64,000 bases of DNA from an uncultured Acidobacteriota bacterium (GTDB taxonomy: Bacteria; Acidobacteriota; JAQAZP01): contig CAWIIB010000001.1 of NCBI GenBank assembly GCA_963836075.1, positions 736,001-800,000 of the forward strand. Direction: 5' to 3'. Both the position numbers and the translations under genes were made by a program. The notes below the pieces were generated by a model. That model saw only the letters and a list, made by a program, of their open reading frames with translations, did no database searches and was not told where the DNA came from. This document shows, in pieces, positions 1-64,000 of the stretch (its first letter is position 1; every line of letters starts with the position of its first letter).

Positions 1-781
1 GCCCCTCGGCCGAGTCGGGGGCCACGGCCAGCAGCTGGCGGACCACCTTCTCCGCCAGGTAGTAGAGCCCCTGATTGTTGTAGGCCACCGCCTTGTTCAG
101 CATGGCGCAGATATTTTTGGGGTCCATCTCCAGGGCCATGCTGAACTGGTTCACCGCCCCCTCCACCTCACCCTGCCCATAGAGGGAGATGCCCAGGCCA
201 ACATAGGCCTCGGCCCAGCCCGGGTGTTCGTCCATCAGTCGCCGGAACTGGTCGGCGGCCTCGCTGTGCCGGCCCATGCGCTCCAGCACATAGCCCTTGT
301 GCAGCCGGGCGGTCTGGCTGGAGGCGTCGATGCGCAGGGCCTCGTTGAGCTCCTCGAGGGCTCTTTCGTAGAGGCCTACGCTGTGCAGCATCGATCCCAT
401 CACCATGTGGGTGAAGCTGGAGTCGGGCCCCGATGATTCGGCCAGCCGGATCAGCGGGGCGATGGAGTCGGCCGAGTGGTGGGCCGGCAGGTGCAGGCGG
501 TGGGCCGCCCCGGGGTGGTTGTAGGCCCGGCGGCTGCGGCCGGTGAAGGGGATGACCCGTCCCGGTTCCTGGTCGGCCATGGCGGCCTCCAACGGACCGG
601 TCTCCGATTCCCCGTTCTTTGGTGCCGCCGTACCGCGGGAGAGCTGGAGGTAACAGATCTCGGAACAGACGATGTTCCGCCAGAGCGGCTCGACTTTTTC
701 CACGGGGTCCGACCCGAACGCACCCGTGCCGCCCTTGATATCACCGCCGCAGATCGGACAGCTGTCGGTCATTTTGACCAT
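1..781 (-). CDS. TPR-repeat protein with N-terminal CxxC...CSxxC putative Zn site (3'-partial, runs off the window)
   Basis: Manual minus-strand translation from ATG 781: MVKMTDSCPICGG...IVCSEICY...LYERALEELNEALRIDASSQTARLHKGYVLERMGRHSEAADQF...WAEAYVGLGISLYGQGEVEGAVNQFSMALEMDPKN; GAGG-rich RBS upstream; not in the ORF track because it has no stop in the window. Confidence 0.8.
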   Translation of the reverse strand, partial: MVKMTDSCPICGGDIKGGTGAFGSDPVEKVEPLWRNIVCSEICYLQLSRGTAAPKNGESETGPLEAAMADQEPGRVIPFTGRSRRAYNHPGAAHRLHLPAHHSADSIAPLIRLAESSGPDSSFTHMVMGSMLHSVGLYERALEELNEALRIDASSQTARLHKGYVLERMGRHSEAADQFRRLMDEHPGWAEAYVGLGISLYGQGEVEGAVNQFSMALEMDPKNICAMLNKAVAYNNQGLYYLAEKVVRQLLAVAPDSAEG

Positions 782-911
782 CACCCGGAATCCTCACCTC
801 GCAGGAGCCCCACTCCACGGTTACCATGAAACCGGCTCTCCCGTCTCTTTCATCGACTTCATATATAGTTCCCTGCAGTAAAATGTCAAACAGGGTTGTC
901 ACGGCACGAGG

Positions 912-3502
912 TCAATAGAGACGTCCGCCGGCCACGGCCCCGCCATGGGTCAGCCCCAGGCCGCCATAAGCATCGGCATCGAAGAGGTCCATCAGGGACA
1001 GGGACGGGCCGTCCGCGTTCCAGGCCCGCAGGTGCGGCCCCTGGCCGGGATCGGGCCCGGGCATGGTGAGGATTTCGTCGACCCCGTCACCGTCCAGGTC
1101 GGTGCAGGCCACCCTGGCGCCGTAAGCCGCACCGTCGTAGGCGAAGAAGTTCACCCCGGGCAGCGGGGCCACCGTGGAACCATCCCAGGCCCAGCCCCGG
1201 ACGTGCGCCCCGAAAATGCTTCCCGGCCCGGCCCCGGTGATGATCTCGTCGATGCCGTCACCGTCCAGGTCCCCGCAGGCCACGTTGACCCCGTATTTCA
1301 GCGTGCCGTAGGCAAAGAAACTGATGGCGGGGATGGATGCGGCCGGCCCGCCATCCACGTTCCAGCCCCGGACGTGGGGCCCGTACACCGCACCGGGCCC
1401 GGCGCCGGTGACGATCTCGTCATACCCGTCCCCGTCCAGGTCGCCACAGCAGACGTTGACACCCCACTTGGGCGTGCCGTAGGCAAAGAAGCTGACCCCG
1501 GGCAGCGGCGTGGCCGGGCCGCCGTCCACATTCCAGCCGCGCACGTGGGGTCCGAAAACCGCGCCGGGCCCGGCGCCGGTGACGATCTCGTCATACCCGT
1601 CCCCGTCCAGGTCGCCGCCGGCCACGTTGACCCCGTATTTCAGCGTGCCGTACGCAAAGAAGCTCACGCCGGCAACCGGCTCTCCCCGGGAGCTGAAAGC
1701 CCGCACGTGGGGGCCCAGCACGTCTCCCGGACCGGGACCGGTGAGCACTTCGTCCCGCCCGTCGCCGTCCAGGTCGCCGCAGGCCACGTTGACCCCGTAC
1801 CCGTCACGCCGTAAGCCTCCCAGCGGGTCAGCGGCCCGCCGGAGGCCAGGGAGCTCCAGGGGCGCACCGCCGGCGGGTTGACCTGGGCCGGCCCGGGTCC
1901 GGTGACCGCCAGCAGGCCGCTGACCGCCTCGCCGGTGCCCTGCCGCAGGCCGCGGTAGCAGTCCCCAGGGCCAACGAAGTGGAAGCGCTCCACACCGCCA
2001 TAGGGCCAGGTCACCAGGGCGCCCACCGCATCGTTCCTGGCCCCCATGCCGAAGTGCAGCGGCCGCATGTTCATCGTCCCGTCGCCGGTGGCCGACTCCA
2101 CCTGCCGGGCGCCGGAGAGCGTGCCGTCTTCGAAGACCAGCCGGGCCGACGCGCCAACGGCGTCGATGCCGCAGTGTTGCGGGTCCCCCTGCAGTATCAG
2201 CACCAGCCAGTGGTCACCTGTCCCGTCCGGGTCGAGGTCATTCCCCAGCAGGTGCTTGCCCGCCAGGTCGTCCAGGCCGCCGTTGAAGTAGAGGTCCACG
2301 TCGCCGTCCCGGTCGTAGTCGGCAACGGCCAGGCAGGAGATCTGGCGGAAGAATTTCTGCTGATCCAGGCCCATGGCCTGGGTGACGTCCTGGAACTGGC
2401 CGATCTGTTCCGGCCCCAGGTTCTCGAACAGATGGCCGTAGTGCTCGTACCACTGGCAGGCGATCAGGTCGAGGTCGCCGTCGTTGTCATGGTCCAGCCA
2501 GATGGCGCTGTGCCACTCGTTCTGCATCAGGGGCAGACCGTTGTCGTCGCTGGTGTTGAAAAAGGTGCCGTCGCCCTGGTTGCGGAAGATGGCCGCACGG
2601 CCGTGGATGTTGGCCACCACCAGGTCGAAGTCGCCGTCGTTGTCGTAGTCGCCCCAGGACGCCCCACTGGCCAGCCCGATGCCGTAGCGGCCGTGGGGCT
2701 CGATGTGCACCCCGGCCTCCTCCGCCGCATCCACAAAGTATCCGGCGCCGTCATTGCGCCAGAGCAGGTTCTCCCAGGAGGGGTCGGAAGGGGAGACGCC
2801 GTAGACCGGCACGAAGATGTCGAGGTCCAGGTCGCTGTCGTAGTCGCAGACCGCCACCCCCCGGGACTGCCGCTCGAAGTTGGTGTTGCCCAGCTGGGGG
2901 ATCCGCAGTTCGGTGACATCGGCCCAGGCGCCGGGGGAAGCGGCCTCGAACAGACGATCGGGCCCCCGGGTGTAGTTGGGCTCCCAGTTGCCGAAGATTG
3001 TCTGGTAGATCTCGCAGGCCCCGTCACCGTCGGCCTCGAAGAAGACCGGGGTTTCCGAGCGGAGGTTGGTGGGGTTCTGGTAAATGGTGCTGCGGCTGAA
3101 CGAGAATCCGGGAGGCCCGCCGTTGTCGTAGTAGTAGACCGCGGTGACCCTCCCCGCGGTGGTCACCAGGTCGCAGGACTGGACGCAGTCCTGGTCGCCG
3201 TCGTTGTCGGCGTCGGCCCAGCTCACCCGGTAGTCATGGCCCCATTCGGTATCCAGGCCCAGGCCCGTGGCCAGGGTGAACGTGCCGTCCCAATTGTTGA
3301 TGTAGAGAACGTCCCCGCCCAGGTGCAGGTCGGGGTAGCCGTCGCCGTCGGCATCGGGCCAAGCGGCGAAGGAGCCGCCGTCGATCTGCCCCGGTTCGGC
3401 CCCCAGCGCCGGCAGGGTCAGCTCCACGAACCCGGCAGCGGCCGGGGCCGTGATCAGGACCGGCAGCAGGACCAGGCAACAAACTTTCAGCACCCTCGAC
3501 AT
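912..3502 (-). CDS. Secreted FG-GAP/VCBS (CRTAC1/ASPIC-UnbV-like) protein with C-terminal GPGPG-type FG-GAP repeat module; frameshifted at ~1800
   Basis: ORF 1664..3502 has a signal peptide, DxDxDGDxD repeats and an ASPIC/UnbV-like segment (PLHFGMG); ORF 912..1787 continues after one missing base in the run at 1800-1802 (AYGVTG|YGVNVACGDLDGDG). Confidence 0.8.
1060..1800 (-). repeat. Intragenic tandem repeat with ~171-nt (57-aa) period, about 4-5 units
   Basis: Unit GDLDGDGxDEIxTGxGPGxxxGPHVRGWxxDG...FFAYG..KYGVNV; the DNA word ga(c/t)gatctcgtc recurs at 1239, 1410 and 1581. Confidence 0.85.
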
Positions 3503-3628
3503 CGCTCACCCTCCGCGGCAGCCGATGGTAAAAGAGGTCAATCCGGCGGATAATGGGGTCTGACGAATTGCCCGCTCCCCGATGGATCATTATACATCCA
3601 CCGGTGGCGGAGTGCCCGGAGTGATCTG

Positions 3629-4486
3629 ATGAACAAAACCTATGCCGGCCGATACCGCTGCTTCACGCTGGAGACGGGGACGCTGACCCTCGACGGGTCG
3701 AGTATGTTCCAGTCGGCGCCGCCCGAGGCCTGGAGACTCCATTTTCAGGTGGAGGACGACGGCAGCATGCTCTTTGCCGTGCGCAGCCTGCTGCTGCAGA
3801 GCCGGGCCTCCACGGTGCTGGTGGACACCGGCTGCGGCGACACCCTGCCCCAGGCACTGGTGGAGGAGTACGGTGTCCACTGCCCGGTCAACTCCCTCAC
3901 CGGGTCGCTGGCTGCGCGGGGCATCCCGCCCGACTCGGTGACCCACGTGGTGTTGACCCACCTGCACCTCGACCACCTCGGCGGGGCCACCACCCGCCGC
4001 GGCGGCGAACTGCGCCTCGCCTTCCCCCGGGCGGTGCACCTCGTGCAGCGGACCCAGCTGGAGTCTGCCCTCCGGCCGCGGCCCGCGGAGCGGGACTCTT
4101 ACATCGCCGAGGACGTGGCGCTCCTCGCCGGGTCGGAAGGCCTGCAGGTGCTGGACGGGCCCGGCGAGATCCTGCCCGGCCTGGAAGTGGGGGTGGCCGA
4201 CGGCCATACCGCCGGCCAGCAATACGTGGTGGTGCGGGATGACCGGCAGCCGCTGCTCTTTGCCGCCGATGTGATCCCCACCGCGGCCCACGTGCCCTTC
4301 CCCTGGTTCACCGCCTACGACCTGGACGGCCGCCTGGCGGTGCGGGAGAAGAAGCTGCTGCTGAAACGGGCCGCCCTGGAAAACCAGCTGGTGGTCTTCG
4401 ACCACGAGCCGCGCTTTGCCGCCTGCACCGTTGCCCGCGAGGGCCGGAGTTTCAGGATCGTGGAGCGCACAGCAACGCTCGGTTAG
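3629..4486 (+). CDS. MBL-fold metallo-hydrolase
   Basis: VLVDTG, THLHLDH (HxHxDH), GHT, FAADVIP and FDHE motifs. Confidence 0.9.
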   Translation: MNKTYAGRYRCFTLETGTLTLDGSSMFQSAPPEAWRLHFQVEDDGSMLFAVRSLLLQSRASTVLVDTGCGDTLPQALVEEYGVHCPVNSLTGSLAARGIPPDSVTHVVLTHLHLDHLGGATTRRGGELRLAFPRAVHLVQRTQLESALRPRPAERDSYIAEDVALLAGSEGLQVLDGPGEILPGLEVGVADGHTAGQQYVVVRDDRQPLLFAADVIPTAAHVPFPWFTAYDLDGRLAVREKKLLLKRAALENQLVVFDHEPRFAACTVAREGRSFRIVERTATLG

Positions 4487-4510
4487 AGCGTGAGAGGTGA
4501 CTGTCCCCAT

Positions 4511-5968
4511 CTAAAACGGCAGCACGCCCCAGCCGTAGAAACCGAAGAAGAAGCTGAGGATGGCCAGGTCTTCGCCGTCCACCACACCGTTGCCGTCAAG
4601 GTCCGCGGGCGGCAGCCACTGTTCGCCGTCCGACCCTGATCCAAAAGCATATGAAAAATGGCCCAGGTCAATGCCGTCCACCCGGCCGCTGAGGTTCACG
4701 TCGCCGCCCAGGGGCAGCCCGGCCATGGTCTGCTGGATGAGCCAGAGGGCGGCGGGCAGGTTTTCCTCGAAGGTGGGCTGGATGTCCGAGGGCGGGTTGA
4801 CGAAGCCGTCCAGCCCGTTGTCCGGTCCGGGGCGCAGTTCGACGGTGAAGGCCGGGATGCGAAACGTGCCGTAGGCCCAGTCGACGGTATCGCCGTTGAC
4901 CAGGTACAGCAGATCGTTTCCGCCCCCCTCGTATGGCACGCCGTGCACCGCGGTGATCATGTTGGCCATGGAGCGGGAGAGCCAGAGGAAGTACGACTCG
5001 TCCGCCGTGGGCTCGCTGGTGTAGCCCCAGGCCTTGAGCACCAGCTGGGAGAAGTTGTGGTAGCTGATCAGGGCGGAGAAAGGCCGCCCGGTGCTCATCA
5101 GGTCGCGGATGGCCGAGCTCTCCGGCTCGGAGAAAGGTGCCGGTCCGCGGTAGGTGCCGGAATTCGGGTTGCCGCTGGAACCTTCATTGTCATACCCCCA
5201 GCGGTAGCCGTAGTTGCGGTTGAGGTCCACCCCCCAGCTGCCGTTGCCGTTGTCCCGCCGGTTCTTGCGCCACAGCCGGTCATGTTCCACCGTGTAGACA
5301 TGGCCGTCCGGGTTGAGCATCGGCACCACCCAGGTCTCGGCCCCGCTGACACAGGCGGCAGCCTGGCCGCCGGCGCCGCTCTGCTCCAGCAGGTGGCGGC
5401 CGATGAGCAGCGTGGTCTCCACCGAGATCCATTCCCGGGCGTGGTGGCAGCCCACCAGCAGGATCCGCGGCTCATCCGCCTCGTCCAGGTCCACGTTGTC
5501 GCTGATCTTCAGCGCCCAGATGGGCCGCCCCTCAACACTCTGGCCGATCTGGTGCAGACTGGCGATGCCAGGGAAGGAGTCGGCCAGGTCGGCCAGTTCG
5601 CCGGACAGCTCGCCGTAGGTGTGGAAAGCCGATTCCTCCACCTGCCGGGAATTCCCCGTGCGGTAGATGGAGAGGTCCTCCCGCAGCACCAGGAAGCCCC
5701 CCCCGCCGGGGACCAGCGTGCCCAGCAGTTCCGGCGTGGCGATCACCACCGCCCCGTCATGCCCCACGGAGAGGATATCCACCTGGCTGGCGGCCAGGGA
5801 CCGCAGCAGCGCCGATCCGGGAACGGCGCCGGGCACCCGGGCCATCAGTTCGTCGGCCTCCGCCCTGGAGACGGCCGAAGGAGGAAGAATGAAGAAGAGG
5901 GCCGCCAGGGCCAGGCACGCCAGGAGGCGGGTGGTCGGAGCAGGATGCTGTGTCATCGTGGTCACCAT
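4511..5968 (-). CDS. Secreted M14 zinc carboxypeptidase (carboxypeptidase T-like) with C-terminal dockerin-like double EF-hand
   Basis: Signal peptide; GCHHAREW, WRKNRR, GVDLNRNY, ISYHNFS, FTVELRP; C-terminus GDVNLSGRVDGIDL...ADLDGNGVVDGEDL; start may be 5956. Confidence 0.9.
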   Translation of the reverse strand: MVTTMTQHPAPTTRLLACLALAALFFILPPSAVSRAEADELMARVPGAVPGSALLRSLAASQVDILSVGHDGAVVIATPELLGTLVPGGGGFLVLREDLSIYRTGNSRQVEESAFHTYGELSGELADLADSFPGIASLHQIGQSVEGRPIWALKISDNVDLDEADEPRILLVGCHHAREWISVETTLLIGRHLLEQSGAGGQAAACVSGAETWVVPMLNPDGHVYTVEHDRLWRKNRRDNGNGSWGVDLNRNYGYRWGYDNEGSSGNPNSGTYRGPAPFSEPESSAIRDLMSTGRPFSALISYHNFSQLVLKAWGYTSEPTADESYFLWLSRSMANMITAVHGVPYEGGGNDLLYLVNGDTVDWAYGTFRIPAFTVELRPGPDNGLDGFVNPPSDIQPTFEENLPAALWLIQQTMAGLPLGGDVNLSGRVDGIDLGHFSYAFGSGSDGEQWLPPADLDGNGVVDGEDLAILSFFFGFYGWGVLPF

Positions 5969-6081
5969 TGATGGGTGCGGGCCGGAACATCCCGGGCCCG
6001 CGGTTCGCCGCCACTATGATAGTATAACTGATCGTCGGCCCGGTGGCCGCGATTGCCATGCTTTTCAGCGAGGATCACCCG

Positions 6082-7197
6082 ATGATGGACCAGCGATACA
6101 GTGCCCTGGCCGCCACTTTGGTGGGCCATTCCACAAAACTGCAGGCCGGGGAAAAGGTTCTGGTGGAGGCCATCGACGTTGACCAGAACCTGGTGGTGGC
6201 CCTGATCAGGGAGATCCACCGGGTGGGCGGCATACCGCTGGTCAGCACCAAGCAGAACCGTGTGCTGGGCGAGCTCTACCGCGGTGCCACCCGGGAGAGC
6301 ATGTCCGCGGCGGCGGCCTCCGAGGCCAGCCGGATGCGCGGGGTGGACGCCTACATCGGCATCCGCGGCAGTCTCAACATCTGCGAGTACAGCGACATCG
6401 ATCCCCAGCGGCTGGAGTGCCAGCGCAAATACTGGTACCAGCCGGTGCACGCCGACATCCGGGTGCCCCGCACGCGCTGGGTGATCCTCCACTTCCCCAC
6501 CCCTTCCATGGCCCAGCTGGCCGAGATGAGCACCGAGGCCTTCGAGGAATTCTTCTTCCGCGTCTGCACCGCCGACTACGCCCGGATGTCAGAGGCCATG
6601 GACCCGCTGAAGCGGGTGATGGAAGCCACCGACCGGGTGCGGATCACCGGACCGGGCACCGACCTGCACTTTTCCATCAAGGGGATGCCGGCGGTGAAGT
6701 GCGACGGCGACCGCAACATCCCGGACGGTGAACTGTTCACCGCCCCCCGTCTGGACACGGTTGAGGGGGAGATCCTGTTCAATACCCGGACCATCTACCA
6801 GGGGACCACCTTCGACCAGGTCCGTCTCCGCTTCCGGGGCGGGCGGGTGACCCATGCCGAGGCGGACAAGAACGGCCGGCTGCAGCGGATCCTCGACACC
6901 GATGACGGGGCACGTCGGGTGGGCGAGTTCTCGCTCAGCTTCAACCCCCACATCACCCGGCCGATGCTCGACATCCTCTTTGATGAAAAAATCGCCGGAG
7001 CCCTGCACCTGGCCCTCGGCTCGGCCTATGACGACGCCGACAACGGGAACCGCTCCGGCATCCACTGGGACCTGATCCAGATCCAGACCCCCGCGGCCGG
7101 TGGCGGCCAGGTCTGGTTCGACGATAGACTGGTGCGGGAGGATGGCCGCTTCGTCCTACCCGAACTGGAAGGACTGAACCCGGAAAACCTGGCTTAG
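6082..7197 (+). CDS. M29 family aminopeptidase (AmpS/aminopeptidase II-like)
   Basis: NIPDGELFTAP, VGEFSL, LFDEKIAGALHLALG, SGIHWDLI; start chosen after GAGGA RBS. Confidence 0.9.
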   Translation: MMDQRYSALAATLVGHSTKLQAGEKVLVEAIDVDQNLVVALIREIHRVGGIPLVSTKQNRVLGELYRGATRESMSAAAASEASRMRGVDAYIGIRGSLNICEYSDIDPQRLECQRKYWYQPVHADIRVPRTRWVILHFPTPSMAQLAEMSTEAFEEFFFRVCTADYARMSEAMDPLKRVMEATDRVRITGPGTDLHFSIKGMPAVKCDGDRNIPDGELFTAPRLDTVEGEILFNTRTIYQGTTFDQVRLRFRGGRVTHAEADKNGRLQRILDTDDGARRVGEFSLSFNPHITRPMLDILFDEKIAGALHLALGSAYDDADNGNRSGIHWDLIQIQTPAAGGGQVWFDDRLVREDGRFVLPELEGLNPENLA

Positions 7198-7217
7198 GCT
7201 CTGAAGGGAATGTATCG

Positions 7218-7436
7218 ATGAAGATCAGTATCGAATATTGCGGTGAATGAAACTACCTGCCGAAAGCCGACGGTCTGTCGGTGGAAATCAGCAAAGAGGT
7301 GGACGCGGAGATCACCCTGGTCCGCTCCTCGGGCGGGGTGTTCGAGGTGTACCGGGACGGCGAGCTGATCTTTTCCAAGAAACGGCTGGGCCGTTTCCCC
7401 GAACCGGGGGAGATCGTCGACCTGCTGCTGGACTGA
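7218..7436 (+). CDS. Rdx family (SelW/SelT/SelH-like) selenoprotein with CxxU motif, 72 aa
   Basis: MKISIEYCGE-U(TGA 7248-7250)-NYLPKADGLSVEISKEVDAEITLVRSSGGVFEVYRDGELIFSKKRLGRFPEPGEIVDLLLD*; hallmark Rdx GxFEV and FSK..GRFP motifs lie downstream of the in-frame TGA. Confidence 0.9.
7266..7282 (+). promoter_or_regulatory. Putative bacterial SECIS hairpin
   Basis: gccgac-GGTCT-gtcggt stem-loop starting 15 nt after the UGA; loop resembles the E. coli fdhF SECIS apical GGUCU. Confidence 0.75.
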
Positions 7437-7452
7437 TGGCGGCCGTCCCGGT

Positions 7453-7872
7453 TCAGCGGGGCGGCCGGATCTCGAATGACGTCTCGATGGAGGTGTGGTC
7501 CCGCAGCATGGCCGCCACCGCGCAGTATTTCTCATCGGAGAGTTCGATGGCCCGGGCCACGTCTTTCTCCTTTACGTCATCCCCGTAAAAAATGAACTTG
7601 ACCCGGATATTTTGAAAGGTTTTCGGGTGCTCTTCGGCCCGGTCGGCCTCCAGTTCCACCTCGAAGTCGTCCAGTTTGACCCGCTTCTTGGCCAGGATGC
7701 TCAGCACGTCCATGCTGGTGCAGCCGCCCAGCCCGATGAGCACCAGTTCCAGCGGGCCGGTGGCCCCCGCGTGACCGCCCACCTTGGGCGAAGTGTCCAT
7801 GGTCACCCAGTGGCCGGAGTCGGCCTTGCCCAGCAGCCCCATGGTCCCGAATCGCTTCAGAGTCGCTTTCAT
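7453..7872 (-). CDS. OsmC/YhfA family protein
   Basis: PLELVLIGLGGCTSMDV and EKYCAVAAML (two conserved Cys). Confidence 0.9.
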   Translation of the reverse strand: MKATLKRFGTMGLLGKADSGHWVTMDTSPKVGGHAGATGPLELVLIGLGGCTSMDVLSILAKKRVKLDDFEVELEADRAEEHPKTFQNIRVKFIFYGDDVKEKDVARAIELSDEKYCAVAAMLRDHTSIETSFEIRPPR

Positions 7873-7967
7873 TCTTCTCCCCTGTCCATTTCAGTTGCCC
7901 TTGTCTCCCGGTCGCCGTCACAGGGCCGGTCCGGGGATGAGGTGCCATTGTAACAGGAAACTGGGGA

Positions 7968-10061
7968 TTACTGGACCGCCATCAATTTCGCGGTGGCCGC
8001 CTCGGCGTGTATCCCGTCCGGGGCCAGTTCGAGGTAGCGGCGCCAGTGGCCCGCCGCTTCGCTGTTGCGGCCCGAGGCGTGAAGGCAGGCGGCCAGCCCG
8101 TAGTGCGCGCCAGCGTAGTCGGGATCCAGCTCCAGTGCCCGGCGGTAGGACGCCTCGGCCCGGGCCGGGTCGCCCTTGCGGCTGTAAGCCATGCCGAGGT
8201 TGAAATGCGCCCGCTCCATGGCCGGGTCCAGCTCGGCGGCATGGCGGAACACGGAGATCGACTTGTCCACCAGCCCCGAGCGGAAGAGCGCCTCGCCGTA
8301 GTCCAGCTGGAAGAGCGCGTTGGTCGGGGCGAGACTCACCGCCCGGGAGAGACGCTGCACAGCCTCGGGGTAGCGTTCCAGACGCAGTGCGATAACCCCC
8401 AGGTTGTAGTGCGTCTCCTCGGCCTCCGGGTTGTAGCGCAACGCCTCCAGGTAGTGCTCCACGGCCTCCTGGTCACGGCCCAGCAACTGCAGGAGGAAGC
8501 CGGTCTTGAAGCGGACATTATGCCCGCCGGGGGATACGGCCAGGATCTCGAGGTAGACATCCAGCGCCTCCTCGTAGCGCTCCAGCTGGGTCAGGGTGGC
8601 GCCGAGGAACATTTTCGGTTCCAGGTGCACCATCTCCTTGGGATCGGGGGCCGGGCCGAAGAGGTCCGCGTTCCCTGCCGCGCCATCGCCGGTGACGTAG
8701 CCCAGGGCCAGCAGCTTCTCCCGCGTTTCGTCGTCAGTCCCGCCGGTCCCGGCCGCCGGCGCACCGCCTTCGGCTGTCAGGTCGTGCACCAGCTGTTCCA
8801 GGCGGCCGGCCAGTTCCCGCCCCCGGCCGTTCCAGCGGCCGTCCGGGTGGAGCAGCAGGTTGTCCAGTTCGGCGGGGTCGGCATCCAGATCGTAGAGTTC
8901 GGGAATCGGCGCCTCGATGTATTTCTGTCCCTCGCTGATCAGCGCCGCCAGCTCGCTCCAGCCGTAGTTGTAGCGCGGGTGCCAGGTCTCCATGTAGAGC
9001 AGCGATGAGCCGGCGCTGTCCGCCCCGTCGCGGACCGCCGCCGCAAAACTGCGGCCCTGAACCTGTTCTCGCAAGGCGCCGGCGTGCAGGCCCAGCAGAT
9101 CCAGCAGGGTGGGCGCCAGGTCGGCCAGGGCCGTCTGTTCGCCACACAGCGCCCCCTGGGGCACGGTCCCCGGCAGGCGGAGCACCAGCGGCACCCGGGT
9201 GGCGCTCTCGTAGATGAACAGGCCGTGGGTGTCCTCGCCGTGTTCGCCGAGGCACTGCCCGTGGTCGGCGGTGACCGCTACCAGCGTGTTCCGGTCCAGG
9301 CCCAGCCGCCGCAGCTGGGCCAGCACCCGTCCCAGCTGGCGGTCGCTGAAGGCGATCTCGCCATCGTAGAGATCATCGCGGAAGTGGCTGAAGAACGGTT
9401 CCGGCGGCACGTAGTCCTGGTGCGGGTCGAAGAGGTGCAGCCAGGCAAAGAAGGGCCTCCCCCCCTCCAGCCACTGGATCAGCCGGCCGCAGGTCTCGTC
9501 GGCCCGCCGTTCGGCCATGAACCCGAAGCGGGCCATGGAATCACGCTCCGGCATCTGGTCGTCATAGGTCTGGAAGCCCTGGTCCAGGCCGAAACGGTGG
9601 TCGAGGACAAAGGCCGAGACAAAGGCCCCGGTGCGGTAGCCGGCGGCGGACAGCATCTCGGCCAGGGTGTGGCGGTCCGGGGCCAGGGTGAAGACCCCGT
9701 TGGAACGCACCCCGTGGCCCGGCGGGTAGCTGCCGGTGAGGATGGTGGCGTGGGAGGGCAGGGTCACCGGCGTGGGCGCCGAAACCCAGGGCAGCACCGT
9801 GCCCTGCCGGGCCAGCCGGTCGATCACCGGGGTCATGGCCCGGGACCGGCCGTAGCAGCCCAGGCGGTCGGCGCGCACGGTGTCCAGGGTCACCAGCAGC
9901 AGGTTGGGGCCGTCGTGGACCGCTGCGGCACCGGTGCCGGAGACCGCGGCATCCTCCCCGCCCGGTCCGCCGCACGAAGTGGCGGCCAGGACGAGGAGTG
10001 CCGGCAGGAGAAAACGAATGGTGGACCGTTTCTTCAGGGCATGGTTCCCGTAATGGTGCAA
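7968..10061 (-). CDS. Sulfatase-like (alkaline phosphatase superfamily) lipoprotein with C-terminal TPR repeats
   Basis: Lipobox AATS-C; LLVTLDTVRAD, PVTLPSHATILTG, WLHLFDPH, TADHG, ELYDL..DP.E; TPRs in the last ~220 aa; start uncertain. Confidence 0.85.
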   Translation of the reverse strand: MHHYGNHALKKRSTIRFLLPALLVLAATSCGGPGGEDAAVSGTGAAAVHDGPNLLLVTLDTVRADRLGCYGRSRAMTPVIDRLARQGTVLPWVSAPTPVTLPSHATILTGSYPPGHGVRSNGVFTLAPDRHTLAEMLSAAGYRTGAFVSAFVLDHRFGLDQGFQTYDDQMPERDSMARFGFMAERRADETCGRLIQWLEGGRPFFAWLHLFDPHQDYVPPEPFFSHFRDDLYDGEIAFSDRQLGRVLAQLRRLGLDRNTLVAVTADHGQCLGEHGEDTHGLFIYESATRVPLVLRLPGTVPQGALCGEQTALADLAPTLLDLLGLHAGALREQVQGRSFAAAVRDGADSAGSSLLYMETWHPRYNYGWSELAALISEGQKYIEAPIPELYDLDADPAELDNLLLHPDGRWNGRGRELAGRLEQLVHDLTAEGGAPAAGTGGTDDETREKLLALGYVTGDGAAGNADLFGPAPDPKEMVHLEPKMFLGATLTQLERYEEALDVYLEILAVSPGGHNVRFKTGFLLQLLGRDQEAVEHYLEALRYNPEAEETHYNLGVIALRLERYPEAVQRLSRAVSLAPTNALFQLDYGEALFRSGLVDKSISVFRHAAELDPAMERAHFNLGMAYSRKGDPARAEASYRRALELDPDYAGAHYGLAACLHASGRNSEAAGHWRRYLELAPDGIHAEAATAKLMAVQ

Positions 10062-10399
10062 CCGTCAGTGGCCGTGTCACCCGATGGCGCGAAAGGCGGC
10101 TGGTTGTAAGGCGCCGGTGTCACGTCGGCACCGAGGATGGAGAACAGGCTCTGCCCCACCAGCGAGCCCAGGCCCGGGAAGTTCTGGTTCCAGCAGGTGC
10201 TGTAGGTCTCCGAGGGGCTGAGGTTGGTCCAACCGGCACGCCAGTTGGGATAGGTGGTGGCGTTGGGCAGCTGGAAGGTGATCGAAGCCGCCATCCGCCG
10301 GTTCTCGTCGGTGAGGTTGGTCAGCCCCGCACAAAACTGGGAGGCGAAGGGCAGCGTGCCGTTGTCCGGCAGGCAGCTCAAGCTCACCGCCAGGGTGTC
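10034..10399 (-). repeat. PYNQPP C-terminal domain, copy 1 (121 aa)
   Basis: DTLAVSLSCLPDNGTLPF...LTN...RAGWTNL...LVG...DVTPAPYNQPPFAPSGD...CTITGTMP*. Confidence 0.95.
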
Positions 10400-12688
10400 G
10401 GTGGGCGGCGGGGTGTCCGATTCGCCGGTGACCCGCACGTCGTCAACATACCAGCCGCCGGCGCTCACCGAACTGTCACAGGCCAGCCGGAAGCGGATGC
10501 TGGTGCTGGCGCCGCTGAAGGAACTGAGGTCCGCCACCACCTGGGTCATGGTTCCGCCGCTGTTGCCCGACCAGGCACTCCGGCCGCCGATGGGGCTGCT
10601 GTAACCGGTGGAGATGGTGTCGTTGTAGCCGCCCTGGGTGATCTGGGGACCGAGGTCGGTCCAGTTGGATCCGCCGTCGGTGGAGATCTCGATCACGCAG
10701 CCGTCGTAGCCGCCCTCCATGTCGTAGCGGTGCCAGAAGGTCAGCTCGCCGTTCAGCTCGAGGTTCACCGGGTCGGTGACCAGGTAGTCGTCCTTCAGCG
10801 CGTCGTCATCGGAAGAAAACCAGCAGTGGGTCGGGCTGTGGGCGCTGCCCTCGGTGATGATGGCCCAGTCGTCGACGCCCTGGCCCGCGCTGTGCGTCCA
10901 GAGGCTGTCGCCGCTTTCCATCTCGTCCCAGAACAGGTCGCCGCTGATGGTCAGGCTGAAGGTGTCGGTGTCGGAGAGCCCGCCGTCACCGCTGATGTTC
11001 AAGGTGAAGGTCACCCCGTGCAGCTCCGGTGTGGAGGCCGAGATGTCGATGGTGTAGTCACTGCTCGACGCCCCGGTGCCCGACTGTGGAATATCAGGGT
11101 AGCTGGAACTGTTCTGGGTCACGGTGATGTAGCTGTCGCTCTCGCTGAGCGTGGCCGACACGCCGGTGGCGGTGCCGATGCCGATGTTCTCCAGGATCAC
11201 GGTGAGGTCGACGGTTTCGCCCGGCTCGGGAATGCCGTTGCCGTTGCCGCCGGCGCTGTCGTCGAGGGCCACACTGTGGAAGTCGAGGTTCGGCTCGGCG
11301 GCCATGGCCACCAGCTGCACGTTGCGCACGGTCTCCTGTTCCCAGGTCACCGGCACGTTGTCCAGGGTCTGGTCATGGTAGCCCGGGGACGAGTAGGTCA
11401 CGTCGTAGCTGCCGGTGTGGAGCGGACGGACATAGTTGCCGTGGTCCGGGTCGCTGTGCACCGGTCTGTTCATGGTGATCCCGGCCACGTTGATGTCGGC
11501 AGCCAGGGGTGCGCCGGTGACCGAGTCGGTGACCGTGCCGGATATCCCCTTGCCCGCCAGGTCGATGTGGTAGAGCATGGAGTCCCGGTTGTCGTCCCAG
11601 TAGTCGGCGATTTGCGAGGCCGGCGGCGCCGAGGGGTCGGACAGCTCGATGATCACATCGAAATCGGCATACCACCAGTAGTTCCAGTCCTGCATATTGC
11701 CGTGGGTCATGTACCACTCGACGCCGCGGGTCACGCCGTCGGTGAAGGAGGTGCTGTTGTACATCGGCAGGTTGCGCGAGGAGTAGCCGATGGCCATGTT
11801 GTAGAAGAAGGTGTCGTCGGGGCAGTAGTCCCAGGTGCAGTCGTAGGGGTAGTTCACCACCGTTGCCCCGGTGTGGAAGTTGGCCGAGAGCACGAAGGTG
11901 TGGTCCGGCTGCCAGAGAATCATCAGCCCGGTCTCGGTGGCGCGTCCGGCAGGCGTATTGACCGGATCGTCGATGAAGTCGGGGAAATCACGGTTCAGGT
12001 CGGTGCCCTGGGCGTTGTAGCGGGATCCGGAGACATACCCGTCGGGATTCATCAGCGGCATGATGAAGATCTCGCGGCCGTTGACCATGGCGGTAATGTC
12101 CGGGTCCGACCCGTAATTCATCAGCAGGTGCTCGATGAGGTTGAGCAGCAGCGGAACGCAGAGGGTCTCGTTGCCGTGCATGGCGCCGACATACTTGAAT
12201 TCGGGCTCGGCCTCTTCCACGCTCACATTGTCGCTGATCTTGGCCACCCAGAGGTCGCGGCCATTGGTGGACTGGCCGATGCTGAAGACCTCGCAGAGGT
12301 CGGGATAGGCGGTCTCCATGCTCGCCATCCAGGTTTCCATCTCGCTGAATGTGGGATAGCTGGTCCACTCGCGTCCGGGGGCGGGGATGAAGCCCTGCTG
12401 ACCGATGGTCTGCAGGTAGTCCCGGCTGGTGTCCACGATGGGGTAGACGGTGAACCCTTCGGACAACAGTTCCAGCCGCTCCTTGGCCACCAGGTAAGCG
12501 TCGGCATATTCGCCTGGACGGACCGTGACGATGTCCAGGTTCATCTTCACCAGCCGGTCCACCGAGGAGGACTCGGTGATGTCGATGCGCATCAGCACCG
12601 GTTCCTCGGCCGCCGCCACGGCGGAAAAAGAAAACCCGGCCAGGACCAGCAAGACTGTCAGCAGCGTGGAAAAACGTGAGCAGTGCAT
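10034..12688 (-). CDS. Secreted multidomain M14 carboxypeptidase (N/E-type) with beta-sandwich domains and C-terminal PYNQPP domain
   Basis: AAGGAG RBS and signal peptide; AMHGNE, MNPDG, DLNRDFP, SANFHTG, GNMQDWNY; regulatory-like domain GISGTVTD; DDSAGGNGNGIPEPGE domain; M6/MAM-like LTFWH..YDG..EIS domain. Confidence 0.9.
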   Translation of the reverse strand: MHCSRFSTLLTVLLVLAGFSFSAVAAAEEPVLMRIDITESSSVDRLVKMNLDIVTVRPGEYADAYLVAKERLELLSEGFTVYPIVDTSRDYLQTIGQQGFIPAPGREWTSYPTFSEMETWMASMETAYPDLCEVFSIGQSTNGRDLWVAKISDNVSVEEAEPEFKYVGAMHGNETLCVPLLLNLIEHLLMNYGSDPDITAMVNGREIFIMPLMNPDGYVSGSRYNAQGTDLNRDFPDFIDDPVNTPAGRATETGLMILWQPDHTFVLSANFHTGATVVNYPYDCTWDYCPDDTFFYNMAIGYSSRNLPMYNSTSFTDGVTRGVEWYMTHGNMQDWNYWWYADFDVIIELSDPSAPPASQIADYWDDNRDSMLYHIDLAGKGISGTVTDSVTGAPLAADINVAGITMNRPVHSDPDHGNYVRPLHTGSYDVTYSSPGYHDQTLDNVPVTWEQETVRNVQLVAMAAEPNLDFHSVALDDSAGGNGNGIPEPGETVDLTVILENIGIGTATGVSATLSESDSYITVTQNSSSYPDIPQSGTGASSSDYTIDISASTPELHGVTFTLNISGDGGLSDTDTFSLTISGDLFWDEMESGDSLWTHSAGQGVDDWAIITEGSAHSPTHCWFSSDDDALKDDYLVTDPVNLELNGELTFWHRYDMEGGYDGCVIEISTDGGSNWTDLGPQITQGGYNDTISTGYSSPIGGRSAWSGNSGGTMTQVVADLSSFSGASTSIRFRLACDSSVSAGGWYVDDVRVTGESDTPPPTDTLAVSLSCLPDNGTLPFASQFCAGLTNLTDENRRMAASITFQLPNATTYPNWRAGWTNLSPSETYSTCWNQNFPGLGSLVGQSLFSILGADVTPAPYNQPPFAPSGDTATDGCTITGTMP

Positions 12689-12923
12689 AAAAGAACTCCT
12701 TGTTGCAAGACGGATGACATTCACCAACCCATCCCTTGATATTCACATTTTGTACCAGAACGTGTCGGTAATGACAAGGTTTTAGGGATACTCGGAAGAT
12801 CCATCAAAACTGGAGGTCAACAGACTGTTGCCACAGCCACGTCCCCCCGTCACGACCTTGACCATTCCCCCGAGGGCGCCACGCTGGGCATTTTTTTACC
12901 CAATTTCGACAATGAAATTCATA

Positions 12924-12952
12924 TTGACGCCGGACCTGCCAGTGATTATCAT
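12924..12952 (+). promoter_or_regulatory. Putative sigma70 promoter for the HEAT-repeat gene
   Basis: TTGACG-N17-TATCAT, ~65 nt upstream of ATG 13019. Confidence 0.55.
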
Positions 12953-13018
12953 CATGGAAAATAATGGTTTGCCGGCCCTGTGGTGCCCCGGCGGCCGGAC
13001 CACACCAAGGAGAATTCG

Positions 13019-13693
13019 ATGAAACTGACCAGATCGATGGGAGGGATTCTTGTCCTGTGCATCGGCCTGAGCCTGTCGCTCACGGCCGCGGCCGACCAGA
13101 TCGCCAAGGGCGACAAGGCACTGCGGGCCGGAGACACGGCCAAGGCCGTTGCCGCCTACCAGAAAGCGCTGAACAGCAAGAACGCCGACGTGCGCGAGGA
13201 CGCCATCGACCGCCTGGCCCGTCTGGGTGGCCCCGAAGCCACCGCCGCCCTCTCCCGGGCGCTGAAAGACCCGGAGCCGGACGTGGTGGAAGCGGCGGCC
13301 GAGGCCCTGATGATGGTCCGCGACCCGGCGGCGGTCCAGGCGCTCACCGACGCGCTGAACTTCCCGCTCACCGATGAGAAAGCCAAGCGCAAGATCGTCC
13401 GCGCCCTGGGACAGACCGGCGGTGCGGGAGCCGCATCCGCCGTGGCGCCCCTGCTCACCAGCCCGGACAGGAAGCTGCGCCGGGAGGCGGCCCAGGCCCT
13501 CTCCCTGGTGGGCACCCAGGCCGACCTGCCGGCCCTTGAAGCGGCGGCCAACGACATGGACATGGAAGTGCGGATGGCTGTTCAGCAGGCCATCACCCAG
13601 GCAAAAACCCGTCCCGCTCCCCAGCCAGCGGCACCGGCAGCCACCGCAGGTGAAGTGCCGGCAACCGACGCGCCGGCGGAGGATGGACAATAG
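13019..13693 (+). CDS. Exported HEAT-repeat protein
   Basis: AAGGAG RBS; signal peptide; repeats VREDAIDRLARLG, VVEAAAEAL, LRREAAQALSLVG; Pro/Ala-rich tail. Confidence 0.85.
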   Translation: MKLTRSMGGILVLCIGLSLSLTAAADQIAKGDKALRAGDTAKAVAAYQKALNSKNADVREDAIDRLARLGGPEATAALSRALKDPEPDVVEAAAEALMMVRDPAAVQALTDALNFPLTDEKAKRKIVRALGQTGGAGAASAVAPLLTSPDRKLRREAAQALSLVGTQADLPALEAAANDMDMEVRMAVQQAITQAKTRPAPQPAAPAATAGEVPATDAPAEDGQ

Positions 13694-13713
13694 CCTCAAC
13701 CGAACAGGGCCCG

Positions 13714-15318
13714 ATGCGCACAACACTCCAGCGCCGCGGTGGACCGTTGCTTTCCGTCGCGGCACTGCTGCTCATCCTCCTGCTGCCCTGTGCCGCCGGG
13801 GGCTGCGGCTTCTTCTCCCACCCCGGGGGCGAACACCGACTGACCGTGCTCTACTTCGGCGACCTTCACGGCCACCTGCTGCCCCCCGAGGGCGAACCGG
13901 AGGCACCATCCCCCCCCCACCAGCCGGCGGCGGATAACCTGACCCCGGCCGCTTCGGCGGGGTTTGCGCGGCTGGCCGGCCTGGTGGAACGGATCCGCCA
14001 GGAAAACCGCGAGGCCGGCATCCCCACCCTCCTGCTGGTCTCCGGCGACTGTCTCCAGGGAACCCCGGTGTCCACCCTCTTTCGAGGGGAGGCCGAGTTC
14101 CGGGCCCTGAACCTGCTCCGGCCGGATGCCATGGTGCTGGGCAACCACGAGTTCGACTACGGACTGACCCGCCTGCGGGAACTGATCGCCATGGCGGATT
14201 TCCCGGTGCTGGCGGCCAACATCTCCGAGGCCAACGGCCAGCCGCTGGTCCCGGCCTTCACCACCCACTACTTCGACCACTTTTTCGTGGCCACCATTGG
14301 CACCACGGCCGAGGATACGCCGACCCTCTCCCTGCCGGCCAACGTGGAAGGGTTGACCTTCCGGCCGTCTCTGGCCGCCACCTGGGAGACCTTCAGCACC
14401 GTCCGTTTCACCGCCGACTTCTGTATCGCCCTGACCCACCAGGGCCTGGCCCGGGACCGCCACCTGGCCCAGTCCCTGGCCGGTATCAGCCTGGTGGTGG
14501 GGGGGCACGACCACCTGGCCCTGGAGCAGCCGGTGTTCGCCAGGAAGCACTGCCCGGTGGTGCATGCCGGGTGCGACGGTCTCTTCCTCGGCCGGCTGGA
14601 CCTGGTGTTCCTCAAGGAGTCCGCCCGCGGGATGCCAAAGATCACCGCGCACGAGAATGTCCTGATCCCCATCGACCACTCCCTGCCCCGGGACCCCCGG
14701 ATGAGCGCCCTGCTGGAGGAGTACGGCCGCCTGGCCCGGCAGGCCTACGGCGAACCCCTGGGCCGGCTGGACCAGCCCCTGGAGGGCAGCAGGTCGCTGG
14801 TGCGCAGCGGAGAAACCGCTCTGGGCCGGCTGGTCACCGACCTGATGCGCGATGCAGCCGGCGCCGACGCCGCCCTGATCAACGCCGGGGCCATCCGCGC
14901 CTCGATCAAGGCCGGCGAGGTTTCATTGGCCGACGTGGTCACCGCCCTGCCCTTCAACAACCGGGTGGTGCTGATCACCGTCAGCGGGGCGCAGTTGGAG
15001 TCCTCCCTGCGCCACGGCCTCGCCTCGTCGGCCGCCGCCGGTCCCGGCGCGGGGCACGGCGGCGCCTTCCTCCAGGTCTCGGGAATCAGCTTCACGGTGC
15101 AGGGGGGTGAACCCGCGGACATCCGGGTGGGCGGAGCAGCCCTCGATCCCGAGGCGGAATACCTGGTGGCGGTGAACGATTTCCTCGCCGACGGCGGTGA
15201 CGGGTTCGGGCCCTGGCTGGGCCGGGACCCCGGGGAACGCTACGAGACATACTTCCTGGTCCACGACCTGGTGGCCGAGCAGATCAGGCGTCAGAGCGGA
15301 GGGGCGGACGCCCCATAG
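13714..15318 (+). CDS. Bifunctional metallophosphatase/5'-nucleotidase (UshA-like)
   Basis: GDLHGH, SGDCLQG, LGNHEFDYG, LTHQG, GGHDH, INAGAIR, LPFNN, FLADGGDGF. Confidence 0.92.
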   Translation: MRTTLQRRGGPLLSVAALLLILLLPCAAGGCGFFSHPGGEHRLTVLYFGDLHGHLLPPEGEPEAPSPPHQPAADNLTPAASAGFARLAGLVERIRQENREAGIPTLLLVSGDCLQGTPVSTLFRGEAEFRALNLLRPDAMVLGNHEFDYGLTRLRELIAMADFPVLAANISEANGQPLVPAFTTHYFDHFFVATIGTTAEDTPTLSLPANVEGLTFRPSLAATWETFSTVRFTADFCIALTHQGLARDRHLAQSLAGISLVVGGHDHLALEQPVFARKHCPVVHAGCDGLFLGRLDLVFLKESARGMPKITAHENVLIPIDHSLPRDPRMSALLEEYGRLARQAYGEPLGRLDQPLEGSRSLVRSGETALGRLVTDLMRDAAGADAALINAGAIRASIKAGEVSLADVVTALPFNNRVVLITVSGAQLESSLRHGLASSAAAGPGAGHGGAFLQVSGISFTVQGGEPADIRVGGAALDPEAEYLVAVNDFLADGGDGFGPWLGRDPGERYETYFLVHDLVAEQIRRQSGGADAP

Positions 15319-15438
15319 GTCGGCGATTTCCACTTTGTGAGCCGCTCTCCCTGAAGCACCAACGACAGCAGCCCATACCTGGAAGGAGGAGTGCGCCCAC
15401 GGCCCCGAATGGTGTGAACCATCCCCAAGGGGCAACTG

Positions 15439-15467
15439 TTGAATGACAGCACAGTAGTCGTTATAGT
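15439..15467 (+). promoter_or_regulatory. Putative sigma70 promoter for ftcD
   Basis: TTGAAT-N17-TATAGT, ~85 nt upstream of ATG 15551. Confidence 0.5.
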
Positions 15468-15550
15468 TAGGCTCCCGGGCGGCGCGGGGCCGGCAATTCG
15501 CAGACATCCCCCCCCGGTGGGGACAGCAAGAGGAGCTTCGAGGTCGACAG

Positions 15551-17224
15551 ATGAGAAAACTCGTTGAGTGCGTTCCAAACTTCAGTGAAGGCCGTGACCA
15601 GGCGATCATCGATTCGATTACCGGCGAGATCAGCCAGGTGGACGGGGTGACCCTCCTCGACGTGGACCCCGGCGCGGACACCAACCGCACCGTGGTCACC
15701 ATGGTGGGCGATCCTGACGCGGTGGTGGAAGCGGCTTTTCAGGCCATACGCAAGGCCGGCGAACTGATCGACATGCGAGGCCACAGCGGCGCCCACCCGC
15801 GGATGGGGGCCACCGATGTCTGCCCCTTTGTCCCGGTGAGCGGGCTGACCATGGACGACTGCGCCGAACTGGCCCGGCGTCTGGGCCAGCGGGTGGGCGA
15901 CGAGCTGGGCATCCCGGTCTACCTCTACGAGCTCGCCGCCTCACGGCCCGAACGGCAGAACCTGGCCGACGTGCGCAAGGGTGAATACGAGGGCCTGGCC
16001 GAACGGGAGGGGAACGACTACTGGGATCCGGACTTTGGACCGAACACCTTCAACGCCCGTTCCGGGGCCACGGCCATCGGCGCCCGGGAGTTCCTCATCG
16101 CCTACAACATCAACTTCAACACCCGGGACAAGAAGCGGGTCAACGATATCGCCCTGGAGATTCGCGAAGCCGGGCGGAACAAACGGGGCCCGGACCGCAA
16201 ATTCATCCGTGACGAGAACGGCGTGCCGATCAAGCAGCCGGGCCTCTTGAAGGCGGTCAAGGCCATCGGCTGGTATATCGAGGACTACAACGTAGCCCAG
16301 CTTTCGGTGAACCTCACCAGCTACACCACTACCCCCCTGCACCTGCTGTTCGAGACCGTGCGCGAGGAAGCGCGCAAGCGCGGCCTGCGGGCCACCGGCA
16401 GCGAGCTGGTGGGGCTGATCCCCCTCGACGCCCTCCTGGAAACCGGCCGCCACTACCTCGACCTGCAGGGCGGGTCCAGGGGCATCCCCGAGCGGGACAT
16501 CGTGCACATCGCGGTGAAGTCGTTGGGACTGGACGAGCTCTACCCCTTCGACCCGGAGAAAAAGATCATCGAATATGCGGTGCGCGAAAAAGGCGAACTG
16601 GCCTCGCTCACCGTGGAGGGCTTCTGTGACCTGCTCTCTTCCGATGCCCCGGCTCCCGGCGGGGGCAGCGTGGCCGCACTCTGCGGAGCGCTCTGCGCTG
16701 CGCTCACCGCCATGGTGGGCAACCTGACCACCGGCAAGGGGATCGACGCCGAGCGGAGGCAGGCGGCCTGGGCCCTCTCCGAGCGGGGTCAGAAACTGAA
16801 GGAGGCCTTTGTGCTGGCCATCGACGAGGATACCCGGGCCTTCAACCGGGTGATGGACTGCTTCCGCCTGCCCAGGAATACCGACGAACAGCAGGAAGCC
16901 CGGCAGGCGGCCATCGAGGAGGCCAACAAGGGGGCCACCATGGTGCCGCTGGAAGTGCTGCGCCGTTCGGTGGAGGCCCTGGAGCTGGCCGAGCAGATGG
17001 TGCCCATCGGCAACCCCAACTGCGCGTCGGATGCCGGGGTGGCCGGGCTCACCGGCCGCACCGCCGCCCACGGGGCGTACTACAACGCCCTGATCAACCT
17101 CGCCGGCATCGAGGACGAGGACTTCTGCTCCAAGGTGCGGGAGGAGGCGGGAAAGCTCAAGGACGAGGCCGACGAGATCGCCGGCCGGATCGCCGCGGCC
17201 ACCGAGGAGAAGCTGACCGGCTGA
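15551..17224 (+). CDS. ftcD: Glutamate formimidoyltransferase / formimidoyl-THF cyclodeaminase
   Basis: LVECVPNFSEGR, HPRMGATDVCPFVP, GAREFLIAYN, SELVGLIP, APGGGSVAA. Confidence 0.96.
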   Translation: MRKLVECVPNFSEGRDQAIIDSITGEISQVDGVTLLDVDPGADTNRTVVTMVGDPDAVVEAAFQAIRKAGELIDMRGHSGAHPRMGATDVCPFVPVSGLTMDDCAELARRLGQRVGDELGIPVYLYELAASRPERQNLADVRKGEYEGLAEREGNDYWDPDFGPNTFNARSGATAIGAREFLIAYNINFNTRDKKRVNDIALEIREAGRNKRGPDRKFIRDENGVPIKQPGLLKAVKAIGWYIEDYNVAQLSVNLTSYTTTPLHLLFETVREEARKRGLRATGSELVGLIPLDALLETGRHYLDLQGGSRGIPERDIVHIAVKSLGLDELYPFDPEKKIIEYAVREKGELASLTVEGFCDLLSSDAPAPGGGSVAALCGALCAALTAMVGNLTTGKGIDAERRQAAWALSERGQKLKEAFVLAIDEDTRAFNRVMDCFRLPRNTDEQQEARQAAIEEANKGATMVPLEVLRRSVEALELAEQMVPIGNPNCASDAGVAGLTGRTAAHGAYYNALINLAGIEDEDFCSKVREEAGKLKDEADEIAGRIAAATEEKLTG

Positions 17225-17328
17225 TCCGGATGCGCTCCTTGAAGAACGTGCAGGCGGTCCGGTTGTTCCCCCGCGCTTTGCGACCGGAGCGAGGAGCAAC
17301 AGGGCAAAAACCGGCCCTGATCGTCGTT

Positions 17329-19496
17329 CTACTGCATATACCCCAGTGCCCTGAGGTGTGCCCGGGTGGCTTCGTCCAGTTCGGCGGTGCCGTCCGATTT
17401 CTCCAGCGTGTCATAGAGCGACCGCTGGCGGGAGAGGTGGTCCATCAGCACGCTCTTCATCGCCAGCCGCCGTTCCGGGTCGAGGTCTGCGATGTTGATC
17501 TGTTCCTGCGGGTCGCTGGCCAGATCATAGAGCTGGTCCTCGCCGGTGTCCTCGTCCAGCACATACTTGAACTGCCCGTCGCAATAGCCTTTGAGGTCGC
17601 GGTAGTAGATCATCGACTCGTAGAACGCCGGGCGGTCCAGGGGCTCCTCCTCGCCGCGGATCAGCGGAAGCAGGCTCTGTCCTTCGGCCAGCTCGAGAGG
17701 CGGCAGGCCGAGGAAGTCGAGTATGGTGGGGGCCACGTCCACCAGGCGGACCTGGCTGTCGATCTGCCGGTTGGCCACCGCGTAGCCGTCGGGCAAACGG
17801 ATGACCAGCGGCACCCTCACCACCTCGGTGAAGAAGGTGTGGCCGTGGGAGACGTCGTGGTGCTCCCAGAACTCCTCGCCGTGGTCGGAGGTGAAGATGA
17901 TCATCGTGTTTTCCAGCAGTCCCAGCTCGCGCACCCGGTCGAGAAGACGGCCGATCTGCCGGTCGGTGTACTCCACCTCACGGTTGTAGAGATCCTCCAC
18001 GTGCAACCGGTCCACTTCCTCCAGCATGAGCCCCTTGCGGTAGCCCACCACCATCCCGGAATTGAGCGGCGGGATTTTGGTGCTGCGATATTTCTTGCCC
18101 GCCTCCTCGGTCCACTGGCCCCGGGCGATATACGGTTCGTGGGGATCGATCACGTGGAGCCAGAAGAAGAAGTTGCTCTCCCGGTTGGCCTCCAGGAAAT
18201 CGAGGGCGTAGTCGACGTGCATTCTGGAATTGCTGGTGTCCTGGCGGGCGGTGGTGTCGGGAAAAATGGTGCGCAGGAACCGGAACCAGAGGTTGGCCGA
18301 CCAGGTACCTGGGTCCGCAGCCGGTGCTTCATGTGGTCGTAGAACCTGAACCCCTGGTGCGCCCCGAAGGCCTCCAGCAGCCAGCCGTTGGACACCACCG
18401 CGCCGGTCATCATCCCCGCGTCTTCCAGCGTCTCGGCCAGGGTCACCCGCAGGTCGTCGAGACGGTCCTGCATCGAGGTCACTCCGTGGGCGGTGGGATA
18501 CATGGAGGTGTGAATGGTGCAAAGGGAGGGCAGGGTCCAGGGGGAATTGGCCTGCATGCTGGTGAAGACCACGCCGTCACGGGCCAGCTGGTCGAGGTTC
18601 GGCGTCTGCGGCCCCAGGGGGTCGGAGACCGACAACCGGTCGCCGCGCAGGGTATCCACCGAAATCAGGATCACGTTGAGGTTCTGCCGGGCGGTGGTTT
18701 CCACGGTGGCCATGCTGAACTGGGCTTTTTTGGCGGCCAGGGGCAGGAAGGTGCAGCAGGCCAGCAACAGCAGAACCAGGGTCAGCTGGTGCCGGGTGAA
18801 AAAGCTGCGCCGCCACCCGGCCTGGTAGCGGGGGGCGAGGAAACGCCAGGTGGCCCAGGTGAGCAGCAGCAGCCCGCCGAGAAACCCGGCCAGGATGAGA
18901 AAGAACTTCGCGTTGAATTCATACTTGAGGTAGACCCGGTTGACCCAGAGCAGCGGCGGCGTGAGCAAAATGGCCCACAACCCGAACGCCACCATCAGGG
19001 CTTTCAGCTTCGGTGCCCCGGGGTAGCGCCGCATGCGACCGGCCAGCATGCCCACGGCCAGACCGATGAACAGCCCGGCAAAGATCAGCCGCAGGTTGAA
19101 GAAGATCTTCGAAGGGTTGACCATCAGGTGCAGCTTGACACTCGGGTTGAACATCATGAAGATAAAGATCGTTACCACCACCGCCGTGGCCAGGCCGGAA
19201 AAGAAGGGCACGAACCGGTCCTCGTCCCGGAACAGCGGGTAGCGCCGGCCGAAGATCAGGTAGAGCAGCAGCGCCAGCAGCCCGAGAACCAGTCCCCAGC
19301 CCACCGCCTCGGCAAAGATCGGGGTGAAAAACACCTGGATCAGCTTGGGGATGGAGGTGAGCGGAACACCGGTGGACGCTCCTGATGTCACGGTGGTGGA
19401 GAGAAACCCTTCCTGGAATCCCAGCAGGGCCCCGAGGACCACGCCGGTGCGCCAGCCGAATCCAAGTACGTCTTTCCAGTTCATTCTATCTGTCAT
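17329..19496 (-). CDS. Sulfatase-like protein with N-terminal multi-TM domain; frameshifted at ~18300-18310
   Basis: ORF 18150..19601 gives several TM helices plus ISVDTLRGD and PWTLPSL; ORF 17329..18522 gives WLHVIDPH, TSDHGEEF, LYDLASDPQE and LRALGY; frames switch at RLRTQ..WSANLW. Confidence 0.8.
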
Positions 19497-19674
19497 ATTC
19501 CTGGTATCGGATTGCCTCGCCGCCCACCGGTTTCCAAGGCGGGGTACCCTGTGATGTGACCGGGGCACACCGGAAGGCCTGGGCCGAGGTATGTTGAACA
19601 ACCCCTGAAATGGGAAAAACGAGTATAAACCCCTGCCCGGGCCGAATCAAGAAAAGCTGAAGAGGGCCAAAGAC

Positions 19675-20700
19675 CTACCCGGCCCGGTCCTGCGGGGCCC
19701 CCGGGTCGAGAAGGCGCGGGGGGATGATGGCCGAGGCCCGGCCGAACAGCGTCTCCGGCAACCCCATGGCCCGCATGATGCGCACCGCCCGGTCCAGGGG
19801 ATTGGTTTCCCTGTCGATCTCCCGGGCCATGCCCCAGGGCACCAGGCCGGGCAGCCACCTGGCGTGGACCGGCATCGGCCAGTCACTGCCGTGGAGCAGG
19901 CGGGGGATGACCTCCTCGTCCTGCACCACCCGCCGCACCAGGCCGGGCCGCCGGGGCAGGCTGAAGGCCGACACATCCCCCCAGGCGTTGGGGAACAAGC
20001 GGAGAATCTGCAAAAAGCCCTCCAGGCAGTGTGACTCCCAGGGCAATACGTTCAGAGCGCAATGCGCGGCCACCGCGTTCACCCCGCGCTCCAGGGCAGG
20101 TCTGAGCATCCGGGGGTCCTGGAGATCCGGGCGCAGCACGGTGAAGGCCTGCTCCGGCCCGGTGTGGCAGATCAGGGGGATGCCGTGGTCCACCAACCGG
20201 TCGAAGAAGGGGCGGCAGCGGGGGTCGGCGGGATCGATGTTCTGGCTGGTGGGCAGCCACTTCACCGCAGCCGCCCCCAGCTCGGCGCAGCGGTCCAGCT
20301 CATCCAGTGCGTCGGGGCGGTAGGGGTGGATGGAAACCCCGGCCAGCACTCGCGGTTCGCCGGCGGCGATGCCCAGCACGTAGTCGTTGGGGATGTAGAG
20401 TTCCAGCCGCCCGTCGTCCGGGGTGCCGGCATCGCCATACACCCGGTCGTAGGCCAGCAGCAGCCCGTAGTCGATCTCCCGCGCACCGTTCAGGTGGCCC
20501 AGCAGCGCCGCCTTGAACGCCCGGTCGCCGCCCGTGCCCAGCTGGCGCCAGGGCAGTCCCATGGAACGGGAAAGATACCAGGTCAACGGGCTCCGTCTCA
20601 TCCGCCGGCTCATCAGACAACCACTGTCTGCCGACCCGTCGCCGGCCAGGTGGATGTGGAAATCGATTCGCGCTCCGCCGGGGCGCTCCGTCCCGTCCAT
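19675..20700 (-). CDS. Amidohydrolase family protein (Amidohydro_2-like)
   Basis: IDFHIH, SIHPYRPDA, VKWLP, ICHTG, AAHC, LLHGSDWP. Confidence 0.85.
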   Translation of the reverse strand: MDGTERPGGARIDFHIHLAGDGSADSGCLMSRRMRRSPLTWYLSRSMGLPWRQLGTGGDRAFKAALLGHLNGAREIDYGLLLAYDRVYGDAGTPDDGRLELYIPNDYVLGIAAGEPRVLAGVSIHPYRPDALDELDRCAELGAAAVKWLPTSQNIDPADPRCRPFFDRLVDHGIPLICHTGPEQAFTVLRPDLQDPRMLRPALERGVNAVAAHCALNVLPWESHCLEGFLQILRLFPNAWGDVSAFSLPRRPGLVRRVVQDEEVIPRLLHGSDWPMPVHARWLPGLVPWGMAREIDRETNPLDRAVRIMRAMGLPETLFGRASAIIPPRLLDPGAPQDRAG

Positions 20701-20874
20701 CAACCTGATCTCTCCAGATCCTCCGCCCCCCCGTGCCCGGGCGGCGGCGTGTTTCTTGACAGCCACTGCCCTCACTGGCAGTATTGCAGTTGATAATAGT
20801 AACACCTATCTCCATTCAAGGGTGCCACCGCCCCGCGGTTGCGGGCTGTGGACTGACCGGAGGTCTGACAAGGA

Positions 20875-21969
20875 ATGGGCAAGCTCTCCAGAATCGGCAT
20901 TCTCACCGGCGGCGGTGACTGTCCCGGCCTCAACGCGGTGATCCGCGCGGTGGCCAAAATGGCCCTGACCCACCTCGACGTGGAGGTGGTCGGTTTTCTC
21001 GACGGGTTCGAGGGGCTGGTGGACAACCGCACCGTCCGGTTGGACCGGGACGCGGTTTCCGGCATCCTGACCCGCGGCGGAACGATCCTCGGCACGTCCA
21101 ACCGCTCCGATCCCTTCAACTACCCCATGCTGGAGAACAACGAGCAGGTCTACCGCGACCGCTCCGACCAGGCCGCGCACAACTTCCGCCAGCACGGCCT
21201 CGACGCCCTGGTGAGCATCGGCGGTGACGGGACCATGGCCGTGACCCAGAAGATGGCCGAGACGTGGGACATCCCGGTGGTGGGGGTACCCAAGACCATC
21301 GACAACGACCTGATGCTCACAGATCAGACCTTCGGCTTCGATTCGGCCATGACCACCGCCACCGAGGCCATCGACAAGATCCACACCACCGCCCAGTCGC
21401 ACCACCGGGTGATGGTGGTGGAGGTGATGGGGCGCTACGCCGGCTGGCTGGCCCTCTGCTCGGGCCTGGCCGGCGGCGGCGACATCATCCTGATCCCGGA
21501 GATCCCCTACCGCATCGACGCGGTCTGCGAGGCGGTGAAGCAGCGCACCTACGAGGGCAAGAGCTTCAGCATCGTGGTGGTTGGCGAAGGCGCCAAGCCT
21601 GAAGGCGGCGAGATGGTGGTCAAGAAAGTGGTGGAGGGCAGCCCGGAGAAGATACGTCTCGGCGGCATCGGGCACGTGGTGGCCGATGACATCGAGGAAT
21701 TGGCCGGAATCGAAACCCGGGTCACCGTCCTGGGCCACCTCCTCCGCGGGGGGATTCCGACACCCGCTGACCGGCTGCTGGCCACCCGCTTCGGTGTGGA
21801 GGCGATGCGTCTCCTGATCAACGGCGAGTTTGGCCAGATGGTGGCCCTGGGCGGCCACCGGATTACGTCAGTGCCGCTGTCCGAGGTGGTGGGCCAGCCT
21901 CGCACGGTACCCTCCGGTTCGGAGCTGCTGGACGCGGCCCGGGCGGTGGGGACCTGCATGGGCATCTGA
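20875..21969 (+). CDS. pfkA: 6-phosphofructokinase (group III type)
   Basis: ILTGGGDCPGLN, IGGDGT, PKTIDND, EVMGRYAGW, LGHLLRGG. Confidence 0.95.
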   Translation: MGKLSRIGILTGGGDCPGLNAVIRAVAKMALTHLDVEVVGFLDGFEGLVDNRTVRLDRDAVSGILTRGGTILGTSNRSDPFNYPMLENNEQVYRDRSDQAAHNFRQHGLDALVSIGGDGTMAVTQKMAETWDIPVVGVPKTIDNDLMLTDQTFGFDSAMTTATEAIDKIHTTAQSHHRVMVVEVMGRYAGWLALCSGLAGGGDIILIPEIPYRIDAVCEAVKQRTYEGKSFSIVVVGEGAKPEGGEMVVKKVVEGSPEKIRLGGIGHVVADDIEELAGIETRVTVLGHLLRGGIPTPADRLLATRFGVEAMRLLINGEFGQMVALGGHRITSVPLSEVVGQPRTVPSGSELLDAARAVGTCMGI

Positions 21970-21999
21970 AGCGGAGCGGAAGGGTGCGAGGAATAGACC

Positions 22000-22758
22000 A
22001 TGCTTAACAGTCCGGCCGGCTCATTCAGGCATGCGGCGGTGACCCTGGTCCTGCTGGCGGTGCTTTGCGCGCTGCCACTGGCCGCGTCGGACCTGCCGCC
22101 GGGGGCCGGAGAAGCCGAGGTAACCCGCAGCGGACCAGCCCTGGAGGTGCAGATCAGCGGACGTGATGCCGAGATGGCCGGCCAGGTGCTGCGCCTGCTC
22201 TCCATGGACCTGGGGATTTTCGGGTACAGCGTGGCCGCCCCCTCCCGGAACGAGGAGGCACTGGGAACCATCAGGATCAAGGTCTCCTCCTCCATGGAAA
22301 AGACCAGTTGGCGGGGCGGCAGTGACAGCAAGACCCGTCTGGAGACCAGGCGCCTGGTGCTCAAGGGATCGTTCAAATCCCCCGAGGCCCGGGCGCGACT
22401 GCTGGAAGAGGACGTGGCCGGATGCTTCCTCACTGAACGGGACTCCATGGAGGGCGGTCTGTTCCAACGCACCAGGCTGGCCGCGGACGGGGTCTGGGTG
22501 GAGACCGACAATTCGCTGATCATGCGGATGATCCGGCGCCTGGAGATCGAGATTTTCGGCGCCATGGCCACTGAACAATCGATCCGGGCACTGCTGGCCC
22601 TCTACTGGGAATTCCCCGACCTGCTGGGCCCGCGGATTCTGGACACCGTGCGCAAGAACAGAAAAACGATCATTCCGGTACTGGAATCGCTCTACTCCTC
22701 GGCCACAGGCTCGGAACGAGCCGCAGCGGCCGCGATTCTGGCCCGCTACGCTGACTGA
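22000..22758 (+). CDS. Hypothetical exported protein
   Basis: Signal-peptide-like N-terminus, GAGG RBS, tight spacing between pfkA and the flippase-like gene. Confidence 0.65.
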   Translation: MLNSPAGSFRHAAVTLVLLAVLCALPLAASDLPPGAGEAEVTRSGPALEVQISGRDAEMAGQVLRLLSMDLGIFGYSVAAPSRNEEALGTIRIKVSSSMEKTSWRGGSDSKTRLETRRLVLKGSFKSPEARARLLEEDVAGCFLTERDSMEGGLFQRTRLAADGVWVETDNSLIMRMIRRLEIEIFGAMATEQSIRALLALYWEFPDLLGPRILDTVRKNRKTIIPVLESLYSSATGSERAAAAAILARYAD

Positions 22759-22762
22759 CCCC

Positions 22763-23980
22763 ATGGACCGTGAATCACTCCAGGACCTGAACGAGGACGG
22801 TCTTCACACCGGATCCGCCCCGCCCCGACGCTGGCGAGCGGTGCGCCTGGCCGCGGCGATGCTGATCCTGCTGCTGGCCATTCTCTTTCTGCAGCGCCTG
22901 CTGGAGGAGATCGGCCCGTCCAGGGTGCTGCGGGCCCTGCTGAACGCCGATCCCCTGCTGCTGGGGCTCACCTTCAGCGCCGTGGCCGCCCGCTACTGGC
23001 TCTGGTCACGGAAGTGGCGGTCCATCGCCCGCCGGGAACAGCTGGCGGTGCACAACCGGGCGTTCTTCCCCGCCCTGCTCTGCGGGTCGTTCACCGACCT
23101 GGTGGCGCCCACCGCCAAAACCGCCGGCGGATTCCTCCGCACCTACCTGGTGGCCACCCGCAGCCAGACGCCGGCGTTCAAGATCTACGGCACCACGCTG
23201 CAGGACCAGGTGACCAACATGCTGGGCGTCTTCCTGGTCTCCTTCATCGCCATGGCCGCCATCCCCCTCTGGAACAACCCGGTCCATGCCACGGCATCGT
23301 CACTGACCCAGACCAACCGCCTGGTGATCTGCGGCCTGGGCGTGGCGGGCCTGCTGGGCCTCGTCGCCCTGCTGGTCTTCCGCCGGCCCCTGGGCCGCTT
23401 TCTGGCCCGGAGGGACTACCGGGGGCTGCTCACCTCGCTCTACCGCCCACTGCGGCTGCTTCCGCCGGTGCGCAGCAGATTCGGCAGCGCCGACGCGTTC
23501 GCCGAGGCCATTGCCGGCCGGAGCATGGATATCTTTGGCCCGCTGCGCCGGCTGCTGGAGTCGAAACGGGGCACCGTGATGGATGTCTCCCGGGGGGCAT
23601 TTCTCTGGCTCTGCTACTGCGCCGGAAACTACTTTGCCTTCCAGGCCTGCGGCGCACGCGAGGGGGAAGCACCACTGCTGATGGTGGCCGCCATTCTCTC
23701 CCTGGGCAACCTGCTGGGGATCCTCTCCACGGTTCCCGGCGGCATCGGGGTGACCGAAGCCTCGCTGATCGGGCTGCACATCTTCTTCGGTGTGCGGCCG
23801 GAACTGGCCGCGGCGGCCAACCTGCTCTTCCGCCTCAACTACTACATCTTCATCCTCCTTTCGGGAGCCGTCTCCTTTGCCTGGGCCTCCCGGATCAAGC
23901 GGCGGCAGGCCCGCCGGGAAGCCGACCTGGAGGACGCCCTGAAAGCCGCCCTGGAATCCGTCCCGAAGTCGGAACAGTGA
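22763..23980 (+). CDS. Lysylphosphatidylglycerol synthase TM-domain (UPF0104 flippase-like) protein
   Basis: Multiple TM helices; PTAKTAGGFLR, VPGGIGVTEA, LLFRL motifs. Confidence 0.85.
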   Translation: MDRESLQDLNEDGLHTGSAPPRRWRAVRLAAAMLILLLAILFLQRLLEEIGPSRVLRALLNADPLLLGLTFSAVAARYWLWSRKWRSIARREQLAVHNRAFFPALLCGSFTDLVAPTAKTAGGFLRTYLVATRSQTPAFKIYGTTLQDQVTNMLGVFLVSFIAMAAIPLWNNPVHATASSLTQTNRLVICGLGVAGLLGLVALLVFRRPLGRFLARRDYRGLLTSLYRPLRLLPPVRSRFGSADAFAEAIAGRSMDIFGPLRRLLESKRGTVMDVSRGAFLWLCYCAGNYFAFQACGAREGEAPLLMVAAILSLGNLLGILSTVPGGIGVTEASLIGLHIFFGVRPELAAAANLLFRLNYYIFILLSGAVSFAWASRIKRRQARREADLEDALKAALESVPKSEQ

Positions 23981-24005
23981 CGTGCGGCGCGGCGAAAGGA
24001 CGCCC

Positions 24006-24290
24006 ATGAGTTCGAGACATCAAAAACCGGGATCCGGCAACACCCGCCGGGTCCTGCTCACCGTCGCGATCATTGTCGGCGCCCTGGTCCTCATGGTGCT
24101 GCCCTGGGTCTTCCTCTTCCACTCCCCGGAGCAGTTCGCCGGCTGGGCCGCATCCGGCGTGGTCCTTGCCGTTGCCCTGCACCTCTTCCTCAGCAGCCGG
24201 AAGCGGCGGCAGGCCCTGCGGGACATGCTGGAGGAAGAGGAGGGCGACGATCCCGCCGATCCCCTTGAGGGCCCCGGGGAAAACGTGTAG
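24006..24290 (+). CDS. Small two-TM membrane protein
   Basis: AAGGA RBS; two hydrophobic helices, then basic and acidic tail. Confidence 0.6.
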   Translation: MSSRHQKPGSGNTRRVLLTVAIIVGALVLMVLPWVFLFHSPEQFAGWAASGVVLAVALHLFLSSRKRRQALRDMLEEEEGDDPADPLEGPGENV

Positions 24291-24300
24291 AGTGTTCCCG

Positions 24301-24402
24301 TGTTCTCCGACCGCCCGGAGCTACGGGGTATGACAACCTATGGCCGCGGCGGCGACAGGGTTTCGCGGGAAACGGCGGAGCCTCCCCTTTTGGAAAGGAG
24401 AT
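24301..24402 (+). ncRNA. Moco/Wco (molybdenum/tungsten cofactor) riboswitch
   Basis: TCTCCGA...CAGGGT...GAAA...GCCTCCC...TTGGAAAGGAGA hallmarks; P1 TCTCC/GGAGA sequesters the RBS of moaA. Confidence 0.85.
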
Positions 24403-24405
24403 CCT

Positions 24406-25410
24406 GTGCCCACCCCGAGGCCCGGCCCAGATCAATCCCCCATGCAACCGCCACAGATTTCCCGGGGCTGTTATTTGCGGATTTCGGTCACTGACCGCTG
24501 CAACAACCGCTGTCGCTACTGCATGCCCCCCGGGGGGGCGATGCTCGCCCCGCCGGCACAGATCCTGCGCTACGAGGAAATCATCCGGGCGGCGGAACTG
24601 ATCCACCGGGTCCGGCCGCTGCGCAAGATCAGGGTCACCGGCGGCGAACCGCTGCTGCGCCGCGACCTCGCCTCCTTTGTCGGGCAGCTGCGCCGGCATT
24701 TCCCGGCCGCTGAACTGACCATGACCACCAACGGCACGGCCCTGGCCGGTGCGGCTGCCGCCCTCAAGCGCGCCGGGCTGTCCCGGATCAACGTCAGCCT
24801 CGACTCCATCGACCCCGAACTGTTCCATCGCAGCACCGGCTCCACCGATCCCGGCAAGGTGATCCGGGGTATCGACACCGCCCTGGAGGCCGGTCTGCGA
24901 CCATTGAAGCTGAACAGCGTGCTCCAGCGTTCCATAAATGCCGGCCAGATCCCCGACCTGGTGGCTTTCGCCGCCAGCCGGCAGTGCGAACTGCGATTCA
25001 TCGAACTGATGCGCATCGGTCCCGCTCGGCAGTTGGACGACGACGAGTATGTCCCGATGGCTGAGGCGCTGGAAATCCTCCGCCGCCGCTGGCCCGACAT
25101 CAGGCCGCTGGAACGCGGCGAAAACAGCCGGCGCTATCTCGTCCCCACCGGGGAAGGGCTGGCCCGGGTCGGCTTCATCGCCCCGGTGAGCCACCCCTTC
25201 TGCGGCCGTTGCGACCGCCTGCGTCTCGATTCACGGGGCCGTCTCCACGCCTGCCTGCGGCAGGGTGATCGGATCGACCTGCGGGCGATGATCCGCAACG
25301 GCGCCGATGACCAGTGGAGCCTGAGGCAGATCAGGCAGTTGCTGGAGGGCAAGGGTTCGCCGGGAACAGCCTGGGGTGGTGACACCCGGATGTTCTCCAT
25401 GGGCGGCTAG
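24406..25410 (+). CDS. moaA: GTP 3',8-cyclase
   Basis: YLRISVTDRCNNRCRYCMP, TGGEPLLR, FCGRCDRLRL, C-terminal GG; GTG start just after the riboswitch RBS. Confidence 0.93.
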   Translation: MPTPRPGPDQSPMQPPQISRGCYLRISVTDRCNNRCRYCMPPGGAMLAPPAQILRYEEIIRAAELIHRVRPLRKIRVTGGEPLLRRDLASFVGQLRRHFPAAELTMTTNGTALAGAAAALKRAGLSRINVSLDSIDPELFHRSTGSTDPGKVIRGIDTALEAGLRPLKLNSVLQRSINAGQIPDLVAFAASRQCELRFIELMRIGPARQLDDDEYVPMAEALEILRRRWPDIRPLERGENSRRYLVPTGEGLARVGFIAPVSHPFCGRCDRLRLDSRGRLHACLRQGDRIDLRAMIRNGADDQWSLRQIRQLLEGKGSPGTAWGGDTRMFSMGG

Positions 25411-25438
25411 CGCCGCCGGGCCAGGGAAAGGAACAGTG

Positions 25439-26667
25439 ATGCCCAAACCGATACCCGCCGCCGATGCCCTCTCCCTGGTGCTCGGCCTGGCCCGCCCGGC
25501 CGCGGCCCGCCGGCTGCCGCTGTCCGAGGCGACGGGCTGCGTGCTGGACGAGGAGATCAGGGCCGACCGGGACGGCCCGCCGTTTGACCGGGCGATGATG
25601 GACGGGTTTGCCGTGCGGCTGTCCGACGCCGGTCAAACGGTCCCGGTGACCGGCGAGGTGGCCGCCGGTGCCGCGCCGGGGGAGCCGCTGTCGCCCGGCC
25701 GGGCAGTGCGGATCATGACCGGCGCCCCCTGCCCCGAAGGCACCGAGACGGTGGTGCCGGTGGAGGAGGTGACCTGGAGTCGGAGGGCCGGGTCACGCTG
25801 CCGGCGCACCTCAATGCTGAGAAGCACATTGCCCGCCGGGGCAGCGACCGCAAAGCCGGCGATCTGCTGCTGGCCCCGGGGCAGGCGGTGAACCCGCTCA
25901 CCGTGGCGGTGCTGGCCTCGTCCGGCTACGGGGAGGTGCTGGTCATCCCACGGCCCACGGTGACCGTGGTCTCCACCGGAAACGAGCTGGCGCCGGTGGG
26001 CAGCGATCCCGGCCCGTACGGGATCCGCGACAGCAACCGCCCGATGATGGAAGCCCTGGTCCGCGGGGCCGGGTTGACGCTGCATGAATCGCTGCATGCC
26101 GGCGACACCAGCTCCCAGCTGGAGGCCGCCCTGGGCCGGGCCATGGAAGCCGACGTGGTGATGGTGTCGGGCGGAGTGTCCGCCGGCAAATACGACCTGG
26201 TGCCCGGGACCGCTGAAAAACTGGGAGTCACCCGGAAGTTCCACAAGGTCTGGCAGAAACCGGGCAAGCCGCTCTTCTTTGGCAGCACCAGCCGCGAACC
26301 GGCCGGGCTGTTCTTCGGCCTGCCCGGGAACCCGCTGGCGGTACACTTCTGTTTTCACCACTACGTGCTGCCGGCGGCCCGGCTGCTGGCCGGACGGCCG
26401 CTGCCCGGCCGGGAGGGGCATGCCGTACTGGCCGAGCCATGCCGCCCCCGTGGCGGGCGGCCCTCCTGGCTGCCGGCCCGGGTGGAAGAGGAAACGGCCA
26501 GCGGCGCGCCGCTGGCCCGCCTGCTGACCGTCTCCGGCTCCGCCGACATCTATGGCGCGGCGGCGGCCAACGCCCTGGTGTTCCTCGACCCGCAGCGGGG
26601 CCCCCTGAAGAAGGGAGACGAGGTGGTCTTCTTCTGGCTCGGCCCCACCGAGGAGGTGTCCGGATGA
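25439..26667 (+). CDS. moeA: Molybdopterin molybdotransferase; frameshifted at ~25773
   Basis: PPFDRAMMDGFA, IMTGAP, then (after one missing C in gacc) STGNEL, DSN, SGGVSAG, KPGKP, GLPGNP. Confidence 0.88.
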
Positions 26668-27173
26668 ACAACAAAGGGCTGACCCACCTGGATGGCAAAG
26701 GCGAGGCGGCCATGGTGGACGTCAGCGGTAAACCGGTGTCGGATCGGTTCGCCCGGGCCTCCGCCCTGCTGCACACCACGCCCGAGGTGACCCTGGCCAT
26801 CACCGAGAACCAGGTGGCCAAGGGCAGCGTCACCGCCGCCGCCAGGCTGGCCGGCATCATGGCGGCCAAGAGAACGGCCGAACTGATCCCCCTCTGCCAC
26901 CCGCTGCCCCTGGACGTGGTGGAGGTGGACGTTTCCGCCGGACAGGGGCTGGTGAGCATCGAATCGAGGGTCCGGTGCAGCGGACGCACCGGTGCTGAAA
27001 TGGAGGCGCTCACCGCCGCCGCCGTAGCCGCGCTCACCGTCTACGACATGTGCAAGGCCCTGGACCGCACCATGGTGATCGGGCCGCTGCGGCTGGAGGA
27101 GAAGAGTGGTGGCGCATCCGGGCACTATTGCCGGGGCGGGCCGTCGCCGGATCTGCCGGCGCAGGAGGTGTGA
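26664..27173 (+). CDS. moaC: Cyclic pyranopterin monophosphate synthase
   Basis: LTHLD..G.A.MVDVS.K, AGIMAAK.T..LIPLCH, EMEAL, YDMCKA, EEKSGG; ATGA overlap with moeA. Confidence 0.95.
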   Translation: MNNKGLTHLDGKGEAAMVDVSGKPVSDRFARASALLHTTPEVTLAITENQVAKGSVTAAARLAGIMAAKRTAELIPLCHPLPLDVVEVDVSAGQGLVSIESRVRCSGRTGAEMEALTAAAVAALTVYDMCKALDRTMVIGPLRLEEKSGGASGHYCRGGPSPDLPAQEV

Positions 27174-27176
27174 CCG

Positions 27177-28118
27177 ATGACCTCCCTGGGTAGAATCAAG
27201 GCCGTCTGCACCAGCAGTTCCAAGGGCGGGGCCAAGCAGAGTGTCCCCCAGGCGCGGTTGCTGCGGGGGTTCGGCATCGAGGGCGACGGCCACGGCGGCA
27301 ACTGGCATCGCCAGCTCAGCCTGCTGGCCAGTGGCGGCATCGCCGAGATGGAGGCTGCCGGTCTTTCACTCTCACCGGGCGCCTTCGGCGAGAACCTGGT
27401 GATCGAGGCTCCGGACCTGGAGGGGCTGCAGGTGGGTCGCCGGCTGCGTCTGGGCCCCGAAGCGGTGATCCAGGTCACCCAGAAGGGTAAGGAGTGTCAC
27501 ACCCCCTGTGAAATCTTCCACACCGTGGGTGACTGCATCATGCCCCGGGAGGGTTTCTTTGCCGTGGTGCTGCGCTCGGGACCGCTTCACCCGGGTGATG
27601 AACTGCTGACCGATCCCGAGCTGGAGCAGCTTCGCTGGGCGGTGATCACGCTGAGCGACCGTGCCGCCGGGGGCAGCCGCGAAGACGGCTCCGGCCCGGT
27701 GGTGAAACGCCTGCTGGCCAGGGGCATCGGCGGTTTGGAGCTGCCGGGGAGTGTCCTGCCCGATGACCGGGAGCTGCTGGCGGATACGATCAGGGAGCTG
27801 GCTGACCACGCGGTGGCCGACCTGGTGGTGACCACCGGGGGCACCGGGATGTCGCCGCGGGACGTGACCCCGGAGGCGACGCGGGATGTCATCCACCGCG
27901 AGGTGCCGGGTCTGGCCGAAGAGATGAGGCGGGCCGGCCGGGAGGCCACGCCCCGGGCGGTGCTGTCCCGGGGCATCTGCGGCCTGCGGGGGTCGACCCT
28001 GGTGATCAACCTCTCCGGCAGTCCCAGGGCGGCCGCGGAACAGCTGGAAGCCATCCTGCCGGTGCTGCCCCATGCCCTGGAAGTGGCCACGGGCATCCCC
28101 CTGGACTGCGGGCGCTGA
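27177..28118 (+). CDS. MOSC domain / molybdopterin adenylyltransferase (MogA/MoaB) fusion
   Basis: GDGH..WHRQLSLL, GAFGEN, GKECH..C..GDCIMPREG; then LSDR, TTGGTG.SPRDVTPEA, NLSGSP. Confidence 0.9.
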   Translation: MTSLGRIKAVCTSSSKGGAKQSVPQARLLRGFGIEGDGHGGNWHRQLSLLASGGIAEMEAAGLSLSPGAFGENLVIEAPDLEGLQVGRRLRLGPEAVIQVTQKGKECHTPCEIFHTVGDCIMPREGFFAVVLRSGPLHPGDELLTDPELEQLRWAVITLSDRAAGGSREDGSGPVVKRLLARGIGGLELPGSVLPDDRELLADTIRELADHAVADLVVTTGGTGMSPRDVTPEATRDVIHREVPGLAEEMRRAGREATPRAVLSRGICGLRGSTLVINLSGSPRAAAEQLEAILPVLPHALEVATGIPLDCGR

Positions 28119-28142
28119 CACTCCCTGTGATCGGTATTCACA

Positions 28143-29882
28143 CTATTCGTCAATGCCGTGCTGTTTCATCCGGCGCCAGAGGGTGGTGCGGCTGATCCCC
28201 AGCAACCGGGCCACTTCGCTGCGATTGCCGCGGTGGTTTCTGAGCAGCTCGATGATCCGCCGGCGTTCATCCGGGTATACCCCACCCATGGGGTCCATCT
28301 CCGCGGCGCCGGAGGCCGCGATCCCGGTGACCGGTCCCCGGATTTCAGCCGGCAGGTGCTCCCGCCTGATGCGGGTTTCCCCGCAACAGACAAAGGCGTA
28401 TTCGATCATGTTCTGCAGTTCCCGCACATTGCCCGGCCAGGAGTGCCTGGTGAGCAGGTGCAGGGCCTGCTGGGAAATCTCTTCGATGGGACGGCGATAC
28501 TTCTGGCGGAAGATCTCCATGAAGTGGTGGACCAGCAGGGGAATATCCTCGCGACGCTCACGCAGCGGTTCGAGGTGGATCGGGATAACGCAGAGGCGGT
28601 AGTAGATATCCTCGCGGAACCGCCCGGCAGCGATCTCCTGTTTCAGTTCCTTGTTGGTGGCCGCCAGTACCCGCACATCCACCTTGATCGTGCGGTGGCC
28701 GCCCACCCGCTGGAACTCTCTTTCCTGGAGCAGGCGGAGCAGTTTTGCCTGCAGGCCCAGCGACATGTCCCCCACCTCGTCGAGGAACACCGTTCCATGG
28801 TCGGCCGACTCGAAGATGCCCCGCTTCTCATGGACCGCCCCGGTGAAGGCGCCTTTTTCATGGCCGAACAGCTCGCTCTCCAGCAGGGTTTCGGTGAGCG
28901 CCGAACAGTTGATCTTGACGAAGGGACCCGATTTCCGCAGGCTGTTCTCCTGGATCGCCGAAGCGATGAGTTCCTTGCCGGTGCCGCTCTCGCCGGTGAT
29001 CAGCACCGTGGTGTCGGAAGCGCTGATGGTGTCCACCAGCCGGAACACCTCCTGCATCCTCGGGCTGCGGCTGACCATGCCGAAAAACTCGTAGCGCTTC
29101 GAGGCAGCCCGCTTCAGTTCGTAGTACTCGCTCACGTCGCGCAACACCCCCACCACCCGGGCATCGGGAGCGGCCTGGTCGCTGACCAGGAAGACGCTGT
29201 TCAACACATCGATGGCCCGGTCACCGGCGCCGAGGATCCGTTCGCGGTGGTCGATCACGTTGGTGCGGTTTTCCAGGGCCCAGCGGATGGGACAATCGGT
29301 GCTGCAGCTGGAGGAGCGGAGCACGGTGCAGCAATCACGGCCCAGCACATCCTCCCGGCGGCGGCCGAGCATCTCCAGGCACTTGTCGTTGACCGCAGTG
29401 AAACGCCGCTCATCGTCAACGGTAAAGACGCCGTCGGCGATCCCGGCGAGAATCGTGTCCTGGGTCTGCCGCTCCTGCTCCACCTGGCGATGGGCCGCCT
29501 CGGTGGCCTCGATATACTCGCCGAGGATGGCCATGTCCTTGTGTATTTCCACCGCCCCCACCGTCGCGCCATTTTCGTCGCGCAGCAGGCTGCAGCTGAT
29601 GCAGAGCGGGCCGACCTCCTGTTTTCGACAGTAGACGTTGTGTACCGAAAGTTCCTCTTCGCCGACATTCTCCAGGCCGGCCCGGAAGAGACAGGTCCCG
29701 TCGGTGCACACGTCTCCGTCCACCACCCGGCGGCACGGCTGTCCCAGGGCGTCCTCGGAGCTGATGCCGTAGAGCCGGCAGAAGGCGGGATTGACATAGG
29801 TGATCCGGCACTCCCTGTCGATCACCATCACACCGTCGGAAACAGCGTCGAGAACGCGGCTTTCTGGTTTTGGCGGGTTCAT
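28143..29882 (-). CDS. Sigma54-dependent transcriptional activator with two Cys-rich PAS domains and Fis-type HTH
   Basis: GESGTGKE, ESELFGHEKGAFTGA, FLDEVG, WPGNVREL, LGISRTTLWR. Confidence 0.95.
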   Translation of the reverse strand: MNPPKPESRVLDAVSDGVMVIDRECRITYVNPAFCRLYGISSEDALGQPCRRVVDGDVCTDGTCLFRAGLENVGEEELSVHNVYCRKQEVGPLCISCSLLRDENGATVGAVEIHKDMAILGEYIEATEAAHRQVEQERQTQDTILAGIADGVFTVDDERRFTAVNDKCLEMLGRRREDVLGRDCCTVLRSSSCSTDCPIRWALENRTNVIDHRERILGAGDRAIDVLNSVFLVSDQAAPDARVVGVLRDVSEYYELKRAASKRYEFFGMVSRSPRMQEVFRLVDTISASDTTVLITGESGTGKELIASAIQENSLRKSGPFVKINCSALTETLLESELFGHEKGAFTGAVHEKRGIFESADHGTVFLDEVGDMSLGLQAKLLRLLQEREFQRVGGHRTIKVDVRVLAATNKELKQEIAAGRFREDIYYRLCVIPIHLEPLRERREDIPLLVHHFMEIFRQKYRRPIEEISQQALHLLTRHSWPGNVRELQNMIEYAFVCCGETRIRREHLPAEIRGPVTGIAASGAAEMDPMGGVYPDERRRIIELLRNHRGNRSEVARLLGISRTTLWRRMKQHGIDE

Positions 29883-29969
29883 CAGGTAACAGTTCACCCG
29901 GACCGGTTGCGGGCCGAAACCGGCGGGGAACCGGACGGCCGTGCCGCCCGCCCCCCGCCGTGCGGGTTG

Positions 29970-31454
29970 CTAGAAACGCACCTCGAGGGCGGCATAGATG
30001 TTGTCCACCTCATCGGGGAAGGCGTAAAAGAGCGTCGGGTTCTGAGACAGGTCAAAGTACTGCAGCGGTCCGGGGGCAATGTGCCAGCCGCTGAAGGCGG
30101 TATTGTAGTCGAAGTGCTGGTAACCCACCTTGAGCCAGATCCGCTTGTCGAACTGCCAGTTGAGATAGATGTCCCAGACATCACCCCGGGTGGCCAGTTT
30201 GTTCGACGGGTCGTCGGCCGCCGGGGTGTAGCTGAACCAGTTCTCGCTGCCGTGGTTGTATTCGACTCCCGCGCTCAGCTTTCTCGGAATGAAGCTGTAC
30301 TTCAGACCGAGGTAGTAGGCGTTGCCGCTCTCGCTCTCGCTGGGGTTGCCCAACAGACCGCCAAAGCCGTACTGCGACTGGTTGCCGTTGGGGTCGGACT
30401 TGTTCCAGGCAAACATGGCGAAATAGGTCAGATTGCCGGCGTCACCGGTGACGCCCGCACCAAAGAGATCCATGTCACCCAGGTTGGCAGTGGCGGTGAC
30501 ATTCTGCGGGTTGTTGTCGAAGGGGTTGGGGAAATTGGAGAGCGTGCTGTACGGAATGTCGGTGAGATTGGCAAGGTTCATGTAGTTGAGATAGAGCATT
30601 CCCTCGTCGCCCATGAAGGGCAGCGGGGTCTCGAAACAGCCGCCGAGCACGGTGGAATCGTCGAGGCTGCTCACCACGCCGTTGCCGAAGGGGGTGACCA
30701 CGTAACTCTGGGGCACGTTGCCGCCGCCGCCGAATCCGGACTCGTAACCCACGCCGTAACAGAGACGGAAGGTGGAGCCTTCGGGGAGGTGCATGAAGTC
30801 CAGTTTCGAACCGAGCATGAAGCCCTCGATCTCGGCGTCGATGATCAGCGCCGACGGTGTTCCCTGCCGGACCATCTCCTCCTTGATGTGCCGCGGCGGC
30901 CCGTCGGTGGCGGCCTGACGGCCGAGGGTCATGAAGATCGGGCTGTTCTTCCACTTGTAGGTGAAATAGGCCCGCTCCACCCGCAGGGCGTTGTCGGTGG
31001 GGATGCGGGTGGAGTTGAAGGAGTTGTGCAGGGAACTGGGCTGACCGTTGAAAATCGGGATCTCTGCTCCGCCGTACGCGCGATACATGTTCAGCCGGCC
31101 GTAAAAATGCAGGTTATCCGAGATGTCGGCGCCCATCTTCAGCCGCAGCCGCGAGGTGTAGATGGCGCTGTTTTTCCAGTTCTGGGCCTCGATCTGCTGT
31201 ACGCCCGGAGGCTGGGTGGTGGGGTCCACCACCTGCTGGTAGCGCGGGATGTTCCACTCAACGCTGTCCCAGCGGACACGGAAATCACCGCCGAAATAGA
31301 GCTTGTGCTTGGCCAGTTTGAGCTCGATGACATCAAGCCGTTCCTCGATGTCCTCGATGTCCTCCTCCTCCACTTCGGCGAACACCGCCGGGGCGGCCAG
31401 CAGGAAGAGCATCACGGCAGTAATTATAAGAGCGAATGGAAACAGTTTCCTCAT
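29970..31454 (-). CDS. Outer-membrane beta-barrel protein (DUF3373-like)
   Basis: Signal peptide, short coiled coil, GGDFRVR, SRLRL, VERAYF, ATRG; amphipathic strands and terminal Phe (EVRF); family assignment from memory. Confidence 0.75.
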   Translation of the reverse strand: MRKLFPFALIITAVMLFLLAAPAVFAEVEEEDIEDIEERLDVIELKLAKHKLYFGGDFRVRWDSVEWNIPRYQQVVDPTTQPPGVQQIEAQNWKNSAIYTSRLRLKMGADISDNLHFYGRLNMYRAYGGAEIPIFNGQPSSLHNSFNSTRIPTDNALRVERAYFTYKWKNSPIFMTLGRQAATDGPPRHIKEEMVRQGTPSALIIDAEIEGFMLGSKLDFMHLPEGSTFRLCYGVGYESGFGGGGNVPQSYVVTPFGNGVVSSLDDSTVLGGCFETPLPFMGDEGMLYLNYMNLANLTDIPYSTLSNFPNPFDNNPQNVTATANLGDMDLFGAGVTGDAGNLTYFAMFAWNKSDPNGNQSQYGFGGLLGNPSESESGNAYYLGLKYSFIPRKLSAGVEYNHGSENWFSYTPAADDPSNKLATRGDVWDIYLNWQFDKRIWLKVGYQHFDYNTAFSGWHIAPGPLQYFDLSQNPTLFYAFPDEVDNIYAALEVRF

Positions 31455-31480
31455 TCTTCTTCCCCCCTTGAAGAAAGGAA

Positions 31481-31816
31481 TTAGCCACAGGTCTCGGGCT
31501 GATCGGAATCGGCGGCATGGTTGACCAGGAAGGTCAGGATGTGGATCAGCTGATCCGCGGGCACCAGGTCCTCGAGCTTCTCGGTCTTGTTGTTATGGGT
31601 GCCCTTCTTGAAATACCGCTCCCACTGGGACATGGTTTTGGTGAGCGGGCTCACCTCTCCGCCCTCACCGTCCTTTACATGACAACTCTTGCATGACTCC
31701 TTGAACAGGGCCTTACCCTTCTTGTCATCCCCCTGGGCCTCGGCCATGATCAGGCTGGTTGACAGAAAGGCAGCGCAACAGAGCAAAGCCATGAACATCC
31801 AAACCGTTCTCCTCAT
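31481..31816 (-). CDS. Small periplasmic monoheme cytochrome c
   Basis: AAGGAG RBS, signal peptide, CKSCH, C-terminal HAADSDQPETCG. Confidence 0.88.
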   Translation of the reverse strand: MRRTVWMFMALLCCAAFLSTSLIMAEAQGDDKKGKALFKESCKSCHVKDGEGGEVSPLTKTMSQWERYFKKGTHNNKTEKLEDLVPADQLIHILTFLVNHAADSDQPETCG

Positions 31817-31895
31817 CGTGCTCTCCTTTTTGAATGATCAGATGAAACCGTTCGAGTCATCCAGTAACAAACATCCGTAAATTCGACAAACCAGT

Positions 31896-31912
31896 ATCCA
31901 AGAACTGTTCCA
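31896..31912 (-). promoter_or_regulatory. Possible sigma54 (-24/-12) promoter
   Basis: Minus strand TGGAAC-AGTTC-TTGGA versus consensus TGGCAC-N5-TTGC; correct spacing but two mismatches; ~80 nt upstream of the cytochrome start. Confidence 0.45.
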
Positions 31913-31964
31913 CATTTGGTTCATTCGGTTAACTTCTTTTTTTTCAGTCAATAACAAATATTAC

Positions 31965-32191
31965 ATGAAACCTGACGTTTCATATGATTTGAAACAATAG
32001 GCCGTTCAGAACAAGAATCAGAATCGATCAGAAAATGAAAACCATTGCCATTACAAGATATATATACACTACTGGATCCATTTGAAACAACAATGAAACG
32101 TTTGTTTCATCAAAACACATATTCCCCTGATACACTTGTGTATTGCTATGAATTAAACAGTTGGAACAATTTGGAACAAGGCAGGTGAAAC
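31965..32191. promoter_or_regulatory. AT-rich array of TGAAAC/TGGAAC boxes, candidate activator binding sites
   Basis: ATGAAAC-N5-GTTTCAT (31965-31983), ATGAAAC-N4-GTTTCAT (32093-32110), further TGAAAC half-sites, direct repeat TTGGAACAA x2 at 32161-32179. Confidence 0.65.
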
Positions 32192-32200
32192 AGGTTGGAA

Positions 32201-32917
32201 TCAGCGGATGGTGAAACGGTACTCCAGCGGCTGGTCACCGCTGTCCGAAGCACCGGATTCAGGCTTCAACCGCAGGAGATAGTCGCCGCCCTCGGCCAGC
32301 AGCGGAGCCGGCAGGAAGAGCCCGGCCCACTCCCCCGTCTCCGGCTGGCAGAGGAGCCGTCCCCGGAGCACTGTCCTCCCGGACGGCCCGTCCAGGTCAA
32401 AGGTCAGCACGGTTTCACAGGAATAGTCGATGCCGTTCAATTCGACGTAGAGGCCGGTGCCGGGAGTAATTCCCCCCGCGGGTCCCGCCGTCCTGGCGGC
32501 CGCCGGGAAGAGTGAGATCAGCCGGGCCGGGGCGCCGGTTTCGGCGCCGTCCGTCTGCAGCAGGCGCACCGTAGCGGCTCCCAGAACCAGGCCGATGAGC
32601 AGCAGCGACGCTCCGGCCATGGCCGGGACCAGCCGCCCGGCGCCGAGCAGCGAATCGAGAAAACTGCTGATCCTCTCCACGAGACCCGGGCCGGACAAAT
32701 CCGGAACCGCGACGGGCCCGGTTGTCCTGCCGGCGGCCGTAGACCGCGCCGTCTGGGCCTGGGCCATGACCGAACGCAGCAGTTCCTCGGCCTCCGGAGA
32801 CGCCGAGGCGCGGCGCAGGACATCCGCACGCCCCTCCTCGTCCAGCAGGCCGGCGGCGAAATCGATGCACAGGTCAGGGGTCAGTTCCTCGCTGCGGTCT
32901 TGTCGCTGGTCAGCCAT
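32201..32917 (-). CDS. Putative anti-sigma factor-like membrane protein
   Basis: GAGGAG RBS; N-terminal DFAAGLLDEEGRADV helix like ZAS-type anti-sigma domains but lacking HxxxCxxC; one TM; C-terminal beta domain; overlaps the upstream sigma-like gene. Confidence 0.6.
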   Translation of the reverse strand: MADQRQDRSEELTPDLCIDFAAGLLDEEGRADVLRRASASPEAEELLRSVMAQAQTARSTAAGRTTGPVAVPDLSGPGLVERISSFLDSLLGAGRLVPAMAGASLLLIGLVLGAATVRLLQTDGAETGAPARLISLFPAAARTAGPAGGITPGTGLYVELNGIDYSCETVLTFDLDGPSGRTVLRGRLLCQPETGEWAGLFLPAPLLAEGGDYLLRLKPESGASDSGDQPLEYRFTIR

Positions 32918-33632
32918 GGACGTCTCCTCCTCGGGCGGCAGGTTCCCACAGACGCAGGAAGGCGGCAAAGGTGCCCGGCGGAAACCGGACCGGAGCCTCA
33001 TCCCCTGCAGTGAGAATGGTCCGCAGGTCCTTGCGCAGGCGGTCCCAGACCGTGTCCACGTTGGTTGGACTGGTGTTCACCGCCGGGTGCTCGGCAATCT
33101 CCAGGGTGCGCATCTGGTAGAAGGCTTTCATGACGAATATCCGGGCGTGGTCCGCACGGCAGGTGCCCAGCCAGCTGACCAGCCTGGCGGCGGTCTCCTC
33201 CCCGGCCGCCTGCTGTTCGGGGTCGGCCTGACCGGTCTGCGGAACGTTGTCCAACGTCTCCGCCAGCTCTTCGCCGCCCCGTTCCCGGTAGTATTTCTTC
33301 CAGAAGGCCCGGGCGGTGTTGTGCGCCACCTGTTTGACGTATCCCCGTATCTTCATTTCGTTTTCCTCGGCCGGCTTCCAGCCGCCGCGCCGGATCTGCT
33401 CCACCAGCTGCGCGGTTTTTTCCGCCGCCAGCCCGGCGAGCTCATCCCGCCGGATCTCGGGGTTTCGGATCTCATAGGCCAGGTAGCCCCCGAGGGCCGT
33501 CTGGATCAATACCCACAATGCCGACTCTGCACTATCAGTGTCCGTCCCGGCGGGAAATCGCACGGGTACCGCCAGAAAATCGGCGGCCAGCTGTCGGAGT
33601 TGTTGGGGCCAGGCTGCTCTGCTGCCCATCAT
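32910..33632 (-). CDS. Divergent ECF-type sigma70 factor
   Basis: Region 2-like IRGYVKQVAHNTARAFWKK; region 4-like RIFVMKAFYQMRTLEIAE...NVDTVWDRLRKDLR. Confidence 0.65.
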   Translation of the reverse strand: MMGSRAAWPQQLRQLAADFLAVPVRFPAGTDTDSAESALWVLIQTALGGYLAYEIRNPEIRRDELAGLAAEKTAQLVEQIRRGGWKPAEENEMKIRGYVKQVAHNTARAFWKKYYRERGGEELAETLDNVPQTGQADPEQQAAGEETAARLVSWLGTCRADHARIFVMKAFYQMRTLEIAEHPAVNTSPTNVDTVWDRLRKDLRTILTAGDEAPVRFPPGTFAAFLRLWEPAARGGDVHG

Positions 33633-33786
33633 CGAACCCGTGCACCGCGTCGATCGGTAACGCACGCAGCCGGCGGGCGGCATCGGCCGGCTGCACTGAC
33701 CGGGGAATGCGTTATCTTGATCGACGGTGAATGGGGAGTCAAGCGGCCCGCCCGCGGTTGGGCGGACGGGCCGGGAGGGGATCGGA

Positions 33787-34152
33787 TCAGGGAGCACTAC
33801 CGGTGACCGTGCAACTGTCGGACGCGGTGTCACCGGCAGGGGCAAAGGGCGGCTGGTTGTAGGGGACCGGGGTGACGTCCTGGCCCACCAGGTTGAACTG
33901 GTTGTCGCCCACCAGCGAACCCAGCGCCGGCAGGTTCTGGTTCCAGACCGCATTGTAGGTCTCGTAGGGCGCCAGATTGGTCCAGCCGGCCCGGAAACTG
34001 CCGAAGAAGCTGCCCGAGGCAATCTGCAGCTGCAGCCTGGCGGCGGCCCGCCGGTTCTCGTCGCTGAGGTTGGTCAGCCCGCAATTGATCTGAAAGGCAA
34101 AGGGCAGGGTTCCACTGCCCGGCACGCAGGTCAACACCGTGTCGATGGTATC
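33787..34152 (-). repeat. PYNQPP C-terminal domain, copy 2 (121 aa)
   Basis: DTIDTVLTCVPGSGTLPF...LTN...RAGWTNL...LVG...QDVTPVPYNQPPFAPAGD...CTVTGSAP*. Confidence 0.95.
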
Positions 34153-36525
34153 CACCGGCGGGGTCTGCCCCACGCCGAAGAAGCTGAGGATCCCGGCCAG
34201 CAGTTCCTCCCTGGTGCTGGGGGAGGCCCCGTCATCCAGCCCGCCGAACTCGAAGGCGAACCCCACGGTGAGGTAGCTGCCGCCGTCGTAGGAGATGCCG
34301 TTGTCATAGACCGGACTGCCGTTGGTGAACAGGGTGACCGCACCCGCTCCGGGTGAAATGTGGTCCATGTAGGCATTGCTGCCGCTGTAGGTGAAGGACA
34401 TGCCCTCGGTGAGGGTGCCGGCCACGCCGTTCACCGGTCCGCAGTCGCCGGTGCCGTCAGCGTCGCCGGTGATGTGGAAGTAGGGGTGCACCGCGGTGGC
34501 GGTGTCGTAGGCCCAGGTGTCGCCCCCCTCCATGTAGAGCCGGCCGCCCCCGTCGAGGTAGGCGGCCAGAATGCTGCCTTCGCCGCTGGTCAGCACGTGG
34601 TTGCCGGAGTAGATACCCAGACAGGCGAAGATCGCCTCGTAGAGCGCGGGATCGGCCGGCAGGGATGACCCGTTGTCATAGCCCAGGCCCAGACCGTCCA
34701 GGGCTGAGGTCAACGCCGCTTCGGAAATGCTCCCCGAGGGGTTCCAGACGTAGACCGGGATGGAGGAGACGATGCTGAAGCCGTGATACCCGGCAGCCGG
34801 ATGCCAGGTGGTGTTCAAATCACCCGAAGCGTCCACCGCGCGAATCCGGTATTCCACCAGGTCACCGTCGCTCACCGCGGCGACAAAATCGCCTGCCCAG
34901 GTATAGCCGCCGGTGTTGGTCATCGGCACCTCGGCCTGGGGCGCGCCATTGACGCTGTATTCCAGCACCACTTCGCTGAGACCGCTGGCATCGGTCACCG
35001 TGGCGGTCACCGTGGCCGGCCAGCCGCCCAGGGACTGGTCCCCCAGCGGGGTGTGGGTGATCACCGGCCAGTCGCCGGTGCTGGAAACCAGGAACCGGTG
35101 CGCGCCGGCGGATCCGATGTAGGGGTGATTCTCCGCCCGGCCCGAGTCGTCCTCGGCGTGGATGTAGTAACGGACCGAGGTGCCGTCAGCCTGGGCCGGG
35201 ATGGTGCCCTGCCAGCTGTCGCCGCCGGTGCTGGTCATGGTGACGCTGGTGAAGAAACCGCCGTCGATGCTGTATCGCAGCTGGGGGAATCCGCTGCTCA
35301 GCGGCTGACCGCTGTAGGGGTGGATTTCGGCGGTCACCAGGTAATCGCCGCCGGCGCCCTGGGGATCGATCAGCGGGGTGTGATCGATGTAGAGCATGTA
35401 ACGGTCCATGATCCCCTTGGCCCGGCAGTGGATCGCGTCGTCGGAGAGCCAGGAGCCGTCGAAGCCGATGATCTCGTAGCCCGGCATGGCGTCCTGGTAG
35501 ATCTGCAGCGCCACCGCGTCATGGGAGGTGCCGAAGGTGGGTACCAGCACCTTGGTGTTCAGGATCAGCGAGTTGGTGTAGGCCTCGGTGTAGCCGGTGC
35601 CCACCGGCACCCGGATGATCTCGTACGGCGTGCCCCAGGAACTGGTCAGGGTCTGGAGGAAGGCCACGTTGGCCTCCAGTTCCGGGTCGGCGGGAGTCTT
35701 CTCCTCCACCAGGATGGTGTCCACGTCGAGAAACTTCTTGGTGCAGTCGATATGATGGATGCCGCCCGACTCGGTGTAGGGCAACGGGTAGTAGTCGGTG
35801 ATGCCGCAGTAGTCGAGGAGGATCTGGTCCACCTGGGCCCCGGTCATCCCCGGGTTCTCGTCGAGGATCAGACGGGTGCTCATTCCCACGCCGCGGCCGT
35901 CACACATCCAGTTGCCGCCGGTGGCCACCAGGTCCATGCCGTAGACCGGGATGCCGAGGTAGTCGCCGAACTCCTGGGGGATCTCGTCATCGTTGGGCCG
36001 CGGGCGGTTGTAGATGTGGTCGACGATACCCTGCTCGTCGTTGCCGGTGTAGACATACCAGGGCCCGTAGTCCCGGGTCCAGTAGGAGTCGGTGCCGGCG
36101 ATGAAGAAGTGGCAGTTGGCCATGTTCACGCCGCTGGAACTGTAGGCGCTTTCCGCCGAGGTCTGCTGTGAAGCGCTGCCGACGATAGTCCAGACCTCCA
36201 CGTCTTCGGACATCTCGGCAATCAGGTCGTAGGGGATGCCCAGGGGCCAGCGGATCAGCACGCCGGTCACCGGCTCGAACTCGCCGGCCATGCGCACCGG
36301 CACCGGAGGCGCCGCCGTGCCGCGGAAGTTGATGCCGATCTCATCCTTGCGCGCTTCCTCCTCCGGGGTCATCCAGATGGGGAGGCTGTGCGGGTTCTCA
36401 TCCAGCCACTTCTGCTGCTCGGCGGTGAGCGGCCGTCCAGCGGGATCGGCAACGGCCTGAATGGTTCCACAGAACAGAGCACAGATCAGCAGCAGGCGCA
36501 GGATCGACACTGGGGAGATGGACAT
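33787..36525 (-). CDS. Secreted agmatine/peptidylarginine deiminase family protein with Ig-like domains and C-terminal PYNQPP domain
   Basis: Signal peptide; RMAGEFEP, WTRDYGP, GGNWMCDG, HID, YTNSLILN, DAIHC; repeated IxHTP...YYIxA domains; YLDGGGRLYMEGGDTW domain. Confidence 0.9.
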   Translation of the reverse strand: MSISPVSILRLLLICALFCGTIQAVADPAGRPLTAEQQKWLDENPHSLPIWMTPEEEARKDEIGINFRGTAAPPVPVRMAGEFEPVTGVLIRWPLGIPYDLIAEMSEDVEVWTIVGSASQQTSAESAYSSSGVNMANCHFFIAGTDSYWTRDYGPWYVYTGNDEQGIVDHIYNRPRPNDDEIPQEFGDYLGIPVYGMDLVATGGNWMCDGRGVGMSTRLILDENPGMTGAQVDQILLDYCGITDYYPLPYTESGGIHHIDCTKKFLDVDTILVEEKTPADPELEANVAFLQTLTSSWGTPYEIIRVPVGTGYTEAYTNSLILNTKVLVPTFGTSHDAVALQIYQDAMPGYEIIGFDGSWLSDDAIHCRAKGIMDRYMLYIDHTPLIDPQGAGGDYLVTAEIHPYSGQPLSSGFPQLRYSIDGGFFTSVTMTSTGGDSWQGTIPAQADGTSVRYYIHAEDDSGRAENHPYIGSAGAHRFLVSSTGDWPVITHTPLGDQSLGGWPATVTATVTDASGLSEVVLEYSVNGAPQAEVPMTNTGGYTWAGDFVAAVSDGDLVEYRIRAVDASGDLNTTWHPAAGYHGFSIVSSIPVYVWNPSGSISEAALTSALDGLGLGYDNGSSLPADPALYEAIFACLGIYSGNHVLTSGEGSILAAYLDGGGRLYMEGGDTWAYDTATAVHPYFHITGDADGTGDCGPVNGVAGTLTEGMSFTYSGSNAYMDHISPGAGAVTLFTNGSPVYDNGISYDGGSYLTVGFAFEFGGLDDGASPSTREELLAGILSFFGVGQTPPVDTIDTVLTCVPGSGTLPFAFQINCGLTNLSDENRRAAARLQLQIASGSFFGSFRAGWTNLAPYETYNAVWNQNLPALGSLVGDNQFNLVGQDVTPVPYNQPPFAPAGDTASDSCTVTGSAP

Positions 36526-36781
36526 GACTTCAGACTCTCCTCTGACGTGAGAAATGTTCGGTTCGGGGGGTGGCGAACTCCGCTGCGAACCGACAATCGT
36601 GGATGTATAACCGCATCAGCAACAAGCTGGATTCCGGTTTTTCACATGCCGAAGGTGGTGTGGCGCAATTGAGTACTACACGCACCACGGCGGGGCAAGG
36701 CACCTGTTCAATATAAGTCAATCGGGATGCAAATGCAAGAAACGAAACTGGTAAACATCACCGGCGGCGACAATCGAAAGG

Positions 36782-38407
36782 TCAGGTGGCCAGCAGACGT
36801 TTCACTTTGCGGTCGATTTCATTGAGTGAGAACGGCTTGTGGATCACCCCCAGGACTCCCTCATCGTCCGCTCCCTCCTCCCCGGCGAAACCACGGGCGT
36901 GGCCGGTAATGTAAAGAATCTTCGCTTGAGGGTCAATTTTGAGGATCTTGCGGCTGGCCTCCACCCCGTTCATCCGCGGCATCACCACATCCATCAGGAT
37001 CAGGTCCACTTCATCCCCGCGCTTCTCGTAGAGTTTCACCGCCTCCACTCCGTCCACCGCCTCCAGCACCCGGTAGCCCATTTCACGGAGATACTCGCCG
37101 ATGACACCACGGGCGCCATCTTCGTCATCGGTGATCATGACGGTCTGCATCAGCGGGCTCGGCCCGGAGGAGTCTATCCCCGGCTCGTGGATCGGCGAGG
37201 TGGCCTCCACCGCCCCGGTTAATCCGTCAGCCCTTCCCGGGGTAACCATTCCCGACCGCACCGGAAGCAGAATCTTGAAGGTGGAGCCCATCCCCGGCGC
37301 ACTGGTCACCAGCAGGTGGCCCTTGTGCTTGCGGATGATGGAAAAGGCCACCGAGAGTCCCAGGCCCGTTCCTTCCCCCGGCTCCCGGGTGGTGAAGAAA
37401 GGCTCGAAGATTCGTGACTGGATCTCTTCGCCCATCCCGTTGCCGTTGTCCTCGATGACGATCAGCACATAGCTCCCCGGTTCCGCCGGATGGTAGGGCC
37501 AGCTGTCGCCCTCGTCGCAATCCACTCGGGAGGTGGAGACCTGCAGCATCCCGGGGTCCTCGAGGTCCTCCCTGTTTTTGAGGGCCATGGCGCCGTTGAG
37601 GCAGATGTTCATCAGCACCTGGTCGATCTGGACCCGATCGGCCATCACCAGCGGCAGTTGCCACTCCAGCTCGGTGCGCAGTTGAATCTTCTTGTCCAGC
37701 GAGCGCGACAGCAGCTCGATGGCACTGTTCACGCAGTCATTGGCATCCAGCGGCTCCATGCGCGGGGCTTCCCGGCGGCTGTAGAGGAGCATCTGCTGAA
37801 CCAGACTGCGGGCCCGTTCACCGGCCTGGTTGATCCGCTGGGCGTATCGTGACTTGGGGTCGTCCCTGGGCAGGTTCATCAGCAACATCTCCGAATAGCC
37901 GAGGATGGCCATCAGGAGATTGTTGAAATCGTGGGCGATGCCGCCGACCAGCGTCCCCACCGACTCCAGTTTCTGGGACTGCAGCAGCTGGTCCTCGATC
38001 AGCCGCCGTTCGGTGAGGTCACGGGCCACCACGATTGCCGAACAGATTCCACTCTCGGCACGCACCGGGGAAGCCGTGGCGTGGTAGACCCGCAGGCTTC
38101 CGGCTGCGCCGTTGAGCTTCCCCTGGTCCTGCGGGCTCCGTTCCGGCAGTTCGAACTCGAATCCGATGGGCGATCCGCTTTGAATGGTCTGCTTCACGGC
38201 CCGGGCCACTGCGCTGCCCGCCTCGCCGGGGAAGATGTCCGGGGCGGTCATTCCCGCCGGTGCCGCGGGCAGGTCAACCGTTTCAAGCAGACCGGCGAAC
38301 CACGCCTCGGTGCAGCGGCCGTCCCGGTCAAATACCGCCACCAGGTCGGTCATCGCGGAGAGGAGTTCGTGGTAACGGTTCTCGCTCCCGGTGGATCTGT
38401 TGGTCAT
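36782..38407 (-). CDS. Hybrid sensor histidine kinase (PAS-HisKA-HATPase-REC)
   Basis: [51 protein letters not shown]. Confidence 0.95.
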
Positions 38408-38636
38408 CTGCAACTCTGCCCCCGGCCTTCCCGGGTCAAGGGGAAGGCCCGTCGATTTAACCGGCGGTCCCCGGCGCCGGATCTTGCCGACACCATTGCC
38501 GGCCGTTCCGTACCGCGTCAGGTGCGCAGTGCAAAACGGTGCACAGACCCGTGAGAACCTCTCTTGTTGTTATCGGTATACATGGTGCCGAGTTAAGCCC
38601 CCGGGGCACTAAATCCGCCGGCCAGCGGGACGGAGA

Positions 38637-39002
38637 TCACGGGCGCCAGGCGACGACCGTGCACATGTCGCTGGCCATGCTGCCCGATGCGGGGTATGGC
38701 GGCTGGTTGTAGGGCGCCGGAGTGACGTCCTGTACCACCAGCTGGAACAGGGTCGACCCGTCCAGCGTGGGCAGATCGGGGAACCACTGGCTCCAGCAGT
38801 AATGATACGTTTCCGCCGGGGAGAGATTGGTGAACCCGCGGCGGTAGTTGGGGAAATACTGCCCGCCGGGCAGCGCGACGTTCAGTATGCCGACAGCGCT
38901 GCGGGGATAGCCGGAGACGTTGATCACATCCCCGCACATCATACTGGAGAACGGCAGGGCGCTGGAGTCAGGCGTGGCGGAAAGCGCGGCGTCAACCGTC
39001 TG
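38637..39002 (-). repeat. PYNQPP C-terminal domain, copy 3 (121 aa)
   Basis: QTVDAALSATPDSSALPF...N...RRGFTNL...LDG...QDVTPAPYNQPPYPASG...CTVVAWRP*. Confidence 0.95.
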
Positions 39003-40538
39003 GTCCCCCGAGTACCCCATGTCGGTCCTGATGACAAACGCATCACAGTCGCCGTTGTGCGACTGGTCGAACCCCGTGCCGGACAGCTGAAAATTGTCGC
39101 TGAAAGTGTAGCCGGCCACCACCGCGGTGAGGCCGCTGCTGTCCAGGGCCAGCTCGTAGGCCTGGTCACAGTTGATCCCCCCCATGTATGACGCGTAGAT
39201 CAGGGTGGACAGGTCGCCGCTGACCCGGGCTACGAACCCCTCCATGGCGCCGTTGTACGTCTGGTCCGTGGCGTCGGGGGTTGCCGGGAAATCGATGGAG
39301 TGGCTGCCACCGCAGATCACCAGATCACCGGCGGCATCCAGCTCCACCGAGTAGATCTCGTCCATGTGCCGGCCGCCCATGTAGCTGGAGTGGATCAGGC
39401 TGCTCAGGTCGGGGCTCATCACCGCCAGAAAACCGTCGTAGGCCTGGGCCGTACCGTCGTTGAACTGGGGGTCGAAGGTGCCGAGGGTGATGGGAAAGTC
39501 GTGGGAGTGGGTGGTTCCCACCACCACCAGGTTGCCCTGGGTATCGAATACCAGGCCGTTGGCCTCGTCGCAACCGCCTTCATGGTCGCCGCCATGAAAA
39601 GGCTCGCCCCAGTCGTGGCCGCCAAGGTAGGTGCAGGCATGGAGGCTGCTGAAATCGGCGGAGAAGAGGGCGATATACACGTCGCGCGAACCGCCGTTGT
39701 GATCCAGGTCGAACGCACCGGCGGTGGTGGGCAGGTTTTCGGAGTTCGCCCAGCCGGTGAGATAGTAGCGGCCGCTGCCGTCCCGAAGGATGGCCCGGTT
39801 GTAGTCGTCCAGGTCCCCGCCCAGATAGGTGCCGGCGGAGACCGCCGAGAGGTCCTGGGAGAAGCGGATGAGAAAGATATCCCGGGTGCCCCCGTTGTAC
39901 GTGGTGTCAAAGGCCCCGGCCGTGACCGGGAACCCCTGGGACCGGGTGTCCCCCCCCACCACCACCGCCCCCGAGGGCTCGACCCAGACCGTCCGGGAGA
40001 AATCCTTGTGTTCGCCGCCGAACAGCGTGGAGTGCAGCAGGGTGGACATGTCGGAGGAAAGCCGGAGCAGGAAGGCATCCTCGTGAACCGTGTTGTGCGC
40101 GGTGTCGAACGCCCCGGGCGTGGTGGGAAAATCGAGCGAGAGGGTGGAACCGCCCAGCAGGATGTTCCCCGCGGCATCGAGGGCCATGCACGGCCCGGGA
40201 TTGTCCATCTGGAAGTAGGGATCGAACTCGAAGTCGAGACCATCGTGCTCCGAACCGCCGATGAAGGTCGAGGCGATCAGCGTGCCCAGGTCGGCGGAGA
40301 GCCGCAGGACGAACAGGTCGCTGTCCCCGCCGGCAAAAGATCCGCCATACAGACCGGCGGTCACCGGAAAATCGTCCGATCCGGTGAGGCCGGCCACCAG
40401 GACGTCACCCTGATCATCGATCACTACGCTGTAGGCGGCATCCCGCTGGCCGCCCCCCAGAAAGGTGGAATAGTCCACCGCCGTGGCGGAGGTTGCAAAC
40501 AACAGCATGATCGACAGAATCCCGATGAATCTGGGCAT
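38637..40538 (-). CDS. Secreted SBBP-like beta-propeller repeat protein with C-terminal PYNQPP domain
   Basis: Signal peptide; about 7 repeats STxxGG..D......D..G.....G.T.S.DFP.T.GAFD...NG...D.F. Confidence 0.88.
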   Translation of the reverse strand: MPRFIGILSIMLLFATSATAVDYSTFLGGGQRDAAYSVVIDDQGDVLVAGLTGSDDFPVTAGLYGGSFAGGDSDLFVLRLSADLGTLIASTFIGGSEHDGLDFEFDPYFQMDNPGPCMALDAAGNILLGGSTLSLDFPTTPGAFDTAHNTVHEDAFLLRLSSDMSTLLHSTLFGGEHKDFSRTVWVEPSGAVVVGGDTRSQGFPVTAGAFDTTYNGGTRDIFLIRFSQDLSAVSAGTYLGGDLDDYNRAILRDGSGRYYLTGWANSENLPTTAGAFDLDHNGGSRDVYIALFSADFSSLHACTYLGGHDWGEPFHGGDHEGGCDEANGLVFDTQGNLVVVGTTHSHDFPITLGTFDPQFNDGTAQAYDGFLAVMSPDLSSLIHSSYMGGRHMDEIYSVELDAAGDLVICGGSHSIDFPATPDATDQTYNGAMEGFVARVSGDLSTLIYASYMGGINCDQAYELALDSSGLTAVVAGYTFSDNFQLSGTGFDQSHNGDCDAFVIRTDMGYSGDQTVDAALSATPDSSALPFSSMMCGDVINVSGYPRSAVGILNVALPGGQYFPNYRRGFTNLSPAETYHYCWSQWFPDLPTLDGSTLFQLVVQDVTPAPYNQPPYPASGSMASDMCTVVAWRP

Positions 40539-40677
40539 GGCCTGCTCCAAGGTTTTTCAGCCGTCGACAAACCCCCGGATGCGGATGCACCGCCGGCGTC
40601 AACGCAACAGTATAATCATAGTGACTTTTCACCCGTATCGGCAAGTCCGGCCGGGCAGATCAGGACGGACAGTGGAG

Positions 40678-40708
40678 AAAAAAAATGCGGGGGATTCTGG
40701 TCCCCCGC
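40678..40708 (-). terminator. Rho-independent terminator
   Basis: Minus strand GCGGGGGA-CCAGAA-TCCCCCGC followed by A and T8. Confidence 0.8.
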
Positions 40709-40830
40709 CAAGCCGATGATGACATTTTCTGTTCCCTCCGGGTTCGCGAACCGGACTCCACTTCACCACTCCAGCCCACAAACCCGAAGTCATGCCGGAA
40801 AGAAAACAGAGGTCGATCGCAAAATGTCGT

Positions 40831-40923
40831 TCAAATAGTGCCCGTGGCGGGCAGCAAAGCCACAAACAGAGTCAGCAGGGCAATCCAGAACATGATCTCC
40901 ACCAACCGTTTTACCTGAGTCAT
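40831..40923 (-). CDS. 30-aa hydrophobic small protein
   Basis: AGGAGG RBS 6 nt before ATG; MTQVKRLVEIMFWIALLTLFVALLPATGTI*; below the ORF-track cutoff. Confidence 0.55.
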   Translation of the reverse strand: MTQVKRLVEIMFWIALLTLFVALLPATGTI

Positions 40924-41142
40924 GACCAACCTCCTGGATTTCAACCACCACTTCTCATCGCCTGGTTGTTACTTCAAGTCCTATGCCAACCAGAGGCGAT
41001 CCTCCGGACATTGCGGCCACAAGAGGCATCGAAAGCAGTTAATCGTTGACGTGAATAAAGTTACTTACGAGGGCAGGCCGGCACGAAAAAGCGTCAACAG
41101 TGCCGGATCAGGTGAGGCGAGGGGTGGGATTCGTATCATGGG

Positions 41143-41198
41143 AAAAAAATGCACACCCGCAGAGGGTAAAGAATTACCACCTTCACGACGAGTGTGCA
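41143..41198 (-). terminator. Long irregular hairpin plus U-tract after the FG-GAP lipoprotein gene
   Basis: Minus strand TGCACAC...GGTAA-TTCT-TTACC...GTGTGCA followed by a T run, 25 nt after the stop at 41224. Confidence 0.55.
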
Positions 41199-41223
41199 CT
41201 TTATTACCACTCAAAGCTAACAA

Positions 41224-42507
41224 TCAGAACATGCCGCTGGTCAAATTCCAGGTGATGTGGTCAGCAGGGATGGCGACCAGCAGGGACCGTTTGAAGGCTC
41301 CATCCTGGTATACATAGCACCGCACCTCGTGCTGGTCGTCAGCCGCCACATAGATCTCCAGTTGCCCGTCCCCGTCGAGGTCGGTGAGATAGGTGGTGTG
41401 CTCGAATCCGGAAGAGTCGGCGTCCACCTGTTCGGCGGTGAAACCGCCGTCTTCACCCTGCCAGAAGACCCAGAGGCCCGACTTCATCGCCGCGGCCACC
41501 AGGTCGGACCGACCGTCACCATTGACGTCGCCGGCGCAAAGAAACCGGCACTGGCGGTCCTGCAGTGACGCCACCACCTCGGAAGTGATCTCCCCGTTGT
41601 CGGCAAAATGGTAGCGCTTGATCTGCACCGGCACCACCACCGCCGCATCCTTGCCCTTCTTCTCGGTTTCGGCCTCCATCACGCTGAACAGCTCGGAGAT
41701 GCCGTCACCGTCCATGTCGGCAGCCAGGATCTCCTTGGCGTGGCTCCCCTCGAACTCGTCCACCACGGTCTGCTGGAACCCGGTTCCGTCCCACTTGTAC
41801 ATGTGCACGTGACCCGGCTGGGAGTGGCCCGACGCCCGGTTCGGCTCCGAGGGGGTGGTGAAGAATTCGTTCAGGCCGTCCCCGTCCACATCGCCGATCT
41901 CCACCTCGTGGACAAAGGTGGAGGGGGTGCGGCTCATCTCCTCGATCTTCCAGCCGCCATCGGAACGCATGGCCACGGCAATCACCCCCTGGTCGTGGGT
42001 GGCGATGACCATCTCGTCCACGCCATCGCCGGTCACGTCACCGATTTCGATATCCCGCAGACGGTCCCACTTGCCGCCGAAAACCGGGTTCCAGAGCATG
42101 GTCTCCTGCCACCCGGCCCCGGCGGTGTAGCGCCAGATCTTCAGCGCCGCCTGGTTGGCGCCGATGGTCAGGATCCCCGGCTGCTCCCCTTCCAGCTGGT
42201 AGGGCAGGGCTTTGTGGAAGACGTTGCTCATCGGGTCTTCCAGCACCACTTCCTCCCAGCCGGCATCCGTCTTGCGGATGATCACCAGCTTGGCCGGACC
42301 CGGTTTCGGGCTGCTCTTGCCGTCCGGCCCCACCTCGTCGACGAACTGCGCCTGGGTCATCAGCAGTGCGGGCCATGGTCCGCCGGTGAGGCTCTCCCGG
42401 ACCACCTGCCGCTCTGCCGGGGTCGCCACCTGAGGTTCTCCGCCACAGCCGATAAAAAGGCCGGCGGTCAAGACCAGCAGACATGCCAGAACAGATACAC
42501 GTTTCAT
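41224..42507 (-). CDS. FG-GAP/VCBS repeat lipoprotein
   Basis: Lipobox FIG-C; GDVTGDGVDE, GDVDGDGLNE, ADMDGDGISE, GDVNGDGRSD, TDLDGDGQLE. Confidence 0.88.
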   Translation of the reverse strand: MKRVSVLACLLVLTAGLFIGCGGEPQVATPAERQVVRESLTGGPWPALLMTQAQFVDEVGPDGKSSPKPGPAKLVIIRKTDAGWEEVVLEDPMSNVFHKALPYQLEGEQPGILTIGANQAALKIWRYTAGAGWQETMLWNPVFGGKWDRLRDIEIGDVTGDGVDEMVIATHDQGVIAVAMRSDGGWKIEEMSRTPSTFVHEVEIGDVDGDGLNEFFTTPSEPNRASGHSQPGHVHMYKWDGTGFQQTVVDEFEGSHAKEILAADMDGDGISELFSVMEAETEKKGKDAAVVVPVQIKRYHFADNGEITSEVVASLQDRQCRFLCAGDVNGDGRSDLVAAAMKSGLWVFWQGEDGGFTAEQVDADSSGFEHTTYLTDLDGDGQLEIYVAADDQHEVRCYVYQDGAFKRSLLVAIPADHITWNLTSGMF

Positions 42508-42663
42508 CGCTTCGCACCTCATCGTTATTTTACGGATTTACCGTCCCTTCGATCATCGAAAACGGCGAACTGCCCTGCCGGTGGCCGGCGGTCCGCCAGC
42601 AAAGGCCAAATATATACCACGCCGGGCGACGATTGTTAACCCATAACCAGACAGCACCAATCC

Positions 42664-42691
42664 TTGACATTCCTTGCCGCCGACCTAGAAT
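42664..42691 (+). promoter_or_regulatory. Near-consensus sigma70 promoter
   Basis: TTGACA-N16-TAGAAT, 25 nt before ATG 42717, with GAGGA RBS. Confidence 0.65.
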
Positions 42692-42716
42692 AAAATCAAC
42701 CGAGAGGACTTGAGCA

Positions 42717-43679
42717 ATGCCCACGGGGAGCCCGCTGGACCAGCCACGCACTCTGACCAACCAGCACAAGCGGCTGGATGTGTTCCGCTGCATCCACGAT
42801 GCCCACCAGCGGTTCGACTCCCGGGTCTCGGTCTACCACGTGCTCAAGGCGCGGCAGTGCTACCCCGAAGGATGTGTCTACTTCCGCTGGCACTGCCAGA
42901 AACTGGAACGCGGCCAGGATTGCCCCAGGTCGTTCAACTACGTCGGCCGGCTGTGCAACGGCTGCACGCACTTCGTCGACGAGAAGATGAGCAACCACCT
43001 CGAACAGCTGCTTGACGAAAAGGAGAAACTACGGTTCCAGCGCCAGTTGGGGGACTATGAATTCTGGTTGGAGGGTCTCCGCGGCCGCGAGGTCACCTTT
43101 TACGGCGAGGCCTTCTCGGTGAAGCCGAAAGTGGTGCGCATCGTCCACCCCTCCGGCGCCACCGAGAACCGCCTGGACGGATTTCTGGCCGGCTTTCTCG
43201 ACGGCTATATCGGCTACACCCATTTCCAGGACCCGGTATACCTCGCGCTCGACCTGCCGCAGCAGCGGCGGCTGCGTCTGTCGGCCGGTGACACCTTCCA
43301 GTGCCAGGCCCGGCTGAACACCGACCGCGGCCGGTTGCTGTTGCGACGGCCGCGAGGCTTCGAGTTCGACACCCGGGCCCACGGGCAGACCATGAACGAG
43401 GGGGAAGCGCGGGTGGCCGTGCGCACCGCCCGCTATCGCCGCCTGCAACCGGAGAAATGCTTCGCCTGCCCCCACGGGGTGCTGGCCGACGTGCGGGACC
43501 GCAGCGGCCCGCGGGAGAAAAACTACCGGCGGATGGCCTGCCTGCGGGGGGTGGAATCACCCCTGGAATGCGTCATCCCGACCCTGGAATCGATCGAAAA
43601 CGAAGTCTGCCTCGAACACCTGGAGGCCGGGCGATCCGGCACCCCGGGACGAAACGGAGGTGGCCAGTGGTCCAGATGA
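42717..43679 (+). CDS. Cys/His-rich hypothetical protein
   Basis: CIHDAH, CYPEGC..F.WHC...CP...CNGCTHF, CFACPHG...C...C; promoter and RBS present; no family recognised. Confidence 0.75.
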   Translation: MPTGSPLDQPRTLTNQHKRLDVFRCIHDAHQRFDSRVSVYHVLKARQCYPEGCVYFRWHCQKLERGQDCPRSFNYVGRLCNGCTHFVDEKMSNHLEQLLDEKEKLRFQRQLGDYEFWLEGLRGREVTFYGEAFSVKPKVVRIVHPSGATENRLDGFLAGFLDGYIGYTHFQDPVYLALDLPQQRRLRLSAGDTFQCQARLNTDRGRLLLRRPRGFEFDTRAHGQTMNEGEARVAVRTARYRRLQPEKCFACPHGVLADVRDRSGPREKNYRRMACLRGVESPLECVIPTLESIENEVCLEHLEAGRSGTPGRNGGGQWSR

Positions 43680-44749
43680 ACTCCGGCCCGGCGACCCAGA
43701 TCATCAGCACCCTGGGGCCGTCCCTGGCCAACCAGCAGACCCTTCGCTCGGTGATCCGCGCCGGATCGCTGATCTTCCGTCAGAACATTTTCTACGAGAG
43801 CACCGAAGAGATCGCTCTGCGGGCCGATGCCCTGCGTGAGGCGGGGCGCGCGGAGGGCTGTCCGGTGGAGTTGATGATGGATTTCAGCGGCGGCCGGCCC
43901 CGCATGGGTGATTTTGAGAAACCGGTGAACCTGCGTCCCGGTGAAACGCTCGCCTTTGCCCGGGTGGACAGCCACTCCCCCGCCGGCAGTGAATCGACCA
44001 TCCCGCTGCGCATCGACCAGGAAACCTGGGAAGCGATCAACGAGGGAGAGCGGGTGATCATCGCCGACGGGCGGATCCTGCTGCGCATTCTCTCCAGGGA
44101 ACCGGGGTTGATCCGCTGCCGCATCGACCGGGCAGCCGCGCCGCTGCGGCCGTTTCGCGGGGTGAACCTCCCGGACACCGCCACGGCCTTTCCCCCGCTG
44201 ACCCCCGAGGAGATCGCCCGTCTGGAAGAGCTGGCCCGGGTGGGGTTCGACTATTTCTCCCTCTCCTTCGCCAGCAAGGCAGAACACCTGCACCAGATCC
44301 GTTCCTTGCTGGAGAGCCTCTGTCCCGAAAAGTCGATCCGCATCCTGGCCAAGATCGAAGACCGGCGGGGGATAGCCAACCTGGACCAGTTGATCGAGGC
44401 TTCCGACGGAATCCTGGTGGGACGCGGCGACCTGGCGGTGCAGACATCCTTTGCCGAACTGCCCGAACTGCAGGAGGAGATCTTGCTTCGCTGCCGGAGG
44501 AAGAAAGCCTGGGTAGCGGTGGCCACCCAGTTCATGGAAACCATGATGCGCAGCCCGATCCCCAACCGCGCCGAAGTGATGGACGTGGCCCTGGCGGTGC
44601 GCCAGGGGGCCTCGGCGATCCTGCTCTCCGGCGAGACCGCCCGGGGCCGCTACCCGGTGGAAACGGTGGCCATGGTGCAGGAGGTTGCCCAGCGGGCCGC
44701 GGAGCGGGAGAGGACCGCCCCCCGGGACCGCGGCCTCCGTCAGGACTGA
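43667..44749 (+). CDS. pyk: Pyruvate kinase-like protein lacking the C-terminal regulatory domain
   Basis: IISTLGPS, IADG, GVNLP, LAKIE, ILVGRGDL, ATQFMETM, PNRAEVMDV, LLSGETA.G.YP; ~360 aa; start GTG 43667 or ATG 43676. Confidence 0.8.
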   Translation: MVQMNSGPATQIISTLGPSLANQQTLRSVIRAGSLIFRQNIFYESTEEIALRADALREAGRAEGCPVELMMDFSGGRPRMGDFEKPVNLRPGETLAFARVDSHSPAGSESTIPLRIDQETWEAINEGERVIIADGRILLRILSREPGLIRCRIDRAAAPLRPFRGVNLPDTATAFPPLTPEEIARLEELARVGFDYFSLSFASKAEHLHQIRSLLESLCPEKSIRILAKIEDRRGIANLDQLIEASDGILVGRGDLAVQTSFAELPELQEEILLRCRRKKAWVAVATQFMETMMRSPIPNRAEVMDVALAVRQGASAILLSGETARGRYPVETVAMVQEVAQRAAERERTAPRDRGLRQD

Positions 44750-45207
44750 ACCTGGTTCGGCGACACCGACCAGGACATCTGCCAACCCGCCTTTTTCGCT
44801 TTCTCCAGGCAGGCCACGGTGCCGGTGGTGAAAATCACCGGCTGCTGGCCCGGTTCCAGCTCCACCAGGCGGTAGAGCAGGTTGCCCAGGAAGGGCAAGT
44901 GGCTCACCAGCAACAGGTCGCACTTGTAGCGCGGGATTTCGCGGGCCGCAGCCTCGCAGGGATCCAGCGGGTCCATTCCGGACATCGACTCGGGGACGCA
45001 GTCCGGGGCGATGGCCCGGCCGAGGATCTCCGCCGTTTCCGCCGCCCGGGGTTTGCCGCTGTGAAAGATCCGCTCCACCGTGGCGCCCTTGTCCTTGAGG
45101 ATTTCCGCGATCTTCGCCACTTCGGCACGGCCCTCGTCACTGAGCGGGCAGCTGGGGTCGGTCTGTTTGTCCACGGCGTGGCCGTGACGGGCCAGTAACA
45201 GTCTCAT
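44740..45207 (-). CDS. sixA: Phosphohistidine phosphatase SixA
   Basis: LLLARHG.A, PLSDEG, SGKPRAAETA, LLVSHLP. Confidence 0.88.
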   Translation of the reverse strand: MRLLLARHGHAVDKQTDPSCPLSDEGRAEVAKIAEILKDKGATVERIFHSGKPRAAETAEILGRAIAPDCVPESMSGMDPLDPCEAAAREIPRYKCDLLLVSHLPFLGNLLYRLVELEPGQQPVIFTTGTVACLEKAKKAGWQMSWSVSPNQVQS

Positions 45208-45359
45208 GGTCGTCATCTCCTTGTAATCAGTCCTGGGGCGCCGGGCGCCGCGTGCAAGCGCCCATTCTACGACCACCCGTCCGGCAAGACAATAGCCGGC
45301 AAAACCGTTATAATTCCGGATTCCTTTTCAGCCCGCAATCTGAGTCGATGGAGAACGAG

Positions 45360-47368
45360 ATGGACAACCCGGACCGCCGCCAACGAAAATCGGGCCTGAG
45401 CCCCCTGGCTTACGAGAGGGTGCCAAAGGGTCAGAAATACGAGCCATACATCCCGGTGAACTCGATCATGGCCGAGTTCACCATCAGCGCCTGTGTCCTT
45501 GGCGGGCTGTTCGGCATCATCTTTGGTGCGGCCAACGCCTACCTCGGCCTCAAGGTGGGCCTGACCATCTCCACCTCGGTGCCCATCGCGGTGATCACCG
45601 TGGCGGTCTACAAGGCGATCGAAAAGCTGATCCGTAAGAAAGCCACCATCCTCGAAGCCAACATCGCCAAGACCGCCGGATCGGCCTCCTCTTCGCTGGC
45701 TTCGGGCATCATTTTCACCATCCCGGCCCTCTATCTCTGGGGCCAGGGAGCCCAGCTGCTCCAGGTCACCGCCCTGGCCCTTTGCGGCGGGACCCTCGGG
45801 GTGCTGTTCATGATCCCGCTGCGCCGCTTCCTCATCGTGGAAGAGCACGGCAACCTGCCCTACCCCGAAGGTACGGCCGGCGCCGAGGTGCTGGTGGCTG
45901 CCGAGGAGGGCGGCTCGGCGGCCAAGCAGGTGTTCTACGGCATGGGCTTCGCCGCACTGTTCAAACTTGGCATGGCGGCGTTCAAACTCTGGAAGGACGA
46001 GATCGAGTTCAAGATCCCGCTGCTGAAGAAGGGTGTGATCGGCGTCGATCTCACCCCCGCCCTGCTGGGCGTGGGCTACATCCTCGGCTACCGGGTGGCG
46101 GCGATCATGGTGGCCGGCGGCCTGCTGGCCTGGCTGGGAATCATCCCGCTGATCGCTTTCCTCGGCGAATCGATCTCAATCCCGGTCTTTCCCGAAACGG
46201 CGAAGACCATCTCCCAGATGGACGCCCACGAGCTGTGGAACGGCTACATCCGGTATGTGGGAGCCGGCGCCGTGGCGTCTGCCGGGATCATCACCCTGAT
46301 CCGTTCCATCCCCACCATGATCCGCAGTTTCCGCATCGCGCTCAAACAGCTGAAAGCCGGAGCGCAGAAGGTTTCCGAAACCTGCCGCGCACCGACCGCG
46401 ACCTCTCGCTGCTCTGGGTGGTTCTGGGCGCGCTGGTGGTGGTGATCATCCTCGGCCTGACCCCCGACGTCTTCGGCGGTCAGCTGCCGCTGGCCGGCAA
46501 GTGGCTGGCCGCGGTGCTGGTGGCGGTGTTCGCCTTCTTCTTCGTCACCGTCAGTTCGCGGATCGTGGGGCTGGTGGGGGTCACCTCCAACCCCACGTCG
46601 GGGATGATCATCGCCACCCTCATCGGCACCTCCTCGATCTTCCTCCTCCTCGGCTGGACCGGCATGGAGGGCAAGATCGCCGCTTTGACCATCGGCACGG
46701 TGGTGGGTATCGCCGCCTCGGTGGCCGGTGACACCTCCCAGGACCTGAAGAGCGGCTTCCTGCTGGGGGCCACCCCCTGGCGTCAACAGGTGGCCGAGAT
46801 CCTGGGCGTGGCGGCCACCGCCGGGGTGATCGCCTGGACGGTGATGGTGCTGGCCCAGACCTACGGCTTCGAATACAGCGCGGCCACCCCCACGCCGCTG
46901 GCTGCCCCCCAGGCCAACATGATGAAACTGGTGATCGACGGTGTGCTGGACCAGTCGATCCCCTGGGGCCTGGTGCTCTTCGGGGTGGTGATCACCATCT
47001 TCTGTGAAGTGGTAAAGATCCCCTCCCTGCCCTTTGCCGTGGGCGTCTACCTGCCCCTCTCGGCCATGAGCCCGGTCTACATCGGCGGGGTGATCCGCAA
47101 GGTGATCGAAAAACGGTGCGGCGGAGACGAGAAAAAGATCCAGGAGCGCCGCGAGCGGGGCATCCTCTTCGGCTCGGGAATGGTGGGCGGAGACGGGATC
47201 ATCGGCGTGGCCATCGCCGCCTATGCGCTGTATACCAAGAAGAAGCCCGGGGGATTCGGTTCGGCCTGGGCCGGCGGCGACATCGGCCAGACCCTGTTGG
47301 CCCTGGTGCCCTATGTCCTGCTGATCATCCTGCTGATCCGGGCCACGCGGTTGAAGAAAGCCGCCTGA
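45360..47368 (+). CDS. OPT family oligopeptide transporter; frameshifted at ~46378
   Basis: ANAYLGLKVGLT.S.S.P, LPYPEG, then SNPTSGM, QDLKSGFLLGATP, APQA.MM, FAVGVYLP; one A missing in gaaa run. Confidence 0.9.
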
Positions 47369-47386
47369 GGGTTCGAGGAATTCCCC

Positions 47387-50854
<3,468 letters not shown>

Positions 50855-50867
50855 TGCGAGGAGAGCC

Positions 50868-51029
50868 ATGGACACCCATTGGGTCTGTGTCAACTGCGGC
50901 TACGTCTACCGTGTGGAAGAGGGGGACCCGTCCCAGGGAATCGAACCGGGTACGCCCTTCGAAGCGCTGCCCGACCAGTGGCGTTGCCCCATCTGCTACG
51001 TGGGCAAGGACGAGTTCGACCCGGAATAG
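50868..51029 (+). CDS. Rubredoxin
   Basis: [14 protein letters not shown]...[20 protein letters not shown]; GAGGAG RBS. Confidence 0.93.
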
Positions 51030-51120
51030 CGGGACTCGGGAGCAGCCGGCTACTCGCATTGACAGGAGAGGGGGCTACACTCGGCTCCTCGCGATGACAA
51101 TCAGGGCTCTGCCCTGATTG

Positions 51121-51646
51121 TCACTTGTACTGCTTGTGGCAGCTCTTCTCCGCCGCGGCCAGGGCGGCCACTCCCCGGCGCACGGCCTCCAGGTCCCCGG
51201 CCCGCACCGCCGCGGTAAACTCGGCCGAGATCCGGCGAAAGGCCTCGATAGCTGCGGCCTCGCCCTTCTTCGGGTAGTGGGCCATCAGCTCGGCATCCTC
51301 GCCGAACAGCAGGGCCAGCTCCACATCGGGAACTCGTTCTTCCTTCAGCTGGGCCCGGATCTGCTTGAAGGTGGCGCTGATCCGCTTCTTGATGCTCTTG
51401 TAGGGCGGGATCCCGTCCGCCGGGACCTTTGCATCACCGGCCTCGTCGTACCTTCCACTGCAGCTTCAGCGACAGGCTCGCCGAACCATCCTTCGACTTG
51501 CCGCTGACCTTGAGCTTGATCTTTCCTTCCGGGACGGCACCCTGGTCACCAACTTCCAGCGACCCCTTCTCCAGTTGGTCAGCCAGCTGGCGCATCAGAC
51601 CGGCGGCCTCCGCCGGGGTCAGGGATGTGCTTTTCTTTGATTCCAC
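51121..51646 (-). CDS. Amphi-Trp domain / XXXCH domain fusion (GAK-system-type); frameshifted at ~51451
   Basis: N-half AEAAGLMRQLADQLEKG...SLSLKLQW; removing one G at tggaagGtac gives YDEAG...YKSIKKRISATFKQI...MAHYP...EKSCHKQYK*. Confidence 0.75.
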
Positions 51647-51656
51647 CCAACGTCTC

Positions 51657-52426
51657 CTATGAACAGAACAGTTTCACTGCAAAAATAATAACCGCAGCCA
51701 CCAGGATGCGGTAGACCCAGACCTCTCCCTTTTTCACCTGCCAGCGGACGCCGGCCCAGCCGCCGATCATGGTTCCCGCGGCCAGGGTCAGCCCCCAGAC
51801 CCAGTGCACGCTGCCCAGGGTGGCAAAAATCGACAGGGCGATGACCTGGATCATCATGATGGTCATCACCTTGATGCCGTTGGAGCGGATCAACCCCAGG
51901 CCGCCGAAGCTGCTGAGCGCGGCAATGATCACAAAGCCCACACCGGCCTGAATAAACCCGGAATGAAACCCGACAAAGAAGAAACTGGCATACAGGGCCA
52001 GGGGGCGACGCTCCCCGCCAGTCCGGCAGGCGACGGTCCGGGACCGGGCGACCGGCGACGCCGGATGATGGAGACCAGCACCAGCAGCATCACGGCGCCC
52101 AGCACCCAGCGGAACAGCCGGTCGTCCACGTCCACGGCCACCAGGGCGCCCAGTGCGGCACCGGGCGCCGCGGCAAGCATCAATCGCAACCCCAGGCCGG
52201 CCTCCAGCAGCCCCTGCCTGCGGAAAGTGGACGTGGCCACCACGTTCTGCAGCAGGATGCCCACCCGGTTGGTGGCGTTGGCCGTGGCGGCGGGCAGACC
52301 GAGGAACAGCAGCACCGGCAGGGTGAGCAGCGACCCGCCACCGGCCACCACGTTGATGAACCCGGCCGCGAGGCCGGAAAAGAAAACCAACGCGGTGAGC
52401 GTCATGTCAGAGTTCAACAGGTCCAT
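51657..52426 (-). CDS. TSUP (TauE/SafE) family transporter; frameshifted at ~52005-52050
   Basis: AGFINVVAGGGSLLTLP..ANATNR; second frame FFVGFHSGFIQAGVGF...NGIK...GTMIGGWAG. Confidence 0.85.
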
Positions 52427-52543
52427 CCGGTCATGCTAGATCAACCACCGGGTGGTGACAAGCCGGAACAGCGGTGTCCGCATCCCGAAGGGCGGGTCCG
52501 GATGACGGCCGAGCACCTCAGGCAGGCGGAAGACACCTCGGCA

Positions 52544-54076
52544 TCAGGGATTCTCGCCCGGTTCCCAGGGGGAGATGATTGGTGCCGGGCCGAGGATGGC
52601 GGCGCTGAGATCGGGCAGGGGGCCCACCTGTCGCGGATCCCCCCCCTGAGGGGTGCCGGTCTGCCGCAGACACCGGAGCAGTTCCCCGGGGGACATGGGA
52701 ACTCCGGTCCGGGCCAGGTAGCAGCCCTGGAGCGCGCAGACGGCGCCGGCGGTCATGGCTCCGGCGCCTGACGTGCCGCCGAATCCGTCGGTGTAGGTGG
52801 CGTTGGGCCCACCGTTGTACAGCAGCCCGTACCCCGCGGTGACGATCCCGCTGCCGTGGGCGTGCAGGTCCACGCGGCTGCCATAGTTGGTCCAGCAGGC
52901 CGGCTTCCCGCTGCCGGGAACTCCAGCCCCCACCAGGATCGCCCCGGAATCACGAAGGTGACGGTGGAAGGCGCCCTGATAGCGCGGGTGGTCGAGGTCC
53001 ATGGAACCATTGCCGGCGATCTCCACGCAGAGGACCTGGTTGGCCGTGGTGGTGGAGATGGCGTCGAAGTTCGCCTGCCAGTATTCCAGGGGCAGATACT
53101 CGAACGACTGGCAGGAGCACTGGCAGGTCTCACCGGATTCCGGACCCGGGGCGTGGTATTCGATGAGCATCACGTCACCGGCGCGGAGCAGTGTTTTCAG
53201 CTCGATGATCGCGTCGGCGATCACCGGATACGGCGGCTCGGTTTCAAAGAGCGAGACGTGCAACTGGGCCTCCGGCGCCACCCCCATCACCCCGAACCCG
53301 TTGTGCATGCCGAGAATCTCGCCGAGCACGGCCGTGCCGTGGTCCAGCACCGTTTGTTTTCCGGCCCAGGTCTCCGGTTGGGGCAGGTCCTCGTGGTCCG
53401 GGTTGAGCCCCCGCTCCACCAGGCCGATCCGCACCCCCTCGCCCCGGCCACCGGGCCATTCCCAGGCAAAACAGGCATCCAGCCCCAGGGGAGCCGGTTC
53501 GAGATACTGCTGCAGGCCGGAAAAATCGGGGGTCCCGCTGCCGTTGCCCTCCCCGGCCGGGTCCTCAGGAACGGACAGGTGTATCGCCCCACGCTCGGCC
53601 AGCGGCTCGAAATAGGCCAGTTCCACCACCTCGAGACTGTTCAGGTCGTCCAGCAGCAGCGAGGGGTTGGCGCCGGGCACAGGTGTGAGGAGGAAGTAGA
53701 GGTTCAGGTCGGCCAGTTCCCGTCCGGAAAGCAGCTGTCCGGAGAGCCGGTCCTGGTCCAGCGCCCACTCGGACCGCGAAAAGAGGCTTCGGACCGCAGG
53801 GTGGCCATGATTCCCCAGCACCTGCTGCAGCCCCTGGAGCGGCGTCCCGTTGAGGCTCACCAGCTCGCCGTTCCGCAGGCGCACCCTGCTCCCCTCGGCG
53901 CACTTGAGAACCACCAGTTCCTGGTGCCGGCCCTCCCGCCACGGGCTGTGCAACGGTTTGGGCCTCACCAGGCGGGGAACCAGATCCTCCCCTGCCCCGG
54001 CAACGGCCGGAGCCACCGCGCAGACCACGGCCGTGAGCAGCGAGAGTATGAATGTTCCTCTACAGCAGGTGCGCAT
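52544..54076 (-). CDS. Secreted S8 family serine peptidase
   Basis: Signal peptide and prodomain; IGLVERG, DHGTAVLG, AGNG, NYGSRVD, FGGTSGA. Confidence 0.88.
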   Translation of the reverse strand: MRTCCRGTFILSLLTAVVCAVAPAVAGAGEDLVPRLVRPKPLHSPWREGRHQELVVLKCAEGSRVRLRNGELVSLNGTPLQGLQQVLGNHGHPAVRSLFSRSEWALDQDRLSGQLLSGRELADLNLYFLLTPVPGANPSLLLDDLNSLEVVELAYFEPLAERGAIHLSVPEDPAGEGNGSGTPDFSGLQQYLEPAPLGLDACFAWEWPGGRGEGVRIGLVERGLNPDHEDLPQPETWAGKQTVLDHGTAVLGEILGMHNGFGVMGVAPEAQLHVSLFETEPPYPVIADAIIELKTLLRAGDVMLIEYHAPGPESGETCQCSCQSFEYLPLEYWQANFDAISTTTANQVLCVEIAGNGSMDLDHPRYQGAFHRHLRDSGAILVGAGVPGSGKPACWTNYGSRVDLHAHGSGIVTAGYGLLYNGGPNATYTDGFGGTSGAGAMTAGAVCALQGCYLARTGVPMSPGELLRCLRQTGTPQGGDPRQVGPLPDLSAAILGPAPIISPWEPGENP

Positions 54077-54238
54077 CTCCAACCCCGCAAAGAAGGCCGA
54101 AAAAGCGTCGAGCCCCAAGAAACAACAACCAGGTTACATTCGGTCAGTGAGACTGTGCGGGATTGTCGCGGAAGATGACGGGCACCACCGGGACAACCGC
54201 TTCCTTAAAAATAAATATAGGTTTCCCAGGAGGTGCCG

Positions 54239-55285
54239 TCAATGGGAAAATAGCGGGGAAAGCTCTTCGGCCAGTTGCCGCGAGAAGACACGGGCGCCGG
54301 TCTCGGTGGGGTGGCACCACCAGTCGGCAAACTGCTCGTCCGCTCCGGCCCTCAGCCAGGGGCCGACCCAGCGGAGATCGTCCCGTGCGGAAATGGTCTT
54401 CTCCCAGAAAGTGCGGACCTGCCGGTTATACCCCCGTGACAAATTGTGGTTGAACAGGCTCAGCGGCTGGGGGGTGGCAAAGAGATAGAGCGGAATCCCC
54501 CTGGATGAGCAGAGTTCGGCCAGGCGGTCCAGCTGTACCGCCCGTTCCGGCAGGACGCCAAAGCTGGCGTTCCAGTAGGCGCTCTCCCGCCGCACGCGGC
54601 GGCCCAGGCTGCCCTGCACGAAGGGCACGTATCCCGACTCCTCCTCCAGGCGGGCCCATAAATCGCCCGGGGTGCGGAGGATCAGTCCCTCCTTGTCCCC
54701 GGTGGCCGGGTAGCGGAAACTGCCGCTCTGCAGCCCCTGACGCAGGTAGGCCAGGCGCGCCCGCGACGGCACGCGACCCTCGATCCAGTCCAGCCACGGA
54801 TCGAGACCGGCGCTCCTGCCCAGCGCGGCCACATCGGAAAAACGATAGAGCGAACGCACCTCGAACCCTCCGGCCAGCGGTTTCCGCGGCCCGAGGAAAA
54901 GCGGGACCACCGAGGCCAGGACCGCTTTGGGCGGCGGGTGGTGCCGCAGATACTCGTCGAGAATGATCACCAGGGTCTCCACCGGGCAACCGTTGATCGC
55001 CAGGTTGACGCAGTGCAGGTCACCGCCCCAGACATCCTCCATCTCCCGGGGCGCCAGCCCGTGCACCACCCGGCTGGCCCCCAGCAACAGCACGTCGGCG
55101 TCAGGCGCCACGCGGCCCAGCTGTTCCATCTTCCAGCGCAGGACGCACTCCTCATAGCCCAGCAGCTTTTCGTTGCTCAGCCAGAAAGCGGCCTCGCCGC
55201 CCAGCACCAGGACCAGGGCCAGGGCCAGGGCTATCCAGCGGCCCTGGGCCGGATCAGAACTGGAAGTAGATGAACGGTTGGGCAT
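54239..55285 (-). CDS. Membrane-anchored SGNH/DltD-like acyl-transfer partner
   Basis: N-terminal TM; LLLGASR, NLAING, C-terminal DWWCHP; directly downstream of an MBOAT gene. Confidence 0.65.
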   Translation of the reverse strand: MPNRSSTSSSDPAQGRWIALALALVLVLGGEAAFWLSNEKLLGYEECVLRWKMEQLGRVAPDADVLLLGASRVVHGLAPREMEDVWGGDLHCVNLAINGCPVETLVIILDEYLRHHPPPKAVLASVVPLFLGPRKPLAGGFEVRSLYRFSDVAALGRSAGLDPWLDWIEGRVPSRARLAYLRQGLQSGSFRYPATGDKEGLILRTPGDLWARLEEESGYVPFVQGSLGRRVRRESAYWNASFGVLPERAVQLDRLAELCSSRGIPLYLFATPQPLSLFNHNLSRGYNRQVRTFWEKTISARDDLRWVGPWLRAGADEQFADWWCHPTETGARVFSRQLAEELSPLFSH

Positions 55286-56717
55286 CGGGAGTCCCCAGGA
55301 TAATGATCGAGAAATAGAACAGGGCGTACAGGCCGCCGCGGACCATGGCCGGCAACCGGAAAACCACGAACTCGTCGTTGGTGCGATACTGCCAGACCTC
55401 CAGCGCCGTGGTCAGCGGGAAGAGCAGCAGCAACACGGTCTGCTGGCTGGCCAGCAACTCCATGGTGCGGGGAAGATTGACACCGAGGTCCATGGCCGAC
55501 TGTGCGGCCCGGACGATGAAGCCCGGTGTCGGCGCGCGGAAGAGCACCCAGCTGCCGCAGACCAGGACGAACATCAGCAGCACGCCGAACATCCGGAACG
55601 CGGCCCGCGGCAGCGGCCCGGCCGCGGCCAGCCGCGACACCGCCGCACTGCGGGCCATCAGCGCCCGCCAGGCGGTACCGGCCAGTCGGTAGGCCACCAG
55701 CAGCAAGCCATGGTAGAGCCCCCAGAGGACGAAGAGCCAGGAGGCGCCGTGCCACAGCCCGCCCAGCAGCATGGTGACCATCAGGTTGATCCAGGTGCGG
55801 GCCCTGCCCCGCCGGTTTCCCCCCAGCGGGATGTAGAGGTAGTCGCGAAGCCAGCTGGAGAGCGAGATGTGCCAGCGATTCCAGAACTCGCTGGGATCGG
55901 CGGAGAGGTAAGGGATGTCGAAGTTGCGCATCAGACGAAAACCCATCAGCCGGGCCAGCCCGCGGGCGATATCGGAGTAGCCCGAGAAGTCACAATAGAT
56001 CTGGAAGGCAAAGGCGACCACGCCCACCACCAGTTCCCCGCCGGCCGGAGCCTGGTGACCGGCAAAGACCCTGTTGGCCAGCAGTCCCAGGTTGTCGGCG
56101 ATCACCATTTTCTTGAACAGGCCCCAGAGGCAGAGCCAGGCCCCGGCCCTCAGATCTTCAGCATCGGTTGTCCGCGGCCGTTCGATCTGGGGCAGCAGGC
56201 GCCCGGCCCGTTCGATGGGCCCGGCCACCAGCTGGGGAAAGAAGGCGACGTAGAGGGCCAGGTCGGGGAGGCTCCGGCGGGCTTTGATGGTTCCGCGGTA
56301 GACCTCGATGGTGTAACTCATGGTCTGGAAGGTATAGAAGGAAATGCCCACCGGCAGGACGATGTTCAGCGTCACCTCATCCACCCGGAACCCCGCCATG
56401 TGCATCAACTGGGCCAGGGAGGAGGCGAAGAAATTGAAATACTTGAACAGGCCCAGCAGCCCGAGGTTGCTGACCACACTGGCGATCAGCCAGCCCCGGC
56501 GGCGGTTGGCCGAGGAACCGGCCTCGATCATTCTGGCGCTGACATAGTCGACGATGGTGGAGAGCCAGATCAAGCCGAGGAACCGCCAGTCCCACCAGCC
56601 GTAAAAGACGTAGCTGGCCAGCAGGAGCAGTCCGTTCTGCCGGCGGTGCGGCAGGAAATGGTAAAGCGAGAAGACCAGGGCGAAGAAGAGCCAGAAAACA
56701 AGGGTGTTGAAAAGCAA
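55254..56717 (-). CDS. MBOAT family O-acyltransferase (AlgI/DltB-like)
   Basis: LPVGISFYTFQTMSY, FFPQLVAGPIER, DFSGYSDIA, FWNRWHISLSSWLRDYLYIPLGG, GLWHGA, FIYFQF; TTG start. Confidence 0.95.
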   Translation of the reverse strand: MLFNTLVFWLFFALVFSLYHFLPHRRQNGLLLLASYVFYGWWDWRFLGLIWLSTIVDYVSARMIEAGSSANRRRGWLIASVVSNLGLLGLFKYFNFFASSLAQLMHMAGFRVDEVTLNIVLPVGISFYTFQTMSYTIEVYRGTIKARRSLPDLALYVAFFPQLVAGPIERAGRLLPQIERPRTTDAEDLRAGAWLCLWGLFKKMVIADNLGLLANRVFAGHQAPAGGELVVGVVAFAFQIYCDFSGYSDIARGLARLMGFRLMRNFDIPYLSADPSEFWNRWHISLSSWLRDYLYIPLGGNRRGRARTWINLMVTMLLGGLWHGASWLFVLWGLYHGLLLVAYRLAGTAWRALMARSAAVSRLAAAGPLPRAAFRMFGVLLMFVLVCGSWVLFRAPTPGFIVRAAQSAMDLGVNLPRTMELLASQQTVLLLLFPLTTALEVWQYRTNDEFVVFRLPAMVRGGLYALFYFSIIILGTPDAQPFIYFQF

Positions 56718-56751
56718 AGCGTCTCCCGGAAGTGCGCTCGAACCATCCTGA

Positions 56752-58458
56752 TCAGCGGAACTTCTTATGCTCCGCCGTCTGATACTCACGGGTCAAACGG
56801 ACCACCACCTTGCGCAGGGCAACGATGGCAAACAGGTTGGGCAGGGCCATCAGCCCCAGCGCCGCGTCGCCGAAGGCCCAGACCACCTCCAGGGAGAGTA
56901 TCGCCCCGATGAAGTGCACCACCACAAAGACAATCCGGTAGGGCACGATGGCCCGCCGTCCCAGGAGATACTCGATGGACCGGTCGCCGTAGTACGACCA
57001 GGAGATGGCGGTGGAGATGGCGAAGAGGAAGACGCCGAAGGTGACGATGAAGTTGCCGCCGGGAAAGAGGAAGGCCAGCCCCCGCTGGAAACCCCAGGCG
57101 GTGAGCGGCGAGGAGTTGAGCATCGCCCGGCCACGCAGCCGCACGTTCTCCGCCGGCCGGCCCCGGTCGTCGAAGAACTGCGGGCGGTCCTCCGCTTCGG
57201 GCACCAGCAGCGTCCCGGTGAACAGTTCCCCGTGATGGAGCAGTACCGCATCCTCCATCAGCGAGTGGCTCTTGATCAGCGCCAGCCCCTGGGGAACCCC
57301 GTTGACCACCGCTGCACGACCGCTGAACAGGCTTTCCCCGGACAGTTCACCGGTGACCAGGACAGTGCTGCCCTGATGGACAAAGACGATCTCCTCCTCG
57401 GCGGTGAAGCGCAGGGTGACCTCTTTTTTGTCCTTCCACACGCCGGTGGTGACAATCACCAGGCCGGTGATGGTGCAGATCACCAGGGTGTCCACAAAAG
57501 GTTCTATCAGCGCCACCACCCCCTCGCGCACCGGCTCCTTGGTCTTGGCCGCGGCGTGGGCGATGGGGGCGCTGCCCTGACCCGCCTCGTTGGAGAAGAG
57601 CCCCCGCTTGACGCCCCAGACCAGGGTGAACATGAACACCGACCCGGCAAATCCGCCCACCTGGGCCGGAGGATCGAACGCGCCGGAGATGATCTCCCAG
57701 AAGGCGGCCGGGATCTGGTCGTAGCGATTGAGCAGGATCAGCAGCCCCCCGGTGGTGTAGATGGCGGCCATGAAAGGCGCCAGCTTCGAGGTGACCGCAC
57801 CGATCCGGCGGATCCCGCCGAGGATTACGGCGCCCACCAGCACTGCGGAGAAGAGGCCGGTGATCCAGGTGGGGATCAGAAAGTCGGCCTTCATCGAGTC
57901 GGCCATGGTGAAGGCCTGGATGGCGTTTCCCGTGCCAAAGGAACAGATCACGGCCAGGATGGCGAAGCAGATGGCCAGCCAGCGCCAGCCGGGGCCCAGG
58001 CCTTTTTCGATGTAGTACATCGGGCCGCCGGAGGCGGAGCCGTCGGGATTGATGTTGCGGTAGTGGTGGGCCAGGGTGCATTCCACATACTTGAGGGTCA
58101 TGCCGAAGAAGGCGGTGAGCCACATCCAGAACAGGGACCCCGGACCGCCGTAATGGATGGCGATGGCCACCCCGGCAATATTGCCGATGCCCACCGTGGC
58201 CGAGAGCGCCGCGGACAGGGCCTGGAAATGGCTGATATCGCCCTCGTCGTCCGGGTCGTCGTAATCGCCGCGGATGACCCGCAGAGCGTGGCGGAACTGT
58301 CTCAGCTGTATGAAGGAGAGCCGCAGGGTGTAAAAGACACCGGTGCCCAGCAGGGCGATGACCAGGATCGGCATCGCCGCAGGGAAACCCCAGATGGTGT
58401 CACGGGCGAAAAAGACGGCGCTGCGCAGCAGGTCGAGCAGAAAGTGGACGGCCTCCAT
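56752..58458 (-). CDS. Sodium:alanine/glycine symporter (AGCS family)
   Basis: ATVGIGNIAGVA, GGPGSLFWMW, GGPMYY, RGLFSNEAGQGSAPIAHA, DTLVICT, MALPNL. Confidence 0.95.
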   Translation of the reverse strand: MEAVHFLLDLLRSAVFFARDTIWGFPAAMPILVIALLGTGVFYTLRLSFIQLRQFRHALRVIRGDYDDPDDEGDISHFQALSAALSATVGIGNIAGVAIAIHYGGPGSLFWMWLTAFFGMTLKYVECTLAHHYRNINPDGSASGGPMYYIEKGLGPGWRWLAICFAILAVICSFGTGNAIQAFTMADSMKADFLIPTWITGLFSAVLVGAVILGGIRRIGAVTSKLAPFMAAIYTTGGLLILLNRYDQIPAAFWEIISGAFDPPAQVGGFAGSVFMFTLVWGVKRGLFSNEAGQGSAPIAHAAAKTKEPVREGVVALIEPFVDTLVICTITGLVIVTTGVWKDKKEVTLRFTAEEEIVFVHQGSTVLVTGELSGESLFSGRAAVVNGVPQGLALIKSHSLMEDAVLLHHGELFTGTLLVPEAEDRPQFFDDRGRPAENVRLRGRAMLNSSPLTAWGFQRGLAFLFPGGNFIVTFGVFLFAISTAISWSYYGDRSIEYLLGRRAIVPYRIVFVVVHFIGAILSLEVVWAFGDAALGLMALPNLFAIVALRKVVVRLTREYQTAEHKKFR

Positions 58459-58600
58459 GGGTGAACCTCCGGAAAAGAACTGTGTCGGCAGAGGCGATAC
58501 GTGGGAGAAATTCTAGCCGGGTGCCGACAGGGTGTCAACGAACCGGCCGGGGACCCTGCCTTTCGCCGGCGCAACGGTTGGCGACAATTCCAACAATAGC

Positions 58601-58782
58601 TGTGGAAAACCTTGTGGAAAAATGAGCCGCAGGTTCTGCAAGTCAAAGCGGGACAAGGACTTTGCTTGAAATGACCGAAATGTGTAATTGCGCATTTCAC
58701 TGAAAACATTAGGGTTACGAGCAGGATTATTCCTCCGTGCCTCAGTCATCCCCGATTCTGGTCCCAACCCACTTTTTCCACA
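58601..58782. promoter_or_regulatory. DnaA-box-like motifs
   Basis: TGTGGAAAA at 58601-58609 and 58613-58621, TTTTCCACA at 58774-58782; all fit TTWTNCACA. Confidence 0.5.
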
Positions 58783-58925
58783 CGCCCAAGAGCAATAAAA
58801 ACCGCCATTTAGTCAAAAACAGCTCACTAATTTTGCCTGCCCGGCGTGTATCCTGCACACCTGTCATGGCGGAATTGGTGGGCAGACCGGTAGTGGCTGG
58901 TCGCGCAGTCCACAGAGGCCCGTTC

Positions 58926-58953
58926 TTGACTATCCCGTATATTTTCCTATATT
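58926..58953 (+). promoter_or_regulatory. Putative sigma70 promoter for the 59063 gene
   Basis: TTGACT-N16-TATATT in an AT-rich stretch. Confidence 0.45.
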
Positions 58954-59062
58954 TAACAGTACAAGGCCGTGGTCATTCCTTTATCCGGATTTTCAATACC
59001 TACTAAAATCAGGATTATCAGGAGACCCGCGGGGTATTCTTCAGGTCTAAAGGAGGCACAGA

Positions 59063-60856
59063 ATGTCACGACGAATCTTCAACGCACTCATAATGGTCAG
59101 CCTGCTCGCACTCATCGCTACGGCGGCCTCGGCGGAGTATCCGATCGACGTACCAGGAGTGTATCACCACCGGGATACTCCCGGTCTGGATCGCAGTGTC
59201 TGCGTGCTCGAACGGGTTGACGGCGGTTTTGACCAGCGGGTCCTTTCTTCCGGCGGACCGCCGGCACCGGGCACCCGGGTGGCCGGAGAGATGTGGCGCG
59301 TGGAGGACTGGGACGGCGCGTACGGCGCCATCGCCGAGGACGTGCAGATCTCCGGCAACGGCCAGCGGATTCTCACCGCCTGGAACCTGAACTACGAACG
59401 GTTCAGCCTCTTCCCCATCGACAACGACACACCGCTCTGGGAGTACGCCCTGGCCGATGGCTCCACCCAGGTGGGCGGCTACGTCAGGGCGGCCATCGCC
59501 GATGACGGGATGAGCATGGTGGGCGGCGCCAGCCGCATGGACACCATCCCGGCCAGCGGCGAATACTCGCGGGTCTTCCGTTTCAGCACCAGCGCGACCC
59601 CCGACTGGACCTTCGACCTGCCCACCGACCCGGAGATCTGGCACCTGCAGGACGTGGCCCTTTCCGGCGACGGGAGCACGGTCGGGGTGCTGGCCATCGA
59701 TAACAGCGCCACCACCGGCCGGGTCTACGTTCTCGACGGCATTTCAGGCACCGAACTCCACCAGTGGGACTTCGACTACACGGTTTCCAGTTCGCTGTAC
59801 AACATCGATTTCAGCGGCGACGCCTCCCGGCTGGTGGTGGGCTGCCGCAAACTGATCCATGTCTATGACATCCCCGGCGGGCTGCTCCAGACCATCACCC
59901 TGGCCTACGACTGCCAGTGCCCGGCCCGGATCACGCCCGATGCCGGCTACATCGCCGTGGGCAATCTCCGCGGCCGGCTCACCGTCTACACCCTCGCCAC
60001 AGCGGACGGCACACCGGACCTCTACACGGAATACTGGACCTATACCATCCCGCCCGACTACTACTACCCCTGGATCCAGACCGTGGCGGTGGCCGCCGAC
60101 AGCAGCCGGGTGCTGGTGGGCTCGTACCAGCCGAACGCGACCAGCAGCCATGGCTACCTCTACTTCTTCGACATGGACGGAACCGAACCGCAGTGGTCTT
60201 CCGAGGACTCGGGCGGACTGGTGGAGGAGGTGGCCTGCAGCGCCAACGGCACGGTGGCCTGCGCCGGCTCGTGGGGCGATCTCGACGGGGCCATGGGCTG
60301 GTGCTGTCTGATCGCCACGGACAATGGCGCACGGTACACCCTGACCAGCATGGACTACGGCGGATCGCTCTTCTCTGCCGACATCGATGACGCCGGGTAT
60401 TTCGCCACCGGCGGGAGCAAGCGGGTCCACGCCTACGAGTTCGGCAGCGGCGGCCACACCTTTGCCATGTTCTCAGGGATCAAGGTGGAGACCTTCCTCC
60501 TCGACATCGAGTTGACGCCGAGCACCGGCACTCTGCCCTTCTTCGGCACCACCACCCTCACCCTGACCAACCTGACCAACGGGCCGCGCACCTCCGCGGG
60601 CCGCGTGGACGTCATCGTGGCCAGCGGGGCCAGACTGAACAATGTCCGTGGGGGGTACGCCAACGTCCCTGCCGGAGATGTAGTACAGTTCTCCTACCCA
60701 CAGAAATTCCTCGAACGGCAGTACCTGGTGGGCGAAAACACCTTCATCCTCACCGGACAGGATGTGACCAACGCCCCGTACAACCAGCCGCCGTACTATC
60801 CGGCGGGCGACAAGGATATGGACAGCTTCGTGGTCACCTGCACCTGGCAGCCGTGA
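59063..60856 (+). CDS. Secreted WD40/PQQ-like beta-propeller protein with C-terminal PYNQPP domain
   Basis: AAGGAGG RBS; signal peptide; repeats V.ISGNG, AIADDG, VALSGDG, IDFSGDA, ITPDA, VAADS, ACSANG with P.W motifs. Confidence 0.85.
   Translation: MSRRIFNALIMVSLLALIATAASAEYPIDVPGVYHHRDTPGLDRSVCVLERVDGGFDQRVLSSGGPPAPGTRVAGEMWRVEDWDGAYGAIAEDVQISGNGQRILTAWNLNYERFSLFPIDNDTPLWEYALADGSTQVGGYVRAAIADDGMSMVGGASRMDTIPASGEYSRVFRFSTSATPDWTFDLPTDPEIWHLQDVALSGDGSTVGVLAIDNSATTGRVYVLDGISGTELHQWDFDYTVSSSLYNIDFSGDASRLVVGCRKLIHVYDIPGGLLQTITLAYDCQCPARITPDAGYIAVGNLRGRLTVYTLATADGTPDLYTEYWTYTIPPDYYYPWIQTVAVAADSSRVLVGSYQPNATSSHGYLYFFDMDGTEPQWSSEDSGGLVEEVACSANGTVACAGSWGDLDGAMGWCCLIATDNGARYTLTSMDYGGSLFSADIDDAGYFATGGSKRVHAYEFGSGGHTFAMFSGIKVETFLLDIELTPSTGTLPFFGTTTLTLTNLTNGPRTSAGRVDVIVASGARLNNVRGGYANVPAGDVVQFSYPQKFLERQYLVGENTFILTGQDVTNAPYNQPPYYPAGDKDMDSFVVTCTWQP
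60488..60856 (+). repeat. PYNQPP C-terminal domain, copy 4 (122 aa)
   Basis: ETFLLDIELTPSTGTLPF...LTN...RGGYANV...LVG...QDVTNAPYNQPPYYPAGD...VVTCTWQP*. Confidence 0.93.
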
Positions 60857-60896
60857 TCAGCAGGCTTTGAAGAACGGGAAGAGCCCTGGACGGCGA

Positions 60897-61448
60897 TCAG
60901 CGCCGTTTCCAGGGCCTTTCCTCTGCACCCTCGCGGAGGTTGGCCAGCCGGGCGAGGGTGAACAGGGCGTCGGAGAGCCGGTTGACATAGGCCAGCGGGA
61001 GCGGGCCGGGCACTTCGTGGCCCAGTTCCACCAGCAGGGTGAGCCGGCGTTCCGCACGGCGGCACACGGTCCGGGCGTGGTGCAGCGTGGCGGCCGATGG
61101 TGAACCGCCGGGAAGGATGAAGCCGGTGAGCGGCGCCAGTTCCTCGTCGGCGGAGTCGATCACCCGTTCCAGGTCCTCCACCATCTCCGCCGTAATCCGC
61201 GGCCGTTCGTCGCCGCCCCTGCCGCCGGGGTCGGCCAGTTCGGCCCCCAGCACCAGCAGGCGCCCCTGGATCGTCTCCAGCAGGTCGGCCAGCTGCCGGT
61301 CACGGCAGTGGGCGGCTGCCAGCCCCACCACCGTGTTCAACTCGTCGACGGTTCCATAGGCATCGGGACGCGGGTCATGCTTTTTCACCCGCCGGCCGTC
61401 AAAGAGGGAGGTCTCGCCCGCATCACCCGTTCTGGTATAGATTTTCAT
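60897..61448 (-). CDS. ATP:cob(I)alamin adenosyltransferase (PduO type)
   Basis: KIYTRTGD.G.T, AYGTVDELN, FILPGG, ARTVCRRAER, YVNRLSD.LF.LAR. Confidence 0.95.
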   Translation of the reverse strand: MKIYTRTGDAGETSLFDGRRVKKHDPRPDAYGTVDELNTVVGLAAAHCRDRQLADLLETIQGRLLVLGAELADPGGRGGDERPRITAEMVEDLERVIDSADEELAPLTGFILPGGSPSAATLHHARTVCRRAERRLTLLVELGHEVPGPLPLAYVNRLSDALFTLARLANLREGAEERPWKRR

Positions 61449-61452
61449 CGAT

Positions 61453-61776
61453 TCAGGCCACGGTACGGCGGAGGATCACCTTCTGGCGGTGCAACTGGCG
61501 CCGCACCTTTCTCAAGGCGTCGCCGTCCTTCGACTCCAGGGCCTTTGCCCGCTGGGCCTTGAGTTCCTTGATCGTTTTCTTGATCGCGCCCTTGCCCTTC
61601 TGTTTCTTTTTTCCCGGCTTCGGTTTTACCTCGTCCCGGGCAATGCCCAGCTTCTCGCACAGTGCATCCAGCAGCTGGTCCTTCTTCATACCCGACACCC
61701 CGGTGAGCTCGGAATGTTCCGCAGCCATCTCCCTCAACTGCAAAACCGTCTTCTTCTTCAGTTCAGCAAATTCCAT
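61453..61776 (-). CDS. Small basic protein with Rho N-terminal-like domain
   Basis: ELKKKTVLQLREMA...GVSGMKKDQLL; Lys-rich helical C-terminus; AAGGA RBS. Confidence 0.75.
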   Translation of the reverse strand: MEFAELKKKTVLQLREMAAEHSELTGVSGMKKDQLLDALCEKLGIARDEVKPKPGKKKQKGKGAIKKTIKELKAQRAKALESKDGDALRKVRRQLHRQKVILRRTVA

Positions 61777-61979
61777 GGTTCACGTTCCTTTGTCTGCACC
61801 CGCGGCCCAGGTTGGCCGCCGGCTGGTGATCTGGTAGGAAGAAAAAATAGCAAACGTGAAAGTTGCTGTCAATTCTCCGACCCGGAACAAAAGATTCCCC
61901 GCGGATGTACCGATCAGGGGGACAGGAAGTTGTGTCAAGTGAACAGGCTGCCAGAGGCTCGCCCGCACCAATAGAGAGG

Positions 61980-64000
61980 ATGCGCACGGTGACAAAGGTC
62001 CGTTTCCAGCTGCTGTCCGTGCTCCTCGTGGTCCTTTTCTCCTGGCCGGCCGCGGCAGATGCCGATGCCCCCGCCCCCACCCAGCGGTTCCATCGCCTCT
62101 CCATAGCAGACGGCCTGTCGCAAAGTTCGGTGCGCTGCATCCTCCAGGATCGGCGCGGGTTCATCTGGCTGGGTACTGAGGACGGGCTCAACCGGTATGA
62201 CGGACGACGGTTCAAGACCTATGGCCAGAAGCCTGACGGCAGCGGCGAGCTGCGCAGCGGCATCATCTGGGCCCTGCACGAGGATCGTGCCGGCACGATC
62301 TGGGTGGGGACCGACGGCGGAGGGCTGGAGCGCTACGACCGGGACCATGACCGCTTCACCAACCTGGCCCACCACCCCGGGCAACCGAACAGCCTGAGCC
62401 ACAACGCGGTACGGGCCATCGCCGAGGAGGCCTCTGGAATACTCTGGATCGGGACCGCGGGCGGGGGCTTGAACCGCCTCGATCCCGTAACCGGCATATT
62501 CACCCCCTTCCGCCACCTCGACGGCCAGACCAACAGCCTGGGCTGCGACGTGGTACGCGGGCTGCACTTCGACAGCGAGGGGCTGCTCTGGATCGCCACC
62601 TTTGGCGGCGGTCTGGATCGCCTCGACCCGCGTACCGGCCGGTTCACCCATTTCCGGCATGACCCGCAAAACCCCCGGTCGCTGGCCAGCGATTATCTCC
62701 GCACCGTGTTCGTCGACCGGACCGGGGCCGTCTGGGTGGGCACCGCGGAAGACGGACTGGACCGTCTGTTCATCGGAAAAGAGTTTTTCGAACACCACCG
62801 GACCAGCGAGGATTCCTCCTCGATCAGCAACAATGCCATCTGGTGCATCGCCGAAGACCACCTGGGCACCCTCTGGGTGGGCACCAACGATGGTCTCTGT
62901 GAACTGGTCAGCACCGGGCCTCCCGGCCAGGACCACAGGGACTTGTTCGTCCGGCACCGGCCGGACCACAACGACCCCTACAGCCTGAGCCAGGGCCGCA
63001 TCCGTTGCGTTGCCGAGGACCGCAGCGACGTGCTCTGGGTCGGCACCTACAACGGCGGTCTCAACCTCACCGAACGGCGGGAAGGGACCTTCCACCACCT
63101 GCGGCACCACCCGACCGTGAGCGGAGCGCTCAGCGACAACGAGGTACGGGCCTTCTGCGAGGCGGACAACGGGAACATCTGGGTCGGCACCTATGGCGGC
63201 GGCCTGGACCTCTTTAACCGCCACACGATGAGTTTCAGTAATCTCGGCCAACAGACCGGCCTGGCCGAGCTGGGCGAGACCGCCGTGATGGCCCTGGCCC
63301 GGGAGTCGTCGGGCATCCTCTGGATCGGCACTGAAAAGGATGGGCTGATCCGTCTGGATCCGGGCAGCAACACTCTGACCAGGCACCTGCTGCCCACCGG
63401 CGCCGCGGGGGACCAGGGCCGGGACCTGGTGCGCACCCTGCTGGTGGACCGCGACGGAAGGCTCTGGGCCGGCACCTACGGCGGCGGCATCTTCCATTTC
63501 GACGTTGGCCTGAAGAGTTTTCAGCGTTACCATCACGACCCGGACGATCCCCGCAGCCTGAGCAACAATGAAATCTGGGCCCTGTACCAGGACGCATCCG
63601 GCACCATCTGGGCCGGCACCAATGGCGGTCTGAACCGGTTCCACCGGGCCACCGGTGATTTCACCAGGTACCGGCAGCAGGCCGGCAACCTGTGGAGCCT
63701 CGGATCGGACCGGGTGCGGTCGATCCACGAGGATGCCACGGGAACGCTCTGGGTGGGGACCTATGGCGGAGGCCTTAACCGTTTCGATCCCCTGACCAGC
63801 ACCTTCACCCGGTTCGATGCGGAAAAAGGATTGCCGGGCAATGTGGTCTTCGGAATCACCGAGGACCGGCTGGGCCGTCTCTGGCTGAGCACCAACCAGG
63901 GTCTGACCCGGTTCGACCCGGTCACGGAAGCTCTCCGTACCTATCACCACATCGACGGTCTGCAAAGCGACGAGTTCAACGCCGGGGCCAGCCTGCGGGC
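61980..64000 (+). CDS. Two-component regulator propeller (Reg_prop) sensor protein (3'-partial)
   Basis: ATG 61980 after GAGAGG; signal peptide; DGLSQSSVRCILQDRRGFIWLGTEDGLNRYDG and repeated SLS.N.V..I.ED..G.LWVGT..GGL; DGLQSDEFN near the window end. Confidence 0.9.
   Translation, partial: MRTVTKVRFQLLSVLLVVLFSWPAAADADAPAPTQRFHRLSIADGLSQSSVRCILQDRRGFIWLGTEDGLNRYDGRRFKTYGQKPDGSGELRSGIIWALHEDRAGTIWVGTDGGGLERYDRDHDRFTNLAHHPGQPNSLSHNAVRAIAEEASGILWIGTAGGGLNRLDPVTGIFTPFRHLDGQTNSLGCDVVRGLHFDSEGLLWIATFGGGLDRLDPRTGRFTHFRHDPQNPRSLASDYLRTVFVDRTGAVWVGTAEDGLDRLFIGKEFFEHHRTSEDSSSISNNAIWCIAEDHLGTLWVGTNDGLCELVSTGPPGQDHRDLFVRHRPDHNDPYSLSQGRIRCVAEDRSDVLWVGTYNGGLNLTERREGTFHHLRHHPTVSGALSDNEVRAFCEADNGNIWVGTYGGGLDLFNRHTMSFSNLGQQTGLAELGETAVMALARESSGILWIGTEKDGLIRLDPGSNTLTRHLLPTGAAGDQGRDLVRTLLVDRDGRLWAGTYGGGIFHFDVGLKSFQRYHHDPDDPRSLSNNEIWALYQDASGTIWAGTNGGLNRFHRATGDFTRYRQQAGNLWSLGSDRVRSIHEDATGTLWVGTYGGGLNRFDPLTSTFTRFDAEKGLPGNVVFGITEDRLGRLWLSTNQGLTRFDPVTEALRTYHHIDGLQSDEFNAGASLR

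Follow-up and report, generated by a model that had tools for sequence, protein, structure and literature searches.

A domain of about 120 residues (the tag) closes four secreted proteins encoded in the window, which here means the whole analysed stretch of 64,000 nucleotides from an uncultured Acidobacteriota bacterium, and is found in full length in 176 of the 4568 genes of the same genome (3.9%, by gene calls made in this analysis). This shared terminal domain is probably a new address label. It represents a family that is absent from Pfam and NCBIfam, narrow, and confined to one genus. That it is a lineage-specific C-terminal address tag read by a dedicated envelope apparatus, distinct from the type IX secretion system (T9SS), is plausible, if somewhat short of an even chance.

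Four proteins with one ending, and its copies across the genome

The four genes of the window and their tag domains are listed in Table 1. The last ~121 residues of the proteins align with 26 identical columns and a mean column identity of 64%; these are the 25 invariant columns reported in the first-pass annotation, displaced by a single residue, together with the proline at the end. The annotation had described four signal-peptide proteins with a common C-terminal domain, and all four reading frames indeed exist, their ends align, and a Sec signal peptide is found at each N-terminus (judged by eye); nor does any of the four end in a transmembrane helix or a basic tail, again as described. 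Its gap-free alignment is interrupted by one single-residue indel close to the C-terminus of copy 4, and its copy coordinates included the stop codon in all four cases. Pfam recovers the M14, PAD and SBBP bodies with the accessory domains of Table 1, but not the 'WD40-like propeller' assigned to gene 4; in one cargo body, a choice-of-anchor J match reaches 26.1 bits and so narrowly misses the NCBIfam cut-off of 30.

Table 1. Tagged genes of the window and their tag domains.
Feature	Position in window	Strand	Description
Cargo gene 1	10034..12727	-	Signal peptide, M14 carboxypeptidase, CarboxypepD_reg, MAM/choice-of-anchor J, tag domain; start codon uncertain (12652 to 12727)
Tag domain copy 1	10037..10402	-	122 aa, ends ...GTMP; stop codon 10034-10036; E 5.7e-63
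Cargo gene 2	33787..36525	-	Signal peptide, PAD_porph (agmatine/peptidyl-arginine deiminase family), CBM_56, tag domain
Tag domain copy 2	33790..34155	-	E 1.5e-62
Cargo gene 3	38637..40550	-	Signal peptide, SBBP beta-propeller repeats, tag domain
Tag domain copy 3	38640..39005	-	E 4.6e-62
Cargo gene 4	59063..60856	+	Signal peptide, body without family above threshold, tag domain
Tag domain copy 4	60485..60853	+	E 7.6e-57; without Cys pair; one-residue insertion near its end

With a profile of the four window copies, 150 places in the same genome score, all of them at E <= 2.7e-35, so that the match lies far beyond chance. The whole 6.2-Mb genome holds 224 copies in 223 open reading frames, bearing out the expectation of many more outside the window. 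As the annotation had also proposed to check, with few exceptions the copies lie at the C-terminus and occur once per protein, and they are enriched on proteins with signal-peptide-like N-termini: a stop codon follows within five residues in 172 of 177 full-length copies (own gene calls), in 146 of the 150 best representatives of the protein database, and in 83 of 87 copies from 78 loci of two other assemblies; two copies occur in 8 of the 150 best representatives, 7 of these in tandem; and a signal-peptide-like N-terminus is seen in 127 of the 176 tagged genes, compared with 1341 of the 4392 other genes (one rule for both). Three copies are internal, lying more than 20 residues from the stop: in one case two paralogues are fused, in another the copy is extra and degenerate, and the third reflects a frameshift.

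The tag has an invariant D-V-T-P-x-P-Y-N-Q-P-P loop and a W-R-A-G-W-T-N strand, and Trp, Tyr, Asn, Gln, Arg, and Asp are frequent among its conserved positions. The C-terminus reads 'AP' in 105 of the 177 copies, with proline as the last residue in at least 142. Two cysteine columns co-vary: 118 of these copies have both residues, 28 have neither, and 31 have just one. No conserved motif is seen upstream of the domain, and hence no obvious cleavage site. When the final 110 residues of the proteins are compared all against all, no second sandwich-type tag appears; other abundant C-terminal ends in the genome are FG-GAP-like or read ...L-R-A-L-G-Y-L.

A narrow family with a common type of fold

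Of 41 related genomes, 3 were found to carry the tag, and these belong to a single genus; among 1.84 billion representative proteins it has 496 matches. As the annotation had suspected, it is not a recognised named family: no Pfam-A or NCBIfam model matches it in the four whole proteins (tails, E <= 0.1) or in 30 isolated copies at E <= 1, and none of the NCBIfam sorting-signal models matches the tails. A sequence search of the PDB gives no convincing match, the single one having E 0.057, and in the ESM Atlas no score reaches 0.9, the nearest clusters being CARDB/DUF11 (<= 0.88, a lead only). No mention of the 'PYNQPP' motif was found in the literature, and the titles and opening lines of abstracts on 'choice-of-anchor' and C-terminal sorting domains held nothing relevant.

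AlphaFold confidently models the tag as an all-beta, eight-strand Ig-like sandwich. The best fold match is RbmA, the biofilm scaffold of Vibrio cholerae (PDB 4be5, 4kkq), with Z 12.1, rmsd 2.7 over 106 residues and TMq 0.74; this is barely above many unrelated sandwich domains, and RbmA, at 10-14% identity, is a two-domain matrix protein rather than a tag on other proteins. The CARDB structure 3idu (Z 9.9, rmsd 2.7 over 101 residues; Foldseek E 6.8e-4) belongs to a set of 75 chains that reach Z >= 8, and macroglobulin and transglutaminase sandwich domains score Z 9-11. The modelled fold thus resembles many sandwich domains and none specifically. A two-copy complex prediction, probing self-association, scored 0.27 (mark 0.42) and counts neither for nor against it.

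The place of a type IX tail, without a detected type IX system

The bodies preceding the tag are unrelated; 82 were scanned, and they comprise beta-helix/NosD, S8, M14, M28, C25, C1, FG-GAP, SBBP, PQQ, LTD, GH5, BNR and others, so that non-enzymatic propellers and beta-helices carry the tag as enzymes do. Homologues of the M14 body elsewhere (33-37% identity, 94-99% coverage) end in Por_Secre_tail or FlgD_ig; for the PAD body, proteins of 48-55% identity and 97-99% coverage have FlgD_ig, in terminal position in the three inspected. One further PAD-body homologue, of 65% identity, has a dockerin at its end, and others carry PKD. The homology reaches the same junction. The tag therefore takes, on M14 and PAD bodies, the position held by T9SS or FlgD-Ig tails in homologues of other lineages, which is the slot the annotation had envisaged for it.

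The likeness to the type A C-terminal domain of T9SS (Por_Secre_tail, TIGR04183/PF18962; FlgD_ig-like PF13860) extends further: both are folded Ig-like beta-sandwiches at the extreme C-terminus, and both are borne by unrelated Sec-exported proteins, with a copy number per genome in the tens to hundreds. To our knowledge, T9SS is the only characterised case, in bacteria with two membranes, of a folded C-terminal tag on hundreds of unrelated proteins. The two domains nevertheless lack sequence or profile similarity, hhalign of 177 tag copies against 15 canonical tails yielding a probability of 1% at E 0.054 (local) and nothing in global mode; further, the tag has ~120 residues and eight strands, where T9SS tail models span 72-79 positions, and it differs in its long invariant proline-rich loop, its cysteine pair, and a genome without detected T9SS genes. 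LPXTG and PEP-CTERM-type signals consist of a hydrophobic helix and a basic tail, whereas the tag ends in a beta strand and ...AP.

Nor were canonical tails detected in the genome. TIGR04183 reaches a best score of 19.5 bits in the genome, below its 23-bit cut-off; PF18962 has no match in the genome that carries the window contig (G000) or in the two other assemblies compared (G001, G002); and FlgD_ig (PF13860) gives one sub-threshold match genome-wide (25.4 bits), at a place without a tag copy, and none in the 30 isolated copies. The annotation had asked for T9SS genes, and none of the core was detected: PorV has no match in the genome, its control having matched, and SprA (two models), GldM, GldN, and PorP/SprF have none either, although the controls for these matched nowhere. 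Among the 41 genomes of the phylum, SprA matches 0 and Por_Secre_tail 1, and T9SS tails were essentially not found in the 38 other genomes of the same phylum, so that the framing by FCB lineages (Fibrobacterota-Chlorobiota-Bacteroidota) is unsupported. With neither a canonical tail nor a T9SS core gene detected, the usual route is probably not available. By eye, no giant SprA-like protein is seen among the 21 proteins of at least 1300 residues; two of these look TamB-like from their termini.

How the tag may be read

In the reading we tentatively favour, Sec would carry the cargo over the inner membrane, as the signal peptides suggest, and the tag would fold in the periplasm into the modelled eight-strand sandwich, in which a disulfide between the co-varying cysteines would usually lock the first and last strands. 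A dedicated envelope apparatus, similar to type IX secretion in its working but not homologous to it, would then recognise the folded tag, presumably through the D-V-T-P-x-P-Y-N-Q-P-P loop, the W-R-A-G-W-T-N strand, and the free ...A-P terminus, and the cargo would cross the outer membrane, be fixed to it, or both. The copy number, the terminal position, the ...AP end, the signal peptides, and the co-varying cysteines all argue for this, as do the unrelated cargo bodies, the tail swap, and the lack of a detected canonical T9SS route.

Against it stands that no candidate reader was found, nor was machinery identified for the sorting 'system' of the annotation. Pfam detects no secretion machinery among 45 further window genes, as had been stated, and no envelope machine recurs within two genes of tagged genes, the recurrent neighbours being FG-GAP proteins, kinases, and sigma/anti-sigma pairs. 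The PorU model matches C25 peptidases only, all under its cut-off. The one PorU-like candidate, considered as a sortase (G000:C1:1027244-1029985 (-), 914 aa), scores 201.9 bits where the cut-off is 420, and its cassette comprises a PqqD-radical SAM/SPASM protein, a 74-aa ORF, an HprK-like P-loop protein, the C25 peptidase, and an S24/S26-like peptidase. It is ruled out by its distribution, which does not follow that of the tag: an orthologue occurs in G001 (65% identity), but the 100% complete G002, with more than 100 tagged proteins, yielded none, and homologues occur in 17 genomes without the tag. The lack of an upstream motif, and so of an obvious cleavage site, also counts against a dedicated apparatus, as does the presence of tandem copies, unusual for a pure export signal, and the searches for SprA, GldM, GldN, and PorP had no positive control. 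Moreover, the genome contains a T2SS-like gene cluster, which could export folded proteins without any tag.

This cluster leads to an explanation that fits all the evidence equally well and that we regard as possible, though doubtful: the cargo would exit by such a general route, and the tag would be a passive anchor or docking module, binding non-covalently to a shared glycan (as SLH domains do) or to a scaffold (as in dockerin and cohesin). The failure to find a dedicated machine is in keeping with this, as is the closeness of the fold to a matrix scaffold; the conserved Trp, Tyr, Asn, Gln, Arg, and Asp residues recall sugar-binding sites, and tandem copies would raise avidity. Type I dockerins (PF00404) are, like the tag, C-terminal modules common to many secreted enzymes and end PAD-body homologues in other lineages at the same place. 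A dockerin is a small helical calcium-binding module, however, whereas the tag is all-beta and has no Pfam dockerin match, and no cohesin-like partner is known here; a scaffold with repeated receptor domains was not noticed in passing. Some 200 folded cargoes would also be very many for a T2SS, and a lectin-like module would need neither the strictly terminal place nor the conserved free ...AP.

It is unlikely that the tag has no role in localisation and is a CARDB- or CBM-like domain whose function would be to bind polymers in the environment or simply to stabilise exoproteins. The resemblance of its fold to many sandwiches and the nearness of CARDB/DUF11 clusters in the ESM Atlas would suit such a substrate-binding or spacer domain, and the modelled sandwich has some similarity to that of CARDB (PF07705)/DUF11-type adhesion domains, as to many others; but the CARDB model matches nothing in the genome at E <= 0.001, while its control matched 7 of 14 genomes. 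CBMs and CARDB domains commonly lie inside proteins or in several copies, unlike the terminal tag, which moreover occurs on non-enzymatic bodies and is exchanged, at a single fixed junction, for sorting or anchor tails.

Less probable still is a removable pro-domain that aids folding or passage and is cleaved after secretion, like PPC (pre-peptidase C-terminal) domains. Peptidases are frequent among the cargoes (S8, M14, M28, C25, C1), PPC (PF04151) is likewise a C-terminal beta domain of secreted peptidases, and in one fused protein the first of the two parts to be named bears the tag and its partner a PPC-like end (by eye); however, many cargoes are not enzymes, the junction has no conserved motif, and the PPC model does not match the tag. 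In one representative, PPC lies upstream of the tag (240-309 of 446 residues). Finally, it is highly improbable that the tag is a strongly diverged T9SS C-terminal domain working with a cryptic T9SS overlooked by the models, since the shared slot, fold class, and cargo types and the uncontrolled searches are outweighed by the hhalign result and the unmatched components in genome and phylum.

The address-tag reading thus describes a layout like that of T9SS, built with an unrelated domain, in a phylum in which T9SS genes and tails were essentially not found. It could extend, though we would not count on it, to a new, independently evolved outer-membrane system for the export and attachment of ~200 proteins per cell, with its parts among the unannotated genes of the genus. 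Should a reader exist, this would be a secretion or surface-display route of a new kind; without one, the tag would be a new general surface anchor. In either case, it readily marks out the exoproteome of an uncultured lineage, covering ~4% of its genes, and provides a portable domain to try for surface display.

The shared C-terminal domain and its genomic census

The final ~121 residues of four ORFs in the window can be aligned with one another, with a single one-residue indel and 26 identical columns, including D-V-T, P-Y-N-Q-P-P and the last Pro; the first-pass annotation had described a gapless alignment with 25 invariant columns, so that the conserved domain stands but both details are corrected. 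Its claim that one domain ends four unrelated proteins is borne out, as the bodies upstream of the domain (hereafter the tag) differ: the M14, PAD and SBBP assignments are recovered by Pfam/NCBIfam, but the fourth body, named as a WD40-like propeller, matches no family above threshold. Signal peptides, also claimed for all four, can be read by eye as of the Sec type at each of the four N-termini.

Features of the window and of its genome, G000 (coordinates are those of the window unless a contig is given)
Feature	Position	Strand	Content
Tagged ORF 1	10034-12727	-	M14 + CarboxypepD_reg + MAM/choice-of-anchor J (Pfam/NCBIfam)
Tagged ORF 2	33787-36525	-	PAD_porph + CBM_56 (Pfam/NCBIfam)
Tagged ORF 3	38637-40550	-	SBBP repeats (Pfam/NCBIfam)
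Tagged ORF 4	59063-60856	+	body: no family above threshold (Pfam/NCBIfam)
Split gene	45348-47365		OPT transporter
Split gene	51660-52426		TauE
Split gene	17332-19484		sulfatase
Split gene	25439-26664		MoeA
FG-GAP-like ends	915-1787; 1667-3502; 41227-42429		
DUF3373 protein	29973-31798		adjoins small cytochrome c and sigma-54 activator
Radical-SAM cassette	G000:C1:1026742-1032447		PqqD-radical SAM/SPASM, 74-aa ORF, HprK-related P-loop protein, PorU-like C25 peptidase (with signal peptide), S24/S26-like peptidase
~2180-aa proteins	G000:C9:1011957-1018487; C9:2267534-2274079		N-terminal anchor, C-terminal Phe
899-aa protein	G000:C9:2819387-2822086		two paralogous halves, the first ending in the tag, the second in a PPC-like end (by eye)

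The window (G000:C1:736001-800000) belongs to an assembly of 6.23 Mb in 10 contigs (94.7% complete, 4.6% contaminated), in which the four-copy profile scores 150 places (287 candidates), every one at E <= 2.7e-35. Iterating an HMM search over the ORFs of all six frames yields 224 domains in 223 ORFs, confirming the expectation of many more copies genome-wide. Positional counts are based on 4568 genes from a home-made gene caller, 176 of which (3.9%) contain 177 full-length copies. The copy ends at most 5 residues before the stop in 172 cases and 6-20 residues before it in 2; the three internal copies (>20 aa) are a paralogue fusion, a degenerate extra copy that accompanies a terminal one, and an end altered by a frameshift. 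Copies close with A-P in 105 of 177 cases and with Pro in at least 142. By the same permissive rule, a signal-peptide-like N-terminus is found in 127/176 tagged genes and in 1341/4392 others, and several of the 49 tagged genes that fail it either clearly encode a signal peptide overlooked by the rule or are N-truncated ORFs; the terminal position, mostly as a single copy, and the enrichment in signal-peptide-like N-termini extend from the window genes to the whole genome.

Contamination is not the source of the tagged genes, since 168 of the 176 sit on the two large contigs. The split genes of the window, each found as two adjacent or overlapping ORFs, suggest frameshift errors in the assembly, which would explain some N-truncated or broken tag genes. 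Among other terminal features, FG-GAP-like repeats end 128 proteins genome-wide and mark the commonest neighbours of tagged genes (68/523 neighbours), and ~50 proteins, sulfatase-like by eye, have the common C-terminal end ...L-R-A-L-G-Y-L-Q, which could represent another short motif of this terminal kind.

Family searches and predicted fold

Pfam-A and NCBIfam return nothing on the four tails, nor, at E <= 1, on any of 30 copies searched in isolation, in agreement with the earlier remark that no named family was recognised; Pfam at 1e-5 matches no tail in 82 family representatives, the CARDB model has 0 matches across G000, and the string PYNQPP does not occur in the literature searched. A PDB sequence search gives a single match (E 0.057), and ESM Atlas scores are all <= 0.88. 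Judged by sequence, the tag domain is not a known family.

AlphaFold2 predicts eight strands from a 30-copy alignment (mean pLDDT 94.8, pTM 0.83), with the invariant motif on a long loop (residues 94-109). Two Cys columns, located in the first and last strands, co-vary (118 copies have both, 28 lack both and 31 have a single one), which fits a disulfide and extracytoplasmic life. Fold searches retrieve many unrelated Ig-like sandwiches (75 chains at Z >= 8), among them RbmA (Z 12.1), the transglutaminase C-terminal domain (11.2), CARDB (9.9) and macroglobulin domains (9-10), with none standing out as a clear relative.

Cargo junctions and distribution

The proposal that the tag fills the slot of a type IX secretion (T9SS) tail is upheld for the M14 and PAD bodies. 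In other lineages, full-length M14 homologues (33-37% identity, 94-99% coverage) have one of the known tails Por_Secre_tail (TIGR04183/PF18962) or FlgD_ig (PF13860) at their C-terminus, as confirmed in three (residues 722-801 of 804, 757-835 of 840 and 751-826 of 829). PAD homologues (48-55% identity, 97-99% coverage; some Eisenbacteria per their sources) carry FlgD_ig, terminal in all three whose ends were read; in one at 65% identity a dockerin occupies the slot, and others carry PKD domains. Homology of the PAD bodies stops at a common point (...I-L-x-F-F), beyond which the tails diverge. Between orthologues, bodies are 80-86% identical but tags merely 60-88%, suggesting either that positions other than the invariant ones drift fast or that paralogues exchange tags; in four of six pairs (P0159-P0162, P0279, P0280) the tags are only 60-63% identical, roughly the level of paralogous tags, which hints at exchange by recombination.

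The tag occurs in three of 41 related genomes, all of one genus (G000 and its relatives G001 and G002; at least 109 scored matches each), and was not found in the 38 from other families of the phylum; of one of these 38, the unpublished genome G025, only the count is used. A pattern search across 185,579 species genomes places the domain in two public assemblies only, one deposited as an Acidobacteriota MAG, with 87 full-length copies in 78 loci, 83 of them terminal. Among 1.84 billion representative proteins, the profile gives only 496 matches at E <= 0.001 (357 at <= 1e-30); in the best 150 the domain is at the end in 146, and 8 proteins carry it twice, in tandem in 7 cases.

Candidate machinery and readings of the tag

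By Pfam, the window genes include nothing resembling secretion machinery, as first noted; gene clusters for a type IV pilus and for a T2SS-like system can be assigned by eye (gene order, N-termini). For T9SS, neither the TIGR04183 tail nor PorV is detected in G000. SprA, GldM, GldN and PorP/SprF are likewise unmatched, but control genomes match none of these models either, so that among the component genes checked only the PorV negative is not uncalibrated; the same limit applies to SprA in 0/41 genomes of the phylum. Por_Secre_tail occurs in 1/41 of these genomes, and FlgD_ig has 0-5 matches per genome. The PorU-like C25 peptidase of the radical-SAM cassette was rejected as a tag reader, since the search of G002 turned up no orthologue and tag-free genomes commonly have homologues; the cassette itself resembles a gene cluster for peptide maturation that includes an unusual protease. 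Both ~2180-aa proteins look TamB/AsmA-like by eye.

Localisation is the most plausible role of the tag domain. That it is a passive anchor or docking module is possible, if somewhat doubtful, given the very large number of cargoes and a conserved end whose position is strictly terminal. A role in binding or spacing alone appears unlikely, and a removable pro-domain more unlikely still. A cryptic T9SS is highly improbable, as the probability from an hhalign comparison with 15 canonical T9SS/FlgD-Ig tails is 1%. For the same two features that weigh against a passive anchor, we tentatively favour a localisation tag that would be recognised by a dedicated, putative envelope apparatus.
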